From contig NC_057744.1 in NCBI RefSeq assembly GCF_004010195.1, positions 28,830,365 to 28,894,364 on the forward strand: DNA of 64,000 nucleotides, in the 5' to 3' direction. Positions 1 to 64,000 of this stretch are shown here, piece by piece. Position 1 is the first letter of the stretch. The number at the start of each line of letters is the position of its first letter. The notes under the pieces were generated by a model, which was not told where the DNA came from, did no database searches, and saw only the letters and a list, made by a program, of their open reading frames with translations. The stretch is from Chiloscyllium plagiosum (Eukaryota). A program made the translations under genes and the position numbers.

Positions 1-1927
1 CAAATAGTTTGGATGGAGCAGTTTTTGTTAGGTGTGTCCAGGAAGGATTCCTGACTCAATATGTAGATAGGCTGACTAGAAGGGAGGCCATATTGGATTT
101 GGTGCTTGGCAATGAACCAGGCCAGGTGTCAGATCTCTCAGTGGGCAGCATTTCGGTGATAGTGATCACAACTCCTTGACTTTTACCATAGTCATGGAGA
201 AGGATAGGAGAAGACCATATGGGAAAGTATTTATTTGGGGGAAGGGTAATTAAAATGCTATAAGACAGGAACTGGGGCAGCTATATTGGGTACAGATATT
301 CTCAGGGAAATGCACAACATAAGTATGGAGGTTGTTTAGGGAGCACTTGCTGATAGTGCTGAATAGGTTTGTCCTACTGTGGGCAAGAAAGGCATGGGAG
401 GGTGGAGGAACCTCGGGTGACAAGGGAGGTAGAACATTAGTCAAGGGGAAGAAGGAAGCTTACTTAAGGTTGAGGAGGTAAGGATCAGACAGGGCTCTAG
501 AGGGTTACAAGGTAGTCAGGAAGGAACTGTAGAATAGACTTAGGAGAGCTAGCAGGGCACATGACAAAGCTATAGCTGGTAGGATTAAGGAAAACCCTAA
601 GGATTTCTACATTTATGTGAGGAACAAGATGATGGCCAGAGTGAGGGTAGGGCTGCTCAGAGATTGTGGAGTGAATTTGTGCCTGGTGTCAGAGGAGGTA
701 GGGGAGATCCTTAATGAATACTTTGCTTCAGTATTCACTACTGAGAGGGACCTTGTTGTTTATGAGGACAACATGAAACAAGCTGATATACTCGAACAGA
801 TCGAAGGAAGATGTGCTGAAAATTTTGAAAAAATAAGGACAGATAAATCCTCTGGGCCAGACGAGATATACCCAAAGTTACTACAGGAAGCGCGGGAGGA
901 GATTGCTGTACCTTTTGACAATGATCTTTCCATTCTCACTGTCCACTGGAGTAGTGTCAGATGATTGGAGAGTGGCAAATGTTATTCCTTTGTTCAAGAA
1001 AGGGAATCAGGATAATCCTGGGAATTACAGACCAGTCAGTCTTACATCGGCGGTGGGCAAATTATTGGAGAGAACTATTGGAAAGATATGATTACTTGGA
1101 AAACCATGTTTGATTAGAGATAGTCAGCATGGCTTTGTGAGGGGCAGGTTATGCCTCACAAGCCTTATTGCATTCTTTGAGGATGAGACAAAACACATTG
1201 ATGAAGGTACAGCAGTGGATGTAGTGTACATCGATTTTAGCAAGTCATTTGATAAGGTTCCCCATGGTAGGCTCATTCAGAATTTAAGGAGGCATGGGAT
1301 ACAGGGCAATCTGGCTGTCTAGATACAGAATTGAGGTAAAAGAATTGGCTGGCCCATAGAAGACAGAGGATGGTAGTAGATGGAAAGTATTCAGCCTGGA
1401 GCTCAGTGACCAGTGGTGTTCTGCAGGGATCTGTTCTGGGACCTCTGATTTATGTGATTTTTATAAATGACTTGGATGAGGAAGTGGAAGGGTGGGTTAG
1501 TACTTTTGCCAATGACATGAAGGATGGTGGAGTTGTGGACAGTGTGGAGGCCTGTTGTAGGTTGCAACAGGACACTGACATGATGCAGAACTGAGCTGAT
1601 AAGTGGCAGATGGATTTCAACCTGGAAAAGTGGGAAGTGATTCATTTTGGAAGGGCAAATTTGAATGCAGAATACAGGGTTAAAACCAGGATTCTTGGCA
1701 ATGTGGAGGAACAGAGGGATCTTGGGGTCCATATCCATAGATCCCTCAACGTTGCCACCCAAGTTGATAGGGTTGTTAAGAAGGTATATGGTGTGTTGGC
1801 TTTCATTAGTACGGGGATTGAATTTAAAAACTGTGAGATTATGCTGCAGCCGTATAGAATCCTGGTTAGACCACACTTGGAATATTGTGTTCAGTTCTGG
1901 TGGCCTCATTTTAGTAAGGATGTGTAA
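1..1927 (+). mobile_element. CR1/HER1 LINE, ORF2 fragment (end of endonuclease plus RT), frameshifted, 3'-truncated
   Basis: Successive + ORF pieces give CR1 motifs: LNEYFASVFT, KSSGPDEIYPKLL, WRVANVIPLFKKG..NYRPVSLTS, QHGF..GRLCLTSL, VDVVYIDFSKSFDKVPH, SGVLQGSVLGPL, FAND (FADD), LVRPHLEYCVQFW. Confidence 0.95.
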
Positions 1928-2404
1928 CATTTTGTTATTATGTGATTATATAACATAACATAATGCTAAAACTTCTGCTCTTAAAAATACTTGAGAATTA
2001 ATTGGTTAGAAATGCAACTGCAAGTTAGAATGGAATTGTATGTACTTATTTGTTGGCTTATCAGGTTATCAATACGCAATGTCAAACTTCACCAACCAAT
2101 TAACTCTGAGTGCAGTGACAATTGTAACTGAACTAAATATAGTAACTATGATTAAACCAAGTTCTGTCTGCCCAGTTAAATGGTGCAATAAATGTTGAAG
2201 ACTCCATCCTATCATTCAGAGGAATGCAGAAGTTTCTCTGTGATTAGACATATGGTGTATTGTCTCTTAAAGATAGAGAAATACAAGATAGCTTCACATT
2301 GATATGGAGGCGGTATTTAATTTTCCTCCCTTAACCAACATCATAGAGAATGTTTCCTCTCCTTGATAGATATGAAGTAGAAAGTTTGTAATATCTATCA
2401 CAAG

Positions 2405-2557
2405 GAGAAAGTGAGGACTGCAGATGCTGGAGATCAGAGCTGAAAATGTGTTGCTGGAAAAGCGCAGCAGGTCAGGCAGCATCCAAAGAGCAGGAGAATC
2501 GACATTCAGGGCATTCCTGAAGAAGGGCTCATGCCCGAAACGTTGATTCTCCTGCTC
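2405..2557. mobile_element. Penelope-derived short inverted-repeat insertion (family A) with hammerhead ribozyme motif
   Basis: 15-bp TSD AATATCTATCACAAG at 2390-2404 and 2558-2572. + strand CTGAAGA-A-GGGC-TCAT-GCCC-GAAAC-GTT at 2517-2544. Partial inverted arms. Confidence 0.85.
2517..2544 (+). ncRNA. Minimal type I hammerhead ribozyme motif (core intact)
   Basis: CUGANGA box, 4-bp helix II GGGC/GCCC, GAAA box, loopless palindromic helix III ACGU, NUH triplet GUU. Activity untested. Confidence 0.65.
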
Positions 2558-3424
2558 AATATCTATCACAAGTCTTGAGGTATTGACGTAGAGAGACTGT
2601 GATGTTCTGAGGCAACAACACGAAGATGGGGTCTTTTTTTAAACTCTCAAAATTAAAATAGAACATACTAGGCCAAAAGCAGCATATGTAGAAATAGAAT
2701 ATGTTTGACTCCAACGCCAAATTGTGAAGTGTAGTTGGGGCTGTGGACTATTCCTGCTGCAAGTCTAAACAGGACACATAGTGTATAACTAATTCAATGC
2801 TTATTGTTCAGTTTCCTCAGGATACGGTCATTGTTCTAAATATGTCACTAATTGTCATTTCTGAATGAATATTTGCAGCACAGGTGCCTGAATTTAAACT
2901 TCTCTACATCCGCCCCACCCCTTGCATTAGTCAGGTTCCAATTGTCTGGAATAGTTCCTAAGAAAAGATCTAAACTTCCTGACATTGTAAAGAGTAAATG
3001 AGTTAAAGGTTTCACAGTTGAAACAGTCACCATGATCCCATTAACTTGAAAAGACCATATTGTTGGTTAACATCTTTCATGTCATGGCCATCAAAGGCAA
3101 CTGTGCTTGACCTTCACCAACAATAGTGAAGTTTTGTTAACTGTTAAGGTGAAGTACAGGAGTCTGTTTCATTGTTCGAAATCAGAACCTTACCATCTTC
3201 CAAAAGGTTGGCTCACATTCAGACTGCAGTCTACTGGAAAAGAAATGAGTGGAGGCATAATTCCAACATGCTTACGTCTACTGGTGGGATGTTGCGTCAG
3301 CATTCCTTCCAAGATATTCCATCACAGAGAACAAAGAGAACAGCAAACCCATATGATCAATGCACAGGGATACCTGCAAGCTAATCATCACAGCTAGAGT
3401 ACTGTGAGCAATTCACCATACCAT

Positions 3425-3545
3425 ACCTCAGAGTAACTGGTCTTGGAAGGAGTGCAGTGCAGGTTTACTAGGATGATACCTGGATGCCGAGGATTAAACC
3501 ATGAGGAAAGGGTAAACAAACTGGAGTGAGTTTTCCCTCCAGCAG
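3425..3545 (+). mobile_element. Old CR1 3'-ORF fragment
   Basis: ttggaaggagtgcagtgcaggtttactaggatgatacctgg resembles the CR1 LE.VQRRFTRMIPG coding segment. Confidence 0.6.
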
Positions 3546-3559
3546 AATATTTTACCTGA

Positions 3560-5140
3560 TGTGGTAATCCCTTGCTATTGCTGTTGCATGAAAATTCAGC
3601 AAAGCAAAAATCTTGCATTGTTGCTCGACACTTAATAATCGTTGATTTGGTGGTACATGCCATATGCTCTACTAGACTGTTTGAGTGTGATCACTGGTGT
3701 AATAATATAATATTGGCCACTTCCCACTTAGTTTGATGTCTGGTACTAACCATTCTGGAATTCTGAAAAAATTTAAAATTGCAGTTGGCATGCTCATTGT
3801 GTTGCTATGTCAAGAAATTTCAGAGAATTAATTGACACAAGGATGTTATCTTCCTCATGCATTGTGAATAGGCCTGTTATTACTTTAGTCCAAGGAATGG
3901 ATGGAGTATCGTACGGATATAAAGGCTCCCTCTGCTGCTGAGGTTGATGTGTTTGGTGCATCTCACATGCATTCACGAGTCATTGATTATCCTGATACAT
4001 CTCTTAGCAGTATATAGATTTACATGCGAAATGTCTTGTGTGTGTTCAACATCCACATGTTCTTGGATAAAACAAGGACATGATATGTGGTATATGCTTT
4101 TGGTATTAGGATTCGTTTGACCTTGAAAATGGCTTCTTATGATATACCCAGTTTGTCTCTGTATAACCAAAATGAGTGAATCTTCTCAAACACACCTTTA
4201 ATACTGTCAAGCCATCTCTGGCTGACGATCTTTTATGACTCTTGAAGTTGCTCACCTTCAGCAGTTGCCAACTGCAACTGTTCACACTGGCACTGGCCAA
4301 AGTGTATCCAATGAACCTTGAGGATATCTTCAACTTCACAATCAAGAGCAGCAGTGTGTAGATCAAGAGGAATATCTTGGGCCTAGTGTGGGTTAGATAA
4401 TCAGCTCGGTATGTCAGACAAAATTATCCTGATATCAGTCTTATGTCTCACTTCAAAGGCACATCCTTGCAAATTATTGGCTGATTTGATTGCATCACAT
4501 TTGTTCTGTCACCTTGGTTGCGATTTCAATCTTATGAACTGTGGCTATACTGAGATCTGTGTACACTGATAGTCCTGCTATTGCTGGACTGTTGGTATCT
4601 ACCTGGTAGAAGATTTTAGGAAGCCAACCTGAACTTGCCTATTAGCACTGCAGTGTGATTCTGCCAATGTACAGAATTGATTATTCTTGTATGTTGTGAA
4701 ACAGTCACTTGTAGGATGTACCAGAGTGCCACTTGCTGAGGAACAAGTCTTTGGTGTGTACAGCCCTGCCTTTTCAGGATATGATCTTGATGTTTCTAAA
4801 AGCTTCTGATTGCCTTATACCATCCACATGGTATGTCAGGTTAACAATATGGAAAAATTGGTCATCTTCTGAAATTTGTCTTTTGTTTGGTTGACTTTGA
4901 ACCTCATTGATGCCTCATGCTTTACAGATAGCAAGGATCTCTGTACAGCTTTTGGGTAGGTGCTGCAAACTGCAATTGTTGTCAACTTTGTTGGTTTGGT
5001 GCACTTTGCTCAACCTAGCATCAGGTTGCACCTAAAGCATGGAACTGTTGCTGGCATGCCACCATGCCTTCGTACTTCTGTCCATGACCAAGTATACATC
5101 GATCGTATATATCTTTCCCAAAAAGTTTTCTCTTTGGCTA
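3560..5140 (-). mobile_element. Degenerate Ty3/Gypsy pol remnant (RT-RNaseH-integrase order)
   Basis: Minus ORF 3794-3976 (CEMHQTHQPQQQREPLYPYDTPSIPWTKVITGLF) matches the Gypsy integrase Zn-finger/core junction. Flanking sequence is heavily decayed. Confidence 0.65.
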
Positions 5141-5232
5141 TTTTCATTTCTGATTCTTACATCCCACTACCTGTAAAAACTTGACTCCATTCATCCAGTT
5201 TCACCTTTTCTGTTGCATCTGTTCAAATGATG

Positions 5233-5455
5233 GGTCAAAAAGTGTGGTGCTGGAAAAGCACAGCTGGTCAGACAGCATCCAATGAGTAGGAGAGTCGATG
5301 TTTCAAGTATAAGCTCTTCATCAGGAATTCTTGATGAAGAGCTCATGATCGAAACATCGGCTCTCCTGCCTCTCGATGCTGCCTGATCTGCTGTGCTTTT
5401 CCAGCACCACACATTTCGACTCTGATTTCCAGCATCTGTAGTTCTCATTTTCTCC
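5233..5455. mobile_element. Penelope-derived palindromic insertion (family A) with degenerate hammerhead motifs on both strands
   Basis: About 95-bp arms symmetric around GAATTC (5325-5330). TSD TCTGTTCAAATGATG (5218-5232) versus TCTGTTCAATTAATG (5456-5470), 13/15 identical. Confidence 0.85.
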
Positions 5456-5781
5456 TCTGTTCAATTAATGCAAACTTCCATTCTGGCATTTCTGATGTGC
5501 CTTCTTTTTTGTCCGTCAACCTAAGATTCCCACTTAGGTTAATAGGGCCCCCCCACTGTGTCTGATCCATTTCAGGTGTTCCTCTTTTACCCCTCCTCCT
5601 CCCTCCCAGAAAGTTTCCCCTCATCATTGCCTACCACCCTCTCAATCTCCATGTTCAAAAGATTGTCCTTTGCCATTTCTGTCACCTCTAGCATGATGCC
5701 AACTGCAAACATATTTTCCCCTGCCCTTACTTCTGACATTACAAAGGGATGTTCCATCTGTGTGGCTACAGTGTATTCCAT

Positions 5782-5965
5782 GCTGGAAATGTGTTGCTGG
5801 AAAAGCGCAGCAGGTCAGGCAGCATCCAGGGAACAGGAGAATCTTAAGAAGGGCTTATGCCCGAAACGTCGATTCTCCTATTCCCTGGATGCTGCCTGAC
5901 CTGCTGCGCTTTTCCAGCAACACATTTCCAGCTCTGATCTCCAGCATCTGCAGACCTCACTTTCC
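5782..5965. mobile_element. Penelope-derived palindromic insertion (family A), young copy
   Basis: Perfect 16-bp TSD CTACAGTGTATTCCAT at 5766-5781 and 5966-5981. Near-perfect ~60-bp inverted arms enclose ...AAGAAGGGCTTATGCCCGAAACGTC. Confidence 0.9.
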
Positions 5966-6776
5966 CTACAGTGTATTCCATAGTCATCCTTTTTCTCAGG
6001 CACATATCCATACAAGTGCAGGGAATGGAATACATACCCTTTGGTCTCTCTTCTAATTATTCTGGGACCCAAACATGCTTTCCAAGTGAAGTAGCAATTT
6101 CCTTCTATTGTTTTCAGTCTAGTGTATTCTATTCAATATTAATGATGCAGCCGCCTCCACACTGAGAACAGCAAACAAAAACTGGATGGCCGCTTTGCAG
6201 AAAGCAACTATATTCGGTTCACAGGCACAATTCCAAACTTTGTGTCATGTGTCATTTCAATTCTCTATCTTGCTCTTATTCTGACCTTTCTATCTTTGGA
6301 CTGCCACATTGCTGCAATGAATCTCAATACATGCATCTTTCAAACAGGCACTTCCTAGACTTTGGGAAGCAACAGTCAGTTTATCAATTTTAACCACAAC
6401 CTGCATCTTTTTTTTTGTCTTGCTGTTTGAGTTTCTTCAGATCACATTGTTTATTCTTTCACTTTGTATTCACATGGCTGCTATGCAGTGTCCACAGTTC
6501 AATTAGATGGCTTTGGTTTCCTTACTTTGTCCACTATCATTCCCTTTGGCTTTTCTGTCATGAAACTTTCTGACAGTTAATCCCTCTTTGTCCTCTACCC
6601 TATCATATCCCTTTCCTTTCTTTCTCCTAAGTTGACTTTTACTTGTTCCAGGCAATTGTATTTCTATCTTTCCTCGGTTCTGAGGACAGGTCATTGACTT
6701 GAAACAGTGACTATTTCTCCCCTTGACCAGCTGATTATTTACAGCATTTTCAGTTTGCTTACAAATTTACAGCATC

Positions 6777-6974
6777 TATGTCAAGATAGGATCTAAAGTC
6801 TTGCAAGTGAACAGCAACTGGCTTTATCGAACATAACTTCTGTGTATACAGAGGTTAGTAAGAGAGGACATCTCGTCTGGATTTAATCTGTTGCACGTGA
6901 CCTAACATCACTCTGCCATAGTTGCTTCCACACATAAGTATCCAGGATAAAGGTATAATTCCCTTTACTCTACA
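6777..6974 (-). mobile_element. Short solo-LTR-like insertion
   Basis: 198 bp flanked by a 5-bp duplication GCATC (6772-6776, 6975-6979). Ends TA(TG mutated?)...TACA. Splits the PLE tail cagcatctgcagta. Confidence 0.5.
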
Positions 6975-7558
6975 GCATCTGCAGTATTTTTTTTAATGTT
7001 TGCATCTCTGAACCCAATGTTTACTTATAAGTCTTGCAGGTCTCTTTTTCTACTTCATTAGCTTCAAGAAATCCTGTGATCATGAAAGGTGCTATGTAAA
7101 TGCAAGTCTTTCTTTCAGGTAGTTTTATAACAAAGAACTGTTGTATCTTAATTGAACTGGAGGTTTCGCAGAAAGAGATACCAAAGACTGCTGTCCAAAA
7201 CTGGGCATTTGCTGACACAGACATTTTAGGATTCAGTTTGCATTAGGCTGCTAGTTGTTAAGCTGATATTTAAAGGAAGTTATTATCCCATTTTATGGAC
7301 TATATTTTACAGGTCTTCACAATGTATGATGGAAATGGTTGTCCTATGCCACAATTCTAATAATGTGCCAGTTCAAAGGCCTCAAATAACAGAGAGCTCA
7401 GCAATGGAGACAATCAGTTACCAACATAAAAGAAAAATGACCTATTTGTTGTCTCAGGTCTAATCGCCATGCTTGATTGTCAAGATGAGCACAGCAAGGC
7501 TTACTTATCTTAGGCTCATGTCATAAAGTGAAAAGTTAATTGAAAACCCATACATGCA

Positions 7559-7597
7559 ACACACACACACACACACGCACACACGCACGCACACACA
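7559..7597. repeat. (CA)n microsatellite
   Basis: acacacacac...cacgcacacacacag. Confidence 0.9.
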
Positions 7598-8214
7598 GTC
7601 AAATTTGCATAGCATAAAAGGCCTCAGTTGTGTGAGGTGTATACCTTTGATTTCTGGATGCGAGTAGGGAACATATATGTCAGAAAATGTCATGAGCCAC
7701 TATGCTATGTTGGCATGAAAAGTGAATTAAATGTCCTTCTAGCTTGTGTAATGACTTTGCTAGTGTACTGGGATCAGAAGCTTTGTGCTGCTGTTCAGGG
7801 TGTGTATTCACATCTATTTTGGCTGACTGGAGTCTGTTTCTGTTGCAATGCAAAAGCCTATTGCATCTCTTCAGAGCACTGCTCCGGCACCTTTCCCAAA
7901 CTGAAATAGGAATTATGTTGACAGATTTATTGTATGCAAGGAAAGGCTCATGTTCATATCGAATTAGGGGAGCATTACTCTTGGTTTTACTGCCTCTAAA
8001 CTGAATGAGGCAGGGAAGCTGGTGAGCAGGGGCAAAGGCAGGAGAATCATCTAGAATTTGCATCCCAAACCTGTGCAGAAACATGCATTGCGTTCAGGGA
8101 TGTACTCACCTGAAAATTTCTCATTACCTAAGCTCATTTTTTGTTTATTTGTTCACAAGGTGAGGGCATCGTTGGCTAGACAAGCATTTATTGCTTGTAA
8201 AAAGATACTTCTAC

Positions 8215-8525
8215 GGCGGCACGGTGGCTAAGTGGTTAGCACTGCAGCCTCATAGTACCAAAGACCCAGGTTCAATTCCCGCCTCAGGCAACTGTCTGTG
8301 GAGTTTGCACATTCTCCCTGTGTCTGTGTGGGTTTCCTCTGGGTGCCCCGGTTTCCTCCCATAGTCCAAAGATGCGCGGGTTAGGTAGATTGGCCATGCT
8401 AAATTGCCCATAGTGTTATGTGCATTAGTCTGAGGGAAATGGGTCTGGGTAGATTACTCTTTGGAGGATCAGTGAGGACTTGTTGGGCCGAAGGGCCTGT
8501 TTCCACACTGTAGGGAATCTAGTCT
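8215..8525 (+). mobile_element. HE1 SINE (V-SINE)
   Basis: Box A GGTGGCTAAGTGG, box B GGTTCAATTCC, V-domain ggagtttgcacattctccc, HER1-like tail ggcctgtttccacactgtagggaatct. Confidence 0.92.
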
Positions 8526-8659
8526 TATTGCCCAGAGGACTGTTGAGAGTCAACCGTGCTGTTGTGGTTGGAGTCACATGTAGGCTAGACTGGGTAAAGA
8601 TGGCAGTTTCCTTCTCTAAAGGATGTTAGGAAGTACCCATAAGGTTCACTAACAGTCGA

Positions 8660-8858
8660 AAGTGAGGACTGCAGATGCTGGGGATTAGAGTCAAGAGTGT
8701 GGTGCTGGAAAAGCACAGCAGTTCGGGCAGTATCCAAGGAGCAGGAAAATCGACATTTCGGGCAAAAGCCCTTCATCAGAAATGCCCGAAACATCGATTT
8801 TCCTGCTCCTCAGATGCTGCCTGACCTGCTGTGCTTTTCCAGCACCACACTCTTGACT
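8660..8858. mobile_element. Penelope-derived palindromic insertion (family A), hammerhead core on minus strand
   Basis: TSD CTAACAGT(C/T)GA at 8649-8659 and 8861-8871. Minus strand 8752-8779 reads CTGATGA-A-GGGC-TTTT-GCCC-GAAAT-GTC. Confidence 0.85.
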
Positions 8859-9770
8859 TCCTAACAGTTGACAATAATTTCATGGTCATCAATAGACTCT
8901 TAATTCAAATTCAACAAAAATCTGGAGGTTTGAACCTGTCTCCCCTGAATGTTGCCTGAGTCTCTGGAGACTAATAGTCTAGCAACAATACAACTAGGCC
9001 AACACCTCCTATGTTAAGAATGACTATCAAAAATATCAGGTTTACCCATCCTTTGAAATTCATTCCATTGTTAGATAGGTCTTCAAGACAGAAGGGAAAA
9101 TAGGAGTTATTTAAGTAGCCTACTCCTCTGAGTTTGAAGTACATATTAAATAATCACTTTAATAGCATAAAAGAAATGAAAAAATTCTGTTTAATTTGAT
9201 ATGTTGAATAATTCAAAATATTTTGATAAAAATTAGTGAATTGTAAGGAATAGGCCAGCACATCCCAGGCAGCAGCATTCAGCAACATACACTTTTGGCA
9301 AGTACTTCAACAGATAAGTTTCGAATGAAGTGAATCTTGCAACAATAAGTCTCAGCAAAATCATACAATCTTTACTGGGTTTGTGATGTAAACACTGGTC
9401 CTTGGAGGGTTAATGGATGGGGGCAGACACTCCTAATGTCACTTTAATGTGCAGTAACATTATTTTTTCGCTTCCTTTCTCTTGAGTTAAATGCTGCCCC
9501 CTGCCCTGGGGTCGTGAGAAAAACAGTGGGTAAGTTTCTCAACAGCAACACAGCTTACGTCCGTACAAAAAGCAAACATACCAATGTCAAGCAGAAACTT
9601 TCCATAATCTGTCACAAGTATGCACTGGAGACGTACACAAGCTGAGCTGTCCCTAACTCCAGACATCCCATTTGGAAAAGTGTAACATCTTTGGGAAAGA
9701 ATGTCAACATGGTTTAATTAATGGGCAAAAGTAATGACCAGTTTGATTGAATTCTGCAAAGGGGTTGAAT

Positions 9771-10108
9771 GGTGGCACAGTGATTAGCACTGCTGCCTCA
9801 CAGTGCTGGGGACTTGGGTTCGATTCCAGCCTCAATAGCTGACTGTCTGACGTTTGCATGTTTTTCCCTTATCTGCATGGGTTCCCTCCAGGTGCTCCAG
9901 TTTCCTCCCACTGTCCAATGATGTGCAGGTGAGGTGGATTGGCTATGCTAAGTTGCCCATAGTGTCCAATAGGCTAGGTGGATTAGCTATAGGAAATGCA
10001 GAGTTACAAAGATGTCGTGAGGGTGGATGGGATGCTCTTCAGAAGGTTGGTGTGGACTCAATGGGCCGAATGGCCTGCTTCCACCCTGTCGGGATTCTAT
10101 CATTCTAT
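9771..10108 (+). mobile_element. HE1 SINE (longer subtype)
   Basis: ggtggcacagtgattagcactgctgcctcacag...ggttcgattcc; tail gggattctatcattctat. Confidence 0.88.
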
Positions 10109-10109
10109 A

Positions 10110-11250
10110 AATTAATAGAGAGGATTTATGAGGATTGTAAGGTTGATGCTGTATATGTGGACTTTCAACAAGTGCTTGAAATACAATTAACTGGATGGAA
10201 ATTAAGTCTGTGGATTTGACAGAATACTGGCAGTGTGAACAGAGACAGAGAGTGTTTTGATGATGAACTGATTTTCAGAATGGTGGCCAGTATTGGATCG
10301 TTCTTACCAGGTGCTGGAATTGGGACTATTCTCCTTTTTGATATTTACTAATAGCCTGGTCTTGGGTAATCATCACACAACTTCACATTCTGTAGATCAC
10401 ACAGACCTCAGCAATGAAGTAAACAGAGTCAAGTATAGTAAGGTTATAAGTACAGTTTCATGAGGGTATAAAGAGACTGGCAAAATAGGTGGACAAACGC
10501 CAGATGAAATTTGATTTTGAAATATAAAGAGATACATTTCAGTAGAAAAAATGTAGGAGAGTACCATAAACTGAACGCCACAATTTTAAAGATGGTGCGG
10601 AAACAGAAAGATCCGGGATTATATACGCACAAGACTTTGAAGGTGGCAGTATACATTGAGAAGGGGGTTAAAATGCCTGGAATCCTTAGCTTCTTTGTAG
10701 AGAAATAGTATTTAAAAACAAGGAAATTATGTGAGAACTTTGTAAAACAATAGTTAGATCTCATGCAGTTAGAGTATTGTGTTCAGTTCAGGATGTCACA
10801 TAGGAAGAATTAGGCCTTTGGGAAGGTGCAGAAGAGACATAATGCTCCTGAGGGTGTGAGAAATCAGTTCTGTGGAGAGTCTGGAGAAGCTGGTGTTGTT
10901 CTCTCAAGATAGACAAGGTGAATAGAAGATTTGATAAAGGTGTTCAAAGTCAGAGTAAATAGCAGCTGTTTCCAATGTCAGAAGGGTTGTCAAACACAAA
11001 GTATAAATTTAAGTTGATTAGCAAAAGAACTAGAAAAGATAAGGATTTAAAAAAAAGCAAGTTATTATGTCTTAAAATGCACCGTTGTCCAAGGCACTGG
11101 AATCGGATCCAATAGTAATTTTCAAAATTGAATCAGATAAGTATTTGAAGATAAAAATAAATTGCTAGGTAGTTAGGAAAGGAAAGGTTTGTAATAATTG
11201 GACACCCTCCCAGAGAGTTGGAACAAGCACAATGGGACCTGCTTCTATGA
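10110..11250 (+). mobile_element. Old CR1 LINE 3' portion
   Basis: VDAVYVDFQ, IHFSRKN..YKLN..IL and LEYCVQF-like motifs followed by a CR1-type 3' UTR. Confidence 0.75.
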
Positions 11251-11295
11251 TAAGGAGAGTAAAATAAAAGTACAATTTTCCATCTCTGCCTCTTC

Positions 11296-11431
11296 GGGGA
11301 GACGATGGCCTATTTTTGTTCTCACTGGAATGTTAATACAGAGGCGTCGGTTCAAATCCCACCATGGCAGAAGATGAAATTTAAATTTAATAAAAATCTG
11401 GAACTAAGAGCCTAATGATGACCATGAATCA
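11296..11431 (+). mobile_element. tRNA-headed SINE (second family), 5' part
   Basis: ggagacgatggcc...ggttcaaatcccaccatggcag...gatgaccatgaa is the reverse complement of the head at 8880-9008. Confidence 0.7.
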
Positions 11432-11560
11432 ATTCCTGGTAAACAGCTTATGCCCAAAATGTTGAATCTCCTGCTCCTCAGATGCTGCCTGACCCCCTGT
11501 GCTTTTCCTGCACCATCTTTTCAACTCTGACCTCCAGCATCTGCAGTCCTCGTTTTCTTG
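11432..11560 (+). mobile_element. Penelope-derived single-arm insertion (family A), degenerate hammerhead
   Basis: 9-bp TSD CATGAATCA at 11423-11431 and 11561-11569. Starts at the palindrome-centre sequence ATTCCTG. Confidence 0.8.
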
Positions 11561-12329
11561 CATGAATCATGCAATGAATAACAATTAATGTTTTAAAACC
11601 ATTGACTGTGATAGGAATTGATGCACTTTTAAAAACAAGCTACTGAAACTGATTGTGTATTGTGCTTACACTGCTGTTTTGTTCAAGAAGTGACGGAAGC
11701 TGTTTGCAGATGGCCTGGTACCAAGATTTTATGCAGACAGATTTGGTCAGTAAAAAGTAGCTGATGGGTTAATGCAGTGTGATTATTCATGGACACCAAA
11801 GGTCATCAGTCAAACAGTGACCTTGATTGGTTTTTAAGTAGTAGAATAGGTGTGGATGTTGCAGTGAAGAGCCTTCGGGCCATTGAAAGACAGGTTGTAT
11901 GTCTCCGTCTCTGCAGTAAAAATACCTGATTCCTGAAGAGACCAATTTTTTTTCTCCAGTCAGTTGCTGTAAGTTATTGCCTTTAACCAGTAACTAAGAG
12001 ACTTTGCAGTTAGTGTACCAATTGCCTCATGTAATGAAGCGAAGGAACCTGGAGAAAAGAGACTGAAGAATGGAAAGTCCTGGCAAGTCAAAAGAATTAT
12101 CTCAGCAAACACTGAGAAATAATTCTATTAGTTTGCAGTATTTTGTACCCTCCACCATGAAAGCAATGTTTTATTTTTGTCTGTCTGCGAGCGTTTAATG
12201 GTTTAAAAGGAGCTTAGATTTGTAATTAACCAAGTTGTGTGTTGATAGCTCATAGTTCATACTTGTGATTAGAATTTACTTACTTATGACACATAGTCAT
12301 TCTTCTGTTTCTTTGAACTGTGGCACCAT

Positions 12330-13620
12330 GATCATTAATGACTTCATACAACCTGAGCTGATTTGTTATCTTTGAAACTTTTGGCTGGTACCCAGATATT
12401 TGTGACTGGATTTTTGACTCTCACTCTCTGTCCTGTGTGTAGTTGCATTAGTTCTCTACCTGCTCCGCTGTGTTGTACCTATTTCATTTTCCTATGTCTT
12501 TGAGCCACAGTGGCTGGAGTTTGAATCTCCTGAATGGTTATGATGTTGAGACATGTACATTGTGGTAGCCCTGCCTTTGTTGGAACACTGGCATTTACCA
12601 GTTGGAAGATGTTGGAAATCCAAACTGAATTTTCACATTGGTACTGCACTGTGAATGTGCCACTGTATGGATTGGAGTACGTCTGTCTGTCATTAGATGA
12701 GTAGTAGTAATATATTAGCATTTAATCCTACATCCATTTTAGCCTTCAGGGAGTATTAACCTACCTTTTGGAGAGAAATGATGTTGTTTGTTGTAAAAGC
12801 TTCTGATCATTGCATCACTTATATGATGTGTTAAGCTGACAATATGATAGGCTTGGTCATCTTCCAGTTTGCTTTTTGGTTTGGTGGCTATTTGTTGATA
12901 CCTGTGTGTATATTTAGGTCACTTTCCAACTGCTAGCATTATGGTATCGTACCATCTTGTTGATCACCAGGGTGTTGTTCTCAGGTCTGGCTTGGCTTTT
13001 GGAATCCAACAGTAGAAAGCTGTTTTGCTGCTGATTTCACTTTTATCCTCTAAATAGTATTTTAACTACTGTAACTTCACTTTTATATCAGGAAGAGGCT
13101 GCAACTTCATTTTCTTTATTTTTATATAACAATTGGAGAGCTTCTAGCTTGCCTTATATTGAACTTTAAGTAGAAAGCAGGTAAGTCTGCCCACTGGTTA
13201 ACTGAGTTAGCGATCTGACCCTGAAAGATAAGATATATTATGATATATTTGGTCCAGAAATGTTTAACCTTCTGTAAGGATTCTATTACAGGTTGTTAGT
13301 GGAATTTACTACTATAATGTGATGGTTGATGATCGTATGTGATACTTACATTAGCTCCTGAGACATGGGTCTTAGTAGTACTGAAGATTTAAATTAACTT
13401 TTATTATAGCACCCAGTACATACATACACTCCAATCACAGGCACCTGCACAACTGAGCTCAAGCTTAGCAATTCAGCAGCTATATAACATGTTATCTTCA
13501 GGGTGACATGCTGCAAAGGAACTTTGTACGATTGCGACCATTAGGTTAAATGTCATAACATGGTGATGACATCATGAGGGTGCCCTTTAAAAGTATCTCA
13601 CCTTCCTACTGCTTGGCATA
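12330..13620 (-). mobile_element. Probable degenerate Gypsy gag/protease remnant plus LTR-like sequence
   Basis: Only weak decayed similarity to Gypsy gag-pro, in the same orientation as 3560-5140. Confidence 0.3.
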
Positions 13621-14319
13621 GTTCAACGAGAGAGCCTAGCAGAAAAAGGTCTTGAAACATTAAGGATAGAAAAACACCAGGACTTAGTAAGTGAGTTACA
13701 GTTTCACAGGGAAGATTTATAACGACTGCAGCTAGAGAATCTTTCTTTCAAATGTGTAGAAGTAAGCTCTCGGTGTTTTTAAGTATGAAACATGGGAGAA
13801 ATATTCTTTTTACCTGGAAGGAAAACTTAATTGATTCAATGAGTATGACTATTTGTTATGTTAAAAATGTTCTACAAATGCAGGTTTTTATTGTTAAGGG
13901 CTGCATTCAATGACTCCTTTGCACCAATACCAGAGAATGCAAAGAAAGCTTAACTATAAGTTGCACACAGCCAAATCTGTGCTGTTAGCTACTTCCCACA
14001 GGAAGTACATTGTGTAAAATCCAACATTACTGAAGATCCACATCACCCTTGGGTAAACCTTGCTGCAAAACTCACCAAATTATCAACAAAAGTATATCAG
14101 ATAAAGTTTAATGTTGGACTCTATACAGTCAGTCAATTACATTCAAATCTAAATCAACTACACTCAAAACCAGCATTCCTTCTATTTACTCCATCTACTC
14201 TTCCTACTGCCTTGGGAAAGCAGTCAACATCATCAAAGACCCCTTCCGCCTGTTATACTCTCTTCCACCCTCTTCCATCAGGCAGAAGATTTAAGAACAA
14301 CATCTTCCCCACTGTTCTG

Positions 14320-15080
14320 TAGTCATGGAGTTGTACAGCACGGACACAGACCTTTCAGTCCAACTCATCCACGCCAACCAGATATTCAAAACTGATCTAG
14401 TCCCATTTGCCTGCATTTTGTCCATATCTCTCTTAACGCTTCCCATTCATTTACCCATCCAGATGCCTTTTAAATGTTGTAATCGTACCTTCCTCCACAA
14501 CCTCATCTGGCAGCCTGTTCCATACACACACCATGCTCTGCATGAAAACATTGCCTTTCAGGTCCCTTCTAAATCTTTCCCCTCTCACTTTAAACCTATG
14601 CCCTCTAGTTTTAGACTCCCCTACCCTGGGAAAAAGACCTGTTCCTCTCACTTTAAACCTATGCCCTCTAGTTTTAGACTCCCCTACCCTGGGAAAAAGA
14701 CCTCAGTTATTCACCCTATCCATGCCCCTCATGATTTTATAAACCTCTGTAAGGTCATCTCTCAACCTCTGACACTCCAGGGAAAAAGCCCCAGCCTATC
14801 CTACCTCTCCCTATAGCTCAAACCCTGCAAAATTAACAACATCTTTCCAATAGCAGGAAGACCAGAAGAGAACGCAGTATTCTAAAAGTGGCCTCACTAA
14901 TGTCCTGTACAGCTGCAGCATAACATCCCAACACATATACTGAATGCAGTGATTAATAAAGCCAAGCATGTAAATGCCTTCTTCACCACCCTGTCTACCT
15001 GCAACTTCACTGTAAAGGAACTATGCACCTGTACCCTTAGACCTCTTTGCTTGGCAGCCCTCCACAGGACCCCACCATTA
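14320..15080 (-). mobile_element. HER1/CR1 LINE 3' end
   Basis: Minus ORF LFPRVGESKTRGHRFKVRGERFRRDLKGNVF...WNRLPDEVVE and HER1 3' tail. Confidence 0.9.
14581..14703. repeat. Perfect 60-bp tandem duplication with a 3-bp spacer inside CR1
   Basis: 14581-14640 is identical to 14644-14703, separated by GTT. Confidence 0.95.
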
Positions 15081-15379
15081 ATTGTTAACAGACTTATGAA
15101 TGGACTTCACATGTATTGGAGTTGATATTTCTCTGCATCTTCTCTGTAGCTGTAACACTATTTTCTGCATTCTTTCTATTACTTCAATGTACTTATGTAA
15201 GTTGTGGTTTGTCTGGATAACACACAAAACAATAATTTTCACTGTATCTTGGTACGTATGACAATAATAAATCAAGAAATAAAAGGAGGTTATTTTCAAA
15301 ACTCAATTAAGACAATAGAAATTCAAAAGGTCTTGACGCAGCTATTCATTTCTCTTATTGAACAGCTTGGGGATAACAT

Positions 15380-15700
15380 TATAAGGCACATCTTCCATGA
15401 CCTCAGAACATCCTAAAAATCTCAGGTAATTCTAAAGCATAATCACGGTCATGATATAGGAAATGTGCAGCCAGTTTCTACACAGCAAGTTCCCACTAAC
15501 AACAATGAGATAAATAATGAGGTATTCCAGAGTTTTCTTCTCCTGAAATAGTTCCACTGTTCTTCATTAAATAGTACTATGAAACCTTTTCATCTACTGA
15601 AAGAACCTCTGTGTGACCTATTGTCCAGAAAACTGCACCTTATACCATTCAACCCTCCTTCAGCACTGCTTTGAGTTACAGATCTACATTATGCACTTGT
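15380..15700 (-). mobile_element. Deu-domain SINE (SacSINE1/AmnSINE1-like), old
   Basis: ggaaatgtgcagccagtttctacacagcaagttcccactaacaacaatgagataa matches the Deu core also seen at 18320-18690 and 24160-24830. Confidence 0.6.
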
Positions 15701-16766
15701 GCATGTTTTTAGTTTTCTAACATCTATAATTTATTTCAACAGAATAAACCTTTTAAAACGTTTTAGCAAACTGATATAATAGGTCAACTGCCAATTTCTA
15801 CTGCTTAGAAACAGGAGGTTTTCTGTATCTAGAATAGTGAAAGCTCATTCATTGTTTTCCAACGATGCAAGTCAAATAACTGGGACAGTACAGTCAGAAC
15901 TGCTTGAGAGCTGAACTCAAAGCATCAGATTGCAATGTATAAATAAGATTAACAATGGATGGGGAGTTGTTCTGAAGATAAGAGGGTTTTTCTTTGAATA
16001 GTGAAGCCCATTTCATAATCAGATACATTACATGGAATCGATGTATCGTGTAAAGACTGGAATTTCCTAGTGTTTTGTGTTGAGTACCTCAAATTCTGTT
16101 CCTTTGGTTAATATATCTTAGCTAAATTTATCGCTGCAGCCAAATTTCTAATAAATAAAAGAATCAACTCAAAAGAAAAGTCTCGTTGGTTCAACCTCAC
16201 CTCTAAAACAAATTCTCGTCTTACATCATGGGGAGGGGTGGAGGGTGGTAAAATTAAACCGTTTTGGAAGTCTGTCTCACTTTTTGGGGCAGTCAGGGAC
16301 TTCCACCTCCAGTTTGAAAGGAGTTAAACAGTGTTTCACAGTGTGAACGGAGCCAGGCAGAAAAATACGGACCATCTCTGATTCTTTGTGAATTCCACCT
16401 GCCTCATGCAAATTCCCTGAAGGTTTGCTATCACAACTGCAAACCGAAAATTCAAGATCACTGCACTGGGTTTTTATTTCTGGTTAATTAAATAACTTAG
16501 AGACTCCACCGGTTTATCTTAAATATCCGCAAATGTCATTTTGAGATGGAATTTGACTGCAGCAATCGGCGCAATAATGTTTTACTGTTCATGGTATCTA
16601 TGCTGTAATCGTAAACGCTCAGTGTACATGTAAATTGAGATGCTGAAAGTAAAAAAAAAAGCATTTGCCTTTTAATTGTGGATACAAAAATGCTTAAACG
16701 TGTTTAGCACAAATGGAACAAGTAAAACAGCAACCTTCCATTGTGATTTTAAAACAACATTCTTAC

Positions 16767-16827
16767 CATTAAGTACAGCCAGTGCTGTCAGTATTGAAGT
16801 CCAGAGTGTCAACTGCACGGCGTTCAT
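16767..16827 (-). CDS. First coding exon of an unidentified secreted/membrane protein (signal peptide MNAVQLTLWTSILTALAVLN-G)
   Basis: Kozak-like ACCACCATG, 61 nt encoding a hydrophobic 20-aa leader, then a consensus donor G|GTAAG (phase-1 intron). Non-repetitive sequence just downstream of a CpG-rich promoter. Confidence 0.7.
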
Positions 16828-16899
16828 GGTGGTATCCAAAGAGACAGGCAGCTCCGGATTAGTTTCCCTTGAAAGTAATCTCTCGCACTAGAAGCTTGC

Positions 16900-17215
16900 G
16901 AACACACGACCTCAGTTAATTCAGGACACCGACCTGCTGCACTGATGTGGCTGTTTAAATCTCCGCTGGCCGGCAGAGACTGTGATGCAGACCATCAGTG
17001 ATATCCCGCACTGGTGGCCTGAAGTATTTGCAGGCACTCTCCGGTCCCCGGGAGCCGCCTGTCAATCAAAGCCTCTACCTGTCCGGGCATGAAGCCTCGC
17101 CCCGGCACGCACTGGGGGCCAATCGCAAGCAGCGTTTTGTCTGGAGTGGTTTGATTGGCTTACTGTCTGTCAATGAAACTTTACCTGAAGGATGACTCCA
17201 CCCCCAGCCCCCAAA
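16900..17215 (-). promoter_or_regulatory. CpG-rich promoter with CCAAT boxes and PBX/PKNOX-MEIS decamers
   Basis: Local CpG enrichment. TGATTGACAG (minus) at 17059-17068, CCAAT at 17119-17123, ATTGG at 17154-17158, TCATTGACAG (minus) at 17167-17176, CACCC/GC box at 17198-17212. Confidence 0.7.
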
Positions 17216-17399
17216 AACGTGCCTCTGAGTAAAGAATGGGTTTTGTACCCATTGAGAAAAGTGTTTGCAAAAAAAAATTCAGTAATAGTTCTCATTATAC
17301 GTTACCATTAAATCGATAAATAAATTCCTTAACTTCAGGCACATTAAAAGAGTTTCAAATTTATTTATTATTGTTAGGTTTAACAATAATTACTTTAAG

Positions 17400-17650
17400 A
17401 TTATTATGGTGCAGAAGGAGGCCATTTGGCCCATTGTGCCTGCACCAGTTCTATAACCTACTGCCAATCATCTGCCTTTCCCCTATATCCCTAAACACCA
17501 TTTCTATCCAAATAACCATCCAATGCCCACTTGAACACCTTAGCTGAACCTGCTTCCATTACATTTCCAAGCAGTGCATTCCATACCCTGACGACTTACT
17601 TTGTGAGAAAAATTATATTCTCTCACATCACTTTAAATCTATGCCCAATC
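17400..17650 (-). mobile_element. Old CR1 3' end
   Basis: gcagaaggaggccatttggcccattgtgcctgcacc...cagtgcattccatacc is a CR1 3' UTR in reverse. Confidence 0.65.
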
Positions 17651-17729
17651 ATGCTATTATTTCAGTGATTTTTTTAAAAATTCTTTCATGGAATTTACTT
17701 TTGTTATCTGTAATGAAAACAGGTTCAAT

Positions 17730-18030
17730 GGGGGTGGCACAGTGGCTCAGTGGTTAGCACTGCTGCCTAACAGCACCAGGGTCCCAAGTTCGATTCCAAC
17801 CTCAGATGACTGTCTGTGTGGAGTTTGCACATTCTTGCCGTGTCTGCGGCGGTTTCCTCCCACAGTCCAAAGATGTGCAGGTTAGGTGAATTGGCCATGC
17901 TAAATTGCCCATAGTGTTAGGTGCATTAGCCAGAGGGAAATGGGTCTGGGGTGGGTTACTCTTCGGAGGGTCGATGTGGACTGGTTGGGCCGAAGGGCCT
18001 GTTTCCACACTGTAGGGAATTTAATCTAAT
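17730..18030 (+). mobile_element. HE1 SINE
   Basis: Full A/B boxes, V-domain and (TAATC) tail. Confidence 0.92.
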
Positions 18031-18069
18031 ATCTTCCCAACTGCCTTAAAAACAGATCCTGGTATTCCA

Positions 18070-18228
18070 AATAAAACAGAAAAACTGCAGATGCTGAAAA
18101 GCTGAAACAAAGATCAAAATGGCTGAAGAAACTCAACAGGTCTGGGCACCTGTGGAGGGAAAGCAGAGCTAACATTTCGGATCAACAGATACTGCCGGGC
18201 CTACAGATTTTTTTCTGCAGTTTCAGCT
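18070..18228. mobile_element. Penelope pLTR-derived fragment (family B) with partial inversion
   Basis: actgcagatgctg...aaactcaacaggtctgg...ctaacatttcgg, then the inverted cagatactgcc arm. Resembles 37700-37908. Confidence 0.55.
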
Positions 18229-18319
18229 TCACATCCTTGACCCTTACGGCTTAAACACTTTACTATCCATCTCAGCATTAAAATCATCACCACTGCTTTA
18301 ATGCTTCAGGATGTGGTAC

Positions 18320-18690
18320 TGAAACTTGCATTCAAAAATCCTGCATTTGCAGCATGTTTTGCAACGTCAGAAAGCATTTTATTGTCAATGGTACACTTTT
18401 TGAATTGTGGTTGCAATAATACTGCAGGAAGCCAGATCGCCAAATTGCACACAGCCAGCTCCCACAAACAGAAAAGACATGATCTCCCGTTCGCCAACAA
18501 TGTTGGCAGATGGGTAAATGTCTACCTAGGCCAGAAGACTCACATTCCTGTTCTTTGAGCTAACAGTTGAGGCACTTCCTGTCAGAGAGGGCATGTGGGA
18601 TCTCATTTTGATGTCTCATTTGAAAGTGCAGCTGTTCCCTCAGCACTGTACTGCACTGAAGCGTGAATGACGACTTTGCTCTCCTGTTAT
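18320..18690 (-). mobile_element. Deu-domain SINE (SacSINE1-like)
   Basis: gccaaattgcacacagccagctcccacaaacag and tctcatttgaaag...ccctcagcactgtactgcactgaag. Confidence 0.7.
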
Positions 18691-20790
18691 ATTTTGTTCG
18701 TTCATTGAAGATGATGGCGTCAGCTGGCCCAGCAGCTACTGCCCACACCTAGTTGCTTTTAGAAAGTGGTAGTGAGCTGCCTTCTTGAACTGCAGCAGCC
18801 CATTTAAGGTATGTACCCCCATAGTGTTGTGAGGGAGGAGATTCAGGATTTTGACGCAGCAAAACTGAAGTAACAGTGATGTATTTCCAAGTCTGGATAG
18901 TGAGTCTTGGAGGGGAATTTGCAGCTGGTGATATCCCCACATCTGCTTCCCTTGTCTTTCTAGATGATGATGATGCTCATGGGTTTGTAAGGTACTGTCT
19001 AAGGAGTTTTCTACAGTGCATTTTGTGGATGATACACAATGCTACTGCTCAACATTGGTAATGGGTGTTTGTGGATGTGGTTCCAATCAACAAGCAGACT
19101 GCTTTGTCCAGGACAGTGTCAAGATTCTTGGATGTTGTTGTAGCTGCATCCATCTAGGCAAGTTGGGAGTATTCCATCACACTCCTGACTTGTCCCCTAT
19201 AGATGGCAGACAGTCTTTGGGAGACAGGAGATGTGTTACTCGCTGCAGGGTTCCTAGCCTCTGACCTCCTTTTGTAGCTATTGTATTTTTATAGCTAATC
19301 CAGTTCAGTTTCTTGTTAAGTGTAACAACCAGGATGCTGTCAGTGGGGAAATCAGTGAAGGTAACGACATTGGCGATGGTTAGATTCTCTCTTGTTGGAG
19401 CTAGTCATTGCCTGGCATTTGTGTGGTGCAAATGTTACTTGCCAATTGTCAGTCCAAGCCTGGATATTGTCTAGATCTTACCTCATTTGAACTTGGATGG
19501 CTTTGGTGTCTGAGGACTCATGAGTGGTGATGAGCATTGTATAATCATTAGTGAACATTCCCACTTCTCACTTTCTGATGGAGGGAAGGTTGTTGACAAA
19601 GCAACTGACAATGGCATAGCTTAGGACACTACCCTCAGAAACTGAGATGATGACCTCCAACAGCCACAACCATCTTCCTCTGTATCAGGTATGTCTCCAA
19701 ACAGCAAGAATCCATTGGATTTGTTGACTCTAGTTTTGCTAGGTCTCATTGATGCCGCACTCTGTTGAATTATGACCTTGATGTCAAGGTCAGTAACTCT
19801 CACCTCACCTTTGGAATTCTGCTCTTTTGTTAATGTTTGAGCCAACGTCAAAAGCTGAGTGGATCTGGCGGGACTCCAGCTGGGCATCAGTAAGCAAGTT
19901 ATTGTTAAGTAAGAGCTGCTTGATAGCACCATTGATGACACCACCCACTACTTTGATGATGATTAAGAGCAGACTGATGGGGCCGGAGTTGGCCAGGTTG
20001 GATTTTTCCCAGCTTCTGCATACAGGACATACCTGGGCAATTTTCCGCATTGTAGGGTGGACGCCAGTGTTGTAGCTGCACCAGAACAGCTTAGCTAATG
20101 GGCGAGGCAAATTCCAGAGCGTGTGTATTCAGTACAATTGCTGGAATGTTGTCAGGACTCTTGGCCTTTGCAGTATCTTATGATTTCTGCCATTTCTTGA
20201 TGTCCCACAGAGTGAATACAGTTAACTGGCATTTGTGATGATGTAGTTTTCCAGAGAAGGTCAAGCTAGACCATCCACTTAGCATTTCTAGCTGAAGATT
20301 GTAGAAAATGCTTCAGTCTTTTCTTTTACATTGATGTGCTACGTTCTTCCATCATCGAGGATGAAAATACTTGAGAAGCCTCCTTCTCCAGTGAGTTGTT
20401 TAATTGTCCACCAATATTCCTGACTGGATGTGGCAGGACTGCAGAGTGTAGATCTTAGCCATTGGTTGTGGACTCACTTAGCCCTGTCTATCATTTTCTG
20501 CGTTGGCATCCAGGCAACCCTGTTTTATAGCTTCACCAGGTTGACACCTCATTTCTAAGTCTGCTCCAATGCATGCCCTCTTGCACCCTTCATTGAACCA
20601 GAGTTGATCCCTTGGTTTGATGGTAATGGCAGAGTGGGAAATATGCCCAGTCATGAGGTTGCAGATTGTATTAGGGTACAATTCTGGAGTTGCTGATGGC
20701 CTACAGCACCTCATGGATGTCTTGAACTGATTGATCTCTTGATAGTCTGTTTCATTTATCATGGTGATGGTGCTACACAGTATGATGTTA
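18690..20790 (-). mobile_element. CR1/L2-superclade LINE (second family), RT to 3' end, decayed
   Basis: Minus ORFs KSNLANSGPISLLLIIIKVVGGVINGAIKQLLLNNNLLTDAQ, EVRVTDLDIK and ITIKPRDQLWFNEGCKRAC. Confidence 0.85.
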
Positions 20791-21329
20791 TTAAAACCCA
20801 TGACTTTGTAACTCAAAGATGAATTCTACCAATTGTGCTAATTTATTTCCACAGAAATGGTTAAATCTCAACAATTGGTTATTTCCGTCTACATGTCAAA
20901 CCACAAGTGGAACAAGGCATAAAAGGCAAGATCGCAATTCAAGTCAACTTTAAAATGTCACTGTCCTTCCCTTTCCCTGGACATTTTATATTGGATAAAC
21001 AATGTGAATCTTCTACTCATGCTTGCAACAGTAAACAGGGTCATTGACATATAACCATTTGTTGATTATTTGCAAAAACACGTTCAAATTTTGTTAATAA
21101 TTTCCCTGTACTCCTTAGTCTGGGGGTTTGTTGAACTTCAGTTTCTGCTCATTACATTTGTATTTTTGGTTAATTATTTCCTCCCTTTTCCTTCAATTTT
21201 CTCCCTAATTTGGCAGTCTCAGTCTTAAGAACATCCCTGCAATAAGACCAAAAAGTTGGCATTATTCTTGATATTTTGTAAATTTTCTTTGGCCTTTTCA
21301 TGATTGGCAATGGCTCCATCTTGCTCTTT

Positions 21330-21785
21330 CTAAAGTAATAAGGTGCATGTTGATATTGTATAACATGAAGAAGGGAGGAGAAGGAGGAATATATTACATT
21401 TCAAATGGGATTTCCCTATGGTTGTAGGTGTTTCTCCATTATTAACGCTCTCACCCTTTGAATTGGATGTTGCATGTTCAAGCCCCATTCTGGATACAAA
21501 GTCTCCCTCAAGGATGTCTGTTTGATCAAATACCTGCCTTTCTATAGGGATAGAAGGATCCCACAGCATTGCTTTGAAGAGAAGCAGATGAAATTTCCCC
21601 ACAGTCATGGCTATTTGTATCTCAATGAGCAGAGTATGGGACCATTATTATATCACAGTATATACGATCTTCCGGTGAGCAAATTGATTACTGTTTTTCT
21701 ATGTCAATGTTGGAACACTTGTTGGGCTGGAAATCACTTTGGGATAACCTGCGATTGTGAAGAGTGCTACAGAAATGCATTTTTT
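21330..21785. mobile_element. Old SINE fragments (tRNA/Deu-like)
   Basis: ttcaagccccattct...ttgaagagaagcagatgaaatttccc...gaaatcactttgggataacc...gtgctacagaaatgc resembles a Deu-SINE with an L2-type tail. Confidence 0.4.
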
Positions 21786-22229
21786 TTTACTATAAGGCTG
21801 AAAAACAGTTTTCTTTATGTCAATAAGCAGAGCAATATCAAGTCCAAAATCTGATTCCTGATGTATGCACAGCTGGGGGGAGGGAGGATGGCGTGGGGGT
21901 GGGGTAAAATTAAAAAGCAGTACTACAAAGTTATTACTCTGATTACTATCAAAGCCATGACCAAATTGGCATGAGGTCAATAAGATTGGAGAGTTGGATA
22001 CATGCCTGAAAGATTGGGGTGACAGAAGTGGGTTTTAATTTAAGCGACACTGACTCCAGTACTAGAGAAAGAGGGAACTCTATCGATGGGACAGACTGCT
22101 TGAATTGTGCTCAAAACCCGCAGCCATGGCAAATTTTACAACTCGGATCATAAAGAGGACTTTAGAGAAATCAAGGGTACGGGATGGAGAAGGGTTCACA
22201 TGAAGGGAGATTGAGAGAATTAGAAAAGA

Positions 22230-22490
22230 CGGTGCAGGGTAACAATATGGATAGTGATAATCAGAGCATGATGGGAAATAACAAAGCATACAAATGAAAA
22301 AATGTACAAGCAAATAGAGTTTGAATAGGAAAGAAAATTTAAAAAGACAGGATTCAAAGCTCTGTTTCTGAATGCAAGCAGCATTTGCAACAAGATGGAT
22401 GGATTGATGGCACAGATAGAAATAAATGGATATCAAATGGTAGTCATTACAGAGATGTGATTGCAAAGCGACCAAGAACTGAATATTCAA
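22230..22490 (+). mobile_element. CR1 ORF2 endonuclease N-terminus fragment
   Basis: FKALFLNASSICNKMDGLMAQIEINGYQMVVITEM*LQ, the APE domain start. Confidence 0.75.
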
Positions 22491-22639
22491 ACCCAGAGAT
22501 CTCTTGGCCCTTCGATTGCTCCTTCGTTTACTAAATCTCCAGGGAAAGATTGTTCTAGAAATGGGTTGCTGTTGTACTTGTCAGAAACTGACCAATTCAG
22601 AGACTCACTCACTCTATGATTATTGTCAGGTGGTAACCA

Positions 22640-23246
22640 TAGAATCCGTGTAGAGGCATAGAGACGTACAGCACGGAAAGAGACCCTTCGGTTCAACTCG
22701 TCCACGCCGACCAGATATCCCAACTCAATCTAGTCCCACTTGCCAGCACCCGGCCCATATCCCTCCAAACCCTTCCTATTCATATACCCATCCAGTATCC
22801 TTTTAAATGTTACAATTGTACTCATCTCCACCACTTCCTCTGGCAGCCCATTCCACACACGTACCACCCTCTGCGTGAAAATGCTGACCCTTAGGTCTCT
22901 TTTCTATCTTTGCCCTGTCACACTAAACCTATGCACTCTAGTTCTGGACTCTAGACCTTGTCTATTTACCCTATCCATGCCCCTCATGATTTTATAAACC
23001 TCTATAAGATCACTCCTCAGCCTCCAACACTCCTGGGAAAGCAGCCCCAGCCTGTGCAACCTCTCCCTATAGCTCAAACCCTCTAAGCTTGGCAATATCC
23101 TTGTAAATCTTTTCTGAACCCTTTCAAGTTTCACAACATCCTTCTGATAAGAAGACAACCAGAATTGCACATAATATTCCAAAGGTAGCCTAACCAATGT
23201 CCTGTACAAATGCAACATGACCTCCCAACTCCTGTACTCAATACTA
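22640..23246 (-). mobile_element. HER1/CR1 LINE 3' end
   Basis: IEYRSWEVMLHLYRTLVRLPLEYYVQFW...LERVQKRFTRILP in the minus ORF. Confidence 0.92.
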
Positions 23247-23540
23247 AGGGTGGAAGTAGGGTATTTGGCCCATTGATTACACACCACCCCTTCAAACAGC
23301 ATCCCACCCAGATGCCCACCCCTCCTCCATACCTGTATTCCTGCATTTCCCATGGCCAATCCACCTAAGCTGCTCATCTTCAGACTGTGGGAGGGAACTA
23401 GAGCACCCAAAGGAAACTGATGTAGACATGGGGGGGGAATGTACAAACTCCACACAGACAGTCACCTGAGGCTGGAATCGAACCCAGATCCCTAGCACTG
23501 TGAGATAGCAGTGCTAACCACTGAGCCACTATGCTGCCCC
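23247..23540 (-). mobile_element. HE1 SINE
   Basis: Reverse-complement HE1 with head ...gctaaccactgagccactatgctgcccc. Confidence 0.88.
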
Positions 23541-23589
23541 CATAATCAATGACATCTAGATTTGGATCCAAATTGGGTGCCCCTTCACA

Positions 23590-23784
23590 ATGTGGAGTTT
23601 GCACATTCTCCCCCGTGTCTGCGTGAGTTTTCTCCGGGTGCTCTGGTTTCCTCCCACAGTCCAAAGATGTGCAGGTCAGGTGCATTAGTCAAAGGGAAAT
23701 GGGTCTGGGTGGGTTACTCTTCAGAGGGTCGGTGTGGACGTGTTGGGCCAAAGGGCCTGTTTCCACACTGTAGGGAAACTAATC
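23590..23784 (+). mobile_element. HE1 SINE, 5'-truncated
   Basis: Starts at the V-domain tgtggagtttgcacattctcccc and ends at the tail. Confidence 0.88.
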
Positions 23785-24159
23785 TTTAAAAAAAACTCTT
23801 TTTAATAACATCAAAATCCATTTTAACAATAATACCAGGACACTAGCTTTGGTCATTTAGCTTTACATCTGGGACATGTGTCATCTGATCCCTGACTGAG
23901 CAGTAAATCACAAAGGGAACGGGCTAAAGACTGATATTGGATTGTCGCCAACATATCCAACTCCTCCTTTACATTAGAAAAAGATTATTAGAATGAGCAT
24001 GTTTTCTGGATTACAATCAATAGTACCCTCTTGAACTTTGAGAAGAAATCCCAGTGGAAGGAAGACTGCAGAGGCCCCACAATCCTGTCTTTCCCTCCAA
24101 CCTGGACTCAGGCCGATATAGCATGCCCAAAGTGTGTTACACGTACATAGCCTCTTGGT

Positions 24160-24830
24160 GCTGCTCATGACTCTGCTGCAGCCCTCCCGCTTCTGAGTTA
24201 TGATTCCTACACTTGCTCCAGAGACCTGCGCACAAGCTTTAGGCTGGTGCTACTAACACAACACTGAGGGATTGCAGCAATGCTAGAGGTGTCATCTTTC
24301 AGATCAGATGTTAAAAATAGACTCCCCACAGTGTGGAAGCAGGCCATTTGTCCCATTAAGAACTACCAACCCTCCAAACAGCATCCTGCTAAGACCTCCC
24401 CCTCCCCCCATCCCTGTAACCCTGCATTTGCCATGGCCATTCCACCTAGCCTGCACATCTTTGGACTGTGGAATGAAACTAGAGCACCCAGAGGAAACCC
24501 ACATAGACCCGGGGAGAATATGGAAACTCTACACCAACAGTCAACCAGGTCCCTGGCACTGTGAAGCAGCAGTGCTAACCACTGAGACACCGTGCCACCC
24601 AGTAACTCTTAGGTATATTGTAAAATTATACCATTTGAAGACAAGAAGAGACATTGTCTCTGATCAATCCTTATCCCTCAACCAACTTCACTAAATCAGA
24701 TGATCTGGCCATTATTACATGGCTCTTGGTAGGATCTTGCTATGTACAAGTTGGCAGCCATTAATCCTGTATTGTAACAGCAACTACATTTTGGAATACA
24801 TTGTAATTATTGAACACCATTAGTGTGTTC
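24160..24830 (+). mobile_element. Deu-domain SINE (SacSINE1-like) split by HE1
   Basis: actgagggattgcagc..gtcatctttcagatcagatgttaaa and ttatccctcaaccaac..cagatgatctggccattattaca..ggatcttgctatgtacaagttggc. Confidence 0.7.
24318..24600 (-). mobile_element. HE1 SINE
   Basis: Reverse HE1 with head gtgctaaccactgagacaccgtgccaccc. Confidence 0.88.
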
Positions 24831-26019
24831 CAAATCTCAGGGAGTACACTTAGACAAAAGGGAAGTTGAAGAGACCTTCAGACTTGATCAAAGAAGCAGA
24901 TTTTAAGCAGTGTTTTGAAAGAACACAGAGGTTTTGGGAGGACATCACAAAGATTAAGGCTCAGTTCATGCAGTTTTAAACTGCATGATATTTGAGACTG
25001 GCCTGTTGCTTGCTAGACCTAACATATCACTGTTTCAGCTTGTAATTTGTTTGTGCTCTTGAGATGAAAAACCAAAGCAGTAATTGTTGCTGTCACGAAC
25101 ACTGAAATGGCACAGGAGTCCTGTAAGCCCAACATTCAGCCTGTAACCCACTGAAAAAAGACTATCAAAGCCTGAGACTAAACAACATGGAGCTGACAGC
25201 AAGGTTACAGATGGGAAAATGGGGGGAGGTCACTATGGACGCTTTGGGGCCATCATTATCAAACAGATATCAAAAACAAACTTTAACATCTGAAATACTG
25301 GATTTTGCCAAAATGGATGATGGTTTTTATCCCTCTCCCACATGCTGGTTTGGATTCCTAATTCTCGACTTCCCTTTCGAACAGCATTCTGTGTGGGAAC
25401 TACATCCTGTGTACTGCAACAGCTTAAGTAAGCAGATCACCAGCTACTCAAGGGCAATTAGGGATGGGAAGTAAATGCTGGCCCACATCCAGTGAATGAG
25501 TCTATTTTAAAAAATGCAATGCATTATCAACATTTTCATTAATGTCCATCAGCATCACAGGTCGCCTGACATTCTGCAGCGAGAATTGCAAGTGCGAGGG
25601 GAGTAGATGAGTCAGGTACTGATAGTCCTTGCTGCACCCATACTGCAATAGGAACTTCTTTTCAACCATTGTCCCCTTCTTTGCTCTTTTTGGTCTTCAG
25701 TGGTCAAAAGGAAGTTAAGATCCCAACACCTTTTTGTAATATTAAACACCAGACTGTACAGGCTGCTGTCAGGTTGGCACTTAATATTAAAAACAATGAG
25801 AAGGATCTACATGCCTGTCACAAACAATGTCAGTACCTTATGTATCACAATTTAAGTTCTCTCCTGGGAAAGGGAGTAAACCTAACTCAGGGCAGTTACC
25901 ATGGTACAACCATCTTTAGTTGCTTCAACATAAAGCCAAAGGTTCATTAATGACTGCATCATGTTTTGTATCACTTGGTCATTTCAGTGAATCTTGATAA
26001 AACTCAAAAATTTCCAGGA

Positions 26020-26530
26020 AAAGGCAGCCTGTTTGACTGTCCATTTCACTCCCCCCACCACCAATATACATTGGCTGCAGTGAATACTACCTACAAAATG
26101 CAATACTGTGACCCACCAGGACTTCTTCAAAATCATCTTCCAAACATGCACCCCTTACCAAGTAGAATTACAAATGCAGCAGATGCATGGGAATAGCCAC
26201 ACAGCAGATGCATGGGAACACCCTAACAACAGATGCATGGGAACACATCCACAAGAGATGCATGGGAACATCACCACAGGAGATGCATGGGAATAGACAC
26301 ATAGCAGATGCATGGGAACATCAGCACTTAAAAGTTCCCCTCCAGGTCACACAACCTTCTGGTTTGGAAATACATGATTATTCTTTCACTGTTGCTGAAT
26401 CAAAATCCTGGAACTCCCTCCCTGACCACACTGGTTACATGGATTGCAACAGTTCAACATAATCTTCTCAAGGACAATGTGGGATGGGAAATAAATGCTG
26501 ACCTGATCAGTGATGCTTATATCACATGAA
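26020..26530 (+). mobile_element. CR1/L2-superclade LINE (second family) 3' fragment
   Basis: Reverse-complement match to 18690-19100 (tcaaaatcctggaactccctccc...gggatgggaaataaatgctg). A shorter copy lies at 25380-25500. Confidence 0.75.
26181..26318 (+). repeat. 25-bp-period minisatellite: six invariant AGATGCATGGGAA cores with 12-bp variable spacers
   Basis: Cores start at 26181, 26206, 26231, 26256, 26281 and 26306. Confidence 0.9.
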
Positions 26531-26735
26531 CAAGTACAAATAAACTTGCCCCTAATTAATGTTACACATTTCAAATCCATAATATGTTATTCCAATGGGT
26601 ATTGCACTATTTACAATAAATTACCCAAATATTTTCAAATGGCCTGAACCCCTATTGTGTAAGAATAGTTCATAGAGGCTTCAGGATCACATTCCGCTAA
26701 AAAGTTCCAGAGAATGTGTTTTGCAGCCTGGGTCA

Positions 26736-26769
26736 TGCTGCCCTCCTGTGGACAAGCTTTGAGTTACAG
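26736..26769 (-). promoter_or_regulatory. Candidate CTCF site with upstream motif
   Basis: Minus strand CTGTAACTC-AAAGCT-TGTCCACAGGAGGGCAGCA resembles the upstream TGCAGTnCC motif plus core CCASYAGRKGGCRS. Confidence 0.5.
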
Positions 26770-26811
26770 TATCTGTGTGGAGAGGGAATTAATCTTTTGA
26801 GCAAAAGTGTC

Positions 26812-26945
26812 CAAAGAAGAGTTATGGTGGACTAGAAACAATTATATTTTTCTCTCCACAGATTTTGCCAGGTCTGCTGACTTTCTCTAGGATTCTCTGG
26901 TTTTTTTTATTTCAGTTTTCCAGCATCCATAATGTTTTGCTTGTT
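26812..26945 (+). mobile_element. Penelope pLTR fragment (family B), degenerate hammerhead
   Basis: aagaagagttatggtggactagaaac...ctctccacagattttgccaggtctgctgac...ttccagcatcc. Confidence 0.6.
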
Positions 26946-28148
26946 GAGTTGCAGCATAGTATTTTTTGCTTCAGATTAACATGATCCAGATCATTCAGCA
27001 ATTCCCCAGCACCGAGAATAACAAGTTCACAGCTCACAGTGACACCGAAGTCTTGTCTGTACCTAGCGGGGACAGTAGCGGTCATTCTGTTGAAAAACCC
27101 AAAGATACAGCAAGATGGAAAATATGTGATTTACATTTCCAGAATTTGATAGAATGAAGATAGAAGACAAAGTGATTTAAATCTCTTGTCAATTCAATGG
27201 TTACATTTTGAAGAATAATTTTAATTAATTAGTTAACTGACAACAATCTAATGGTTAGAATCTGAATTCCCCAAGTTATTAAAAAGTAATTTTGGACTTT
27301 ACAGAGATCTATAACCTTTAATTAAGTTCACTAAACCAAGCATACACAAGCAAGTAATCATCATGGGCAGTCCATGATAATGGGATTACACAGAAGCTGA
27401 ATATCTGTATATAAGATGTCCCTGCATTTAAGGGTTGTGCAAGTGTACATGTAGTCATAGAGGGAGAAATATACTGCATTACAGATCGGATTTTGACCTT
27501 CCTTCCACCACCTTCTCCCCCAGCCTGACACCAATAAGGGGAATTCTAGCTCAAAAGGTGGCCTCTGCCCTCAACTTACATTTCCAATTGAGTTTTGATT
27601 TGATTTTCATTCTATTGTCATATGCATTTTACAGTAAGATTACAGTAAAATACAGTGAAAAGCTTTCATTTGCCACCATTAAACAACACCACTTTGAATA
27701 ATTTAAGATTAAGAAAATAAAAGAAAGATATAACTGGCAAACTGCTGTGGTGCAGTGGTAGTGTCCCAACAGAAGGTCTGGACTCAACTCCCACCAACTC
27801 AAGATGTATTCCAAAATTTGCCAGAATGGTTTGATTCAAAATTATCTACTTTACAGTTTGGGACCTCTAGGCCAAGGACATAGTTGGGGAGAGGTTCAGG
27901 ATGTTCAAAAATTTCATATAGGTTTGAATGAGTTAAAATTTCACCTGCATCATTTTTAAAATGAATGTTTACTGACATGATGTTGTGGGGTCAAAAGTGG
28001 GAAATAAAATCTTCCCTTACTTATCCAGCCAGTTTCAATCAGACGCACAGTAAATTCTTCTACATCCAAGCTTTTAAAGTCTTTTATTTGCTATTTAACC
28101 ATTTTGAGGCACTCATTCTTTCAAATTTTAACCAGACTATTGTATCAA

Positions 28149-28467
28149 AGAATCATAGAATCCCTAAAGTGTGGAAACAGGCCATTTGGCCCAACGTTCC
28201 ACACCAACCCTCCGAAGAGTAACTCACCCAGACCCTTTCCCTTATCCTATTACTCTACATTTACCCCTAACTAAGGCACCTGAACACTATGGGCAATTTA
28301 GCATGGCCAATTCACCTACCCTGCACAGCTTTGGATTGTGGGAGGAAACCAGATCACCCAAGGTAAACCCACACAGACACGGAGAGAATGTGCACCCGAG
28401 GCTGGAATCGAATCTGGGTCCCTGGTGCTGTGAGGCAGCAGTGCCAACCACTCAGCCACCATGCCAC
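28149..28467 (-). mobile_element. HE1 SINE
   Basis: Reverse HE1 with tail atcatagaatccc. Confidence 0.88.
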
Positions 28468-28489
28468 TCATTCATCTAATGAATTCTAC

Positions 28490-29202
28490 CGTCACAATGC
28501 TGGTCTGTTACAAGGTTACTATGCCTTCAAGTTTTCTTTTCAGAGATGGGGTAATTGGCTAGGCTCCATCATGTTTGAAGTTTGAATAGTTCATTGGGGC
28601 CTTTTTGTTGACCCTAACAGATAGTGCTTCAGGCCAAAAGCTTGAAAAGTCTTTTGAAAATTGGAATTGTCAAGGAGCGTAGCCAGCTCTCTATCTGTGC
28701 CATTCAATTCAGTTCAGGGGTTAGCTGAGTAAGAGACATAGTTGAAACTGGAAATTCTTTTTCCTTCTGCCCGTCTCACTTCAAAAACATGTAAGTTGCC
28801 TGTGCTATTGTTTACTGTTTGAGCAAAGGAACGTGTGTATTGGGACTGTTGCAAGTATTTTCAGAACAGCATCATTAAGTCAGGTTTGGATAGGATAAGT
28901 TATCTGGTATTCTGTTTTCTGTTCTTTGTATTTCATTCTGTAATTTTGTAGGGGTATGGGTGGGTTGCGCTTCGGTGGGTCGGTGTGGACTTGTTGGGCC
29001 GAAGGGCCTGTTTCCACACTGTAAGTAATCTAATCTAATCTAATCTAATCTAAATAAATTTTATTTGTTTAAAACGTAGCAGTCAACCCAGCTAATTTAC
29101 ACTGGGGATCTCCACTATACACCTAGCTAAAACAAATAGTAAAGTTACAGTCTGGACTACCTGTTTAAAGGGGTTTTGAGGGGTCTGGCCCTATCCATAA
29201 TA
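28490..29202 (+). repeat. 5' LTR of element 1 (contains an HE1 fragment)
   Basis: Colinear with 34172-34784 apart from 28951-29052. Confidence 0.9.
28951..29052 (+). mobile_element. 5'-truncated HE1 SINE tail inserted in the 5' LTR only
   Basis: ggggtatgggtgggttgcgc...gtaag(taatc)n. The 3' LTR shows the empty site tttgta|aataaa. Confidence 0.88.
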
Positions 29203-29205
29203 GAC

Positions 29206-29224
29206 TGGGGGCTCTTTGCGGGAT
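29206..29224 (+). other. Primer-binding site complementary to tRNA-Pro
   Basis: TGGGGGCTCTTTGCGGGAT versus the canonical PBS-Pro TGGGGGCTCGTCCGGGAT. Confidence 0.75.
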
Positions 29225-29302
29225 TTAACCAGCAAGTGATAGGTGTTTGAGTCTTTTATTTCAGGTGTTGATTTGGTTGGTTTAAACAGTGTTCAGATAG
29301 CA

Positions 29303-32300
29303 ATGGCTCTTTCAGTCACCAAGGAGTTTCTGGAGGTGGAAACAGTGACCTTGGAGGTTTTACAAAAGGCAAATAAGACCAAGCTGTGGGAACTAATAGA
29401 CAAGCTGGTGTTGAATTTACCTCCTAATGTGAGGAAGGACGAGATGATTTCAGCAGTAGCTCAACATTTAAGTTTGCTGGAAATACCATCAGGATCTGTA
29501 GAAATGGCACAAATTCATTGCAAATGAAGCAGCTTGAGTTAGAGGCAAGAGACAAGGAAAGGGCAGCGTAAAAGTTTAAAATTGGAACAGAAAGAAAAAG
29601 AATGAAGGGCTTTACCAGAAGAGAAAGGTAGAGAGAGAGAGTTTGAACTTCAGAAATTGACACTTAAAAAGGGAAGTCACCTTAAAAGGCTGGAGATAAA
29701 GGCTCAGGGTAGTCTAAGTGAGGAAGAGAGTGAGGATGAGCCAACCACTGCTAGTCAAAAGCCTAGTGAGAAACTGTTTAAATATATTCATGCATTGCCT
29801 AAATTAGATGAGAAGGATGTGGAAGCATTTTTCATCGCATTTGAAAAAGTGGCTAAACAAATGCAGTGGGCCAGTGGCAATTTGGGTGTGTTGATCCAAA
29901 CGAAACTTGTAGATAGAGGTAGTGAGGTCTTCGCATCCTTATCAGAGGAGGTATCTGGGGAATATAAGGAGTTGAAGAAAAGCTATCTTAAGTGCATATG
30001 AGCTTGTACCAGAAGCCTATTGACAATGTTTCAGGAATCTAAGGAGGAACCCTTGTCAAACCTATATTGAGTTTGAAAGGATCAAACAAAGTCATTTAGA
30101 TAGGTGGATAAGAGCTTTAAAAATAGTGCAAATCTATGATGTCCTGAGACAATTATTTTGGAGGAGTTCAAAATTTCACTGCCTAGCAAAATGTGAACTC
30201 ATGTGGAAGAGCAGAGAGTTATAACAGCAAGGTTAGCAGGTGATGGGACTGATGATTACAAGCTGGTCCATAAACCATGGTTTGGCTTCCAGAATCAATT
30301 TCAGTCCATGAGGGATAGAAGTTGGGGAAAAGAGAAATCTTCATGTGGAAAAGGTAAGGTAGATCTCAGTGAAGGTCATAAGGAGAACTCACCACAGGGT
30401 AAAAAGGAAACACTTGAAGGGGACAAAGAAAGTGAAAGGCCCCAGTGTTTTCATTGCAATAAATTAGGCCACATGAAATCAGTGTTAGCGGGCTAGGAGA
30501 AGCACAGGAAAGCCAGATGTGGGAAAGCAAGATACACCTGGAAGTTTTGTTGTAATGGTAACAGAAAGCACAGTGGAAGTTAGAAAGCTGCATCAGAATG
30601 TACAAGCTGATCAGAGGTTAGTTCAGGAGGAAGTGCCAGATCTGCTTAAAGAATATATCTACGACATTAAAGTTTATTCACATTGGCCAGGAGTAGTAGG
30701 AAAGCAGGTTACAATATTAAGGAACACAGGATCTTCTCAGTCTGTGCTGCTGAAGGATAAGGAGATACGTATTCCTGAGGGACTATTGCCAGAAAAAGTA
30801 CTGGTAACAGGAATTCATGTTGAGACAAAGAGCACTCACTTATGTAAAGTGAGGTTAGAGTGTCCAGAAAAGAGTGGAGAGTTTGTGGTAGAAGTACAGG
30901 ACAAACTCTCAGCTCCAGAAATACAATTTGTCCTTGCAAATGAAATAGCTGATTCATCGGTAGGCATGCTGCCTACTGTAGTTGAAAAGCCTGTGGAAAC
31001 TTAAGCAACTGATGCAATGCAAGATTCTTATCTGGGAATCTTCTCTGATTGGGTAGTAACAAGCTCACAGAGTTACCAGTCGAAGGAGGAGAGATCAAAG
31101 GATACAGATAATGAAGATGAAGTGGCTTTAGCAGAGACTGTGTTTGATCAGTTAGTTGGGACAAACTAGGAGCAAATAAATAATCATGCAAATATCTTTA
31201 CCTCTGCAAAGCTCATTGAGTTGCAGCAGAAAAGATGAAAATTTAGAGCAGTTGTATCCAATGGCATATACAGAGAAAGAGTATGAATGTATCCCTGTGT
31301 GTTATTACCTGAAAAATGATGTCTAAATGAGGAAATTGAGACCATCACATATTTAAGCAGATGAGAAATGGGCAGAGATTCATCAAATTGTACTGCCAGT
31401 GGGGTATAGAAAGGAGGTGTTGTGAGTAATATGTGACGTACCACTTGCAGCTCATTTAGGAGTGAGGAAAATACAGGCTAAAAAAACAAAGACATTTTTA
31501 CTGGCCTGGACTGCACAAGGATGTTGTTGAATTGCACCAGATGTGTCATACATATCAGGTAAATGGAAATCCACAGGTGGTAATAAAACCTGTACTTTTA
31601 ATATCTATTCCAGCATTTGATGAACCTTTTGCAAGAGTTTTAATTGATTCCGTAGGTCCATAACCCAAATAAAATGTGGGAATCAGTATTTGTTAACAAT
31701 AATACATTTATGGACGTATCGACGAAATTTCTAGATGTCATTCCATTATCCAATATCACAGCTAAAAAGATTGTAAAGGAATTACTCAATTTTTTTACTA
31801 GATATGGACTACCAACAGAGATACAGTCAGATCAAGGGTCAAATTTCACATCCATACTATTCAAGGAAGTTATGGACAGCTTAGGCATAAAGCAATTCAA
31901 ATCTATTGTGTACAATCCAGAATAGCAGTGAGCACTAGAAAGATGGCATCAAACACAAAAGACCATGTTGAAAGCATATAGTCAGGATTATCCAGATGAT
32001 TGGGATAAGGGAATTTTGTTTATGCTTTTTGTCATCAGAGATGCACCAAATAAATTGACCAAATTCAGTCCATTTGAATTAGTTTTTGGGTATGAAGTGA
32101 GAGGACCATTAAAATTGATTAAGGAGGAATTGGTAAGTCAGAATTCAGAGACCAGCCATTTGGCCTATGTGTCAAATTTTAGAGAATGACTAAATAGAAC
32201 TAGGGAGTTGGCCAGACAGCATTTAAAAGTGTCACAGCATACAGTGAAGCAGGAAATGGACAAGAAATCAAAAATTTGCAATTTTGCTATTGGGGATAAG

Positions 32301-33980
32301 GTGCTAGTGTTACTTCCTGTAGTAGGTGAACCTTTAAAAGCAAAGTTTAATGGACCTTATCAAATTGGAAAGAAATTGAGTGAGGTAAACTACTTGATAA
32401 GAACCTCAGACAGGAAAAAATCTCACAGAGTGTGCCATGTGAATAACTCAAAAGGTGTTTTGACGGGAAAGGAAAGCAAGAGGAGACGGTGTTAATGATT
32501 ACAGTACAGAAGGAAGAACCAAGTTCAGAGGATTCTGAATTAGACATTTCTCAAATTAAGTTGGACAATGAGGAAGTTGTCAAAAATTGGGATAAATTAT
32601 TGGGTTACCTTCCTGAGAAAAATCAAAATAACCTGAAAGAGTTATTGCTATCACATGGAAAATATGTGGAAATAAACTGGGAAGTACTAACCTAATCATG
32701 CTTGACGTAGATATAGGAGATACTGTTCCAATTAAGCAACATCCTTATAGGCATAACCCTCTAAAGTTGGCATAGGTTCAACAGGAGATAGAATGCATAC
32801 TCCAAGATGGCATAATCAAAGTGAGTTACAGTGGCTAGAGCTCACCCATAGTAATGATGCCAAAGCCAGATGGTACCCAATGGTTATGTGTGGACTATGG
32901 CAAAGTCAATACAGTTACAAAGACTAATGCATTTCCAATTCTGTGGTTGGAAGATTGAGTTGGAAAGGTGGGACAAGCAACTTGCATTTCTAAGTTGGAC
33001 TTGCTCAGAAGATACTGGCAGGTACCTTTGTCCGAAAGAGCAAAGGCAATTTCAGATTTCGTAACGCGAAATGGACTGCATCAGTTTAAAGTCATGTCAT
33101 TTAGTATGAAAAATGCTCTGGTCACATTTTAGTGACTAATAAGGTAATTGCCAGATTATCCAACTGTGTTGTGTACATTGATGACCTGGTGATTTTTAGT
33201 CGCTCATGGAAGGAATATTTACAATATTTATTGGATTTGTTTGATCGACTTCAGAGGACGGGCCGGGTGGTAAACCAAGCTAAAAGTGAATTTTGTAAAA
33301 GCCCAAGTCACCTTCCTGGACCACGTTATTGGACATGGACTAATGGCCCCATGGGATGCAAAAATGAAAATAATTGCAGAGTTTCCCACACCATCGACAA
33401 AAAGAGCAGTACTATGGTTCTTTGGATTGAATGGATTTTATCAAAAGTTTGTGCTGACGTTTAGCCGTGTAGCAGCTTCACTCATTGAATCGCTAAAGAA
33501 AGGCCAGAAGTTTCAGTGGGCAGCGGACTGTCAGAAGAAATTTGACAGCCTGAGGCCTGTGTTAACTACTGCCCCGGTATTAGCCAATCTGATTACACAA
33601 AGCTTTTCAAGGTGGCTATCAATGCCAGTGATGCGTGTGTTGGTGCTGTGCTCCTCCAGAAAGATGGCGAGAAGATGGAAAGGCCTATTGGGTATTTCTC
33701 CAGGAAATTGAATGTTCATCAGCAGAAATACTCAATGGTTGAGAAAGAGACTTTAAGCTTAGTGTTAGCACTACAACATTTCAATGTTTATGTTACCAGC
33801 AGTGCATCTGAGACAATCGTATACACTGATCATAATCCATTGAAGTTTGTGAAGAAGACTAAGGACAAAACTGCCAGACTGTTTAGATGGAGCTTATCAT
33901 TACAGCCATTCAATTTGAAAACTGTGCATGTGGCAGGACAAAAAAACGTGATTGCTGATGCATTGTTGAGACTTGAGTGA
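29303..33980 (+). pseudogene. gag-pol pseudogene of element 1
   Basis: Capsid LPKLDEKDVEAFFIAFEKVAKQMQW, CFHCNKLGH knuckle, protease LRNTGSSQS, integrase GLPTEIQSDQGSNFTS, RT VYIDDLVIFS, RNase H (NASD..VGAVL, EKETL, YTDHNPL). Many stops and frameshifts. Confidence 0.92.
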
Positions 33981-34171
33981 AAAACAAAGGTGATTGGTGG
34001 TGGGAGAACCACAGACTGAATCCAAATGTAGTTGTGATGTTTGCACATTTATAGTTAGTGAATATATATATGTGTTTAAAGTACTAACTTTTTATTATGT
34101 TTTCTGAGGTTTCAAAAAACGAAGCCCTCTTTGGATGTTGATGGTTCACTGTTTATAAGTGGGGGGGATGT

Positions 34172-34784
34172 TGTCACAATGCTGATCTGTTACAAGGTTA
34201 TTATGCCATTGAGATTTTTTTCAGAGAGGGGATATTAGGCCAGACTCTCTCATGTTTGAAGCTTGAATGGTTCATTGGGGCCTTTTTGTTTACCCTAACA
34301 GATGATGCTTCAGGCCAAAAGCTTGAAAAGTCTTTTGAAAACTGGTATTGTCAAGGGGGCATGGCCAGCTCTCTACTTGTGCCATTCAATTCAGTTCAGG
34401 AGTTAGCTGAGTAAGACACATAGTTGAAACTGGAAACTGTCTTTTTCCATCTGCCCTTCTCACTTCAAAAACTGTAAAGCTGCCTGTGCCATTGTCTACT
34501 GTTTGTGCGAAGGGACGTGTGTATTGGGTCTGTTGCAAGTACATTCGGAACAGCATCATCAAGCCGGGTTTGGATAGGATACGTTATCCAGTATTCTGTT
34601 TTCTGTTCTTTGTGTTTCATTCCATATTTTTGTAAATAAATTTTGTTTCTTTAAAACTTGGCAGTCAAACCAGCTAATTTACTCCAGGAATCTCTACTAT
34701 ACACCTCGCTAAAACAAATAGCAAAGTTATGGTCTGGGCTACCTGCTCAAAGAGGTTTTGAGGGGTCTGGCCTTATCCATCACA
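34172..34784 (+). repeat. 3' LTR of element 1
   Basis: Follows the G-rich PPT; ends CCATCACA before TSD CTAT. Confidence 0.9.
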
Positions 34785-35160
34785 CTATCAATAGATCAGC
34801 GACACATATCCAGCACTTGGAATTCATGTATTTGAAGCTTTGTCCAACAAACTTATTTTTCATTTATTTTATAAGGATTGCCGTGTTTCTCAAAATAATA
34901 ATAATTTTAATCACAAAATTCCTACTTGACCAATACTCCTTTGGTAGTAAACAGGGAAGGAATTGCTTTGATCTCAAATCTCCATTAAAAACTCCTCCTT
35001 CTCCCTGGAAACAGACTGAGGCCAAGCCAGTCTGCCTGCAACCTTAGCTTTACATTTGACCATGAAATGAGCCTCCAACCTCATGTTTGTGCCATCATTA
35101 AGACATTTTCTTAATATTGCCTGATTCACCCTGTCTCAGCTAATCTGCTGTTAAAATCAT

Positions 35161-35504
35161 AAGTTGAAAAGTGTGGTGCTGGAAAAGCACAGCAGGCCAG
35201 GCAGCATCCGAGGAGCAGGAGAATCGAAGTTTCAGGCATAAGCCCTTTTCAGGAATGAGGCTGTTGTGCCAAGCGGGTTGAAATAAAAGGTGGGAGGGGA
35301 GGAATTTGGAGGAGGGGCACTGGTAATATGTAGGTGGAAGGAGGTGAGGATGAGGGCGATTGGCCAGATAGGGGGTGGGGGCAGAGAGGTCGGGAAGAGG
35401 ATTGCAAGTTAGGAGGGCGGTGCTGAATCCGGGGGTTGGGACTGAGATAAGGTGGGGGGAGGGGAAATGAGGAAGCTGGGGAAATCTACATTCATCCTGT
35501 GCGT
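35161..35504 (-). mobile_element. 5'-truncated Penelope 3' end (family A): ORF C-terminus, UTR and hammerhead pLTR
   Basis: 10-bp TSD TTAAAATCAT (35151-35160, 35505-35514). Minus strand reads MNVDFPSFLISPPPTLSQ, then CTGAAAAGGGCTTATGCCTGAAAC and the family-A arm. Confidence 0.8.
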
Positions 35505-35547
35505 TTAAAATCATTACCACAGTCTACATCACCTTAGATGGCAATTT

Positions 35548-35863
35548 CATAGAATCCCTACAGTGTGGAAGCAGGCCATTCAGCCCATTAAGTCCACACC
35601 AACCCCCTGAACAACATCCATCCCAGACCTATGCCCCTACCCTGTCCCTGTATTTCCCATGTCTAATCCACCTAGCCTACATACAATGGCAATTTAGCAT
35701 GGCCAATCCATCTAATCTGTACATTTTTGGACTGTGGGTGAAAACCCACGCAGACACGGGGAGAAGGTGCAAACTCCACACAGTCGCCTAAGGGTGGAAC
35801 TGAACCCAGGTCCCTGGCATTGTGAGGCAACAGTGTTAACCTCTGAGCGACCACGGCGGACCC
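35548..35863 (-). mobile_element. HE1 SINE
   Basis: Reverse HE1. Confidence 0.88.
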
Positions 35864-35884
35864 AATTCTAATGCATTCCTGATA

Positions 35885-36330
35885 CATTTATCAAATACTT
35901 AGTCAAAGAAAGAGTTTGAAGGAATATCTTAATGTGGAGAAACAAAATTGATCATTGCAAGGAGGGAATTCCAGAATGCAGGGTACATTCTGACCCACAT
36001 GAACTTAGGAACATCCAAAACCTGCAGCCCTGACTTGGATTGCAGCAAGTTCAGTTTGCCCATCACTTACCTCATTGGCTTGAAGTTTTGGTTTAAGAAT
36101 TCTCATCCTAATTTTCCAACCCCTGTGTGGCACTACCCCACTTTATCTCTAAACTCTCATTCCAGCCTTGCGACCATCTGAGATATCTGCACTTCATCAA
36201 ATGCTGTTCTCTTCCCTGATTTTGAAGGCACCCCCTAGCTGTCAGAGCCTTCAAACATGGAATGTCCTCCTGAAACTCCTCTGCTTCTCTACCTTTACTC
36301 CATATTTTAAGATGCTCATTCAAACCACCA
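35885..36330. mobile_element. Old L2-type LINE fragments in both orientations
   Basis: cttagtcaaagaaagagtttgaaggaatatcttaa...gggaattccagaat and tggaatgtcctcctgaaactcctctgcttctctacc...ttttaagatgctc. Confidence 0.5.
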
Positions 36331-36451
36331 TGATCTGGGAAAGCACAGCTCTGAGGATATTTAAACCTCTTCTCTCACTTTAACCCACCAAAAGAAAGCA
36401 AGGCAGGACATAATTGTTTTTCATCCATTCGACTTTCTTGAGGGCTACATT

Positions 36452-36775
36452 ATAGAATCCCTACAGTGTGGAAGGAGGCTATTTAACCCATCAAGTCCGC
36501 ACTGACTCTCCGAAGAGCACCCAACCCGATTATCATAGCCTGACATTTACCACCTTCAACCCACTTAACCTACACATCCTTGGACACTACAAATAATTTA
36601 CTGTGGCCAGTCCACCTAACCTGCACATCTTTAGACTGTGGGAGGAAACCGGAGCACCCAGAGCAAATGAATGCAGACACGGGGAGAATGTGCAAACTCC
36701 ACACAGACTAGCATCAAACCCAGGTCCGTGGCACTGTGAGACAGCAGGATTGACCACTGAGCCACTGTGCCACCC
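36452..36775 (-). mobile_element. HE1 SINE
   Basis: Reverse HE1. Confidence 0.88.
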
Positions 36776-37321
36776 CTCTGTAGATGTTAATGGAGTGCTT
36801 TCTCATTCTCACTAACTGTTCAACATTAAATGGTGCATTTATGTAGTAAGAATACTTTCTGTATTTTTGCTATTGTATAGGGCATTTAGAGTCTCTCAGA
36901 AGCATATCTAAAGAAATGTATCAGTACCCTCAATAATTATCAACTCTCTCTATTAAACTTAAAATAATGCACCAGGAAAGTATTAATTTCCTAGACACTA
37001 CAATATTTAACTTGGCACAGGACAATAAGCACTGTTTAACAACAGCATTTATTTTCAAAATAATTGACACACACACTTACACAGAAAAAGCCATCACTCT
37101 AAACATCACCCATAAATATTGACAGATGAGTGAACAGCTAATGTATAAACACAATGCTGGAACATTTCAATCAGGCAGTTGCTATCCTTTTTACTGTATC
37201 TCTGATCTCAATCTAAGATTTAAATTTAACAATTGTCAAGCAGGGATATCATGATAGCATCCACTATGTTTTTCCACATGAAATAATTCTTCAAATTATG
37301 CAATCATTAATTTAGTTTTTT

Positions 37322-37475
37322 TTTAAATTCATTCTTGGGATGTGAACATTTCTGCCCAGCCCAAGTTGCTCTTGTGAACGTGGTAGTGAGCTGTCTTCTT
37401 GAACTGCTACAGTCAATCTGCTATAGGTAGAACCAAAATGCCGCTAGAGAGGAAAAGAGGGAATTCCAGGATTCT
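37322..37475 (-). mobile_element. 3' end of the second CR1/L2-type LINE family
   Basis: Matches 18690-18850 (tggtagtgagctgtcttcttgaactgc...gggaattccaggatt). Confidence 0.65.
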
Positions 37476-37699
37476 TGTCATCTCCCGTTTCCCCACCTTC
37501 TGTTGAGCCATCCCCTTGCTATTCCCTCTGCAGCTTCCCTTCCCTACCTCTTTTGTAGCCTCTTCCATTCCTACCAGTCTTGGAGATTTCTCTTCCCCCT
37601 CCCTCCCCCATATCCCTTTCAGCTTTCTCCTTTCCCCATCTTCTAGCATTCTCCTCACAGTCACCGCTCAGTTTCCTAACTGCCCACTGCTTCTCCAAT

Positions 37700-37908
37700 C
37701 ACAGAAATACTGTGGATGCTGGAAATCTGACACAAACAAAGTGAATGCTGGAGAAACTCAGCAAGTCTAGCAGCATCTATGGAGACAAACACAGAATTAA
37801 TGTTTTGAGTCTGGTATGAGTCCTCATCATAACTTCAGGCTTCTGAAGAAGGGTCACTGGACTGGAAAAGTTAGCCCTGTATCTCTGTCCGTTGATGCTG
37901 CCAAACCT
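37700..37908. mobile_element. Penelope-derived palindromic element (family B), split by Gypsy element 2 and continuing at 43055-43100
   Basis: Inverted arms with CTGAAGAAGGGTCACTGGACTGGAAA on +. The reverse complement of the left arm (37746-37777) predicts the continuation seen at 43055. Confidence 0.75.
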
Positions 37909-38656
37909 ATGTTCCAAGGTTAGTCCCTCTTTTTTCTAAAAGCTGTTCCTTGGCTCAAGGAGACTCTGCCCTTGATTTTTTCAGAGGGGCAATAAAGCAG
38001 GCCAGGCTCCGATCAGTCTGGTTTGGTACAGAAGTGAAAGGATTTTGAGAGGCCTTTTGTTTATATGTAAACAGATGAGATTTCAGGCCAAAGTGTTCAT
38101 CCTTCAGAAGTGACCTGTATAATGAAACGGGAGTGGTCCGCTCTCTAGCTACCTGAGCTGAGCAGTTTAGTTCAGTCTTAAACTGGTGAGAAGTTGAACA
38201 GGGAACTGTGTGGAAACTCTCTCTCTCTCTCTTTCTGCCTTTGACTTCAACCTGTAAAGATGTGTTTCATTTATACTTGTTTTAAAGGGTGTTTGCTTAT
38301 TGGGACTGTTGTGTATATTGGGAACAGCATAATTAGATCTAGTTGGATAGGATGAGTTCTGCAGGGGTTCTCTATTCTGTTCTTTGTGTTTCATTGTGTA
38401 ATTTTATGAATACATTTTTGTCTTTTTTAAAATCTAGTAGTCAAACTAGCAAACTTAATCTGGGTAATTTTCACTGTACACTTACTGAAACAAATTCAAA
38501 GTTATGGTCTGAGATGCCTGCTTAAGAATGTTTGAGTGGTCTGACCTAGTCCATAATAGATTGGGTGCTCTTCCAGGATTTAAACAGCAAGTGGTAGGTG
38601 CTATTGTCTTTATTTCGGGTGTTGGCTTGGTTGGGTAGACAAAGCTTGGGATAGGA

Positions 38657-41600
38657 ATGGCTCTTTCAGTCGCCAAAATGTTTCTGAATGTGGATGCAGT
38701 GACTTTGGAAGTTTTGCAAAAAGTGAATAAGACCAAGTTGCAAGAATTAGCAAAGAAGCTGGAATTGGAACTGCCTGCTTTTGTGAGGAAAGGAGAGATA
38801 ATTATAGCAGTAGCTCAGCATTTAAACTTGCTGGAGAAACCATCAGAATCTATAGAGATGGCAAGAATTCAATTGCAAATGAAGCAGATTGAGTTAGAGG
38901 GAAGAGATAAGGAAAGAGCAGAAGAAATGAACCTCTTTGAGTAATGATTAAAAGCAGAAGGGAAAAAGAGAGAGCAGAGAAATAAAAAGAGAGAGCTTTT
39001 GAAACTTCAAAAACTGACGCTTAAAAAGGAAAATCAGCTTAAAAGGTTGGAGAGAAAGGCTGAGGGTAGGCTCAGTGAGGAAGTAGTGCGAACTCATGTG
39101 AAAGAGCAAAAAGTTAAAATGGCAAAGTTAGCAGCTGAAGTGGCTGATGATTGTGAGCTGGTCCATAAAACACAGTTGACTTCCAGAATCAATTTCAGTC
39201 CATGAGGGCTAGAAACTGGGGCAAAGAGAAATCCTCACGTGGAAAGGGAAAGGTAGGTCTCAGTGAAGATCATAAGGATAACTTACGACAGGGTCAAAAA
39301 GAAACCCTTGAGGGGGACCAAGAAGTTAAAAAGCTCTGGTGTTTTTGTTGTAATGAAGTGGGCCACACAAAATCACAGTAGTGTAGGGGAAAGCCAGACG
39401 TTGGAAAACCAGACAAGCCTGGGAGTTTTATTGGACTCGTAACAAAAAGCACAAGGGAAGTTAGACAACTGCCTCAGAGTGTACAAGATGATCAGAGTTT
39501 GATTAAGGAGGAAGTGCCAGATCTGCTTAGAAAATATACATGCAAGGATAAAGTTCATTCACATAGGCCAGGAGTAGCAGGTAAAGAAATCACAATATTA
39601 AGGGACACAGGATCTTCTCAGTCTGCAATGCTGAACGATGAGGAGATATGCACTCCTGAGGGACTACTGCCAGAAAAGGTACTGGTAACAGGAACTCATG
39701 GTGAGACAAAAAGTGCTCAATCATGTAAAGTGAGGTTAGAGAGTCCAGAGAAGAGTGGGGAAATTGTGGTGGGAGTACTGGACAAACTCTCAGTTCCAGG
39801 AGTACAATTTGTCCTTGCAAATGATATAGCTGATTCACAGGTAGGCGTGCTGCCTACTCTAGTTGAAAAGCCAGTGGAAACACAGGCAACTGAGGACATG
39901 GAGAATGTTTATCCAGGAATTTTCCCTGATTGTGTGATCACAAGGTCACCGAGGCACAAACTGAAGCAGGTGAAATCTAAAGACACTGATAAGGAAGCTG
40001 ACATAGTGTTATCTGAAACGTACTTAATCAGATAAGTGGAACAGAGAAGGTGCAAATAGGTAAACATACCAGTATCTTTTGGTCTGCTAAACTGATTGAA
40101 TTACAGCAGAAAGTTGAGGTTAAAACAGCTATATTAAAAGGCATATACTGAGAAGGAGAGTGAATGCCTTCCTGTGTGTTATTACTTTACAAATGATGTC
40201 GTAATGAGGAAATGGAGACAATTACACATTCAAGCAGATGAGAAATGGGCAGAGATTCATCAAATTGTTTTGCCAGTAGAGTATAGAAAGGAGGTGCTGC
40301 AAGTGAGCTACCACTTGAAGGTTATTTAGGGATGAGGAAAACACAGGCTAAAATACAAAGGCGTATTTACTGGCCTGGACCACACAAAGATGTAGCTGAA
40401 TTTTGCCAAATGTCAGCGAATTGGAAAATCACAGATAGTAATAAAACCTGCATCTTCAATACCTATTCCAACATTTGAGGAACCTTTCACAAGAGTCTTG
40501 ATTGATTGCATAGGTCCCCTACCTCAAACAAAAGTGGGGATAAGCATTTATTAGCAATAATGGATGTGCCGACTAGATTTCTGGAGGCAATCCCATTACG
40601 CAACATCACAGCTAAAAGATTGTAGAAGAACTACTTAATTCTTTTACTAGATACGGACTACCAATAGAAATCCAATCAGATCAAGGATCAAACTTCACAT
40701 CCAAACTATTCAAGGAGGATATGGATATCTTGGGAATAAAGCAATTCAAATCTACTGTCTCCATCGGGAGTCACAAGGAGTGCTAGCGTGATGGCATCAA
40801 ACACTGACGAGGGCCTATGGTCAGAATTATGCAGATGATTGGAATAAGGGAGTTCCGTCTGTACTTTTTGCGATCTGAGATGTACCGAATGAATCTACCA
40901 AATTCAGTGCATTTTAATTAATTTTTGGGCATAAAGTAAGAGGATTGTTAAAATTGATTAAGGACCAATTAATAAGTCAAAATACAGAGACCACCCATTT
41001 GGACTATGTGTCAAATTCTAGAGAACAATTAAATAGAGCTGGAGAGTTGGCTAGGTAGCATTTAAAAGTATCATATCATACAATGAAACAAGAGGTGGAT
41101 AAGGAATCACAAATTCACAATTTTGCAATTGGGGATAAGGTATTGGTGTTACTTGCAGTAACAAATGAGTCTTTAAAAACAAGGTTTAGTGAACCGTATC
41201 AAATTGAGAAGAAATTGAGTCAGGTGAACTACTTGATAAAGACTCCAGATAGGAAGGAATCTCACAGAGTATGTCATGTGAATATGCTCAAAAGGTATTT
41301 TGATAGGGAAGGAAAGCAAGAGAAGGTGTTAATGATTACAGCACAGAAGGAAGAACCAGGGTCAGAGGATTCTGAATTGAACAGAAAAGACCTGAAAGAG
41401 TTATTACTATCACATGGGGAGATATGTGGAAATAAACTGGGAAGTACTAACCGAATTGTGCATGATGTGGATATAGGAGATGCTGTTCCAATTAAGGAAC
41501 ATCCTCATAGGCATAACCCTTTAAAGTTGGCACAGGTTCAGAAGGAAATAGAGCACATGCTCCAAGATGGCATAATTGAAGTGAGTTACAGTGACTGGAG

Positions 41601-42880
41601 CTGTCCCATGAGACTGATGCATATCCAATTCCGCGGTTGGAGGACTGTGCCAAAAATGTGGGACAAGCAACTTACATTTCCAAGTTGGACTTGCTCAGAG
41701 GCTACTGGCAAGTACCTCTGTCAGAGAAAGCAAAGGCAATTAAATAGAGCTGGAGAGTTGGCTAGGCAGCATTTAAAAGTATCACATCATACAATGAAAC
41801 AAGAGGTGGATAAGGAATCACAAATTAGCAATTTTGCAATTGGGGATAAGGTATTGGTGTTACCTGCAGTAACAAATGAGCCTTTAAAAACAAGGTTTAA
41901 TGGACCGTATCAAATTGAGAAGAAATTGAGTGAGGTGAACTACTTGATAAAGACTTGATAAAGCTTTCATACCGCCAAATGGCCTATATCAGTTCAAAGT
42001 CATGCCATTTGGTAAGAAAAACGCTCTAGCCACATTTCAGAGACTGACTAGTAAAGTCATTGCCGGACTACCCAACTGTGTGGCATAGATTGATGACCTG
42101 GTGATTTTTAATCACTCATGGAAGGAACATTTACAGCATTGATCGGACTTCAGAAGGGAGGCTTAGTGGTAAACCTGGCTAAAAGTGAATATGCCAAAGC
42201 CCAAGTCACCTTCTTGGGCCATGTTATTGGACATGGACAAATGGCCCCATAAGATGCAAAAATGAAAGTAAATGGGGAATTTCCCACACCATCAACAAAA
42301 AAAGCAGTACTACGATTCCTGGGGTTGAGTGGATTTTAACGAAAGTTTGTGTGCCAAATTTTAGCAGTGTGGCTACCCCACTCGTCGAATTATTTAAAAA
42401 GGGCGAGAAGTTTCAGTGGACAGCAGAATGTCAAAAGGCATTTGACAGCCTACAAACTGTGTTAACCACTGCCCCAGTATTAGCCACACAGGATTACACA
42501 AAGACTTTCAAGGTGGCTATTGATTCCAGTGATATGAGTATTGCTGCAGTGCTACTGCAGGTGGATGACGAGGGATAGAAAGACACATCGGGTATTTTTC
42601 CAGGAAGTTGAATGTTCATCAACAGAAATATTCAACGGTGGAGAAAGAGGCTTTAAGCTTGGTGTTGGCATAACAACATTTCAGTATTTATATTACCAGC
42701 AATGCATCTGAGACAATCGTATACACTGATCACAACCCATTGACATTTGTGGAAAAATTTAAGGACAAAAATGCCAGACTGTTTAAATGGAGCTTGTTGT
42801 TGCAGCCATTCACTTTAACAATTGTGCATGTGACAGGTCACGAAAACATGATTGACGATGCGTTATCGAGACTCAAGTGA
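38657..42880 (+). pseudogene. gag-pol pseudogene of element 2 (capsid deletion near 39080; internal duplication)
   Basis: MALSVAKMFL gag start, LRDTGSSQS protease, IQSDQGSNFTS integrase, IDDLVIF RT, DSSDMSIAAVL and YTDHNPL RNase H. Homologous to element 1. Confidence 0.9.
41737..41955 (+). repeat. 219-bp copy of 41026-41244 inserted into the RT region
   Basis: Near-identical sequence; the junction shares CAATT with the RT sequence gcaaaggcaatt. Confidence 0.9.
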
Positions 42881-43422
42881 AATACAGAAGCATTTGGTGA
42901 TGGGTGTACTGCGACCTAGGGTTGTGCATGTTTGCACGTTTATAGCTAGTATAGTGTAAATGTGTGTTTAGACTACTAATTGGGTTTTTGAAGGGTTAAA
43001 AATGAAGTCATCTTTTGGTATTGATGGTTCATTTTTCTTAAGGGGGGAGGTGTCACCTGTTCAGTTTCTCCAGGACTTTGTGTGTTTGCCTCCGATCACA
43101 GGCTGTTTCTCTCTATGTTTGCTCATGCAGGGCAGTGAACCAGCCTGTGATTTGTCAAGTTCCTCACTGATTCTATCACGCTTTACTCACCAGGTGAAGG
43201 GACTTTTTTCTAATTGGTTGCTCCCACAATTTAATACTTTTTGGATATTTTAGGGGCTTTAGGGTGAATTCACTCATTGTGCTTAGGTATTTTGAGCCCC
43301 GGAGAGAGCTGGTAAGGGCATGGATATTCTTGGTCCTTTCTGTAGTAGTTGTTTACAAAATGCTAAGTACATTTCAAGCTCTTTGAGAGTTCTGATGATG
43401 CTCTTTGAGAAACTTCAAGAAT

Positions 43423-43701
43423 TAGTGAGTTTTGAGAAGATTTGTAGCTCAGGTTGAGGTTCTGCATGTAAGTTTGCTCACTGAGCTGGAAGGTTCATTT
43501 CCAGATGTTTCATCACCCGACTAGGTAACATCTTTAGTGGGCCTCCAGTCGAAGCACTGTTGATAATTCCTGCTTTCTATTTATATCTATCAACAGAAAT
43601 TATCAACAGTGTTCTGCCTGGAGGCCACTGAAGATGTTACCTAGTAGGATGACGAAACATCTGGAAATGAACCTTCCAGTTCAGCAAGAAACCGACATCC
43701 A
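43423..43701. mobile_element. Penelope-derived palindromic insertion (family C) with hammerhead motifs on both strands
   Basis: TSD AAACTTCAAGAAT (43410-43422, 43702-43714). + motif at 43628-43661; degenerate minus motif at 43504-43537. Confidence 0.82.
43628..43661 (+). ncRNA. Minimal hammerhead ribozyme motif (family C)
   Basis: CCA-CUGAAGA-U-GUUACC-UAGUA-GGAUGAC-GAAAC-AUC-UGG, with helix I CCA/UGG. Confidence 0.6.
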
Positions 43702-43914
43702 AAACTTCAAGAATGTGGAAATTTCCACATAGTGCCTAAACTGAAATATCTTCTCCAGTACCTGTCCTTGTCCTCTGTATGCTGAATACACATTTCTCTG
43801 GCAGATGGAGAGAGAGGCAGAGGGGAGGGGGCTATTGGTAGTTTGGGGGGTTAGTGGCAACAGAACTGTATGTTTTGAACTTTCTTTGTCTGAACACGTT
43901 CTTTTCATTCTCTC

Positions 43915-44500
43915 AAAAATAGAAATTGCTGCAGAAACTTAGCAGGCCGAGTAGTATCTGTGGAGAGAGAAACTTGGTTAATATTTTGGGTGAGGTGACC
44001 ACTCTTCAGAATCGTACTGGAGTGTAGCCAGAGAGGGGGTTCAGTTGAGGTCAGACAGGCACCACCCCAGTAGAAACCCTGACTGCCACAGCAGGTACCT
44101 GTACTTATACGCCCAGCTGGCACCTCAAGCCAAGATCCATAGGACTATATGACCACTCTTCTCGGAAGATTTAAATAAACTTAAAATTGGTGTCTCCTGG
44201 AGTGTATGCAAAAGCAGGTGAAAATGAGTACTGCAGATGCTGGAGATCAGATCAAGATTAGAGTGGTGCTGGAAAAGCACAGCAGGTCGGACATCATCTG
44301 AGGAGCAGGAAAATTGACGTGTCAGGCAAAAGCCCTTCATCAAGAATGGCACTATAATCCAATAGCAGTCCATGACATGGACAAGGGAGATTCCCCACCA
44401 ATAAATCAACCAACATGTTGGTTATGAAGAAGAGTCACTGAACTCAAAATGTTAACTGATTTTCTCTCCACAGATACTGCCAAGCCTACTCAGGGAGTTC
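43915..44500 (+). mobile_element. Family-B PLE insertion: inverted pLTR arm, non-coding body, pLTR
   Basis: Minus arm 43915-44010 ends cttcagaat; plus arm ttatgaagaagagtcactgaactcaaaatgttaact at about 44420-44460. Body is homologous to 60940-61260. Confidence 0.65.
44218..44356 (-). mobile_element. Penelope-derived single-arm insertion (family A)
   Basis: Family-A arm ending gcccttcatcaagaat; degenerate TSD caaaagcag/caatagcag. Confidence 0.75.
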
Positions 44501-44963
44501 AGAAACTTGGGCTCAGCAGTGAGGAAGAGATGTTTTCAGGTCAGAATGTTGTGCTCCTTGGAGAGAAAACTATATAGTGCTTTTACAGGTATGAGTCTAA
44601 ATACTATATATAATTGTGTTCCTATGCATCTGCTGTTTTTAGTTGGCAGAATTTCTACATTGGAGGGTGTAATTGAGGGATACTTTAGACAGTTGGTGTA
44701 GTGCATGTCTAGTAAGTAATTAATTGACAAAGGGGACACTCATCAAGTTGGTTGCTTTGTCCCGAATTCCATCACTCTCCTAAATCATGCTTTGTAGATA
44801 GCAGTCCTTGAAGAGTTAGAAAGTGGGTCACTTGCCACAGACTGCCCAGCCTTTGACCTGCCATGTAGTCACTGTATTTATAGATATTTCCCAGTCAACC
44901 TTCGAGATGCTGATACACAACTCTGGAGCAGTTGGGACTTGAATTCAGCTCTCCTGGCTCAGA

Positions 44964-45174
44964 ATCGAGAGTGTTGTGCTGGAAAGGCACAGCAGATCAG
45001 TCAGCATCTGAGGAGCCGGAGAATAGACATTTCGGGCATAAGCCTCATTCCTGATGAAGGGCTTATGCCCAAAACGTCGACTCTCCTGCTCCTTCGATGC
45101 TGCCTGACCTGCTGTGCTTTACCAGCTCCACACTCTCGACTCTGATCTCCTGCATCTGCACTCCTCACTTTCTC
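44964..45174. mobile_element. Penelope-derived palindromic insertion (family A) inside a short tRNA-like SINE
   Basis: 13-bp TSD CTCCTGGCTCAGA (44951-44963, 45175-45187). CTGATGA-A-GGGC-TTAT-GCCC-AAAAC-GTC at 45051-45078 (G12 mutated). Confidence 0.88.
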
Positions 45175-46632
45175 CTCCTGGCTCAGAGGTAGGGATATTA
45201 CCACTACACTACAAGAGTCCTAGTAACAGTACTTGCATGATTATTTCAGTTACATCTCTGATCATTGTTGACCACAGTATTCTAATGATGGTGACTAAGC
45301 TAGTGGTAATGCCATTAGATGCCAAGGTGACGTGTTCCAACTCATTTTTATTGGAGATAGCCATTATACAAAGCACTTGTGTATGCTGCAAACATCCCTG
45401 CCTGATTTTGCTGCTTCTTTATCTGAGGAATTGTGAATTGAACTATAATCATCTGTTTGTATTCTGCAACCAAGGCAACTTGTTGACACAAGTACTTCCA
45501 TGGCTAGTCAACATAAACTCCCAATGCGATAAACACAATTTCGTTTTTAAAGAGTGTTTTTTAAGAGTGAGAATAGAAGCCCCCAGGGATAGCTTTTAGA
45601 GTCAATGTTATTCCTGTTACATCTTCTTCAAATTGTTTTGACATTAGCAGGATGTGCCTGTCACAGATCACAGTTTCCCAGATGCTTGAGGTTGCACATA
45701 CACAGCAGCTGTGAAACCACGGGAAATGCAACTGCTGCTTTTGTAAAGGAACTCTGCCTTCCTCTGATTTTTGGCTTTTACACATCCCCAGTTTTAATCA
45801 TTCACTATAAAAAGACATGCTTTTAAATAGCGTGACTCGAAGATCCTTAACCTCCTCCCTAAACCTCTCTACTCCAACACCTTAATGAATATCCTTAGCG
45901 TCTATCTCTGTAACCACACTGATGGTCACTTGTCTTAAGATGTCCTGATTTGCAGGGATGCCCAGTTTTGTCTGATCATCTGTCTGTGAGACATGTTGAG
46001 ATGTTTTACCATGTTAGAGTTGCCACATAAATGTATATTGCTGAAAGAGCTCAAGTGATATTGAGACCCTAATGAAAGGCATTGAGCCTTTGAAGCAGTG
46101 AGCAATTTGGGACATACAGTCCAGGATGGTTCTGGGTTCAAACCTCAGTCTGTCATCAGTCAATTCATCTTAACCAAGGTGCTGGCAGAGAGGCTGCAGT
46201 TGAATTTTGCCAGGATGGAGATTATTGGCCAGTTTTCCTGCTCCTGGGCAATTTCTAGTGACTTGCGGCTGGGACTGCATCTTTGTGGCTGCTGGGTAAG
46301 ACCAGAAATAAACTAGGTGATTATGCCCTTGCAATCAAGTGGATAATTTCCATTCACCATTAACACCTTTAGGAAAGGACAGACAAAAGGAATAATCGGC
46401 AGGAGAGGACAACAGTATTTAGCCTATTACCAAAGTGATCACTAAAAACTTCAGTCAACTTGTCAAATTGTACATTCAGTCTGAAAGAAGGAATAACATA
46501 AAAGGTCTTGCTGATTTGCCACTGATAACTATATAGTGTTAATAGTCATTTTATTAGCAGAGTCAAGATTTCAAAACCAAAAACATAGCATTTCCTGGTT
46601 TATTGAGAGCAAATGGGAGAAATATATCAGTA

Positions 46633-46883
46633 GTGTTTTAACTGTTGAACTGTAATCACATCCACCACTTCCTCTGCAAGTTCATTTTACACACAACCCA
46701 CTCTCTGTGTAAAAATAAAATGCCACCATGTCTTTTATTAAATCTTTCTCCTCTCACCTTCAAAATATGTCACCGAGTCTTGAAATCCCCCTCTTGGGCT
46801 TTGTTATTAACTGAAATTGTCACTAAGCCACAGAAGGAGATATCAAAACAGATAACCAAATGGTTGGCCAAAATAGATGGGTT
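46633..46883 (+). repeat. ~250-bp near-identical direct repeat, copy 1
   Basis: Matches 49412-49660, including a CR1/L2 junction. Confidence 0.92.
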
Positions 46884-47639
46884 TTATAGAGTGTCTTAAA
46901 GGAAGAAAGTAAGTATGAGGAACTGATATTTTTCTTTGTTGAATTATAAACTGAAATAGATGTTGGGCATTGCTATTTAACTTGAAATAACAGGAGATGG
47001 ATTAAAAAGTGGTGCACATTTTTGACTGCGCAAGACAATATTAATTTTTGAAGCAGTGATTTGGATACTTTGAGATAGAATGGCACCCGGCATCCTTGAT
47101 TTAAAGAAAAGCTGCTTGGCAACAGTCCTCAGATTGGTCCATCTATAGTTTGTTTCAGATCTTCATGTGTAGAGCAGCTAGAATGTCCAGAGTCAGCAAA
47201 CAGAAATCAAATCTATCTCCCTTCAGTTGCTTTGAGTGAAAAGACACTCAATGAAAGAAACTTAAAAGAAACATTCTAGTAAAAATAAAGACCCAGGTCT
47301 ATTGGATCCACTATTGAAGAACAATCATGGATTTACAGATAACAGCTTGTCTAAATCATAAGAAACTCTGAAAGACAATTTAATCCATCCCTGTGGCCTG
47401 TTCTTCTTACCTTCAGAATTTTGATTTCTCTGTCTATAGTTTTGCACCATAGCATTTGTATCAAACCATCTGTCTTTAGACTATTTTAATTATGGATAAA
47501 TTTATATGTAATTGCCATTTTAAAGGGGCATTTTAAAATTGCTTCATAATACAGTTATTAACACTTTTCTCTGCCATTTGATAAAGTTAAATATGCCTAC
47601 AAGATCCGTTTTCTGCTAGTGATGAAACCTGGTATGAAT

Positions 47640-48520
47640 TGCTTTTGGCCTGAATAGGTGGTCACATTCAGGCCTTATACATTTTGTAAAGCCTTGTGAA
47701 ATAGTGGGGTATGATTATCAGTGCATTCTCCTCAGCTAAGCCATGACATGAGAGAGAAGCAAAAAGAGGCTTGCGGAAGAATTTCATAGATTGTGATATG
47801 GCTAACAATAATGATGCGAATGAAATGGTTTAAAGACTGGAATTGGGAGAATGTAGAGATAAGGGAGAGTTTTGGGCTCTTGTTGATGAGGGGTGAGAGG
47901 TCCCTAGGAGGGATTTGAAAATTAGGATAAGGATTTTAAAATTGAGAAATTGCTTAATGAGAACCCATTATAAATCAATGAGTAGATGACTGATGTCCAG
48001 GCTTGAGTTCAGTCACTAGCAGCAAGAGTTTTGAATGGACTTGAATCTATTGCCATTAGGAACTCGGAAACAACCTCGAACCATGGTATGGAACAGGAGT
48101 TACCTTATGAGCTGATCATTTGAGTTCAGAGATTTAAGGAGGATCTTTGTGCTCAGAGTGGGGAAGGGGTCGTTTTGTTCGTGCCTGGGGTGCAAGCTCC
48201 GATCAGAGTTGGGCATTGGTGATGGTCTGTGTGCTGGGTTATTCAGTGGGGTAGGACAGGGTGGGAGGAGTTTGTCGCCCGTGGAGTTGGGGAGTGGGTA
48301 TAGGGCTTGGGCTGGAAGTCACACTAGATCCCATGATTCTTGTCCCTAGTCTTGTCTCAAAGGTCATGGAATAGCCAAATCTAGAGGTAATAATAGCTCA
48401 GAAGAGGTTTCAGTTGAGGAACCAGAAGAGTTAGGCAATGTCACAGAGTTGGAATTAGCCAAAGATGTAAAAGTTAACAAAATGAATTGAACAAATGGAG
48501 TACTGTTTCAGTGGATCTGG
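47640..48520 (-). mobile_element. Old L2-type LINE fragments
   Basis: ggagggatttgaaaattaggataaggattttaaaattgag...gcagcaagagttttgaatggacttga and ggaatagccaaatctagaggtaataa. Confidence 0.45.
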
Positions 48521-48859
48521 GAGGGTAGTCTCCATGTAAGCTTGCTGCCTTTCGGAAGACTTTACGGAGTAAATTGCCACGAACACTATTGCAACAAAAA
48601 TGTTTCAGAGAAAAATAAACAATGCTGCGACATACTAAGGGGCTTAAATGAAATAATAAAGCTTTCATTTTAGCCATGATCATATGCCAAAAATCACTTT
48701 CCTTAAATTTGTCTCAAGTCAGATTGAACCAGCTTAATATTCTTGCAGAGCTTAGTTTAATAGCAATATCATAGAAACATAGAGATGTACAGAATGGAAT
48801 GTAGCAATAGAGACAGTTCATTAATTATTGACCGGTCCTGTTTTCATACTTTTTCCTGC

Positions 48860-49208
48860 ATTAATCTTTGGTGAGATGTCTATGTCAATAAATGGACAAG
48901 CTTTGATTTTGCCCATCCCTAGAGTGCCTTACTAATCTATTTCAGAGGCAGAGTGGAGTTAACCATGTTGCTGGAAATGTAGAGTCATTGTAGGCCAAGG
49001 CAGCAGATTCTCTTCCTTAAAGATTATGAGTGAGTGAACCAGATGGGTTGTTTTTATGACAAGTGATGATGATAGATTAATTTAGTTTATCTTTCAGTTC
49101 CAGATTACATTGAACTTAAATTCCACCAGATCTCATGATGAAATTTGAACGCTGGTCATGGAGCAATGATCTTAGTCTGTGGATTATAATCCAGTAACCC
49201 CACTGTGT
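48860..49208 (-). mobile_element. tRNA-headed SINE (second family)
   Basis: Same body as 8140-9008 (gagttaaccatgttgc...gtgaaccagatgggtt...atttgaac). Confidence 0.65.
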
Positions 49209-49271
49209 CCTTATATATCAGTAACCTGCATTTGTATAGCAACCTTAACATATATGTCCCAAGATGCTTTG

Positions 49272-49574
49272 TGTAGAGTCATACAGCACAGAAATAGACC
49301 CTTCAGTTGAACCAGTGCATGACAACCATAATCCCAAACTAAAATAATCCCACCTGCCTGTGCTAGGCCCATCACCCTCCAAACATTTCTTAGTCATGTA
49401 CTTATTTAAATGTGTTTTAACTGTTGAACTGTAATCACATCCATCACTTCCTCTGCAAGTTCATTTTACACACAACCCACTCTCTGTAAAAATAAAATGC
49501 CACCATGTCTTTTATTAAATCTTTCTCCTCTCACCTTCAAAATATGTCACCGAGTCTTGAAATCCCCCTCTTGG
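49272..49574 (-). mobile_element. CR1 3' end inserted into an L2-type tail
   Basis: agagtcatacagcacagaaatagaccc tail; flanked by GCTTTGT at 49265-49271 and 49575-49581. Confidence 0.8.
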
Positions 49575-49660
49575 GCTTTGTTATTAACTGAAATTGTCAC
49601 TAAGCCACAGAAGGAGATATCAAAACAGATAACCAAATGGTTGGCCAAAACAGATGGGTT
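49412..49660 (+). repeat. ~250-bp near-identical direct repeat, copy 2
   Basis: Matches 46633-46883. Confidence 0.92.
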
Positions 49661-50559
49661 CTATCAAAAGCCTTAAAATGGTCAGTATTGAAATTTACAA
49701 CAGACCTAGCATCAATATTTTGGAGGTAACTCAGATTTCTACAACTCTTCACTTTGTGAAGACATATTTCCTGAGAACCAGCTCCAAAGGAGCCTTGTTC
49801 TGGAACTCCAAATCATCTGGGGAATTAGTTCATCTTTATGAGCTCAATCAAATCAATTAAGCATCTTAAATAAATTAATTAGATTAATGTTTAATCTGGT
49901 TTGCTTTTGGGAATACTAGTCTTGTCTATGCAGCCTGACTTCATAATTAATCCTTTCAGCTCCAGTTATACCCTGGTAAGTCTGTGCTACACCCTTTCCT
50001 AAGCTAACATATCCTTCTTGAGACACACTGGCCAGAATTGAACACAGCACTCCAGATGGGATTGCACAAAGGCATTTTACAACTATGCTGTGTGAGTCCT
50101 ACATATTTCTTTTTGATTTCATTCAAACAGAAGCTGCAATATACAGCAATCAATCCTTACACACTCTTCAAACAACATATAACAGAAAGATGAGGAATGC
50201 AGAGTGGGGACTCTCAAACTCCAGACGATACCTAACTAGGTTAGTGCAAGCCAAGATAATGTTGAAAGAGTGAGGTCAACAGTTTGGTTTGGCAAACTCT
50301 AGCACTGAGTGTTCTCGCCAAAGAGCACATTAAGTCATCAGAGCAGATTCCTTAAACGTGATTCTATTCCAACTTTCTCCCCTTGCCTTCAGATGGTTGC
50401 TGTGGTATGGATTCATGAGTCCCAGCAGCCTCTGGAATCTGTATTGTTGGCTAGTCCTCAAGTGTCGGCCTCCAAAATGAATGCTAGGCTATTCAACAGT
50501 GGCTGTGGTTAAGTACAATCGATCCTTGCCCAGACCCCATAATGTATAGGTTCCAAAAT

Positions 50560-51440
50560 GTAACACTAGAATTTAATCAAGGACATAAATGAGAAATAGG
50601 CAAACCAAGCATTGAGAAGTTATGCTAAACCTGTATAGAATCTTGGTTAGATAACACTTAAAGCACTGCATTCAGTTCTGATTGTCAGATTGTAAAAGGC
50701 TGATCTTGCTAACACCCAGAAGCAAGCATAATAGCAACAAAATCTTGCAACTATATCCAAATAAAACTTATTAAACACTTAAAAATGAAAAAACAAAATG
50801 AGATTGTATCAGTGAAGAAAAGGGGTTAGATGAAGTAGAATTGCTTTTAATTTTTAAAAATTGGCTTATATTGCACAGTTTTAAAAAGAAGACAAACAGG
50901 TGCAATTGTAACTTATTATGGGATAATTGGTGAGAGCAATTATAAATTGAATATAGAGGCACGGGGGAGGGTACAGAGAGGAATTACAAGAATTATCCAC
51001 ACCCAGGCATTTTTAACATAATCAGGAAAAGATGATCAGGCTGGATTGCTCTTCTCTTCAGAAAAGGTTGAGGGTTGAATAAATGGGGTCCTTTAAAATT
51101 ATGAATGGTTTTGAAATTTTGGACATGGAGAGAAAGTTTCTCCTGTGGAGAAAAGTGAAATCAGAGGCCATCAATATGAGATAGTCGTCAAGAAATTCAA
51201 CAGGGAGTTGAAAGGAAACTACACAAAGAGTGGCATGAAAATATAGAAATTGCTAAGGCAGGGAGAGGTTGAGGTAAGTAATGTAGATACAATTTAGAGG
51301 AAACCAGACATGGATTTCAGGAAGTAAGGATAGAGGGTTACAATAAGATATTTAGCCAAGAGAAGATGGAAGGAGATTTGAGAGCAGTAAACTTCTGGCA
51401 GGAGCTGATTGAACTGAATGACTCGTTTCAGTGCTTAAAG
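50560..51440 (+). mobile_element. Old CR1 3' fragment with interruption
   Basis: VMLNLYRILVR.HLKHCIQF and later ...RGHQYEIV motifs. Confidence 0.6.
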
Positions 51441-51949
51441 TTTTTGGAAGAACAAAGGGCTGAATCTCATGACTTTTAGGCTATCACTATCAACAAGTTC
51501 CATGGAGACTTTCTCTCCATGAGGCAGTTGAGATTTCTCATTGTAATTAACCAAACCTACCTCATTAACTACCCATCCCAATAGTGCGCTCTCGCCCCAT
51601 TCTAACGTTCCCAAAACAACCCGGTACCCGCAGGATATCTTACAAAAGACTGGCATCCCTGACCCTCTGCAACATCTGTGAAAGGGTGAATAAGTGCTGG
51701 CCCTCACTGGTATTGTAATAGTACAACAACTGCAGAGCCCTACATTGCTCACCACACATAAACAGCATGGTTGTCACTCCCTCACACATACAATCCCCCA
51801 TTCTCTCATCCTCAATACCATTTGACCACTTGACAGCATGGATTATCTATCCTTAGCTACATCCCATCTAACCACCCTCTTGAAAGTCACCAGTGCTCTT
51901 GTCTTCATGTCTGCATCTTGTCATTGAACAGTAAAGCAACACCATGTAC

Positions 51950-53050
51950 AGGCAAATTATTGGACAAATGCAAACATGAGCTTTTATTTACAGTCAGCAA
52001 AAGTGAACACAAACAAAATGAATAGAAGCTGCATTTCACCTCACAATGCAAGCAAAATACAGGCATGAAGACCATGACTATTGTATAATCTCTGATTGTC
52101 TGCTGCATCCAGCTCCCATTGGCTGGAACCAGGTGTTGGCCAGCTCCTTTGTCATGCCCGATGCAGCCAAGCTCTGTCAAGCACATGGAGAACTTCCTCT
52201 CCCTCCTTGGAATGCCGCTCTCATTTCTCCAGTTCCTCAGTATCTATCACACCTCTGTTTTACTTGCTCCAATTGTGCACAACACATCATAGGGTGACAC
52301 ACTTTGTCTGGACTATACTCATGTGCTCCCCCACAGACTGGTCCAAGCTATGGATCAGCATCTTCAGCAGTCCCATTGCCTGCTCCACCATAGCCCTGGT
52401 CAATGCATGGGCAGCATTTGTACCTGTGCTCCACATCAATCAGGGACTTTGCAATGGTCTCAACAGCCATGGTCATAGTCAGTGGACCCTTTCCCTCAGT
52501 ATCCAGCCTTGTAAGGCACTGGACCCTCAAACGTACCAAGTTGATGGAAGTGTAGAGTTTAGGAGTCGAGGCAGCTGCCAGGTTAGTGGGCGCATACCTG
52601 CAGGAAGTGTTAACCTCTTCCTGTTCATGATTCCATGGCATTCTGACAGTGCTCCCTCAATGCCAAGTGTGTTCAGCCGATGGTTCCTGCATCAGGAGAA
52701 ACCCAGATATGTTCTTGAATCCTACTGCCTGGGCTACAGCACTGATTACATCATTGGAGATCAAAATGAACCAATGTGATCGTGTACAGATAGCAATAAT
52801 CTCAATCCTAATACATTTGTGGATGCACGACTGAGAGATCTGACACAGGTCACCTGTTGCTCCCTGGAAGGAGCCAGTCATATTGAAGCTCATAGCGACT
52901 GTCACCTTCACAATCACTAGGAGGGGACGGTCTTCCGCTCCCGCACTCTCAGGACCCACTCTAGCAGCCAGCACAGTTCCATCACATCATTGACACACAA
53001 CCTGTTTTGATATTGTGCCTCAATCATCTGCAGGAAATGGAGTCAGGGAT
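51950..53050 (-). pseudogene. PIF/Harbinger (HARBI1-like) transposase remnant
   Basis: VKVTVAMSFNMTGSFQGATGDLCQISQSCIHKCI..GFKNISGF and LDTEGKGPLTMTM..EHRY motifs typical of Harbinger DDE transposases. Frameshifted. Minus-strand AATAAA near 51985. Confidence 0.8.
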
Positions 53051-54249
53051 GAAAAATTCTGCTCCTCCTGTTTTGATGCATCCCGAGGGACCAAGTAGTT
53101 GTGATGTGTGCCCTTAGGTATGTGCACTTTCAGCTTGCCATCATTTGTCCTGGTCATCCTGCAACTACATTTGCCTTCATAGAAAGGCACCACAATAACC
53201 AACTTGCCACCAATGGCTGGGCACAAGTCAGAACAGTCACTGGCTGCATGCGGAGCAGGTAAGGGCCACATATACTCTCCCACCTAGTAAAACATGTAAT
53301 GCTCATGTCTCCATCATTCAATCAGTTTTAGCATCAGCACATGCATCACTTGGCCAACTGAATTGAGCTTCAAAAGAATATCCCAGAACTGTCTCCCATT
53401 TGTAATCGATCTATATTTCTGACCATCTGTATCCTGACTAAATAGAAGCATCAGGAATTCTGAATTGTGCAGAAGTCTTCAGACTTCTTGACAGACAGTC
53501 TACCTCATACAATGCTAACAGATTGCACAGAAAAATTCTCTCTTCATTGAAAACATAAGGTTTTCACTGTGACATTTGTGCATGAAAACATGTTTTTCAA
53601 GTTACTGAGAGCTTTAACAGTTGAAAACCAAGTGGGATTTCTTGTTTGCTTTGTTGTAAGAAACACTGAGATAAGAAGACCAAATAGGCACTTTCCACTA
53701 ACTCAGGTTAGTTAATTGTTGAATGTCTGTTCATCAGCCAGACTAGATCCAAACTCTTCATTTACCTGTATTTATATTTTGCCAGGGGGAGTTGGACATT
53801 CCGATGACAGGACCAGTGCCTTTCAGTTATTGACAACCAATTACATTGATTTTGAGTGTGGGCCAAGTTTCATTGGAGATCCATAGTACCTTCAGCTTTC
53901 TACATGCCTCCAAGTGGCTAGTAATGCATGCCAGGAGGCATGCCCTGGTATCTCACTTCAACTGATGAGTTAAACTCAATGAGGGGACCATCAACTTTTT
54001 TCTCGCATAGAGAGGAGACATTCCACCACCATCCTCCCGCCTCATGTAAGTTCATGATGTCAGGAAAGATGATGAAGCAACAGATCATAGCAAGAGGACA
54101 CAGCAAATGTGTGACACAATCAGGACACTCTCCTGATCAAAAAGTTTTGTGGACCTTTACAGAGTAATATCCTATAGTGAACAATGAAACATGATGCTAC
54201 TGCCTACAGTCATTGTCAGCAGCAATCACACACTAATGAGTATGATTGT

Positions 54250-54990
54250 ATACCTACCAAATTCTGTTTCATTAGTCTTGGGTCCTGTGGCCCTCGTGTG
54301 GCTGATGAACCCAAGCCTAGACCCATATCTCTGACCACACAGTTGACAGGTGTTTCTGGGAGGTGGAATTGGTCCTTAGCCTTGAGATTGCTGACAATCT
54401 TTTCTCCTGTTCCTTTTCTTTTTGCTAGCTGGTGTTCTCAAAGAATTGCATCCCTTCATATAGGAGCTTCCTCCAAATTAGTTTCTGAATGAGGGCCTTG
54501 CATGAGTTACATTTCTTGAGGGAAGCCATCAGGGGTCTTTGTAAAGCCTCTTTTGTCCTCCTTCAATTTGAGAAGAGAGCCTTCCTTGAGTTGAGTGAAA
54601 AAATTTGCGTTGACACTCAAAACTCAGGCATCCTGAGCATGTGGCTCTCGTGTGGAGATTGTTTGGATAATCGTGGCCTTGGTACTGATGTTACTATTCA
54701 CACCTTCTCAGCTAATGTGGAGAATCCATCTCAAAAAGCATTGATGGTACTTCTCAAGAGCCTTAACGTGAACTCTATAAGTAGTCCATGTGTTGGACAC
54801 TTACATATGAGTTGATATCAGGGATGTCATGGTCATAGACGATACTCATCCTTACTTGAACAAAGGCAACGCTCACAGACTGAATGCAGGTGTTGGATCT
54901 CTGCATTAAAGGCAGCCTTAAATGCATGGTGGCTTGCCAGGTTGGGGAATTATTCCATATTCAGGATTTTTATGTTAATCTTAATGGAGG
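54250..54990 (-). mobile_element. Probable RTE-clade LINE 3' fragment
   Basis: Decayed FPNLASH (FxYLGS-like) and downstream RTE-like coding and 3' sequence. Confidence 0.4.
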
Positions 54991-55149
54991 GATGGAACTG
55001 GGTTGATAAAGGACTTGAATCTTCTTGAGGTTAAGGTTGGGAACGATCCTTAGAGGCTACTGATGTAACATTGTATTTAACTTTTAGCTAAAAGATAATT
55101 GTAAGATTTTAGATTAAATTGAAAAATTCTAATACTTGTTTCCTTCTAT

Positions 55150-56250
55150 GATTCGAGACCATTCTGATTTTCAAATAATCTTAATGGCAAGAATTGCAAT
55201 GGGTTTTCCTCCTGAAGTGGAACAAATGGTGAAGGTTCTCAGAGCAAAAGTCAAAGGGAGTACATATGGCAGTAAAGGAAGAATAGAGATTAACATAATT
55301 GTGAAGGGTTAGTGTGAAGGGTAAGTGTGAAGAGATTAACATAATTGTGAAGGGTAACTGCTGAAAAAGCCAAGAAGACACAAATAAAACACAGCTGCTG
55401 GAGGATCATGACCAATATGGAGAATAGAGGTCACGGTCTAAAGTTATTGAATCCTAGGAGGCTACCAAATGCCTAAACTGAAAATAAGGTTTTTTTTTCA
55501 TTAGCTAATGTTGGGATTTGTTAGAACATTGTAGCAGGTCCAGGATGGAAATGTCAATGTGGGACCAAGCAACTAGAAGGTTGGAGTCAGTCCTATGGAC
55601 AGAGTGGAGGTGTGCTGCAAAACGGTCAGTCTTTTCTCATTATTCAATCACAGAATAAGTGTATCACTGGCATTTATTGCTCAGCTCTAATTGCCCAGAG
55701 GGCAGTTAAAGGTCAACCACATTATGGCAGTTTCATTTCCTGAAGGTTATTAGTGATACAGATGGGTTTTTCCAGCAATCAGGTTTAGACTCTTAATCCC
55801 AGTCAAAGTTCAACTGTCCGCCCTGGTGGGATTAGAACCAGAGGCCGTAGAACATTACCTGGGTCTCTGGATTAACAGCCCAGTGGTGATAGCCCATGGC
55901 TGCCACCTCCCCTCTGCATTTAGTCTTCTAATGTAAAGGAGTCCTCAGTATGAGCAGCAAATACATTGACTTGTAGTTCTTTCAAACTAGTTCAAAGACT
56001 ACTTCATCTGGAAGGTGTGCCTGAGGCCTTGGGTAGTGAGGTGGATGGAGGTGAAAGGGTGAGCATAACACCTCTGCATATGTTCCATGGGGGTTGGGTG
56101 GATGAGAAAGTGTTAGAACTGATGGAGGGATGGTACCACGGAGGGAATAATCCTTGGGGAATGCTTACACTGGACAGGAGGGAAGATATACAAGACATTG
56201 TTTAGGCCACTTTTGGAATGCTGTGTTTAATTCCAGTCTCCCTGTTATAG
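55150..56250 (-). mobile_element. Old Penelope-like GIY-YIG remnant
   Basis: Minus strand QGLRHTFQMK...CICCSY*GLLYI and DRFAAHLHSVHR, parallel to the 5150-6400 remnant. Confidence 0.6.
55640..55912 (-). mobile_element. tRNA-headed SINE (second family)
   Basis: gcatttattgctcagctctaattgcccagagggcagttaaaggtcaaccac...ggattagaacc...gccacctcccc. Confidence 0.7.
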
Positions 56251-56265
56251 AAAATATGTTGCTTT

Positions 56266-56570
56266 GGGCGGCACAGTGGTTAGCACTGCTGCCTCACAGC
56301 GCCAGAGACCCGGGTTCAATTCCCGCCCCAGGCAACTGACTGTGTGGAGTTTGCACGTTCTCCCCGTGTCTGCGTGGGTTTCCTCCGGGTGCTCCGGTTT
56401 CCTCCCACAGTCCAAAGATGTGCAGGTCAGGTGAATTGGCTATGCTAAATTGCCCATAGTGTTAGGTAAGGGGTAAATGTAGGGGTATGGGTGGGTTATG
56501 CTTCGGCGGGTCGGTGTGGACTTGTTGGGCCGAAGGGCCTGTTTCCACACTGTAATGTAATCTAATCTAA
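56266..56570 (+). mobile_element. HE1 SINE (young)
   Basis: Near-consensus, CpG-retaining copy with (TAATC) tail. Confidence 0.93.
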
Positions 56571-56571
56571 A

Positions 56572-57208
56572 CTTGAAAGGCTTCAGAAAAGATTTACAAG
56601 GATGTTGGCAGGGTTGGAGGGTTTGAGCTACGGGAGATGAACAGGATAGGGCTATTTCCCTGCAGCATTGGAGGCTGAGGGGTGTCCTTTGGGAGGTTGA
56701 TAGGGTCATGGACAGATGAATAGGCAAAGTCTTCTTCCCAGAGTAGGGGGATCCAAAACTAGAGGGCATAGGTTTAAAGTGAGAAGAGAAAGATGGAAAA
56801 GGGACACATGGAGCAATATTTTCACGCAGATGGTGGTGTGTGTATGGAATGAGCTGCCAGAGGAAGTGGTGGAGGCTGGTGCAATTACAACATTTAAAAG
56901 ACATCTAATCAATGTGTAACAAGTGCAGCTGTGAGTTCTTTTGTAGAGTAGTATAGTAGATGGTTTATGGTTTATTGTTGTTTGTTATATTTTCATACTT
57001 TTGTAATATTATAGTTTTGTAAAGAAAACTTTTTTCAATAAAAATATTTTAAAAAAGGCATCAGGATGTGTACATGAATTGGAAGGGTTTAGAGGGATAT
57101 GGGCCAAATGCTGGAAAATGACACTAGATCCATTTACAATATGTGATTGGTATACTGAAAAGTTGGACCGAAGGGTCTATTTTCATGCTGTACATCTCTA
57201 TGACTCTG
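56572..57208 (+). mobile_element. HER1/CR1 3' end
   Basis: LERLQKRFTRML...KTRGHRFKVR...WNELPEEVVEAG plus tail ctctatgactct. Confidence 0.88.
56906..57052 (+). mobile_element. A-tailed 3' fragment (L1/Tx1-like) inserted in CR1
   Basis: AATAAA and A-rich end; TSD AAAAG(A/G)CATC at 56896-56905 and 57053-57062 at a TT/AAAA site. Confidence 0.6.
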
Positions 57209-57270
57209 GTAGTGATAGCGTCCTGCTGGAGGTACAGTGAACCCCAAATAATTAATACTGGTAATATTTA

Positions 57271-57573
57271 AGATTAGATTAGATTCCCTACAGGGTGGAA
57301 ACAGGCCCTTGGCCTAACCAGTCCACACCAACCCTCCGAAGAGTAACCCACCCAGACCCATTTCCCTCTGAATGATGCACCTAAAACTATGGGCAATTTA
57401 GCATGGCCAATTCACCTGACCTGCACATCTTTAGATTGTGGGAGGAAACCATAGCACCCGGAGGAAACCCAGGCAGACACGGAGAATGTGCAAACTCCAC
57501 ACAGACAGTTGCCTGAGGCTGGAATCAAACCTGAGACCCTGGTGCTGTGAGGAAGCAGTACTAACCACTGAGA
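57271..57573 (-). mobile_element. HE1 SINE
   Basis: Reverse HE1 with (GATTA)n tail. Confidence 0.9.
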
Positions 57574-60500
57574 CTTTGCAAAAGGGTTTGGAGAAACACA
57601 CCACTACTTGTTTTTTTTTTAAAATAGGGGAAAAAGAATGGAGAAAAATCCAGTCACAGACAGGACGGTGGCAAAAATATCTCAATTTACCAAATTTCCT
57701 ATCTATCTCGGACAGAAATCTGGGATAGAAGTAGTCAAAAATCTGAGCAGAGGCCAAATGTTAAAACAAGCTTGAATTGGATACTGGGAGGAAACTGACT
57801 AGAAGCAAGAATCATTTTAGTCAAATAAACATCTACAACAATTTTTCATAATCTTAACACTCAAAGAAAATAAATGGCTAACCACTGAGAACCCAGCCTC
57901 TCTGACCAGTTGGAAGTTATAACTAGGAAAGTACAGGGAGTAGTGCCGAGTGAGGCTGAAGGACCAGAGTTGTTCTAAATAATTCAATTCTGGAATGGAT
58001 AAGAGAACCATAACCTCTAATTGATTGGGGTGCTCTGCCCAGAATAATAACCCTGGCTGCGGAAGGGATTGAAGACAGTTTCAGCAAAGACTAAGGGTTT
58101 CAAGAGAAGGGAGGTTCTGGAGATGACATTAAAAACTTAAGAGGAGTTCAAAAACTAATAGAAATGACAGAGGGAATTAGCGATGTTTACTTTGATTTAT
58201 TGTTGTCACGTGTACAACAATAAGTAGTGAAAAATTTGGTTTTGAGTAGTACACGCATTTCATCGCAAACAAGGACATACAGATCATAGGGTGCTTAGAA
58301 GAGCGAGACATACAAAAAAACTTGCTTGTTAAAGTTCCAGTCATTTTGCCCTAAAAACCCAGAGCAGTGAAGGATGACTATAAAAGTCAGGACCAAGCTA
58401 GAAATATTCCATTCAGCTACCCAAAGCAGAAGTCGTCTTGATCCTCCTAAATGAAATGCTGGTGTCAAAAAACATCAAAGAATGGACCCTTAGAGAGAGT
58501 TTAGAGAAACTGGACAAACTGAACTAATTCAGCCAAGTTCTGCAGATGTCTGGAGCAAAGCAACCCTTCAGGGTTGGCTGGCTCAGCCAAAGTCACATGG
58601 TTTTACAAAACCTGAGTTTTGGCCAGTAAAGCGTAAAGAGGTCAGAAAAGTGAAGTGACGGATGGAGAAACCTTTACTAAATTAAACAGAAGACTGATAG
58701 TAAGGGAGCTGCCTCACACAAAATGTTACATGACAGTGGTGGCCACTATTTAGCCTATGTACACCAGGGTATCCCACTAGAGATACGGGAGAACAGGAAA
58801 CAGTGCATCCCCCAATAGCAAAATTATGGAAATCCTTACCATAGAAAAATCACCTACAGGCATTCAAAAAAAAAACAAACAGTTCAGATGCTACAATAAA
58901 CTTTCAGGTAGCCAAAACTAGTGTGCAGTGCTTAGTTGAGGAACCAAGAAGAAAGATGGCTAGTTTTCAAGTAGACACGGTTGAATGAGATTCACCCAAA
59001 ATGTAGCAAGTTGAATTCTAATCCTCAGGATTAAATAGAGACACAAAGTTCCCAGGCTTTGCCGGCAAATATGAAAAGGGAGCCTACACCTCTGTTGGAC
59101 AGGTGAGAGGATTGGCTACTTTAAACCTTTTTACACTGCGTGATGTGATTTACAGGTATAATTTTTTGAAGTGTTATTTGTTGAGAGTTTGGGTTTTCTG
59201 GTTGAAGAATTAGCAAGCGATGTTTTCTATGTGTTAGAAGTTAATTATTAATTTTTATTTTTGTAGCTATGGTGACTTTTGAAAATTATATTTTGAAGCC
59301 TGGCTTTCGAGTGAGTCAGGTTTATGGCATAATTATGGACTTTCAAAAAAAAAAATTTGATTGTTCTGTAACCCAGCAAATTAAATACTGGGGACTCAAG
59401 ATTTGTTAAGTGTATTCTAGAATTTCTTTCTTCAGAAAAAGAAAAAACCCATAGTTCGGCCTTTTCATTTGACTTTGAGTGGAGTCTTTGGAATAGGATG
59501 GCTTCATAAAAACAAAGCTCCTGAGAAGCAAAGGATATATGGGGAAACTCTGTTTTACTGGGTGAAGGTATTATTGGTTCCAGATCAAAAGGGATGGATT
59601 TTTTTTAAACCCATTGAGGTATGTTATGAAACCCCCAGTGGAGCCTGTGGGACTTAGAACTGGGTGTCCTGGTCCAGAGGTAGGGGCAGTATTACTGTAC
59701 AAGGCCCCTTTAGAATTGTTGGCATAAAACTCTGAAGAGATTACACAAAACTATATAATTAAGCATGCATGTTACTCAAGAAACTATCTGCAATTCTAGC
59801 CGAAAGGTTGAAGTCACAGTAGACTTAACACTAGTGACCATGTATCTAACACTTCAGTAGGTTTAAGTATTATCTGAGTGATATAGTATGAAATTGTTTT
59901 ACTTCAATTTATAAAAAAAGTGTTTTTGGGATTAATGAAATTACAATTTTACTGTGTTCAGAAATCTTTGATCCTTTAATAAAGTAGCTTGGATTATTCT
60001 ATTTCTTTTGTAATAAGCTTCTGTTTTATTGTGTGAGCAAAACCTGCAACACTGTGTGCTTTTGTTTCAGTGAGAGATCAAAACAACTTGAAAATACCAG
60101 AAACAAGCCAAGTTCATGCAATAGGATTGGACTGGTCTGGTAATAACTGCTACTTTGACCATAGCAATATTTAGTAGGTGGCCACAGAAGTTTCTAAATA
60201 GTTCTACAATTAGTGAAAAAGCCACCATAACCACATTTTAAAAGTAAGAACGCCTGCACCCCTACTGTATGAACAGGAGGTGTAGCTAAACAAAACATTT
60301 TAAAAAGTAGAGGAAAATCCCTGAATTGATAGAGTTGGTAAATCTGACATACCCAGATTTAAAGGAAACATTCACTCTTGGCAAACCAATCTTTCAGAAT
60401 TGGGAGACAGATCTAGAAGGTTCCCAAATAGACCTGACAGGTACTCAACTACCCCCAAAGCTGCTTAGAAAGGTGCCTTACCCAACTGAGAAGCCATAAA

Positions 60501-60939
60501 AAAAAAGCAGCAAAACTAGCCCAATATGGGTCTCCAGAGATAAAGGACTGAACAGGGTCGCACAAAGGTTCCAACTTAGGTAGAAGTCTTAATCAAAGGC
60601 TGAACTTCCGTTGGATTAACAGGGAGCCTGGCTGATCAACACACTGTCTCCAACCTAGGAAGAACAATGAAGATCCCCAAAAAATTCAGACGGTGATCGA
60701 GATGCCTCATTTAGTTGATTAGTTTGTTGCAGGAATGAGACAGCGACCTTAGAGCACTAGAGTCCAAAATGAAATCAGACATGTGTAAACCAACCCTTCA
60801 AAGTTAGTAAGTTAGGAAAAGTCAGTAATCCTCGAAGCTCCAGCACATTTGTAACCACCATAAAGGTACAGCTAAAACCAAGTTAAACTCAGAGTCCAGT
60901 AAAACAGTGGGAATCTACCAGAGGGTAGACATGTGAAGA

Positions 60940-61260
60940 GTAGCCAGAGAAGGAGGTGTTCACGTGAGGTCAAACAGGCATTCTCCCCAGCAGAAACCCA
61001 AACTGCCACAGTCGGCACTTTTATTTAGATGCCTGATTAGCACCCCATCCCACGAGCCATAGGAGAAAGTGGCCACTCTTTAAATTTCCTAAACAATGAA
61101 CTCAAAAGAGGCATCCACGGGAGTATATGCCAATAGTAGACCTTAACATGGACAAGGGAGATGGCCCACAATTAAATCAACCAACAGGTTAGTTCTGAGG
61201 AAGAGTCACTGAACTCAAAACATTAACTGCTTCCTCTCCACAGATACTGCCAGACTAATT
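60940..61260 (+). mobile_element. Family-B PLE 3' end with the same non-coding body as 44010-44500
   Basis: gaggtcaaacaggca..cagaaaccc..actgccacag..catggacaagggaga..aaatcaaccaaca, then AGTT-CTGAGGA-A-GAGT-CACTGA-ACTC-AAAAC-ATT-AACT. Confidence 0.7.
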
Positions 61261-61360
61261 TAGATTTGTCCAGCAGTTTGTGTGTGGATCCTCAGCACTG
61301 AAGAACCTGATGCCATGCTCCTGTGTTCAAGATGATGTTGTAGTGTACACTGCTGAAGTT

Positions 61361-61539
61361 CAGAAGATAGCGAGGATTGCAGATGCTGGAGAGTCAGAGT
61401 CAATAAAATGTGGTACTCAAAAAAGTACAGCTGGTCAGGCAGCATCCAAAGAGCTGGAGAGTTGACATTTCAGGAGGACCCTTCATCAGGACTGCCAAAA
61501 ATGTTGACTCTCTTGCTCCCCAGATGGTTGTGCTTTTTT
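61361..61539. mobile_element. Penelope-derived inverted insertion (family A-like, older)
   Basis: TSD CACTG(C/T)TGAAGTT (61348-61360, 61540-61552). Minus AGTC-CTGATGA-AGGGTCCTCCT-GAAAT-GTC. Confidence 0.75.
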
Positions 61540-64000
61540 CACTGTTGAAGTTTAATAAACTACTTTTAGCTTTTGAAAAGGTAAAATCTCAGACAGTTTT
61601 ACTATTTCAGACATTCACACACACACAAATAAAGTCATAATGGTCTTTAATATCTAATAATTTATAGCTTAATGCTGCATCAAGAGAAGAATACAAGACA
61701 TATCTCACCAAAACATCCCAAAGCCGCTGAGAGTTCCCATTGAAAATAATGGAAAATCCCTAACATTCTTATGTGGGGCAGTGAGTGAGGATTATATTCC
61801 CCCAACTTTGTGAATCAAAAGATGATCTTATGTCTTTCTCACTTTGAGCCAACATTCTAATCCATATGAGTCTCAAGCACTTGCTAGTCAGCATAGATGC
61901 TTATTCTTTTCCTTCTTAAAAGGATAAATCATTTCATAAAGTATTACAATATAATCAATAACAGCAGGGATAAATACCACATAATATTTCAGTTAAGAAA
62001 AATGGAAAAAGAACATGTTTTTCTTTGCTATTCTGTGATTTTCTTTTGTTGCTGCAAACTCGATTAGATTTTAGTTCTACCACTAAATGTGGACATTTGG
62101 ACATCAGTGCAACAATCAGCCGCTTGCTGACAAAACAACTTCACACCTTGTCCTGGCTGTCATACGTCTGTATTATATATGGAGCATGTGCATCATTGGT
62201 CAGCTACACAATGAGGAATGGCTGCCCTGTTTAAAATCAAAGCTTTAGACAGCTTAATTACCAGAGGGCAAAGAAACGTCCAAAATAAAACTTTTTGGAA
62301 AAAAAATCAAAGCACAAAAATGTAAAAAATACAATTTTATTTGTTTAAAGTTACCTCTAACTATATCTTCATCTTTATATGATCAACAGTGTCTAAACTA
62401 AGAACGATACAGTTCAGCCTGCCTGGTTGGTCATCGTTCAGAACAGTGGCTTGTTCTGGGGATTTTCTCCAGTGATTTGGTTTTTGTTTCTCTGACTTTC
62501 ATTTGGTCTTCATTTATAATGGGATCTCCAGTAGTCGTATATTAACTTAAGAGTACTGAAAATACCCACTTGTGAACGCTTGCACTATGTAAGAACGTAA
62601 CATTGAACCTAGGCAGGTGCCGACATAGTGTGCACTCTGGCAATTTATGAAAGCGAAGGGAGCTGTAAGCCATTATTGTAGGTGCAGAGTCCTAAGCATT
62701 AGTGCCTTTATTAGCCAATATACTATGTACAGAGCAGTCCTGTGCTTTTTGTGGTGGGATTGGAATGTTTCCACACTGTTCAAATTATAGATTGGTGAAA
62801 ATTTTCATCAGCAGTTTGAGAGTAGGTTGTGTGCACACAATTACCGAACTGTATTTCTAAACAGAGGGATCACAGACCCGATTAATAAAGCTAATTGGAT
62901 GGCTGCTGAAATCAGCAGAATTAATATTTTCCAAAGGAATGAGGGGGAGATGTCTCCGAGAGCTGTGGTAAATATTAAGTTGGAAGCTCCTCAATAATGG
63001 TCTTGTGGATAAGGGCACCATTAGGTACATAAACTATACACACAAGGTTTGAGATCTGATTCCTGAGCTGTATTTTATTAGCTAATACCCTGGGCAATAG
63101 CAGAATCTGTAATTACTTCCAGTGCGTTTACAGTTATCGGGATGAGGGGAGGAAACAAATCAGCAAAGGTGCTTGATTGTTATCCAGTGATACAAAACGT
63201 GACTACACTGATGGGAGTTCAACCTGGATTCAAATGTCATTCCCTATAGTCAGAAGACGTCAATATTCACTGGTTAGGTTCATGAGTGAGATGTCAAAGG
63301 GCTACTGCCAAACAAAGTACTCCATCTACACAGCATATCTACAGTCACCAAGAGAGAGTCTTGAAAAGGGAACTGACATTATTTATAGGCTGGATGGCAT
63401 CAAATCGACACACAAAACTGCTGAAAGGGATATAGAGAAACTGATTTGGATAGACATGCCCTTTCCACAGCAACATTTTGGCCACAGTTAATTTGCCAAC
63501 AAACAAGCTGCCTGTTTCTCATGTAACAAATTGGTGTTCGTTTGAAACTTGGTATTGTTGCAACAGTCTTGCTGAGTGTAAGACAAAAAAAAACTTTCAT
63601 TGCATGGTTTTTTTTCCCCCACTAATAATGACTTATTTATAAATGATGCTTCTATTGGAATCAGCCTCAAAATTCAAACTAAAAGGATATGAAAGCCCTA
63701 CTTAATTTCAGCAAGGCTTTTTGCATAGCTTTATGGAACTGGGTTCACAAATTATCCAATCTAACCCATTTCTCAGCTGGCCAACTTGTAACGATGGATG
63801 CTGACATCTTAGAGCTGCTCATGACCATTGTTCAAATCTTGCTACTTAAGGGCAACAAAGTGGCATAAATAATATCAAAGCTAGTGTCCAATGAAAGTTT
63901 AAACCAAACGAAAAGTGTTCCAGGTGACCTATGCATTTACCCAGGAATGGGCAATGAAATAAAATCCCAAAGTCCACTACTCATCACTGAAGTACAGTCA

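Follow-up and report, generated by a model that had tools for sequence, protein, structure and literature searches.

A minimal-hammerhead end module of a Penelope-like element and its head-to-head insertions in Chiloscyllium plagiosum

Insertion units of EN+ Penelope-like elements (PLEs) consist, according to passages of PMC3846280 and PMC8557442, of a pLTR, an adjoining inverted 5'-truncated copy and a 30–40 bp tail. Passages of PMC8557442 and PMC2377424 place PLE transcription starts in the pLTR; the internal promoter of D. virilis Penelope lacks a TATA box (PMC2377424). In PAc, a Poseidon element of Anolis, both target strands are cleaved and extended, RT starts at two internal sites with the tail between them, and ATT is the motif preferred by the endonuclease, also in its own pLTR (PMC11167929). 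The small insertions described here, called family A, can be identified as the end module, or pLTR (a minimal hammerhead with a 'tail'), of an RT/GIY-YIG PLE with a Neptune-type linker. Arm offsets take the cut site of the hammerhead as zero (C17 of GUC; C3 = -27).

Family A shares with the EN+ PLE units, as presented in passages of PMC3846280 and PMC8557442, the head-to-head inverted copy, the tail on one arm, TSDs, partial tandems, heavy 5' truncation and solo pLTRs. It differs in that about two thirds of its insertions, which are on the order of 5e5, are module-only, in a TSD mode of 15 bp versus 8–10 bp in A. vaga PLEs, and in a sharp inner-end mode at -30/-31, which those passages do not describe. 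Metazoan PLE minimal hammerheads (PMC4209133) have the same type I topology without loop III, the palindromic ACGU, a short helix I and an extra nucleotide between A9 and G10.1, and likewise occur mostly as single dispersed motifs with some opposite-strand pairs. Helix II has 4 bp in the main subfamilies of family A versus 7–8 bp in the schistosome families. The likenesses to PAc (PMC11167929), here read from sequence, are two internal RT starts flanking the tail, extension of both strands, an uncleaved template and T/A-rich targets. PAc belongs to another clade, its ORF starts at helix II whereas the main frame here starts at +136, and the main text of the PAc paper does not treat mini-palindromes. 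Animal non-LTR retrozymes (bioRxiv 10.64898/2026.07.22.740005) are also non-coding, carry a type I hammerhead and derive from PLE pLTRs. They are head-to-tail tandems with a ribozyme per unit, whereas family A copies are solitary or head-to-head with TSDs of their own, and no head-to-tail tandem of hammerhead-bearing units is found among the window copies. Minimal hammerheads, inverted copies and tails at PLE ends have been published before, and as a discovery family A is ordinary.

All nine insertions that a sequence-only reading had proposed for the window (the whole 64-kb stretch of DNA analysed) were located. They are as follows.

2405..2557, palindromic pLTR insertion; long arm on the minus strand (2405-2514, +97 to -13, without core), short arm on the plus strand (about 2512-2557, -32 to +13; intact core with a GUU triplet); TSD 15 bp (2390-2404 / 2558-2572)
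5229..5455 (5233 copy), palindromic insertion; both arms extend to -31 and are joined at AATT (5326-5329); long arm plus with C3>U, short arm minus with core intact and helix II mismatched; TSD 11 bp, 1 mismatch (5218-5228 / 5456-5466)
5782..5965, palindromic insertion; inverted arm ends at +1 (cut site), long arm plus from -27 (G5>U); TSD 16 bp (5766-5781 / 5966-5981)
8660..8860, palindromic insertion; long arm minus (-32 to +96, core intact), short arm plus (-13 to about +62); TSD 11 bp, 1 mismatch (8649-8659 / 8861-8871)
11432..11560, plus strand, single-arm insertion; -31 to +96, core degenerate (A6, G8, G12 changed); TSD 9 bp (11423-11431 / 11561-11569)
35161..35504, minus strand, 5'-truncated PLE copy; ORF end, 3'UTR (to -281) and ribozyme, stopping at the short site (about +64); TSD 10 bp (35151-35160 / 35505-35514)
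44218..44349, minus strand, single-arm insertion; -32 to +98, with the core degenerate at two positions (C3>U, A14>C); TSD searched for and not found
44964..45174, palindromic insertion; long arm plus (-37 to +98, G12>A), short arm minus (from about -18, without core); TSD 13 bp (44951-44963 / 45175-45187)
61361..61539, decayed palindromic insertion; long arm minus (-32 to +96, changed in helix II but not in the core letters), short arm plus from about -12; TSD 13 bp, 1 mismatch (61348-61360 / 61540-61552)

Each copy had been credited with its own TSD. This holds for eight of the nine (9–16 bp, with one mismatch in three); for the 44218 copy, a search near the ends and within 4 kb found no partner. 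Six insertions (2405, 5233, 5782, 8660, 44964, 61361) are head-to-head palindromes, and all six junctions fall within the ribozyme region, in agreement with the proposed symmetry axis at the ribozyme. The outer ends of the long arms lie at +95 to +98. The further claim that both strands carry a motif fails: CUGA-GA is absent from one arm in five of the six palindromes, and only the 5233 copy has the full-length ribozyme region on both strands.

The extension of the 35161 copy is a high-copy repeat running on into RT and GIY-YIG frames, and by this continuity the copy links family A to an autonomous element. Loci L144 and L152 contain single frames with RVT_1 above the Pfam cut-off and GIY-YIG at E=3e-4, slightly under the cut-off, followed in one continuous piece by the 3'UTR and the arm. 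Thirty-two long copies align across 3'UTR, ribozyme and arm with a common end point. The module stands at the end of all long copies and, where copies are in tandem, in front of the ORF as well: in the partial tandem L157 the arm reads on into the ORF, with the first ATG at +136, and at 38 further loci it likewise extends into the 5' region of the ORF. A C-X4-C-X2-C linker lies between RT and GIY-YIG in L144, L152 and L158, and L144 and L152 resemble Neptune-type PLEs, which have a C-terminal GIY-YIG, in encoding RT, linker and GIY-YIG in one frame. As passages of PMC8557442 give a CX2-5CxxC linker between RT and EN as defining Neptune and also occurring in Nematis, the linker suggests a Neptune-type placement, that is, Neptune or Nematis. 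A PDB search gave no match at E<=1. Module-only copies (minis) and the ORF-bearing element have their sequence and their subfamily variants in common. The idea that these are minimal hammerheads of PLE type, moved by the RT/GIY-YIG of a PLE, is supported. The idea of a separate protein-free mobile unit is not, since the copies are the end module of the autonomous element and their junctions are not inherited.

A comparison sample of 1.34 Mb of the genome, chosen by position, contains the family at 142 insertions per Mb. This equals the nine per 64 kb of the window, so there is no local swarm of the kind the sequence-only reading described. The total extrapolates to about half a million. Minis account for 128 of 191 sampled insertions, and 52/191 extend past -60; N gaps in the assembly adjoin element ends at 11/191. 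Head-to-head copies number 52 of 201 sampled insertions, some with arms of 100–340 nt (L241, L228). TSDs were found at 36 of 52 sampled palindromes, against 24/753 false positives in controls under a wider search, and are 14–16 bp long in 29 of 37 TSD-bounded palindromes.

The second arm had been regarded as variably truncated. In 28 of 34 TSD-bounded sample palindromes, however, its outer end lies at +48 to +65 and that of the other arm at +96 to +98; this is the known PLE tail offset, so the truncation is not random. In 14 of 31 palindromes the arms are non-nested: the tail-less arm extends at least 5 nt further 5' than the tailed arm, each has material of its own (up to 99 nt), and neither is included in the other, which makes the joining of two separate cDNAs likely. 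Young, undiverged palindromes (L085, L235, L094, L228) are among them. Post-insertion deletions could mimic some non-nested arms. The two arms of a palindrome agree at 208/218 subfamily-variable sites, compared with 69% between insertions. Junctions are almost all unique, a single one recurring (3/30 palindromes) in copies that differ in subfamily and length, and the palindromes were therefore built anew at insertion. Snap-back of one cDNA, self-primed on the ribozyme stems and copying itself, is a very improbable general account. Self-priming has been proposed for PLE inverted junctions (a passage of PMC3846280), microhomology of at least 2 nt occurs at 12/34 junctions, a CAT/ATG joint recurs between -32 and -13 (window copies 2405 and 8660), and 17/31 palindromes are compatible with nested arms; the private material of the other 14 is impossible from one self-copied cDNA, and snap-back could hold for a minority. 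That the palindromes are assembly artefacts is extremely improbable despite the N gaps and one case (L105) whose flanks are palindromic and whose arms share a private deletion: the TSD rate far exceeds that of the controls, and the arms differ (median identity 0.98, range 0.81–1.00) and are asymmetric by the tail.

The inner ends define a sharp boundary. In the position-chosen sample 97 arms reach -27, and 44 of them stop at -27 to -32, on TCATTC directly upstream of the catalytic core. The end rate there is 0.096 per nt, compared with 0.009–0.016 in distant zones and 0.03–0.04 in the two adjacent zones, a pile-up of about 7–10-fold (p=3e-10 versus the adjacent downstream rate); simulated uniform truncation gave no peak (38 calls versus 40.7 expected). 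ORF-bearing copies, a set of 38 loci picked by the sequence that follows the arm (from +68 into the ORF), display the same pile-up, with 16 of 29 arms at risk ending within these 6 nt. About a third of the arms reaching -33 or beyond still stop by -40. Peaks of the end histogram at +18 and +11 stem from the ungapped anchor and divergent families. TCATTC matches the initiator consensus. Among 32 long copies, 21 have TTATCT 30 nt upstream of A(-31) and 31 have it within 45 nt. The cap-derived G test was not significant (G preceding the end in 14/48 versus a 20.6% background, p=0.10). Inner ends are not in excess at the cut site, where only 4 of 159 arms stop (+2 to 0; p=0.9), and a cut-site model for the symmetry axis was rejected. 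The lack of cut-site ends agrees with the uncleaved templates in vitro (PMC11167929). Reads on L157:6600-7700 (2,921 in X19, on both strands, 94% running into other sequence; none in X20) have no start or end pile-up; the libraries are fragmented, depth is <100 outside the arm, and the reference has a deletion across the ribozyme. The literature searched on Penelope-like elements, sharks, promoters and strong-stop does not describe the family or the boundary; Repbase, Dfam and supplements may hold the family.

The hammerhead motif itself is minimal (min-HHR), with a CUGANGA-N-helix II-GAAA-NUH core, no loop III and helix II as the predicted stem. The proposed common core was recovered: its strict form has two window matches (2517-2540, plus; 8756-8779, minus) versus none in 100 shuffles. 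Three of 15 window arms retain all 12 core positions, and a fourth deviates only by its GUU cut triplet. In the genome sample, core and helix II are intact in 63 of 129 ribozyme-spanning arms; a few paired helix II changes occur in rarer families (GAGC/GCTC, GGGTC/GACCC). The Rfam check suggested for the window gave no hammerhead match at E<=5 and only miRNA hairpin matches below gathering scores, which arise because the insertions form hairpins. Among arms spanning the core, the core is no better conserved than the arms: non-CpG core positions score 0.95 and family-invariant arm columns 0.94–0.99, and G12 and C17 show CpG decay. Averaged over the whole arm, the value is lower (0.90–0.91) only because subfamily-variable columns are included. 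The core decays at the arm's pace, and no selection is therefore visible on the inserted ribozymes.

The account we consider probable is that family A is the pLTR of an abundant EN+ PLE and that minis are dead-end short cDNAs, for which RT started within the first ~130 nt and ran off a presumed RNA 5' end upstream of the core. Minis would then probably be side products of a known class of element and not a new unit that propagates itself. Transcription would begin at about -31 on TCATTC, so that the hammerhead would fill roughly the first 35 nt of the RNA. GIY-YIG would nick both target strands about 15 bp apart, as suggested by the TSDs and a related PLE in vitro, and RT, primed at each nick, would start on uncleaved RNA at either of two internal positions (about +98, about +62). 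Both cDNAs would end near -31; their joining, with some trimming, brief microhomology or a few added bases, would yield a head-to-head palindrome whose axis falls in the ribozyme, and a lone cDNA would yield a single arm. Where the RNA reads through, priming at these sites of its downstream pLTR would produce the long copies. The upstream TTATCT differs from a canonical TATA box, and the in vitro PAc data come from a different clade (Poseidon). As a tentative, more specific proposal, the PLE RNA may start exactly at the hammerhead's 5' edge, the hundreds of thousands of minis may be integrated 'strong-stop' cDNAs, and non-nested arms may record two RNA-templated cDNAs per insertion, primed on both target strands. 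If so, self-cleavage would remove the cap.

It is unlikely that the same element and the same joining of two cDNAs operate while the boundary at about -31 marks not the start of the RNA but an endonuclease cut at ATT, or an RT stall or switch on leaving the folded ribozyme. The boundary coincides with the helix I 5' edge and with ATT, preferred by PAc also in its own pLTR (PMC11167929), and so could be a cut site; the cap-G signal is not significant, and Craig 2021 attributes PLE end structures to endonuclease resolution (passages of PMC8557442). A structural stall should show on the 3' side of helices I or II, but the end rate there is at background (0.009–0.010 per nt). The site also fits the initiator consensus, with a conserved motif 30 nt upstream, and the PLE transcription starts cited above lie in the pLTR. 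It is improbable that family A is an element in its own right, free of protein and centred on the ribozyme, whose copies are themselves transcribed and spread in trans (SINE- or retrozyme-like). Although minis predominate, have a defined 5' end and own TSDs and, as single-arm copies starting at -31, could hold an internal promoter, and although about half of the ribozyme-spanning arms keep core and helix II intact, the minis share sequence and subfamily variants with the ORF-bearing element, whose copies display the same 5' pile-up. Palindromes also have long arms, cut-site ends are not in excess, the core is no better kept than invariant arm columns, and the junctions, including the one that recurs, do not point to a master copy of their own. 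For the palindromes, this reading is largely refuted.

Five copies had also been placed downstream of a minus-strand exon at 16.8 kb, plausibly within its intron. This exon (16827-16767, minus strand) exists, with an ATG, 20 hydrophobic codons and a GT donor; a second exon was not located, and an intronic position of the insertions downstream of it is plausible. In host sense, each of the four palindromes downstream of the exon is predicted to fold as one long hairpin. Long dsRNA from palindrome transcripts is predicted, as the sequence-only reading had it. Its alternative, self-cleavage of host pre-mRNA, is argued against, because the predicted hairpin pairs up the core where the host-sense strand holds one (5233, 8660).

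The value of family A is mechanistic and concerns how PLEs form inverted pLTRs and what role the hammerhead plays, questions raised in passages of PMC8557442 and in PMC11167929. About half a million natural insertions are a large data set with two testable signals, the sharp inner boundary and the non-nested arms. If true, two cDNAs primed on both strands would explain the inverted pLTR and tail class-wide. One long fold-back element per 25–30 kb would also be a large source of intronic dsRNA.

All nine short hammerhead-bearing insertions (family A) claimed by the sequence-only reading, named here by their start positions, were recovered from the window, which lies in an assembly of 3.56 Gb, by BLAST with five natural copies and by profile search. 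Within the element, the cut site of the hammerhead, C17 of GUC, is position 0 (C3, -27; A of TCATTC, -31; long end, +98). The strict hammerhead motif occurs twice in the window, compared with no occurrence in 100 shuffles. Eight of the nine insertions have their own target-site duplication (TSD) of 9-16 bp, as had been claimed for all; none was found for 44218 within 4 kb. The reported fold-back palindromes are also present, with a head-to-head arrangement in six of nine, but the further claim that both strands carry the motif holds only for 5233, in which the whole ribozyme region lies on both arms. All 12 core positions are intact in 3 of 15 window arms, and in one further arm GUU is the sole difference. 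No hammerhead family was matched at E≤5 in the Rfam search of the window, presumably because the motif lacks loop III. In 5782, the inverted arm ends exactly at the cut site, and the resulting 9-bp helix I closes off the ribozyme (window 5832-5884, + strand; z -5.06). This ribozyme is likely inactive, because G5 is changed in its sequence. The same joint at +1 is present in L295, a copy sampled elsewhere in the genome.

Other features of the window are as follows.

37708-37827, - strand: diverged module relative with a longer helix II, from profile search; other Penelope-like element (PLE) family
18084-18180, - strand: diverged module relative, from profile search; other PLE family
8228-8526, 9843-10104, 17728-18028, 23319-23786, 28156-28470, 35550-35862, 56270-56568, 57280-57587 and others, both orientations: abundant SINE-like family
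26156-26345: tandem repeat array, unit 25 bp
About 29.2-34.0 kb and 38.6-42.9 kb, + strand: two decayed copies, 76-84% alike and ~8.9 kb apart, with broken frames resembling an LTR-retrotransposon gag/pol
533-964, 1595-1927 and 22904-23461: frames resembling CR1/L2 LINE RT ends

The identity of family A as the end of a PLE is near certain. Insertion 35161 bears 250 additional bases, themselves a high-copy repeat (best 40 of 3,218 first-look candidates scored), and loci containing this stretch continue into frames for RT and GIY-YIG. By protein search there are 61,612 first-look candidates, of which the best 150 scored share 83-89% identity, the query itself apart. Several of 20 long copies fetched encode RT, a C-X4-C-X2-C linker and GIY-YIG in a single frame, followed by a 3'UTR and a family A arm; in Pfam, RVT_1 exceeds the cut-off and GIY-YIG falls slightly under it. 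Judged from its residues, the linker is of the Neptune/Nematis type. The 32 long copies (a few fetched twice) share their end position with the minis, the insertions that carry only the module of hammerhead and tail. L157, a partial tandem interrupted by stops and a gap, contains EN, 3'UTR and module, followed by 1.2 kb of the ORF 5' region and by RT, with the first ATG past the arm at +136. Together, the long-copy ends and this tandem indicate that the module terminates each insertion at its 3' side and serves the next unit as 5' leader, which makes it a pLTR as defined in PMC2377424 and PMC8557442. The minus strand of L157 also has a short upstream reading frame, starting in the arm and ending near the main ATG at +136.

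The genome sample consisted of 140 10-kb stretches, placed at round coordinates along 31 large contigs (1,344,493 bases excluding N). A total of 201 insertions scored ≥30 bits, including 52 head-to-head, 139 single and 10 fragments. The 191 non-fragments correspond to 142 per Mb (bootstrap 122-163), extrapolating to about 5e5 insertions genome-wide; 128 are minis, 52 extend past -60 and 11 are stopped by N gaps. The share of palindromes is a minimum, since short inverted pieces occur in some singles. Of 37 TSD-bounded palindromes, a set that includes three from the window, 29 have TSDs of 14-16 bp (12-18 bp calls only; control false-positive rate 24/753), and the TSDs are T/A-rich. In 28 of 34 TSD-bounded palindromes, the outer end of the second arm aligns between +48 and +65, and this offset is the 30-40 bp tail described for PLEs in PMC8557442 and PMC3846280.

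How the palindromes arise was examined in 31 TSD-bounded copies with clean junctions (tail arm to +88 or more; extra bases ≤10). The tailless arm reaches further 5' by at least 5 nt in 14 and the tail arm in 6, and 11 differ by less than 5 nt. In these 14 non-nested palindromes, each arm has private sequence missing from the other, which rules out a single cDNA folding back for these copies, later deletions aside. Subfamily-variant sites agree between the arms of one palindrome at 208/218, versus 4,384/6,326 between insertions. Only one junction recurs, in 3/30 copies, which differ in subfamily and length. Junctions (n=34) contain extra bases in 18, microhomology of ≥2 nt in 12, and are blunt or nearly so in 4. 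According to PMC11167929, a PLE protein cuts and extends both strands, uses two internal start sites, one on each side of the tail, leaves its template RNA uncleaved, and is required for hammerhead cleavage. The arm data fit this mechanism, and a step joining two cDNAs, presumably one per target strand, is well supported. L105 (G000:C6:50000001-50010000) is a palindrome with palindromic flanks and a private deletion common to both arms, possibly an assembly artefact or gene conversion.

Inner ends were called for 233 sample arms, after removal of those at N gaps. The rate of ends per nt, which is 0.010 near the cut site, 0.009 across helix II and 0.032 at -17 to -26, peaks at 0.096 for -27 to -32 (44/97 arms; p=3e-10 relative to the neighbouring downstream zone), and declines to 0.041 at -33 to -40 and 0.010-0.014 farther out. 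Sample arms show no excess of ends at the cut site (p=0.9), and simulated uniform truncation gives no peak at the boundary. Among ORF-linked arms (from 38 of 41 further matches to a query placed downstream of the arm and in the ORF 5' region), 16 of 29 at risk end within the same six bases (p=6e-6), so the boundary is common to long and short products. This boundary is likely, but unproven, to be the RNA start site. Its sequence, TCATTC, fits the initiator consensus YYANWYY, and TTATCT sits 30 nt upstream in 21/32 long copies (≤45 nt in 31/32). Against a start site, TTATCT is not a canonical TATA, the cap-G test at boundary ends is not significant, and the boundary coincides with ATT, the cut motif preferred by the endonuclease of PAc, the Poseidon PLE of Anolis (PMC11167929). 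Five copies ending at -31 (L235, L236, L283, L178, L204) have TG or G immediately 5' of ATTCC in place of the element's TC, a pattern expected from a copied cap plus one added base; the overall G test is not significant.

The motif corresponds to the min-HHR described in PMC4209133, where it is noted to occur mostly singly and also as opposite-strand pairs; PMC6765202 reviews dimer cleavage. In inserted copies, the core is no better conserved than the family-invariant columns of the arm: non-CpG core positions reach 0.95 and those columns 0.94-0.99, and the CpG positions G12 and C17 fall to 0.84-0.87. Core and helix II are both retained in 63/129 arms. In monomer folding, helix II is the only stable element, with unremarkable z-scores. 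The suggestion that copies cleave a host pre-mRNA concerned the following exon.

16827-16767, - strand: likely first coding exon, with an ATG in a favourable context, 20 hydrophobic codons resembling a signal peptide, and a GT donor; a GC-rich stretch lies at about 16.9-17.2 kb

Long hairpins (-56 to -148 kcal/mol) are predicted for the host-sense strand of the four palindromes that lie below 16.8 kb. The hairpins of 5233 and 8660 would base-pair their hammerhead cores, and 11432 is antisense to the host, making such self-cleavage unlikely. Formation of dsRNA by palindromic copies is predicted from these folds.

A literature search, with supplements, Repbase and Dfam outside its scope, found no account of family A or of the -31 boundary, and passages of PMC8969392 and PMC6155905 contribute nothing specific. 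Family A is not a non-LTR retrozyme, because these are defined by tandem units (bioRxiv 10.64898/2026.07.22.740005). Family A is a real feature of a known kind: it works like the insertion units of EN+ PLEs, with an inverted copy and a tail, and is a member of them.

Follow-up and report, generated by a model that had tools for sequence, protein, structure and literature searches.

A single-LTR Gypsy element in Chiloscyllium plagiosum whose end layout is consistent with insertion of a one-LTR circle

A 64,000-nucleotide stretch of contig NC_057744.1 of Chiloscyllium plagiosum (the window, that is, the whole stretch of DNA analysed) carries a decayed Gypsy-type element, here called element 2, which has a single LTR lacking its native tip at the left end, only the first bases of an LTR at the right end, and a duplicated target site on both sides. 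The reading that we tentatively prefer, at a confidence a little short of even, is that integrase inserted element 2 from a circular intermediate with one LTR, either nicked or closed, as the two leave an identical product. One-LTR circular copying intermediates are usually deemed dead ends. Element 2 is an inactive fossil copy without evident host effect, and as a single case it provides suggestive evidence.

Anatomy, family and sister element

The features concerned are as follows, in positions of the window.

28490..34784, + strand: element 1, the two-LTR sister that serves for comparison, with LTRs at 28490-29202 and 34172-34784
37705..37908, no strand assigned: target to the left of element 2, a palindromic repeat arm that is dispersed and matches other copies in the window
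Between the duplication copies at 37905 and 43055, + strand: element 2, decayed, Gypsy-type, with a single LTR
37905..37909, + strand: target duplication, left copy (ACCT 37905-37908 or CCTA 37906-37909)
37909..38558, + strand: single LTR, native tip missing, starting (A)TGTTCCAAGG and ending CCATAATA
38562..38579, + strand: primer-binding-site-like (PBS-like) motif with a TGG start, equal in position and similar in sequence in element 1
38657..42880, + strand: decayed gag-pol (Pfam, with X at stops), 81% to element 1
41737..41955, + strand: templated insertion of 219 bp in the RT region, source 41026-41244 (210/219 identical)
43040..43050, + strand: polypurine tract (PPT)
43051..43055, + strand: remaining LTR tip of the right end, TGTC(A), TGTC itself lying at 43051-43054
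43055..43059, + strand: target duplication, right copy (ACCT 43055-43058 or CCTG 43056-43059)
43055..43096, no strand assigned: the split repeat arm resumed to the right of element 2, in register with 37705..37908

The LTR of element 2 (650 bp) is 72% identical to the LTRs of element 1 over 38211-38554, and its second copy is absent from the window. A blastn comparison of this LTR to the whole window returned no remnant of a 3' LTR of element 2, the matches being the LTR itself, both LTRs of element 1 and short chance matches, and nothing else. The PBS-like motif, which we take to be putatively of the tRNA-Pro type, starts 3 nt after the LTR end. The gag reading frame opens with the ATG at 38657 and is approximately 460 bp shorter than that of element 1, near 39084-39090, a protease motif was read by eye at about 39600, and Pfam places an integrase H2C2 domain at about 40320-40410, the integrase C-terminus/SH3 at about 41160-41300, the reverse transcriptase (RT) at about 41980-42200 and RNase H at about 42420-42810. 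The gag-pol region contains numerous stops and frameshifts, and compared to element 1 the element has suffered deletions of 397+65, 70 and 70 bp. The 219-bp insertion shares CAATT at its left edge, is bordered on the right by a short tandem duplication, and is skipped by reads of the family in 4/4 runs (joint 41741 -> 41963/41974/41975). Two further candidate structures were discarded: a tandem duplication inside the LTR head of element 2 was not significant (306/2000 shuffles), and the 268-bp repeat at 46633/49412 was rejected as an LTR pair, PPT- and PBS-like motifs being found only in elements 1 and 2.

The integrase precedes the RT in both elements (Integrase_H2C2, Integrase_p58_C and SH3_Tf2-1 before RVT_1 and RT_RNaseH). 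This order, PR-IN-RT-RH in element 2, suggests that the element is a Gmr1-like member of Ty3/Gypsy. In common with the Gmr1-like clade (Gadus morhua Gmr1, PMC8220671) it has a Gypsy RT/RNase H with the integrase upstream of the RT, an LTR, a PBS-like motif and a PPT; unlike that clade, as described in the accessible text, it has one LTR, a permuted tip and no SCAN match, and it is by domain order that the two are likened. The six decayed frames, including the shortened gag, gave 0 Pfam matches to SCAN, a domain present in the gag of more than half of the frog Gmr elements and hence optional, according to the available part of PMC4131045. An identity as a DIRS element or other tyrosine-recombinase element was rejected, as element 2 has DDE-type integrase domains and 0 recombinase matches, and the LTRs of its sister are normal. 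The split repeats of DIRS-like elements and of KnitGypsy-Dnmt3, as far as they are described in PMC5890265, likewise form an end layout that suggests circle insertion, but those layouts are family-wide (and DIRS relies on a tyrosine recombinase), whereas element 2 is a one-off copy.

Element 1 offers the comparison for the LTR start. Its LTRs are identical at 536/609 positions, its internal region is 81% identical to that of element 2, and its 4-bp target site duplication (TSD), reported earlier from the sequence alone, is indeed present, with one mismatch (CTAC/CTAT). The tip at the right end of element 2 together with position 43056 matches the LTR start of element 1, TGTCAC, at 6/6 bases, while the left end of element 2 matches a motif farther inside the LTR of element 1 at 12/13 bases (5/3000 shuffles). 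The order of the two in element 1, TGTCA and then the motif TGTT.CAAGGTTA, fits a permutation, and 11 bases separate them, so the join in element 2 may conceal a loss of about 11 nt. The inner motif in turn matches the LTR terminus at 8/10 positions, and may thus constitute a ready cryptic end. In a second alignment register the LTR start of element 1 falls about 24 nt inside the LTR of element 2, which allows a seamless join, and the evidence within the window is therefore split. The earlier proposal of a seamless join of TGTC to ATGTTCC, with the circle opened 4 nt into U3, is thus only a candidate reading: the second register permits it, while the 11-nt spacer of element 1 speaks against it. 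This comparison of LTR starts covers one relative, element 1. Motif searches of larger collections gave matches that chance can explain: an 18-nt motif of the LTR head was found at 10 loci in metagenome contigs, none alike beyond about 29 nt when compared to the window, and a 14-nt motif at 120 loci in viral contigs, consistent with chance given the size of the collection. Protein-based locus searches confirmed 0/6 candidates in viral contigs and 0/29 in prokaryotic genomes.

Target site and junctions

The repeat arm that forms the target, a putative Penelope arm according to the sequence-only reading, is self-inverted over 37765-37906 at 63%, and gave no Rfam support for a named RNA family (two chance matches only, 37600-38700). 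The left junction reads ...GCCAAACCT ATGTTCCAAGG, with ACCT at 37905-37908, and at the right junction TGTC (43051-43054) is followed by ACCTGTTCAG, with ACCT at 43055-43058. When 12 motif-anchored copies of this arm serve as references, a spacing of exactly 4 bases from 37904 to 43059 gives the best fit of the right flank (122/216 matches; runner-up offset 94), and the mirror arm at 37777(-) also gives the 4-base offset (22/30). The host flanks are one contiguous repeat arm in which four bases were duplicated and none lost, which bears out the sequence-only reading of a split arm with a doubled ACCT. The probability of a perfect 4-mer at fixed junctions by chance is about 0.0045, and the length of the duplication equals that of the TSD of element 1.

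The 4-bp duplication can be parsed in two ways. The perfect parse (ACCT/ACCT) pairs with non-canonical element ends, while a parse shifted by one base, which like the Gmr1-like domain order was missing from the sequence-only reading, gives TG...CA ends, the two 4-bp copies then differing by one transition (CCTA/CCTG). The TG...CA termini are present only under the parse that carries this mismatch, and among the repeat copies the variable column is A in 3/12 and G in 8/12. The shifted parse favors integrase over break repair. Against the reading as a circle inserted by integrase it is to be counted that the canonical parse requires one substitution, exactly at the informative base. Compared to a canonical integrase-made insertion, element 2 has one LTR in place of two, and a TSD of the family length without host loss is present; compared to an integrated one-LTR circle, the one LTR and the internal region from PBS to PPT are present. 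A single crossover via the TGTTC that the left end has in common with the right flank was rejected, as each junction would then require a 2-nt insertion and TCAG is already present in another copy of the arm (44473).

Could the missing 3' LTR have been collapsed or dropped in the assembly? The high copy number of the family would make this conceivable (with 4% of run X19 used, read depth over most of the element is several hundred), and among the listed contig pieces none covers the left junction or the whole element. These pieces derive from public runs and are the best 24 of more than 250,530, and among them only the right junction is bridged: by the whole of contig rec14 of run X5 (43022-43446, of which 33 nt belong to the element) and by rec22 of run X7 (43020-43441, 35 nt on the element side, its first 22 letters lying outside the alignment). 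Contig rec7 of run X1 reaches just 11 nt into the element and was excluded as a bridge. Bridging of the right junction is thus found in 2/3 contig runs, from organisms B and C and from separate studies. Because contigs of two other organisms span it, the right junction is old and is not a collapse. This passage from PPT through TGTC to host, together with contiguous flanks and a 4-nt duplication, makes an artefact highly improbable. For the earlier concern about a collapsed 3' LTR, this evidence comes from the right junction, the left one being without a bridge among the listed pieces. Among the listed read joints (best 15 of 3330) and loose ends (best 24 of 17,375) neither a PPT-to-LTR joint of the family, nor an empty site, nor the left junction appeared, which is uninformative on all three; the joint 43054 -> 37909, which would bear on the native LTR start, occurred 0 times among the 15 listed joints at a read depth of 10-14 near 42912-42921. 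The contiguous flanks and the bridged right junction uphold a single insertion of one-LTR, end-permuted DNA, as had been supposed from the sequence alone, and the anatomy then described (one LTR of about 650 bp, a PBS-like motif, gag-pol, PPT and a terminal TGTC) can be read directly.

Mechanism of insertion and competing explanations

The loss of the tip on the left and its presence on the right are as predicted for a circular substrate with a single LTR copy. After plus-strand transfer, the DNA would form a circle with one LTR copy and a plus-strand nick at the PPT/U3 border. The CA of the plus strand (in TGTCA) and that of the minus strand (the complement of the TG in TGTTCC) would then face each other inside U3, an arrangement resembling the two ends at an LTR-LTR circle junction. 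Integrase would expose both CA-3' ends, and the DNA between them would be discarded, that is, 0 nt if the family LTR starts as supposed in the sequence-only reading, or about 11 nt if it starts as in element 1. Strand transfer, concerted and staggered by 4 nt, would leave CCT(G/A) on both sides, with a later transition in one copy. Fixation in the germ line would precede the split of the three organisms, which differ by about 3% at the locus, and be followed by decay, and the product, without a 3' LTR, would be unable to transpose again. In its most specific form, that a vertebrate Gypsy integrase took the PPT-U3 tip of a one-LTR circle for a circle junction, cut at the facing CAs and integrated the product in the germ line, this proposal is possible but is held with more reserve.

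An alternative that we consider unlikely, although it deserves weight, is that a staggered break in the palindromic repeat was repaired by the host with capture of a nicked intermediate or of a one-LTR circle that had been opened, ACCT being the filled-in overhang and the A or AC at the right junction a microhomology with the LTR tip. The ACCT/ACCT parse then needs no mutation, and TGTCAC at the element's right end has 1-2 nt in common with the host. Human segmental duplications include circular intermediates inserted with microhomology, in the part of PMC7450558 available. The target is palindromic, and the CAATT-edged 219-bp insertion is a sign of repair-like activity within element 2; both observations, the palindrome and the microhomology-bordered templated insertion, fit break repair and were also weighed against insertion of a circle by integrase. 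However, under break repair a clean 4-nt duplication of the family length with zero host loss would be a coincidence, as would ends that lie one base from TG...CA, and the integrase-independent insertions of HIV-1 described in the accessible text of PMC11042837 are mostly LTR-truncated and without TSDs.

A normal two-LTR insertion followed by deletion of nearly the whole 3' LTR, and of the 5' tip unless the native start is TGTTCC, appears rather improbable. Element 2 is old and has the other deletions noted above, an AC microhomology could close a deletion of the 3' LTR, and, judged by element 1, the left end lacks about 15-16 nt whereas 4-6 nt are kept on the right, so that the ends may be non-complementary. 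Both ends would nevertheless have to land within about 2 nt of the borders between element and host while sparing all host bases, and the short right end is identical in the two other organisms, with no intermediate state seen there.

More improbable still is a linear incomplete cDNA in which plus-strand synthesis stalled at TGTCA past the PPT, no circle being opened; integrase would have joined the CA end, and the other end, once trimmed, would have been attached either by integrase or by enzymes of the host (with CCT as a 3-nt duplication and one A common). A perfect 3-nt parse with a CA right end exists, and joining of one end by integrase and the other by the host is well documented for ASLV and HIV-1 (PMC5041404, in the part available). 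Such a cDNA would, however, have a normal left tip, which integrase should prefer; a tip lost on the left yet present on the right fits a single-copy circle better; and host-made ends usually bring host rearrangements, according to the same portion of that paper, of which element 2 has none.

Relation to known systems and significance

In Drosophila germ cells the nicked one-LTR circle is an obligatory and abundant intermediate, and replication of LTR retrotransposons yields mainly one-LTR circles, regarded as a genome-protecting sink (bioRxiv 10.1101/2022.09.25.509424; PMC12951756; both as far as their text was available). The circles of HMS-Beagle and nomad described there, and those of HIV-1 (PMC3148978, accessible portion), likewise have one LTR and a full internal region, but are sealed extrachromosomally or turned into two-LTR linear DNA, whereas the one-LTR form of element 2 is chromosomal. 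The integrases of HIV-1 and foamy virus cut the junctions of 2-LTR circles to give CA-3' ends that integrate (PMC4372172); the proposal made here is similar in having a circle opened by integrase where two CA ends face each other and then integrated. The substrate in that work carries both LTRs, joined at a true U5-U3 junction, with no role given to 1-LTR circles in the text available, while the site proposed in element 2 is cryptic and lies at the PPT-U3 tip. The observation, from the same accessible text, that levels of the HIV-1 1-LTR circle were unchanged as new integrations appeared is counted against the circle reading.

Truncated LTR ends arising from insertion are also found in aberrant ASLV and HIV-1 proviruses (PMC5041404) and in integrase-independent insertion of Tf1 (PMC11042837). 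In the available parts of these sources such cases usually show a normal end on one side, rearranged host DNA, or primer homology with no TSD; in element 2, by contrast, neither end is normal, the two complement each other in kind, the host is intact and four nucleotides are duplicated. A reversed order of ends is likewise seen in permuted insertions via circular DNA, namely human segmental duplications (PMC7450558) and cattle color-sidedness (as cited in PMC10462705), but these, in the accessible text, involve host segments and microhomology joins, and element 2 is a retrotransposon opened at the LTR tip. A one-LTR retrotransposon with a permuted tip, integrated in nature, was not found described in the literature covered, in which subscription and pre-2000 retrovirology, a possible place of such proviruses, is thinly represented, and re-insertion of one-LTR circles is stated as an open question in PMC10462705.

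If the most specific form of the proposal, cutting of the PPT-U3 tip of a one-LTR circle by integrase, is true, such circles would be occasional substrates of heritable insertion, and their products, now misfiled as truncated elements, would be searchable by one LTR, TG...CA ends at the tip of U3 and a TSD of the family length. As the layout of a fixed germ-line copy can be counted across assemblies, the rate at which circles leak into the genome, and the choice between integrase and repair, would become computationally testable.

Structure of the one-LTR element

The decayed Gypsy element at 37905-43058 (element 2) was described in the sequence-only reading as a single LTR, gag-pol and a polypurine tract (PPT), and direct reading of the sequence confirmed this anatomy. 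A two-LTR sister in the same window (element 1, 28490-34784; LTRs 28490-29202 and 34172-34784) served as comparator, and no fragment of a second LTR of element 2 was found anywhere in the window. The features of element 2 are:

37909-38558: single LTR, 650 bp, 72% identical in its 3' part to the LTRs of element 1
3' of the LTR: TGG motif, in a position matching that of element 1
43040-43050: PPT, followed by TGTC and then host DNA

Stops and frameshifts are abundant throughout the coding region of element 2, in which a protease motif was identified by eye. In Pfam searches of all three forward frames, stops being written as X, both elements had their integrase domains upstream of RT and RNase H. 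This order is the defining trait of the Gmr1-like group (PMC8220671), which both elements resemble in domain order. The 5' LTRs of both elements terminate in ATAATA ahead of a PBS-like motif (29195-29202 and 38551-38558), a parallel state not shared by the 3' LTR of element 1, which ends in CA.

The RT region of element 2 carries a templated insertion of 219 bp (41737-41955), a 210/219 copy of the integrase end of the same element (41026-41244). CAATT is shared at its left edge, and its right edge shows a short tandem duplication. A template switch by RT and polymerase-theta-like repair are the two candidate sources. Reads in all four sequencing runs compared bypass the insertion, so it is old and confined to this copy or a small number of copies.

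Other repeats lie elsewhere in the window. The 5' LTR of element 1 holds, just ahead of the AATAAA motif, a 102-bp insert (28952-29053) that ends in (TAATC)5.6 and looks like a SINE/LINE tail; the 3' LTR lacks it. A 268-bp direct duplication (46633-46900 and 49412-49677; 96% identity, 2.8 kb apart) is a dispersed-repeat fragment, a motif scan having ruled it out as an LTR pair. The window also contains a two-copy tandem duplication of 63 bp (14581-14703), perfect and therefore recent, and a minisatellite of about six 25-bp units (26177-26327).

Target site and junctions

Both flanks of element 2 belong to one palindromic dispersed repeat. Scored against 12 motif-anchored copies of this repeat, the best register of the right flank places exactly 4 bases between 37904 and 43059 (122 of 216 matches; next best 94), and the mirror arm supports the same register. 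Four host bases were therefore duplicated and none lost. Rfam did not confirm the name 'Penelope' given to the repeat in the sequence-only reading, nor did it detect a hammerhead at 37841-37875, where CTGAAGA, a short stem and GAAA resemble a minimal hammerhead core.

Among all parses of the junctions that leave the host in register, three matter:

Parse 1: perfect ACCT duplication, element ends ATG.../...TGTC
Parse 2: 4-nt duplication CCTA/CCTG, element ends TG.../...TGTCA
Parse 3: 3-nt CCT duplication, one A shared

Parse 2 gives canonical dinucleotides and a target duplication (TSD) as long as that of element 1, which likewise has one mismatch (CTAC/CTAT). Its price is one transition, at the informative base, in a column that varies among the 12 repeat copies (G in eight, A in three, C in one). 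Parse 1 costs no mutation, and a perfect 4-mer would arise by chance at fixed junctions with a probability of about 0.0045; it needs, however, a non-integrase process yielding a clean duplication of family length, one base off TG...CA. Weighed by judgement rather than computed, the parses favour integrase roughly twofold. Capture of the same one-LTR DNA by break repair is the next most probable route. Trimming of a normal insertion by later deletions is unlikely, as these would have to stop at both host borders.

Four public sequencing runs, from 24 listed, were compared with the window. The right junction is bridged by contigs of two organisms, B (whole 423-nt contig, 43022-43446; 11 differences and two gaps) and C (43020-43441; 12 differences, its first 22 letters outside the alignment), each with more than 31 nt on either side. 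In the contig of organism A the element side spans only 11 nt. The shortness of the right end is thus genuine and predates the separation of lineages that differ by about 3% here, and an artefact is very improbable. The left junction is absent among the pieces listed for the four runs. A PPT-to-LTR-head joint is absent among the 15 of 3330 joints listed, at a depth of only 10-14 reads in the 3' untranslated part, limits under which neither absence is informative. The element 2 family is high-copy.

Origin of the insertion

A seamless rejoining of the two ends at TGTC is the least secure part of the first proposal. The right end of element 2 matches the LTR start of element 1, TGTCAC, at 6/6 bases, and its left end matches an element 1 motif at 12/13 (5 of 3000 shuffles; with up to two mismatches allowed, the window has just four such sites). 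In element 1 this motif comes 11 bases after TGTCA, so that, if the element 2 family is built alike, about 11 bases would have been lost and the seamless join would be illusory. A longer local alignment, however, places the LTR start of element 1 about 24 nt inside the LTR of element 2, which would allow a 0-nt join. The inner motif in the LTR heads of element 1 (34172-34197 and 28490-28515) is an 8/10 duplicate of the terminus with a 16-nt period, and could therefore act as a second attachment-like site or cryptic end. A single model would then fit both cases, in which two CA ends face each other at the U3 tip, whether or not a short spacer separates them.

After plus-strand transfer, a nicked one-LTR circle is either sealed or displaced to two-LTR linear DNA (bioRxiv 10.1101/2022.09.25.509424; PMC3148978; PMC7197481). 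At 2-LTR junctions, retroviral integrases can expose CA-3' ends competent for integration, 1-LTR circles apparently having no role there (PMC4372172), and in fly germ cells one-LTR circles predominate and seldom yield insertions (PMC12951756). We tentatively prefer a route, with somewhat less than an even chance, in which integrase would have cut a one-LTR circle open where cryptic CA ends adjoin the border of PPT and U3, then inserted the circle at its usual 4-nt stagger. More doubtful than later trimming is a linear cDNA that stalled and had one of its ends made by integrase, as described for ASLV and HIV-1 (PMC5041404). By integrase or by repair, a one-LTR circular form was probably what inserted.

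Precedents exist for aberrant element ends, for host DNA inserted in permuted form by way of a circle (PMC7450558), for integrase-independent insertion (PMC11042837) and for split repeats in Gypsy families (PMC5890265). One study, which regards TE circles as generally a dead end and leaves their re-insertion open, observed two LTRs in every one of its truncated insertions (PMC10462705). No report of a natural tip-permuted one-LTR insertion was found in a literature search that covered older retrovirology thinly. Element 2 is one inactive fossil copy, and its signature is clean and can be searched for.
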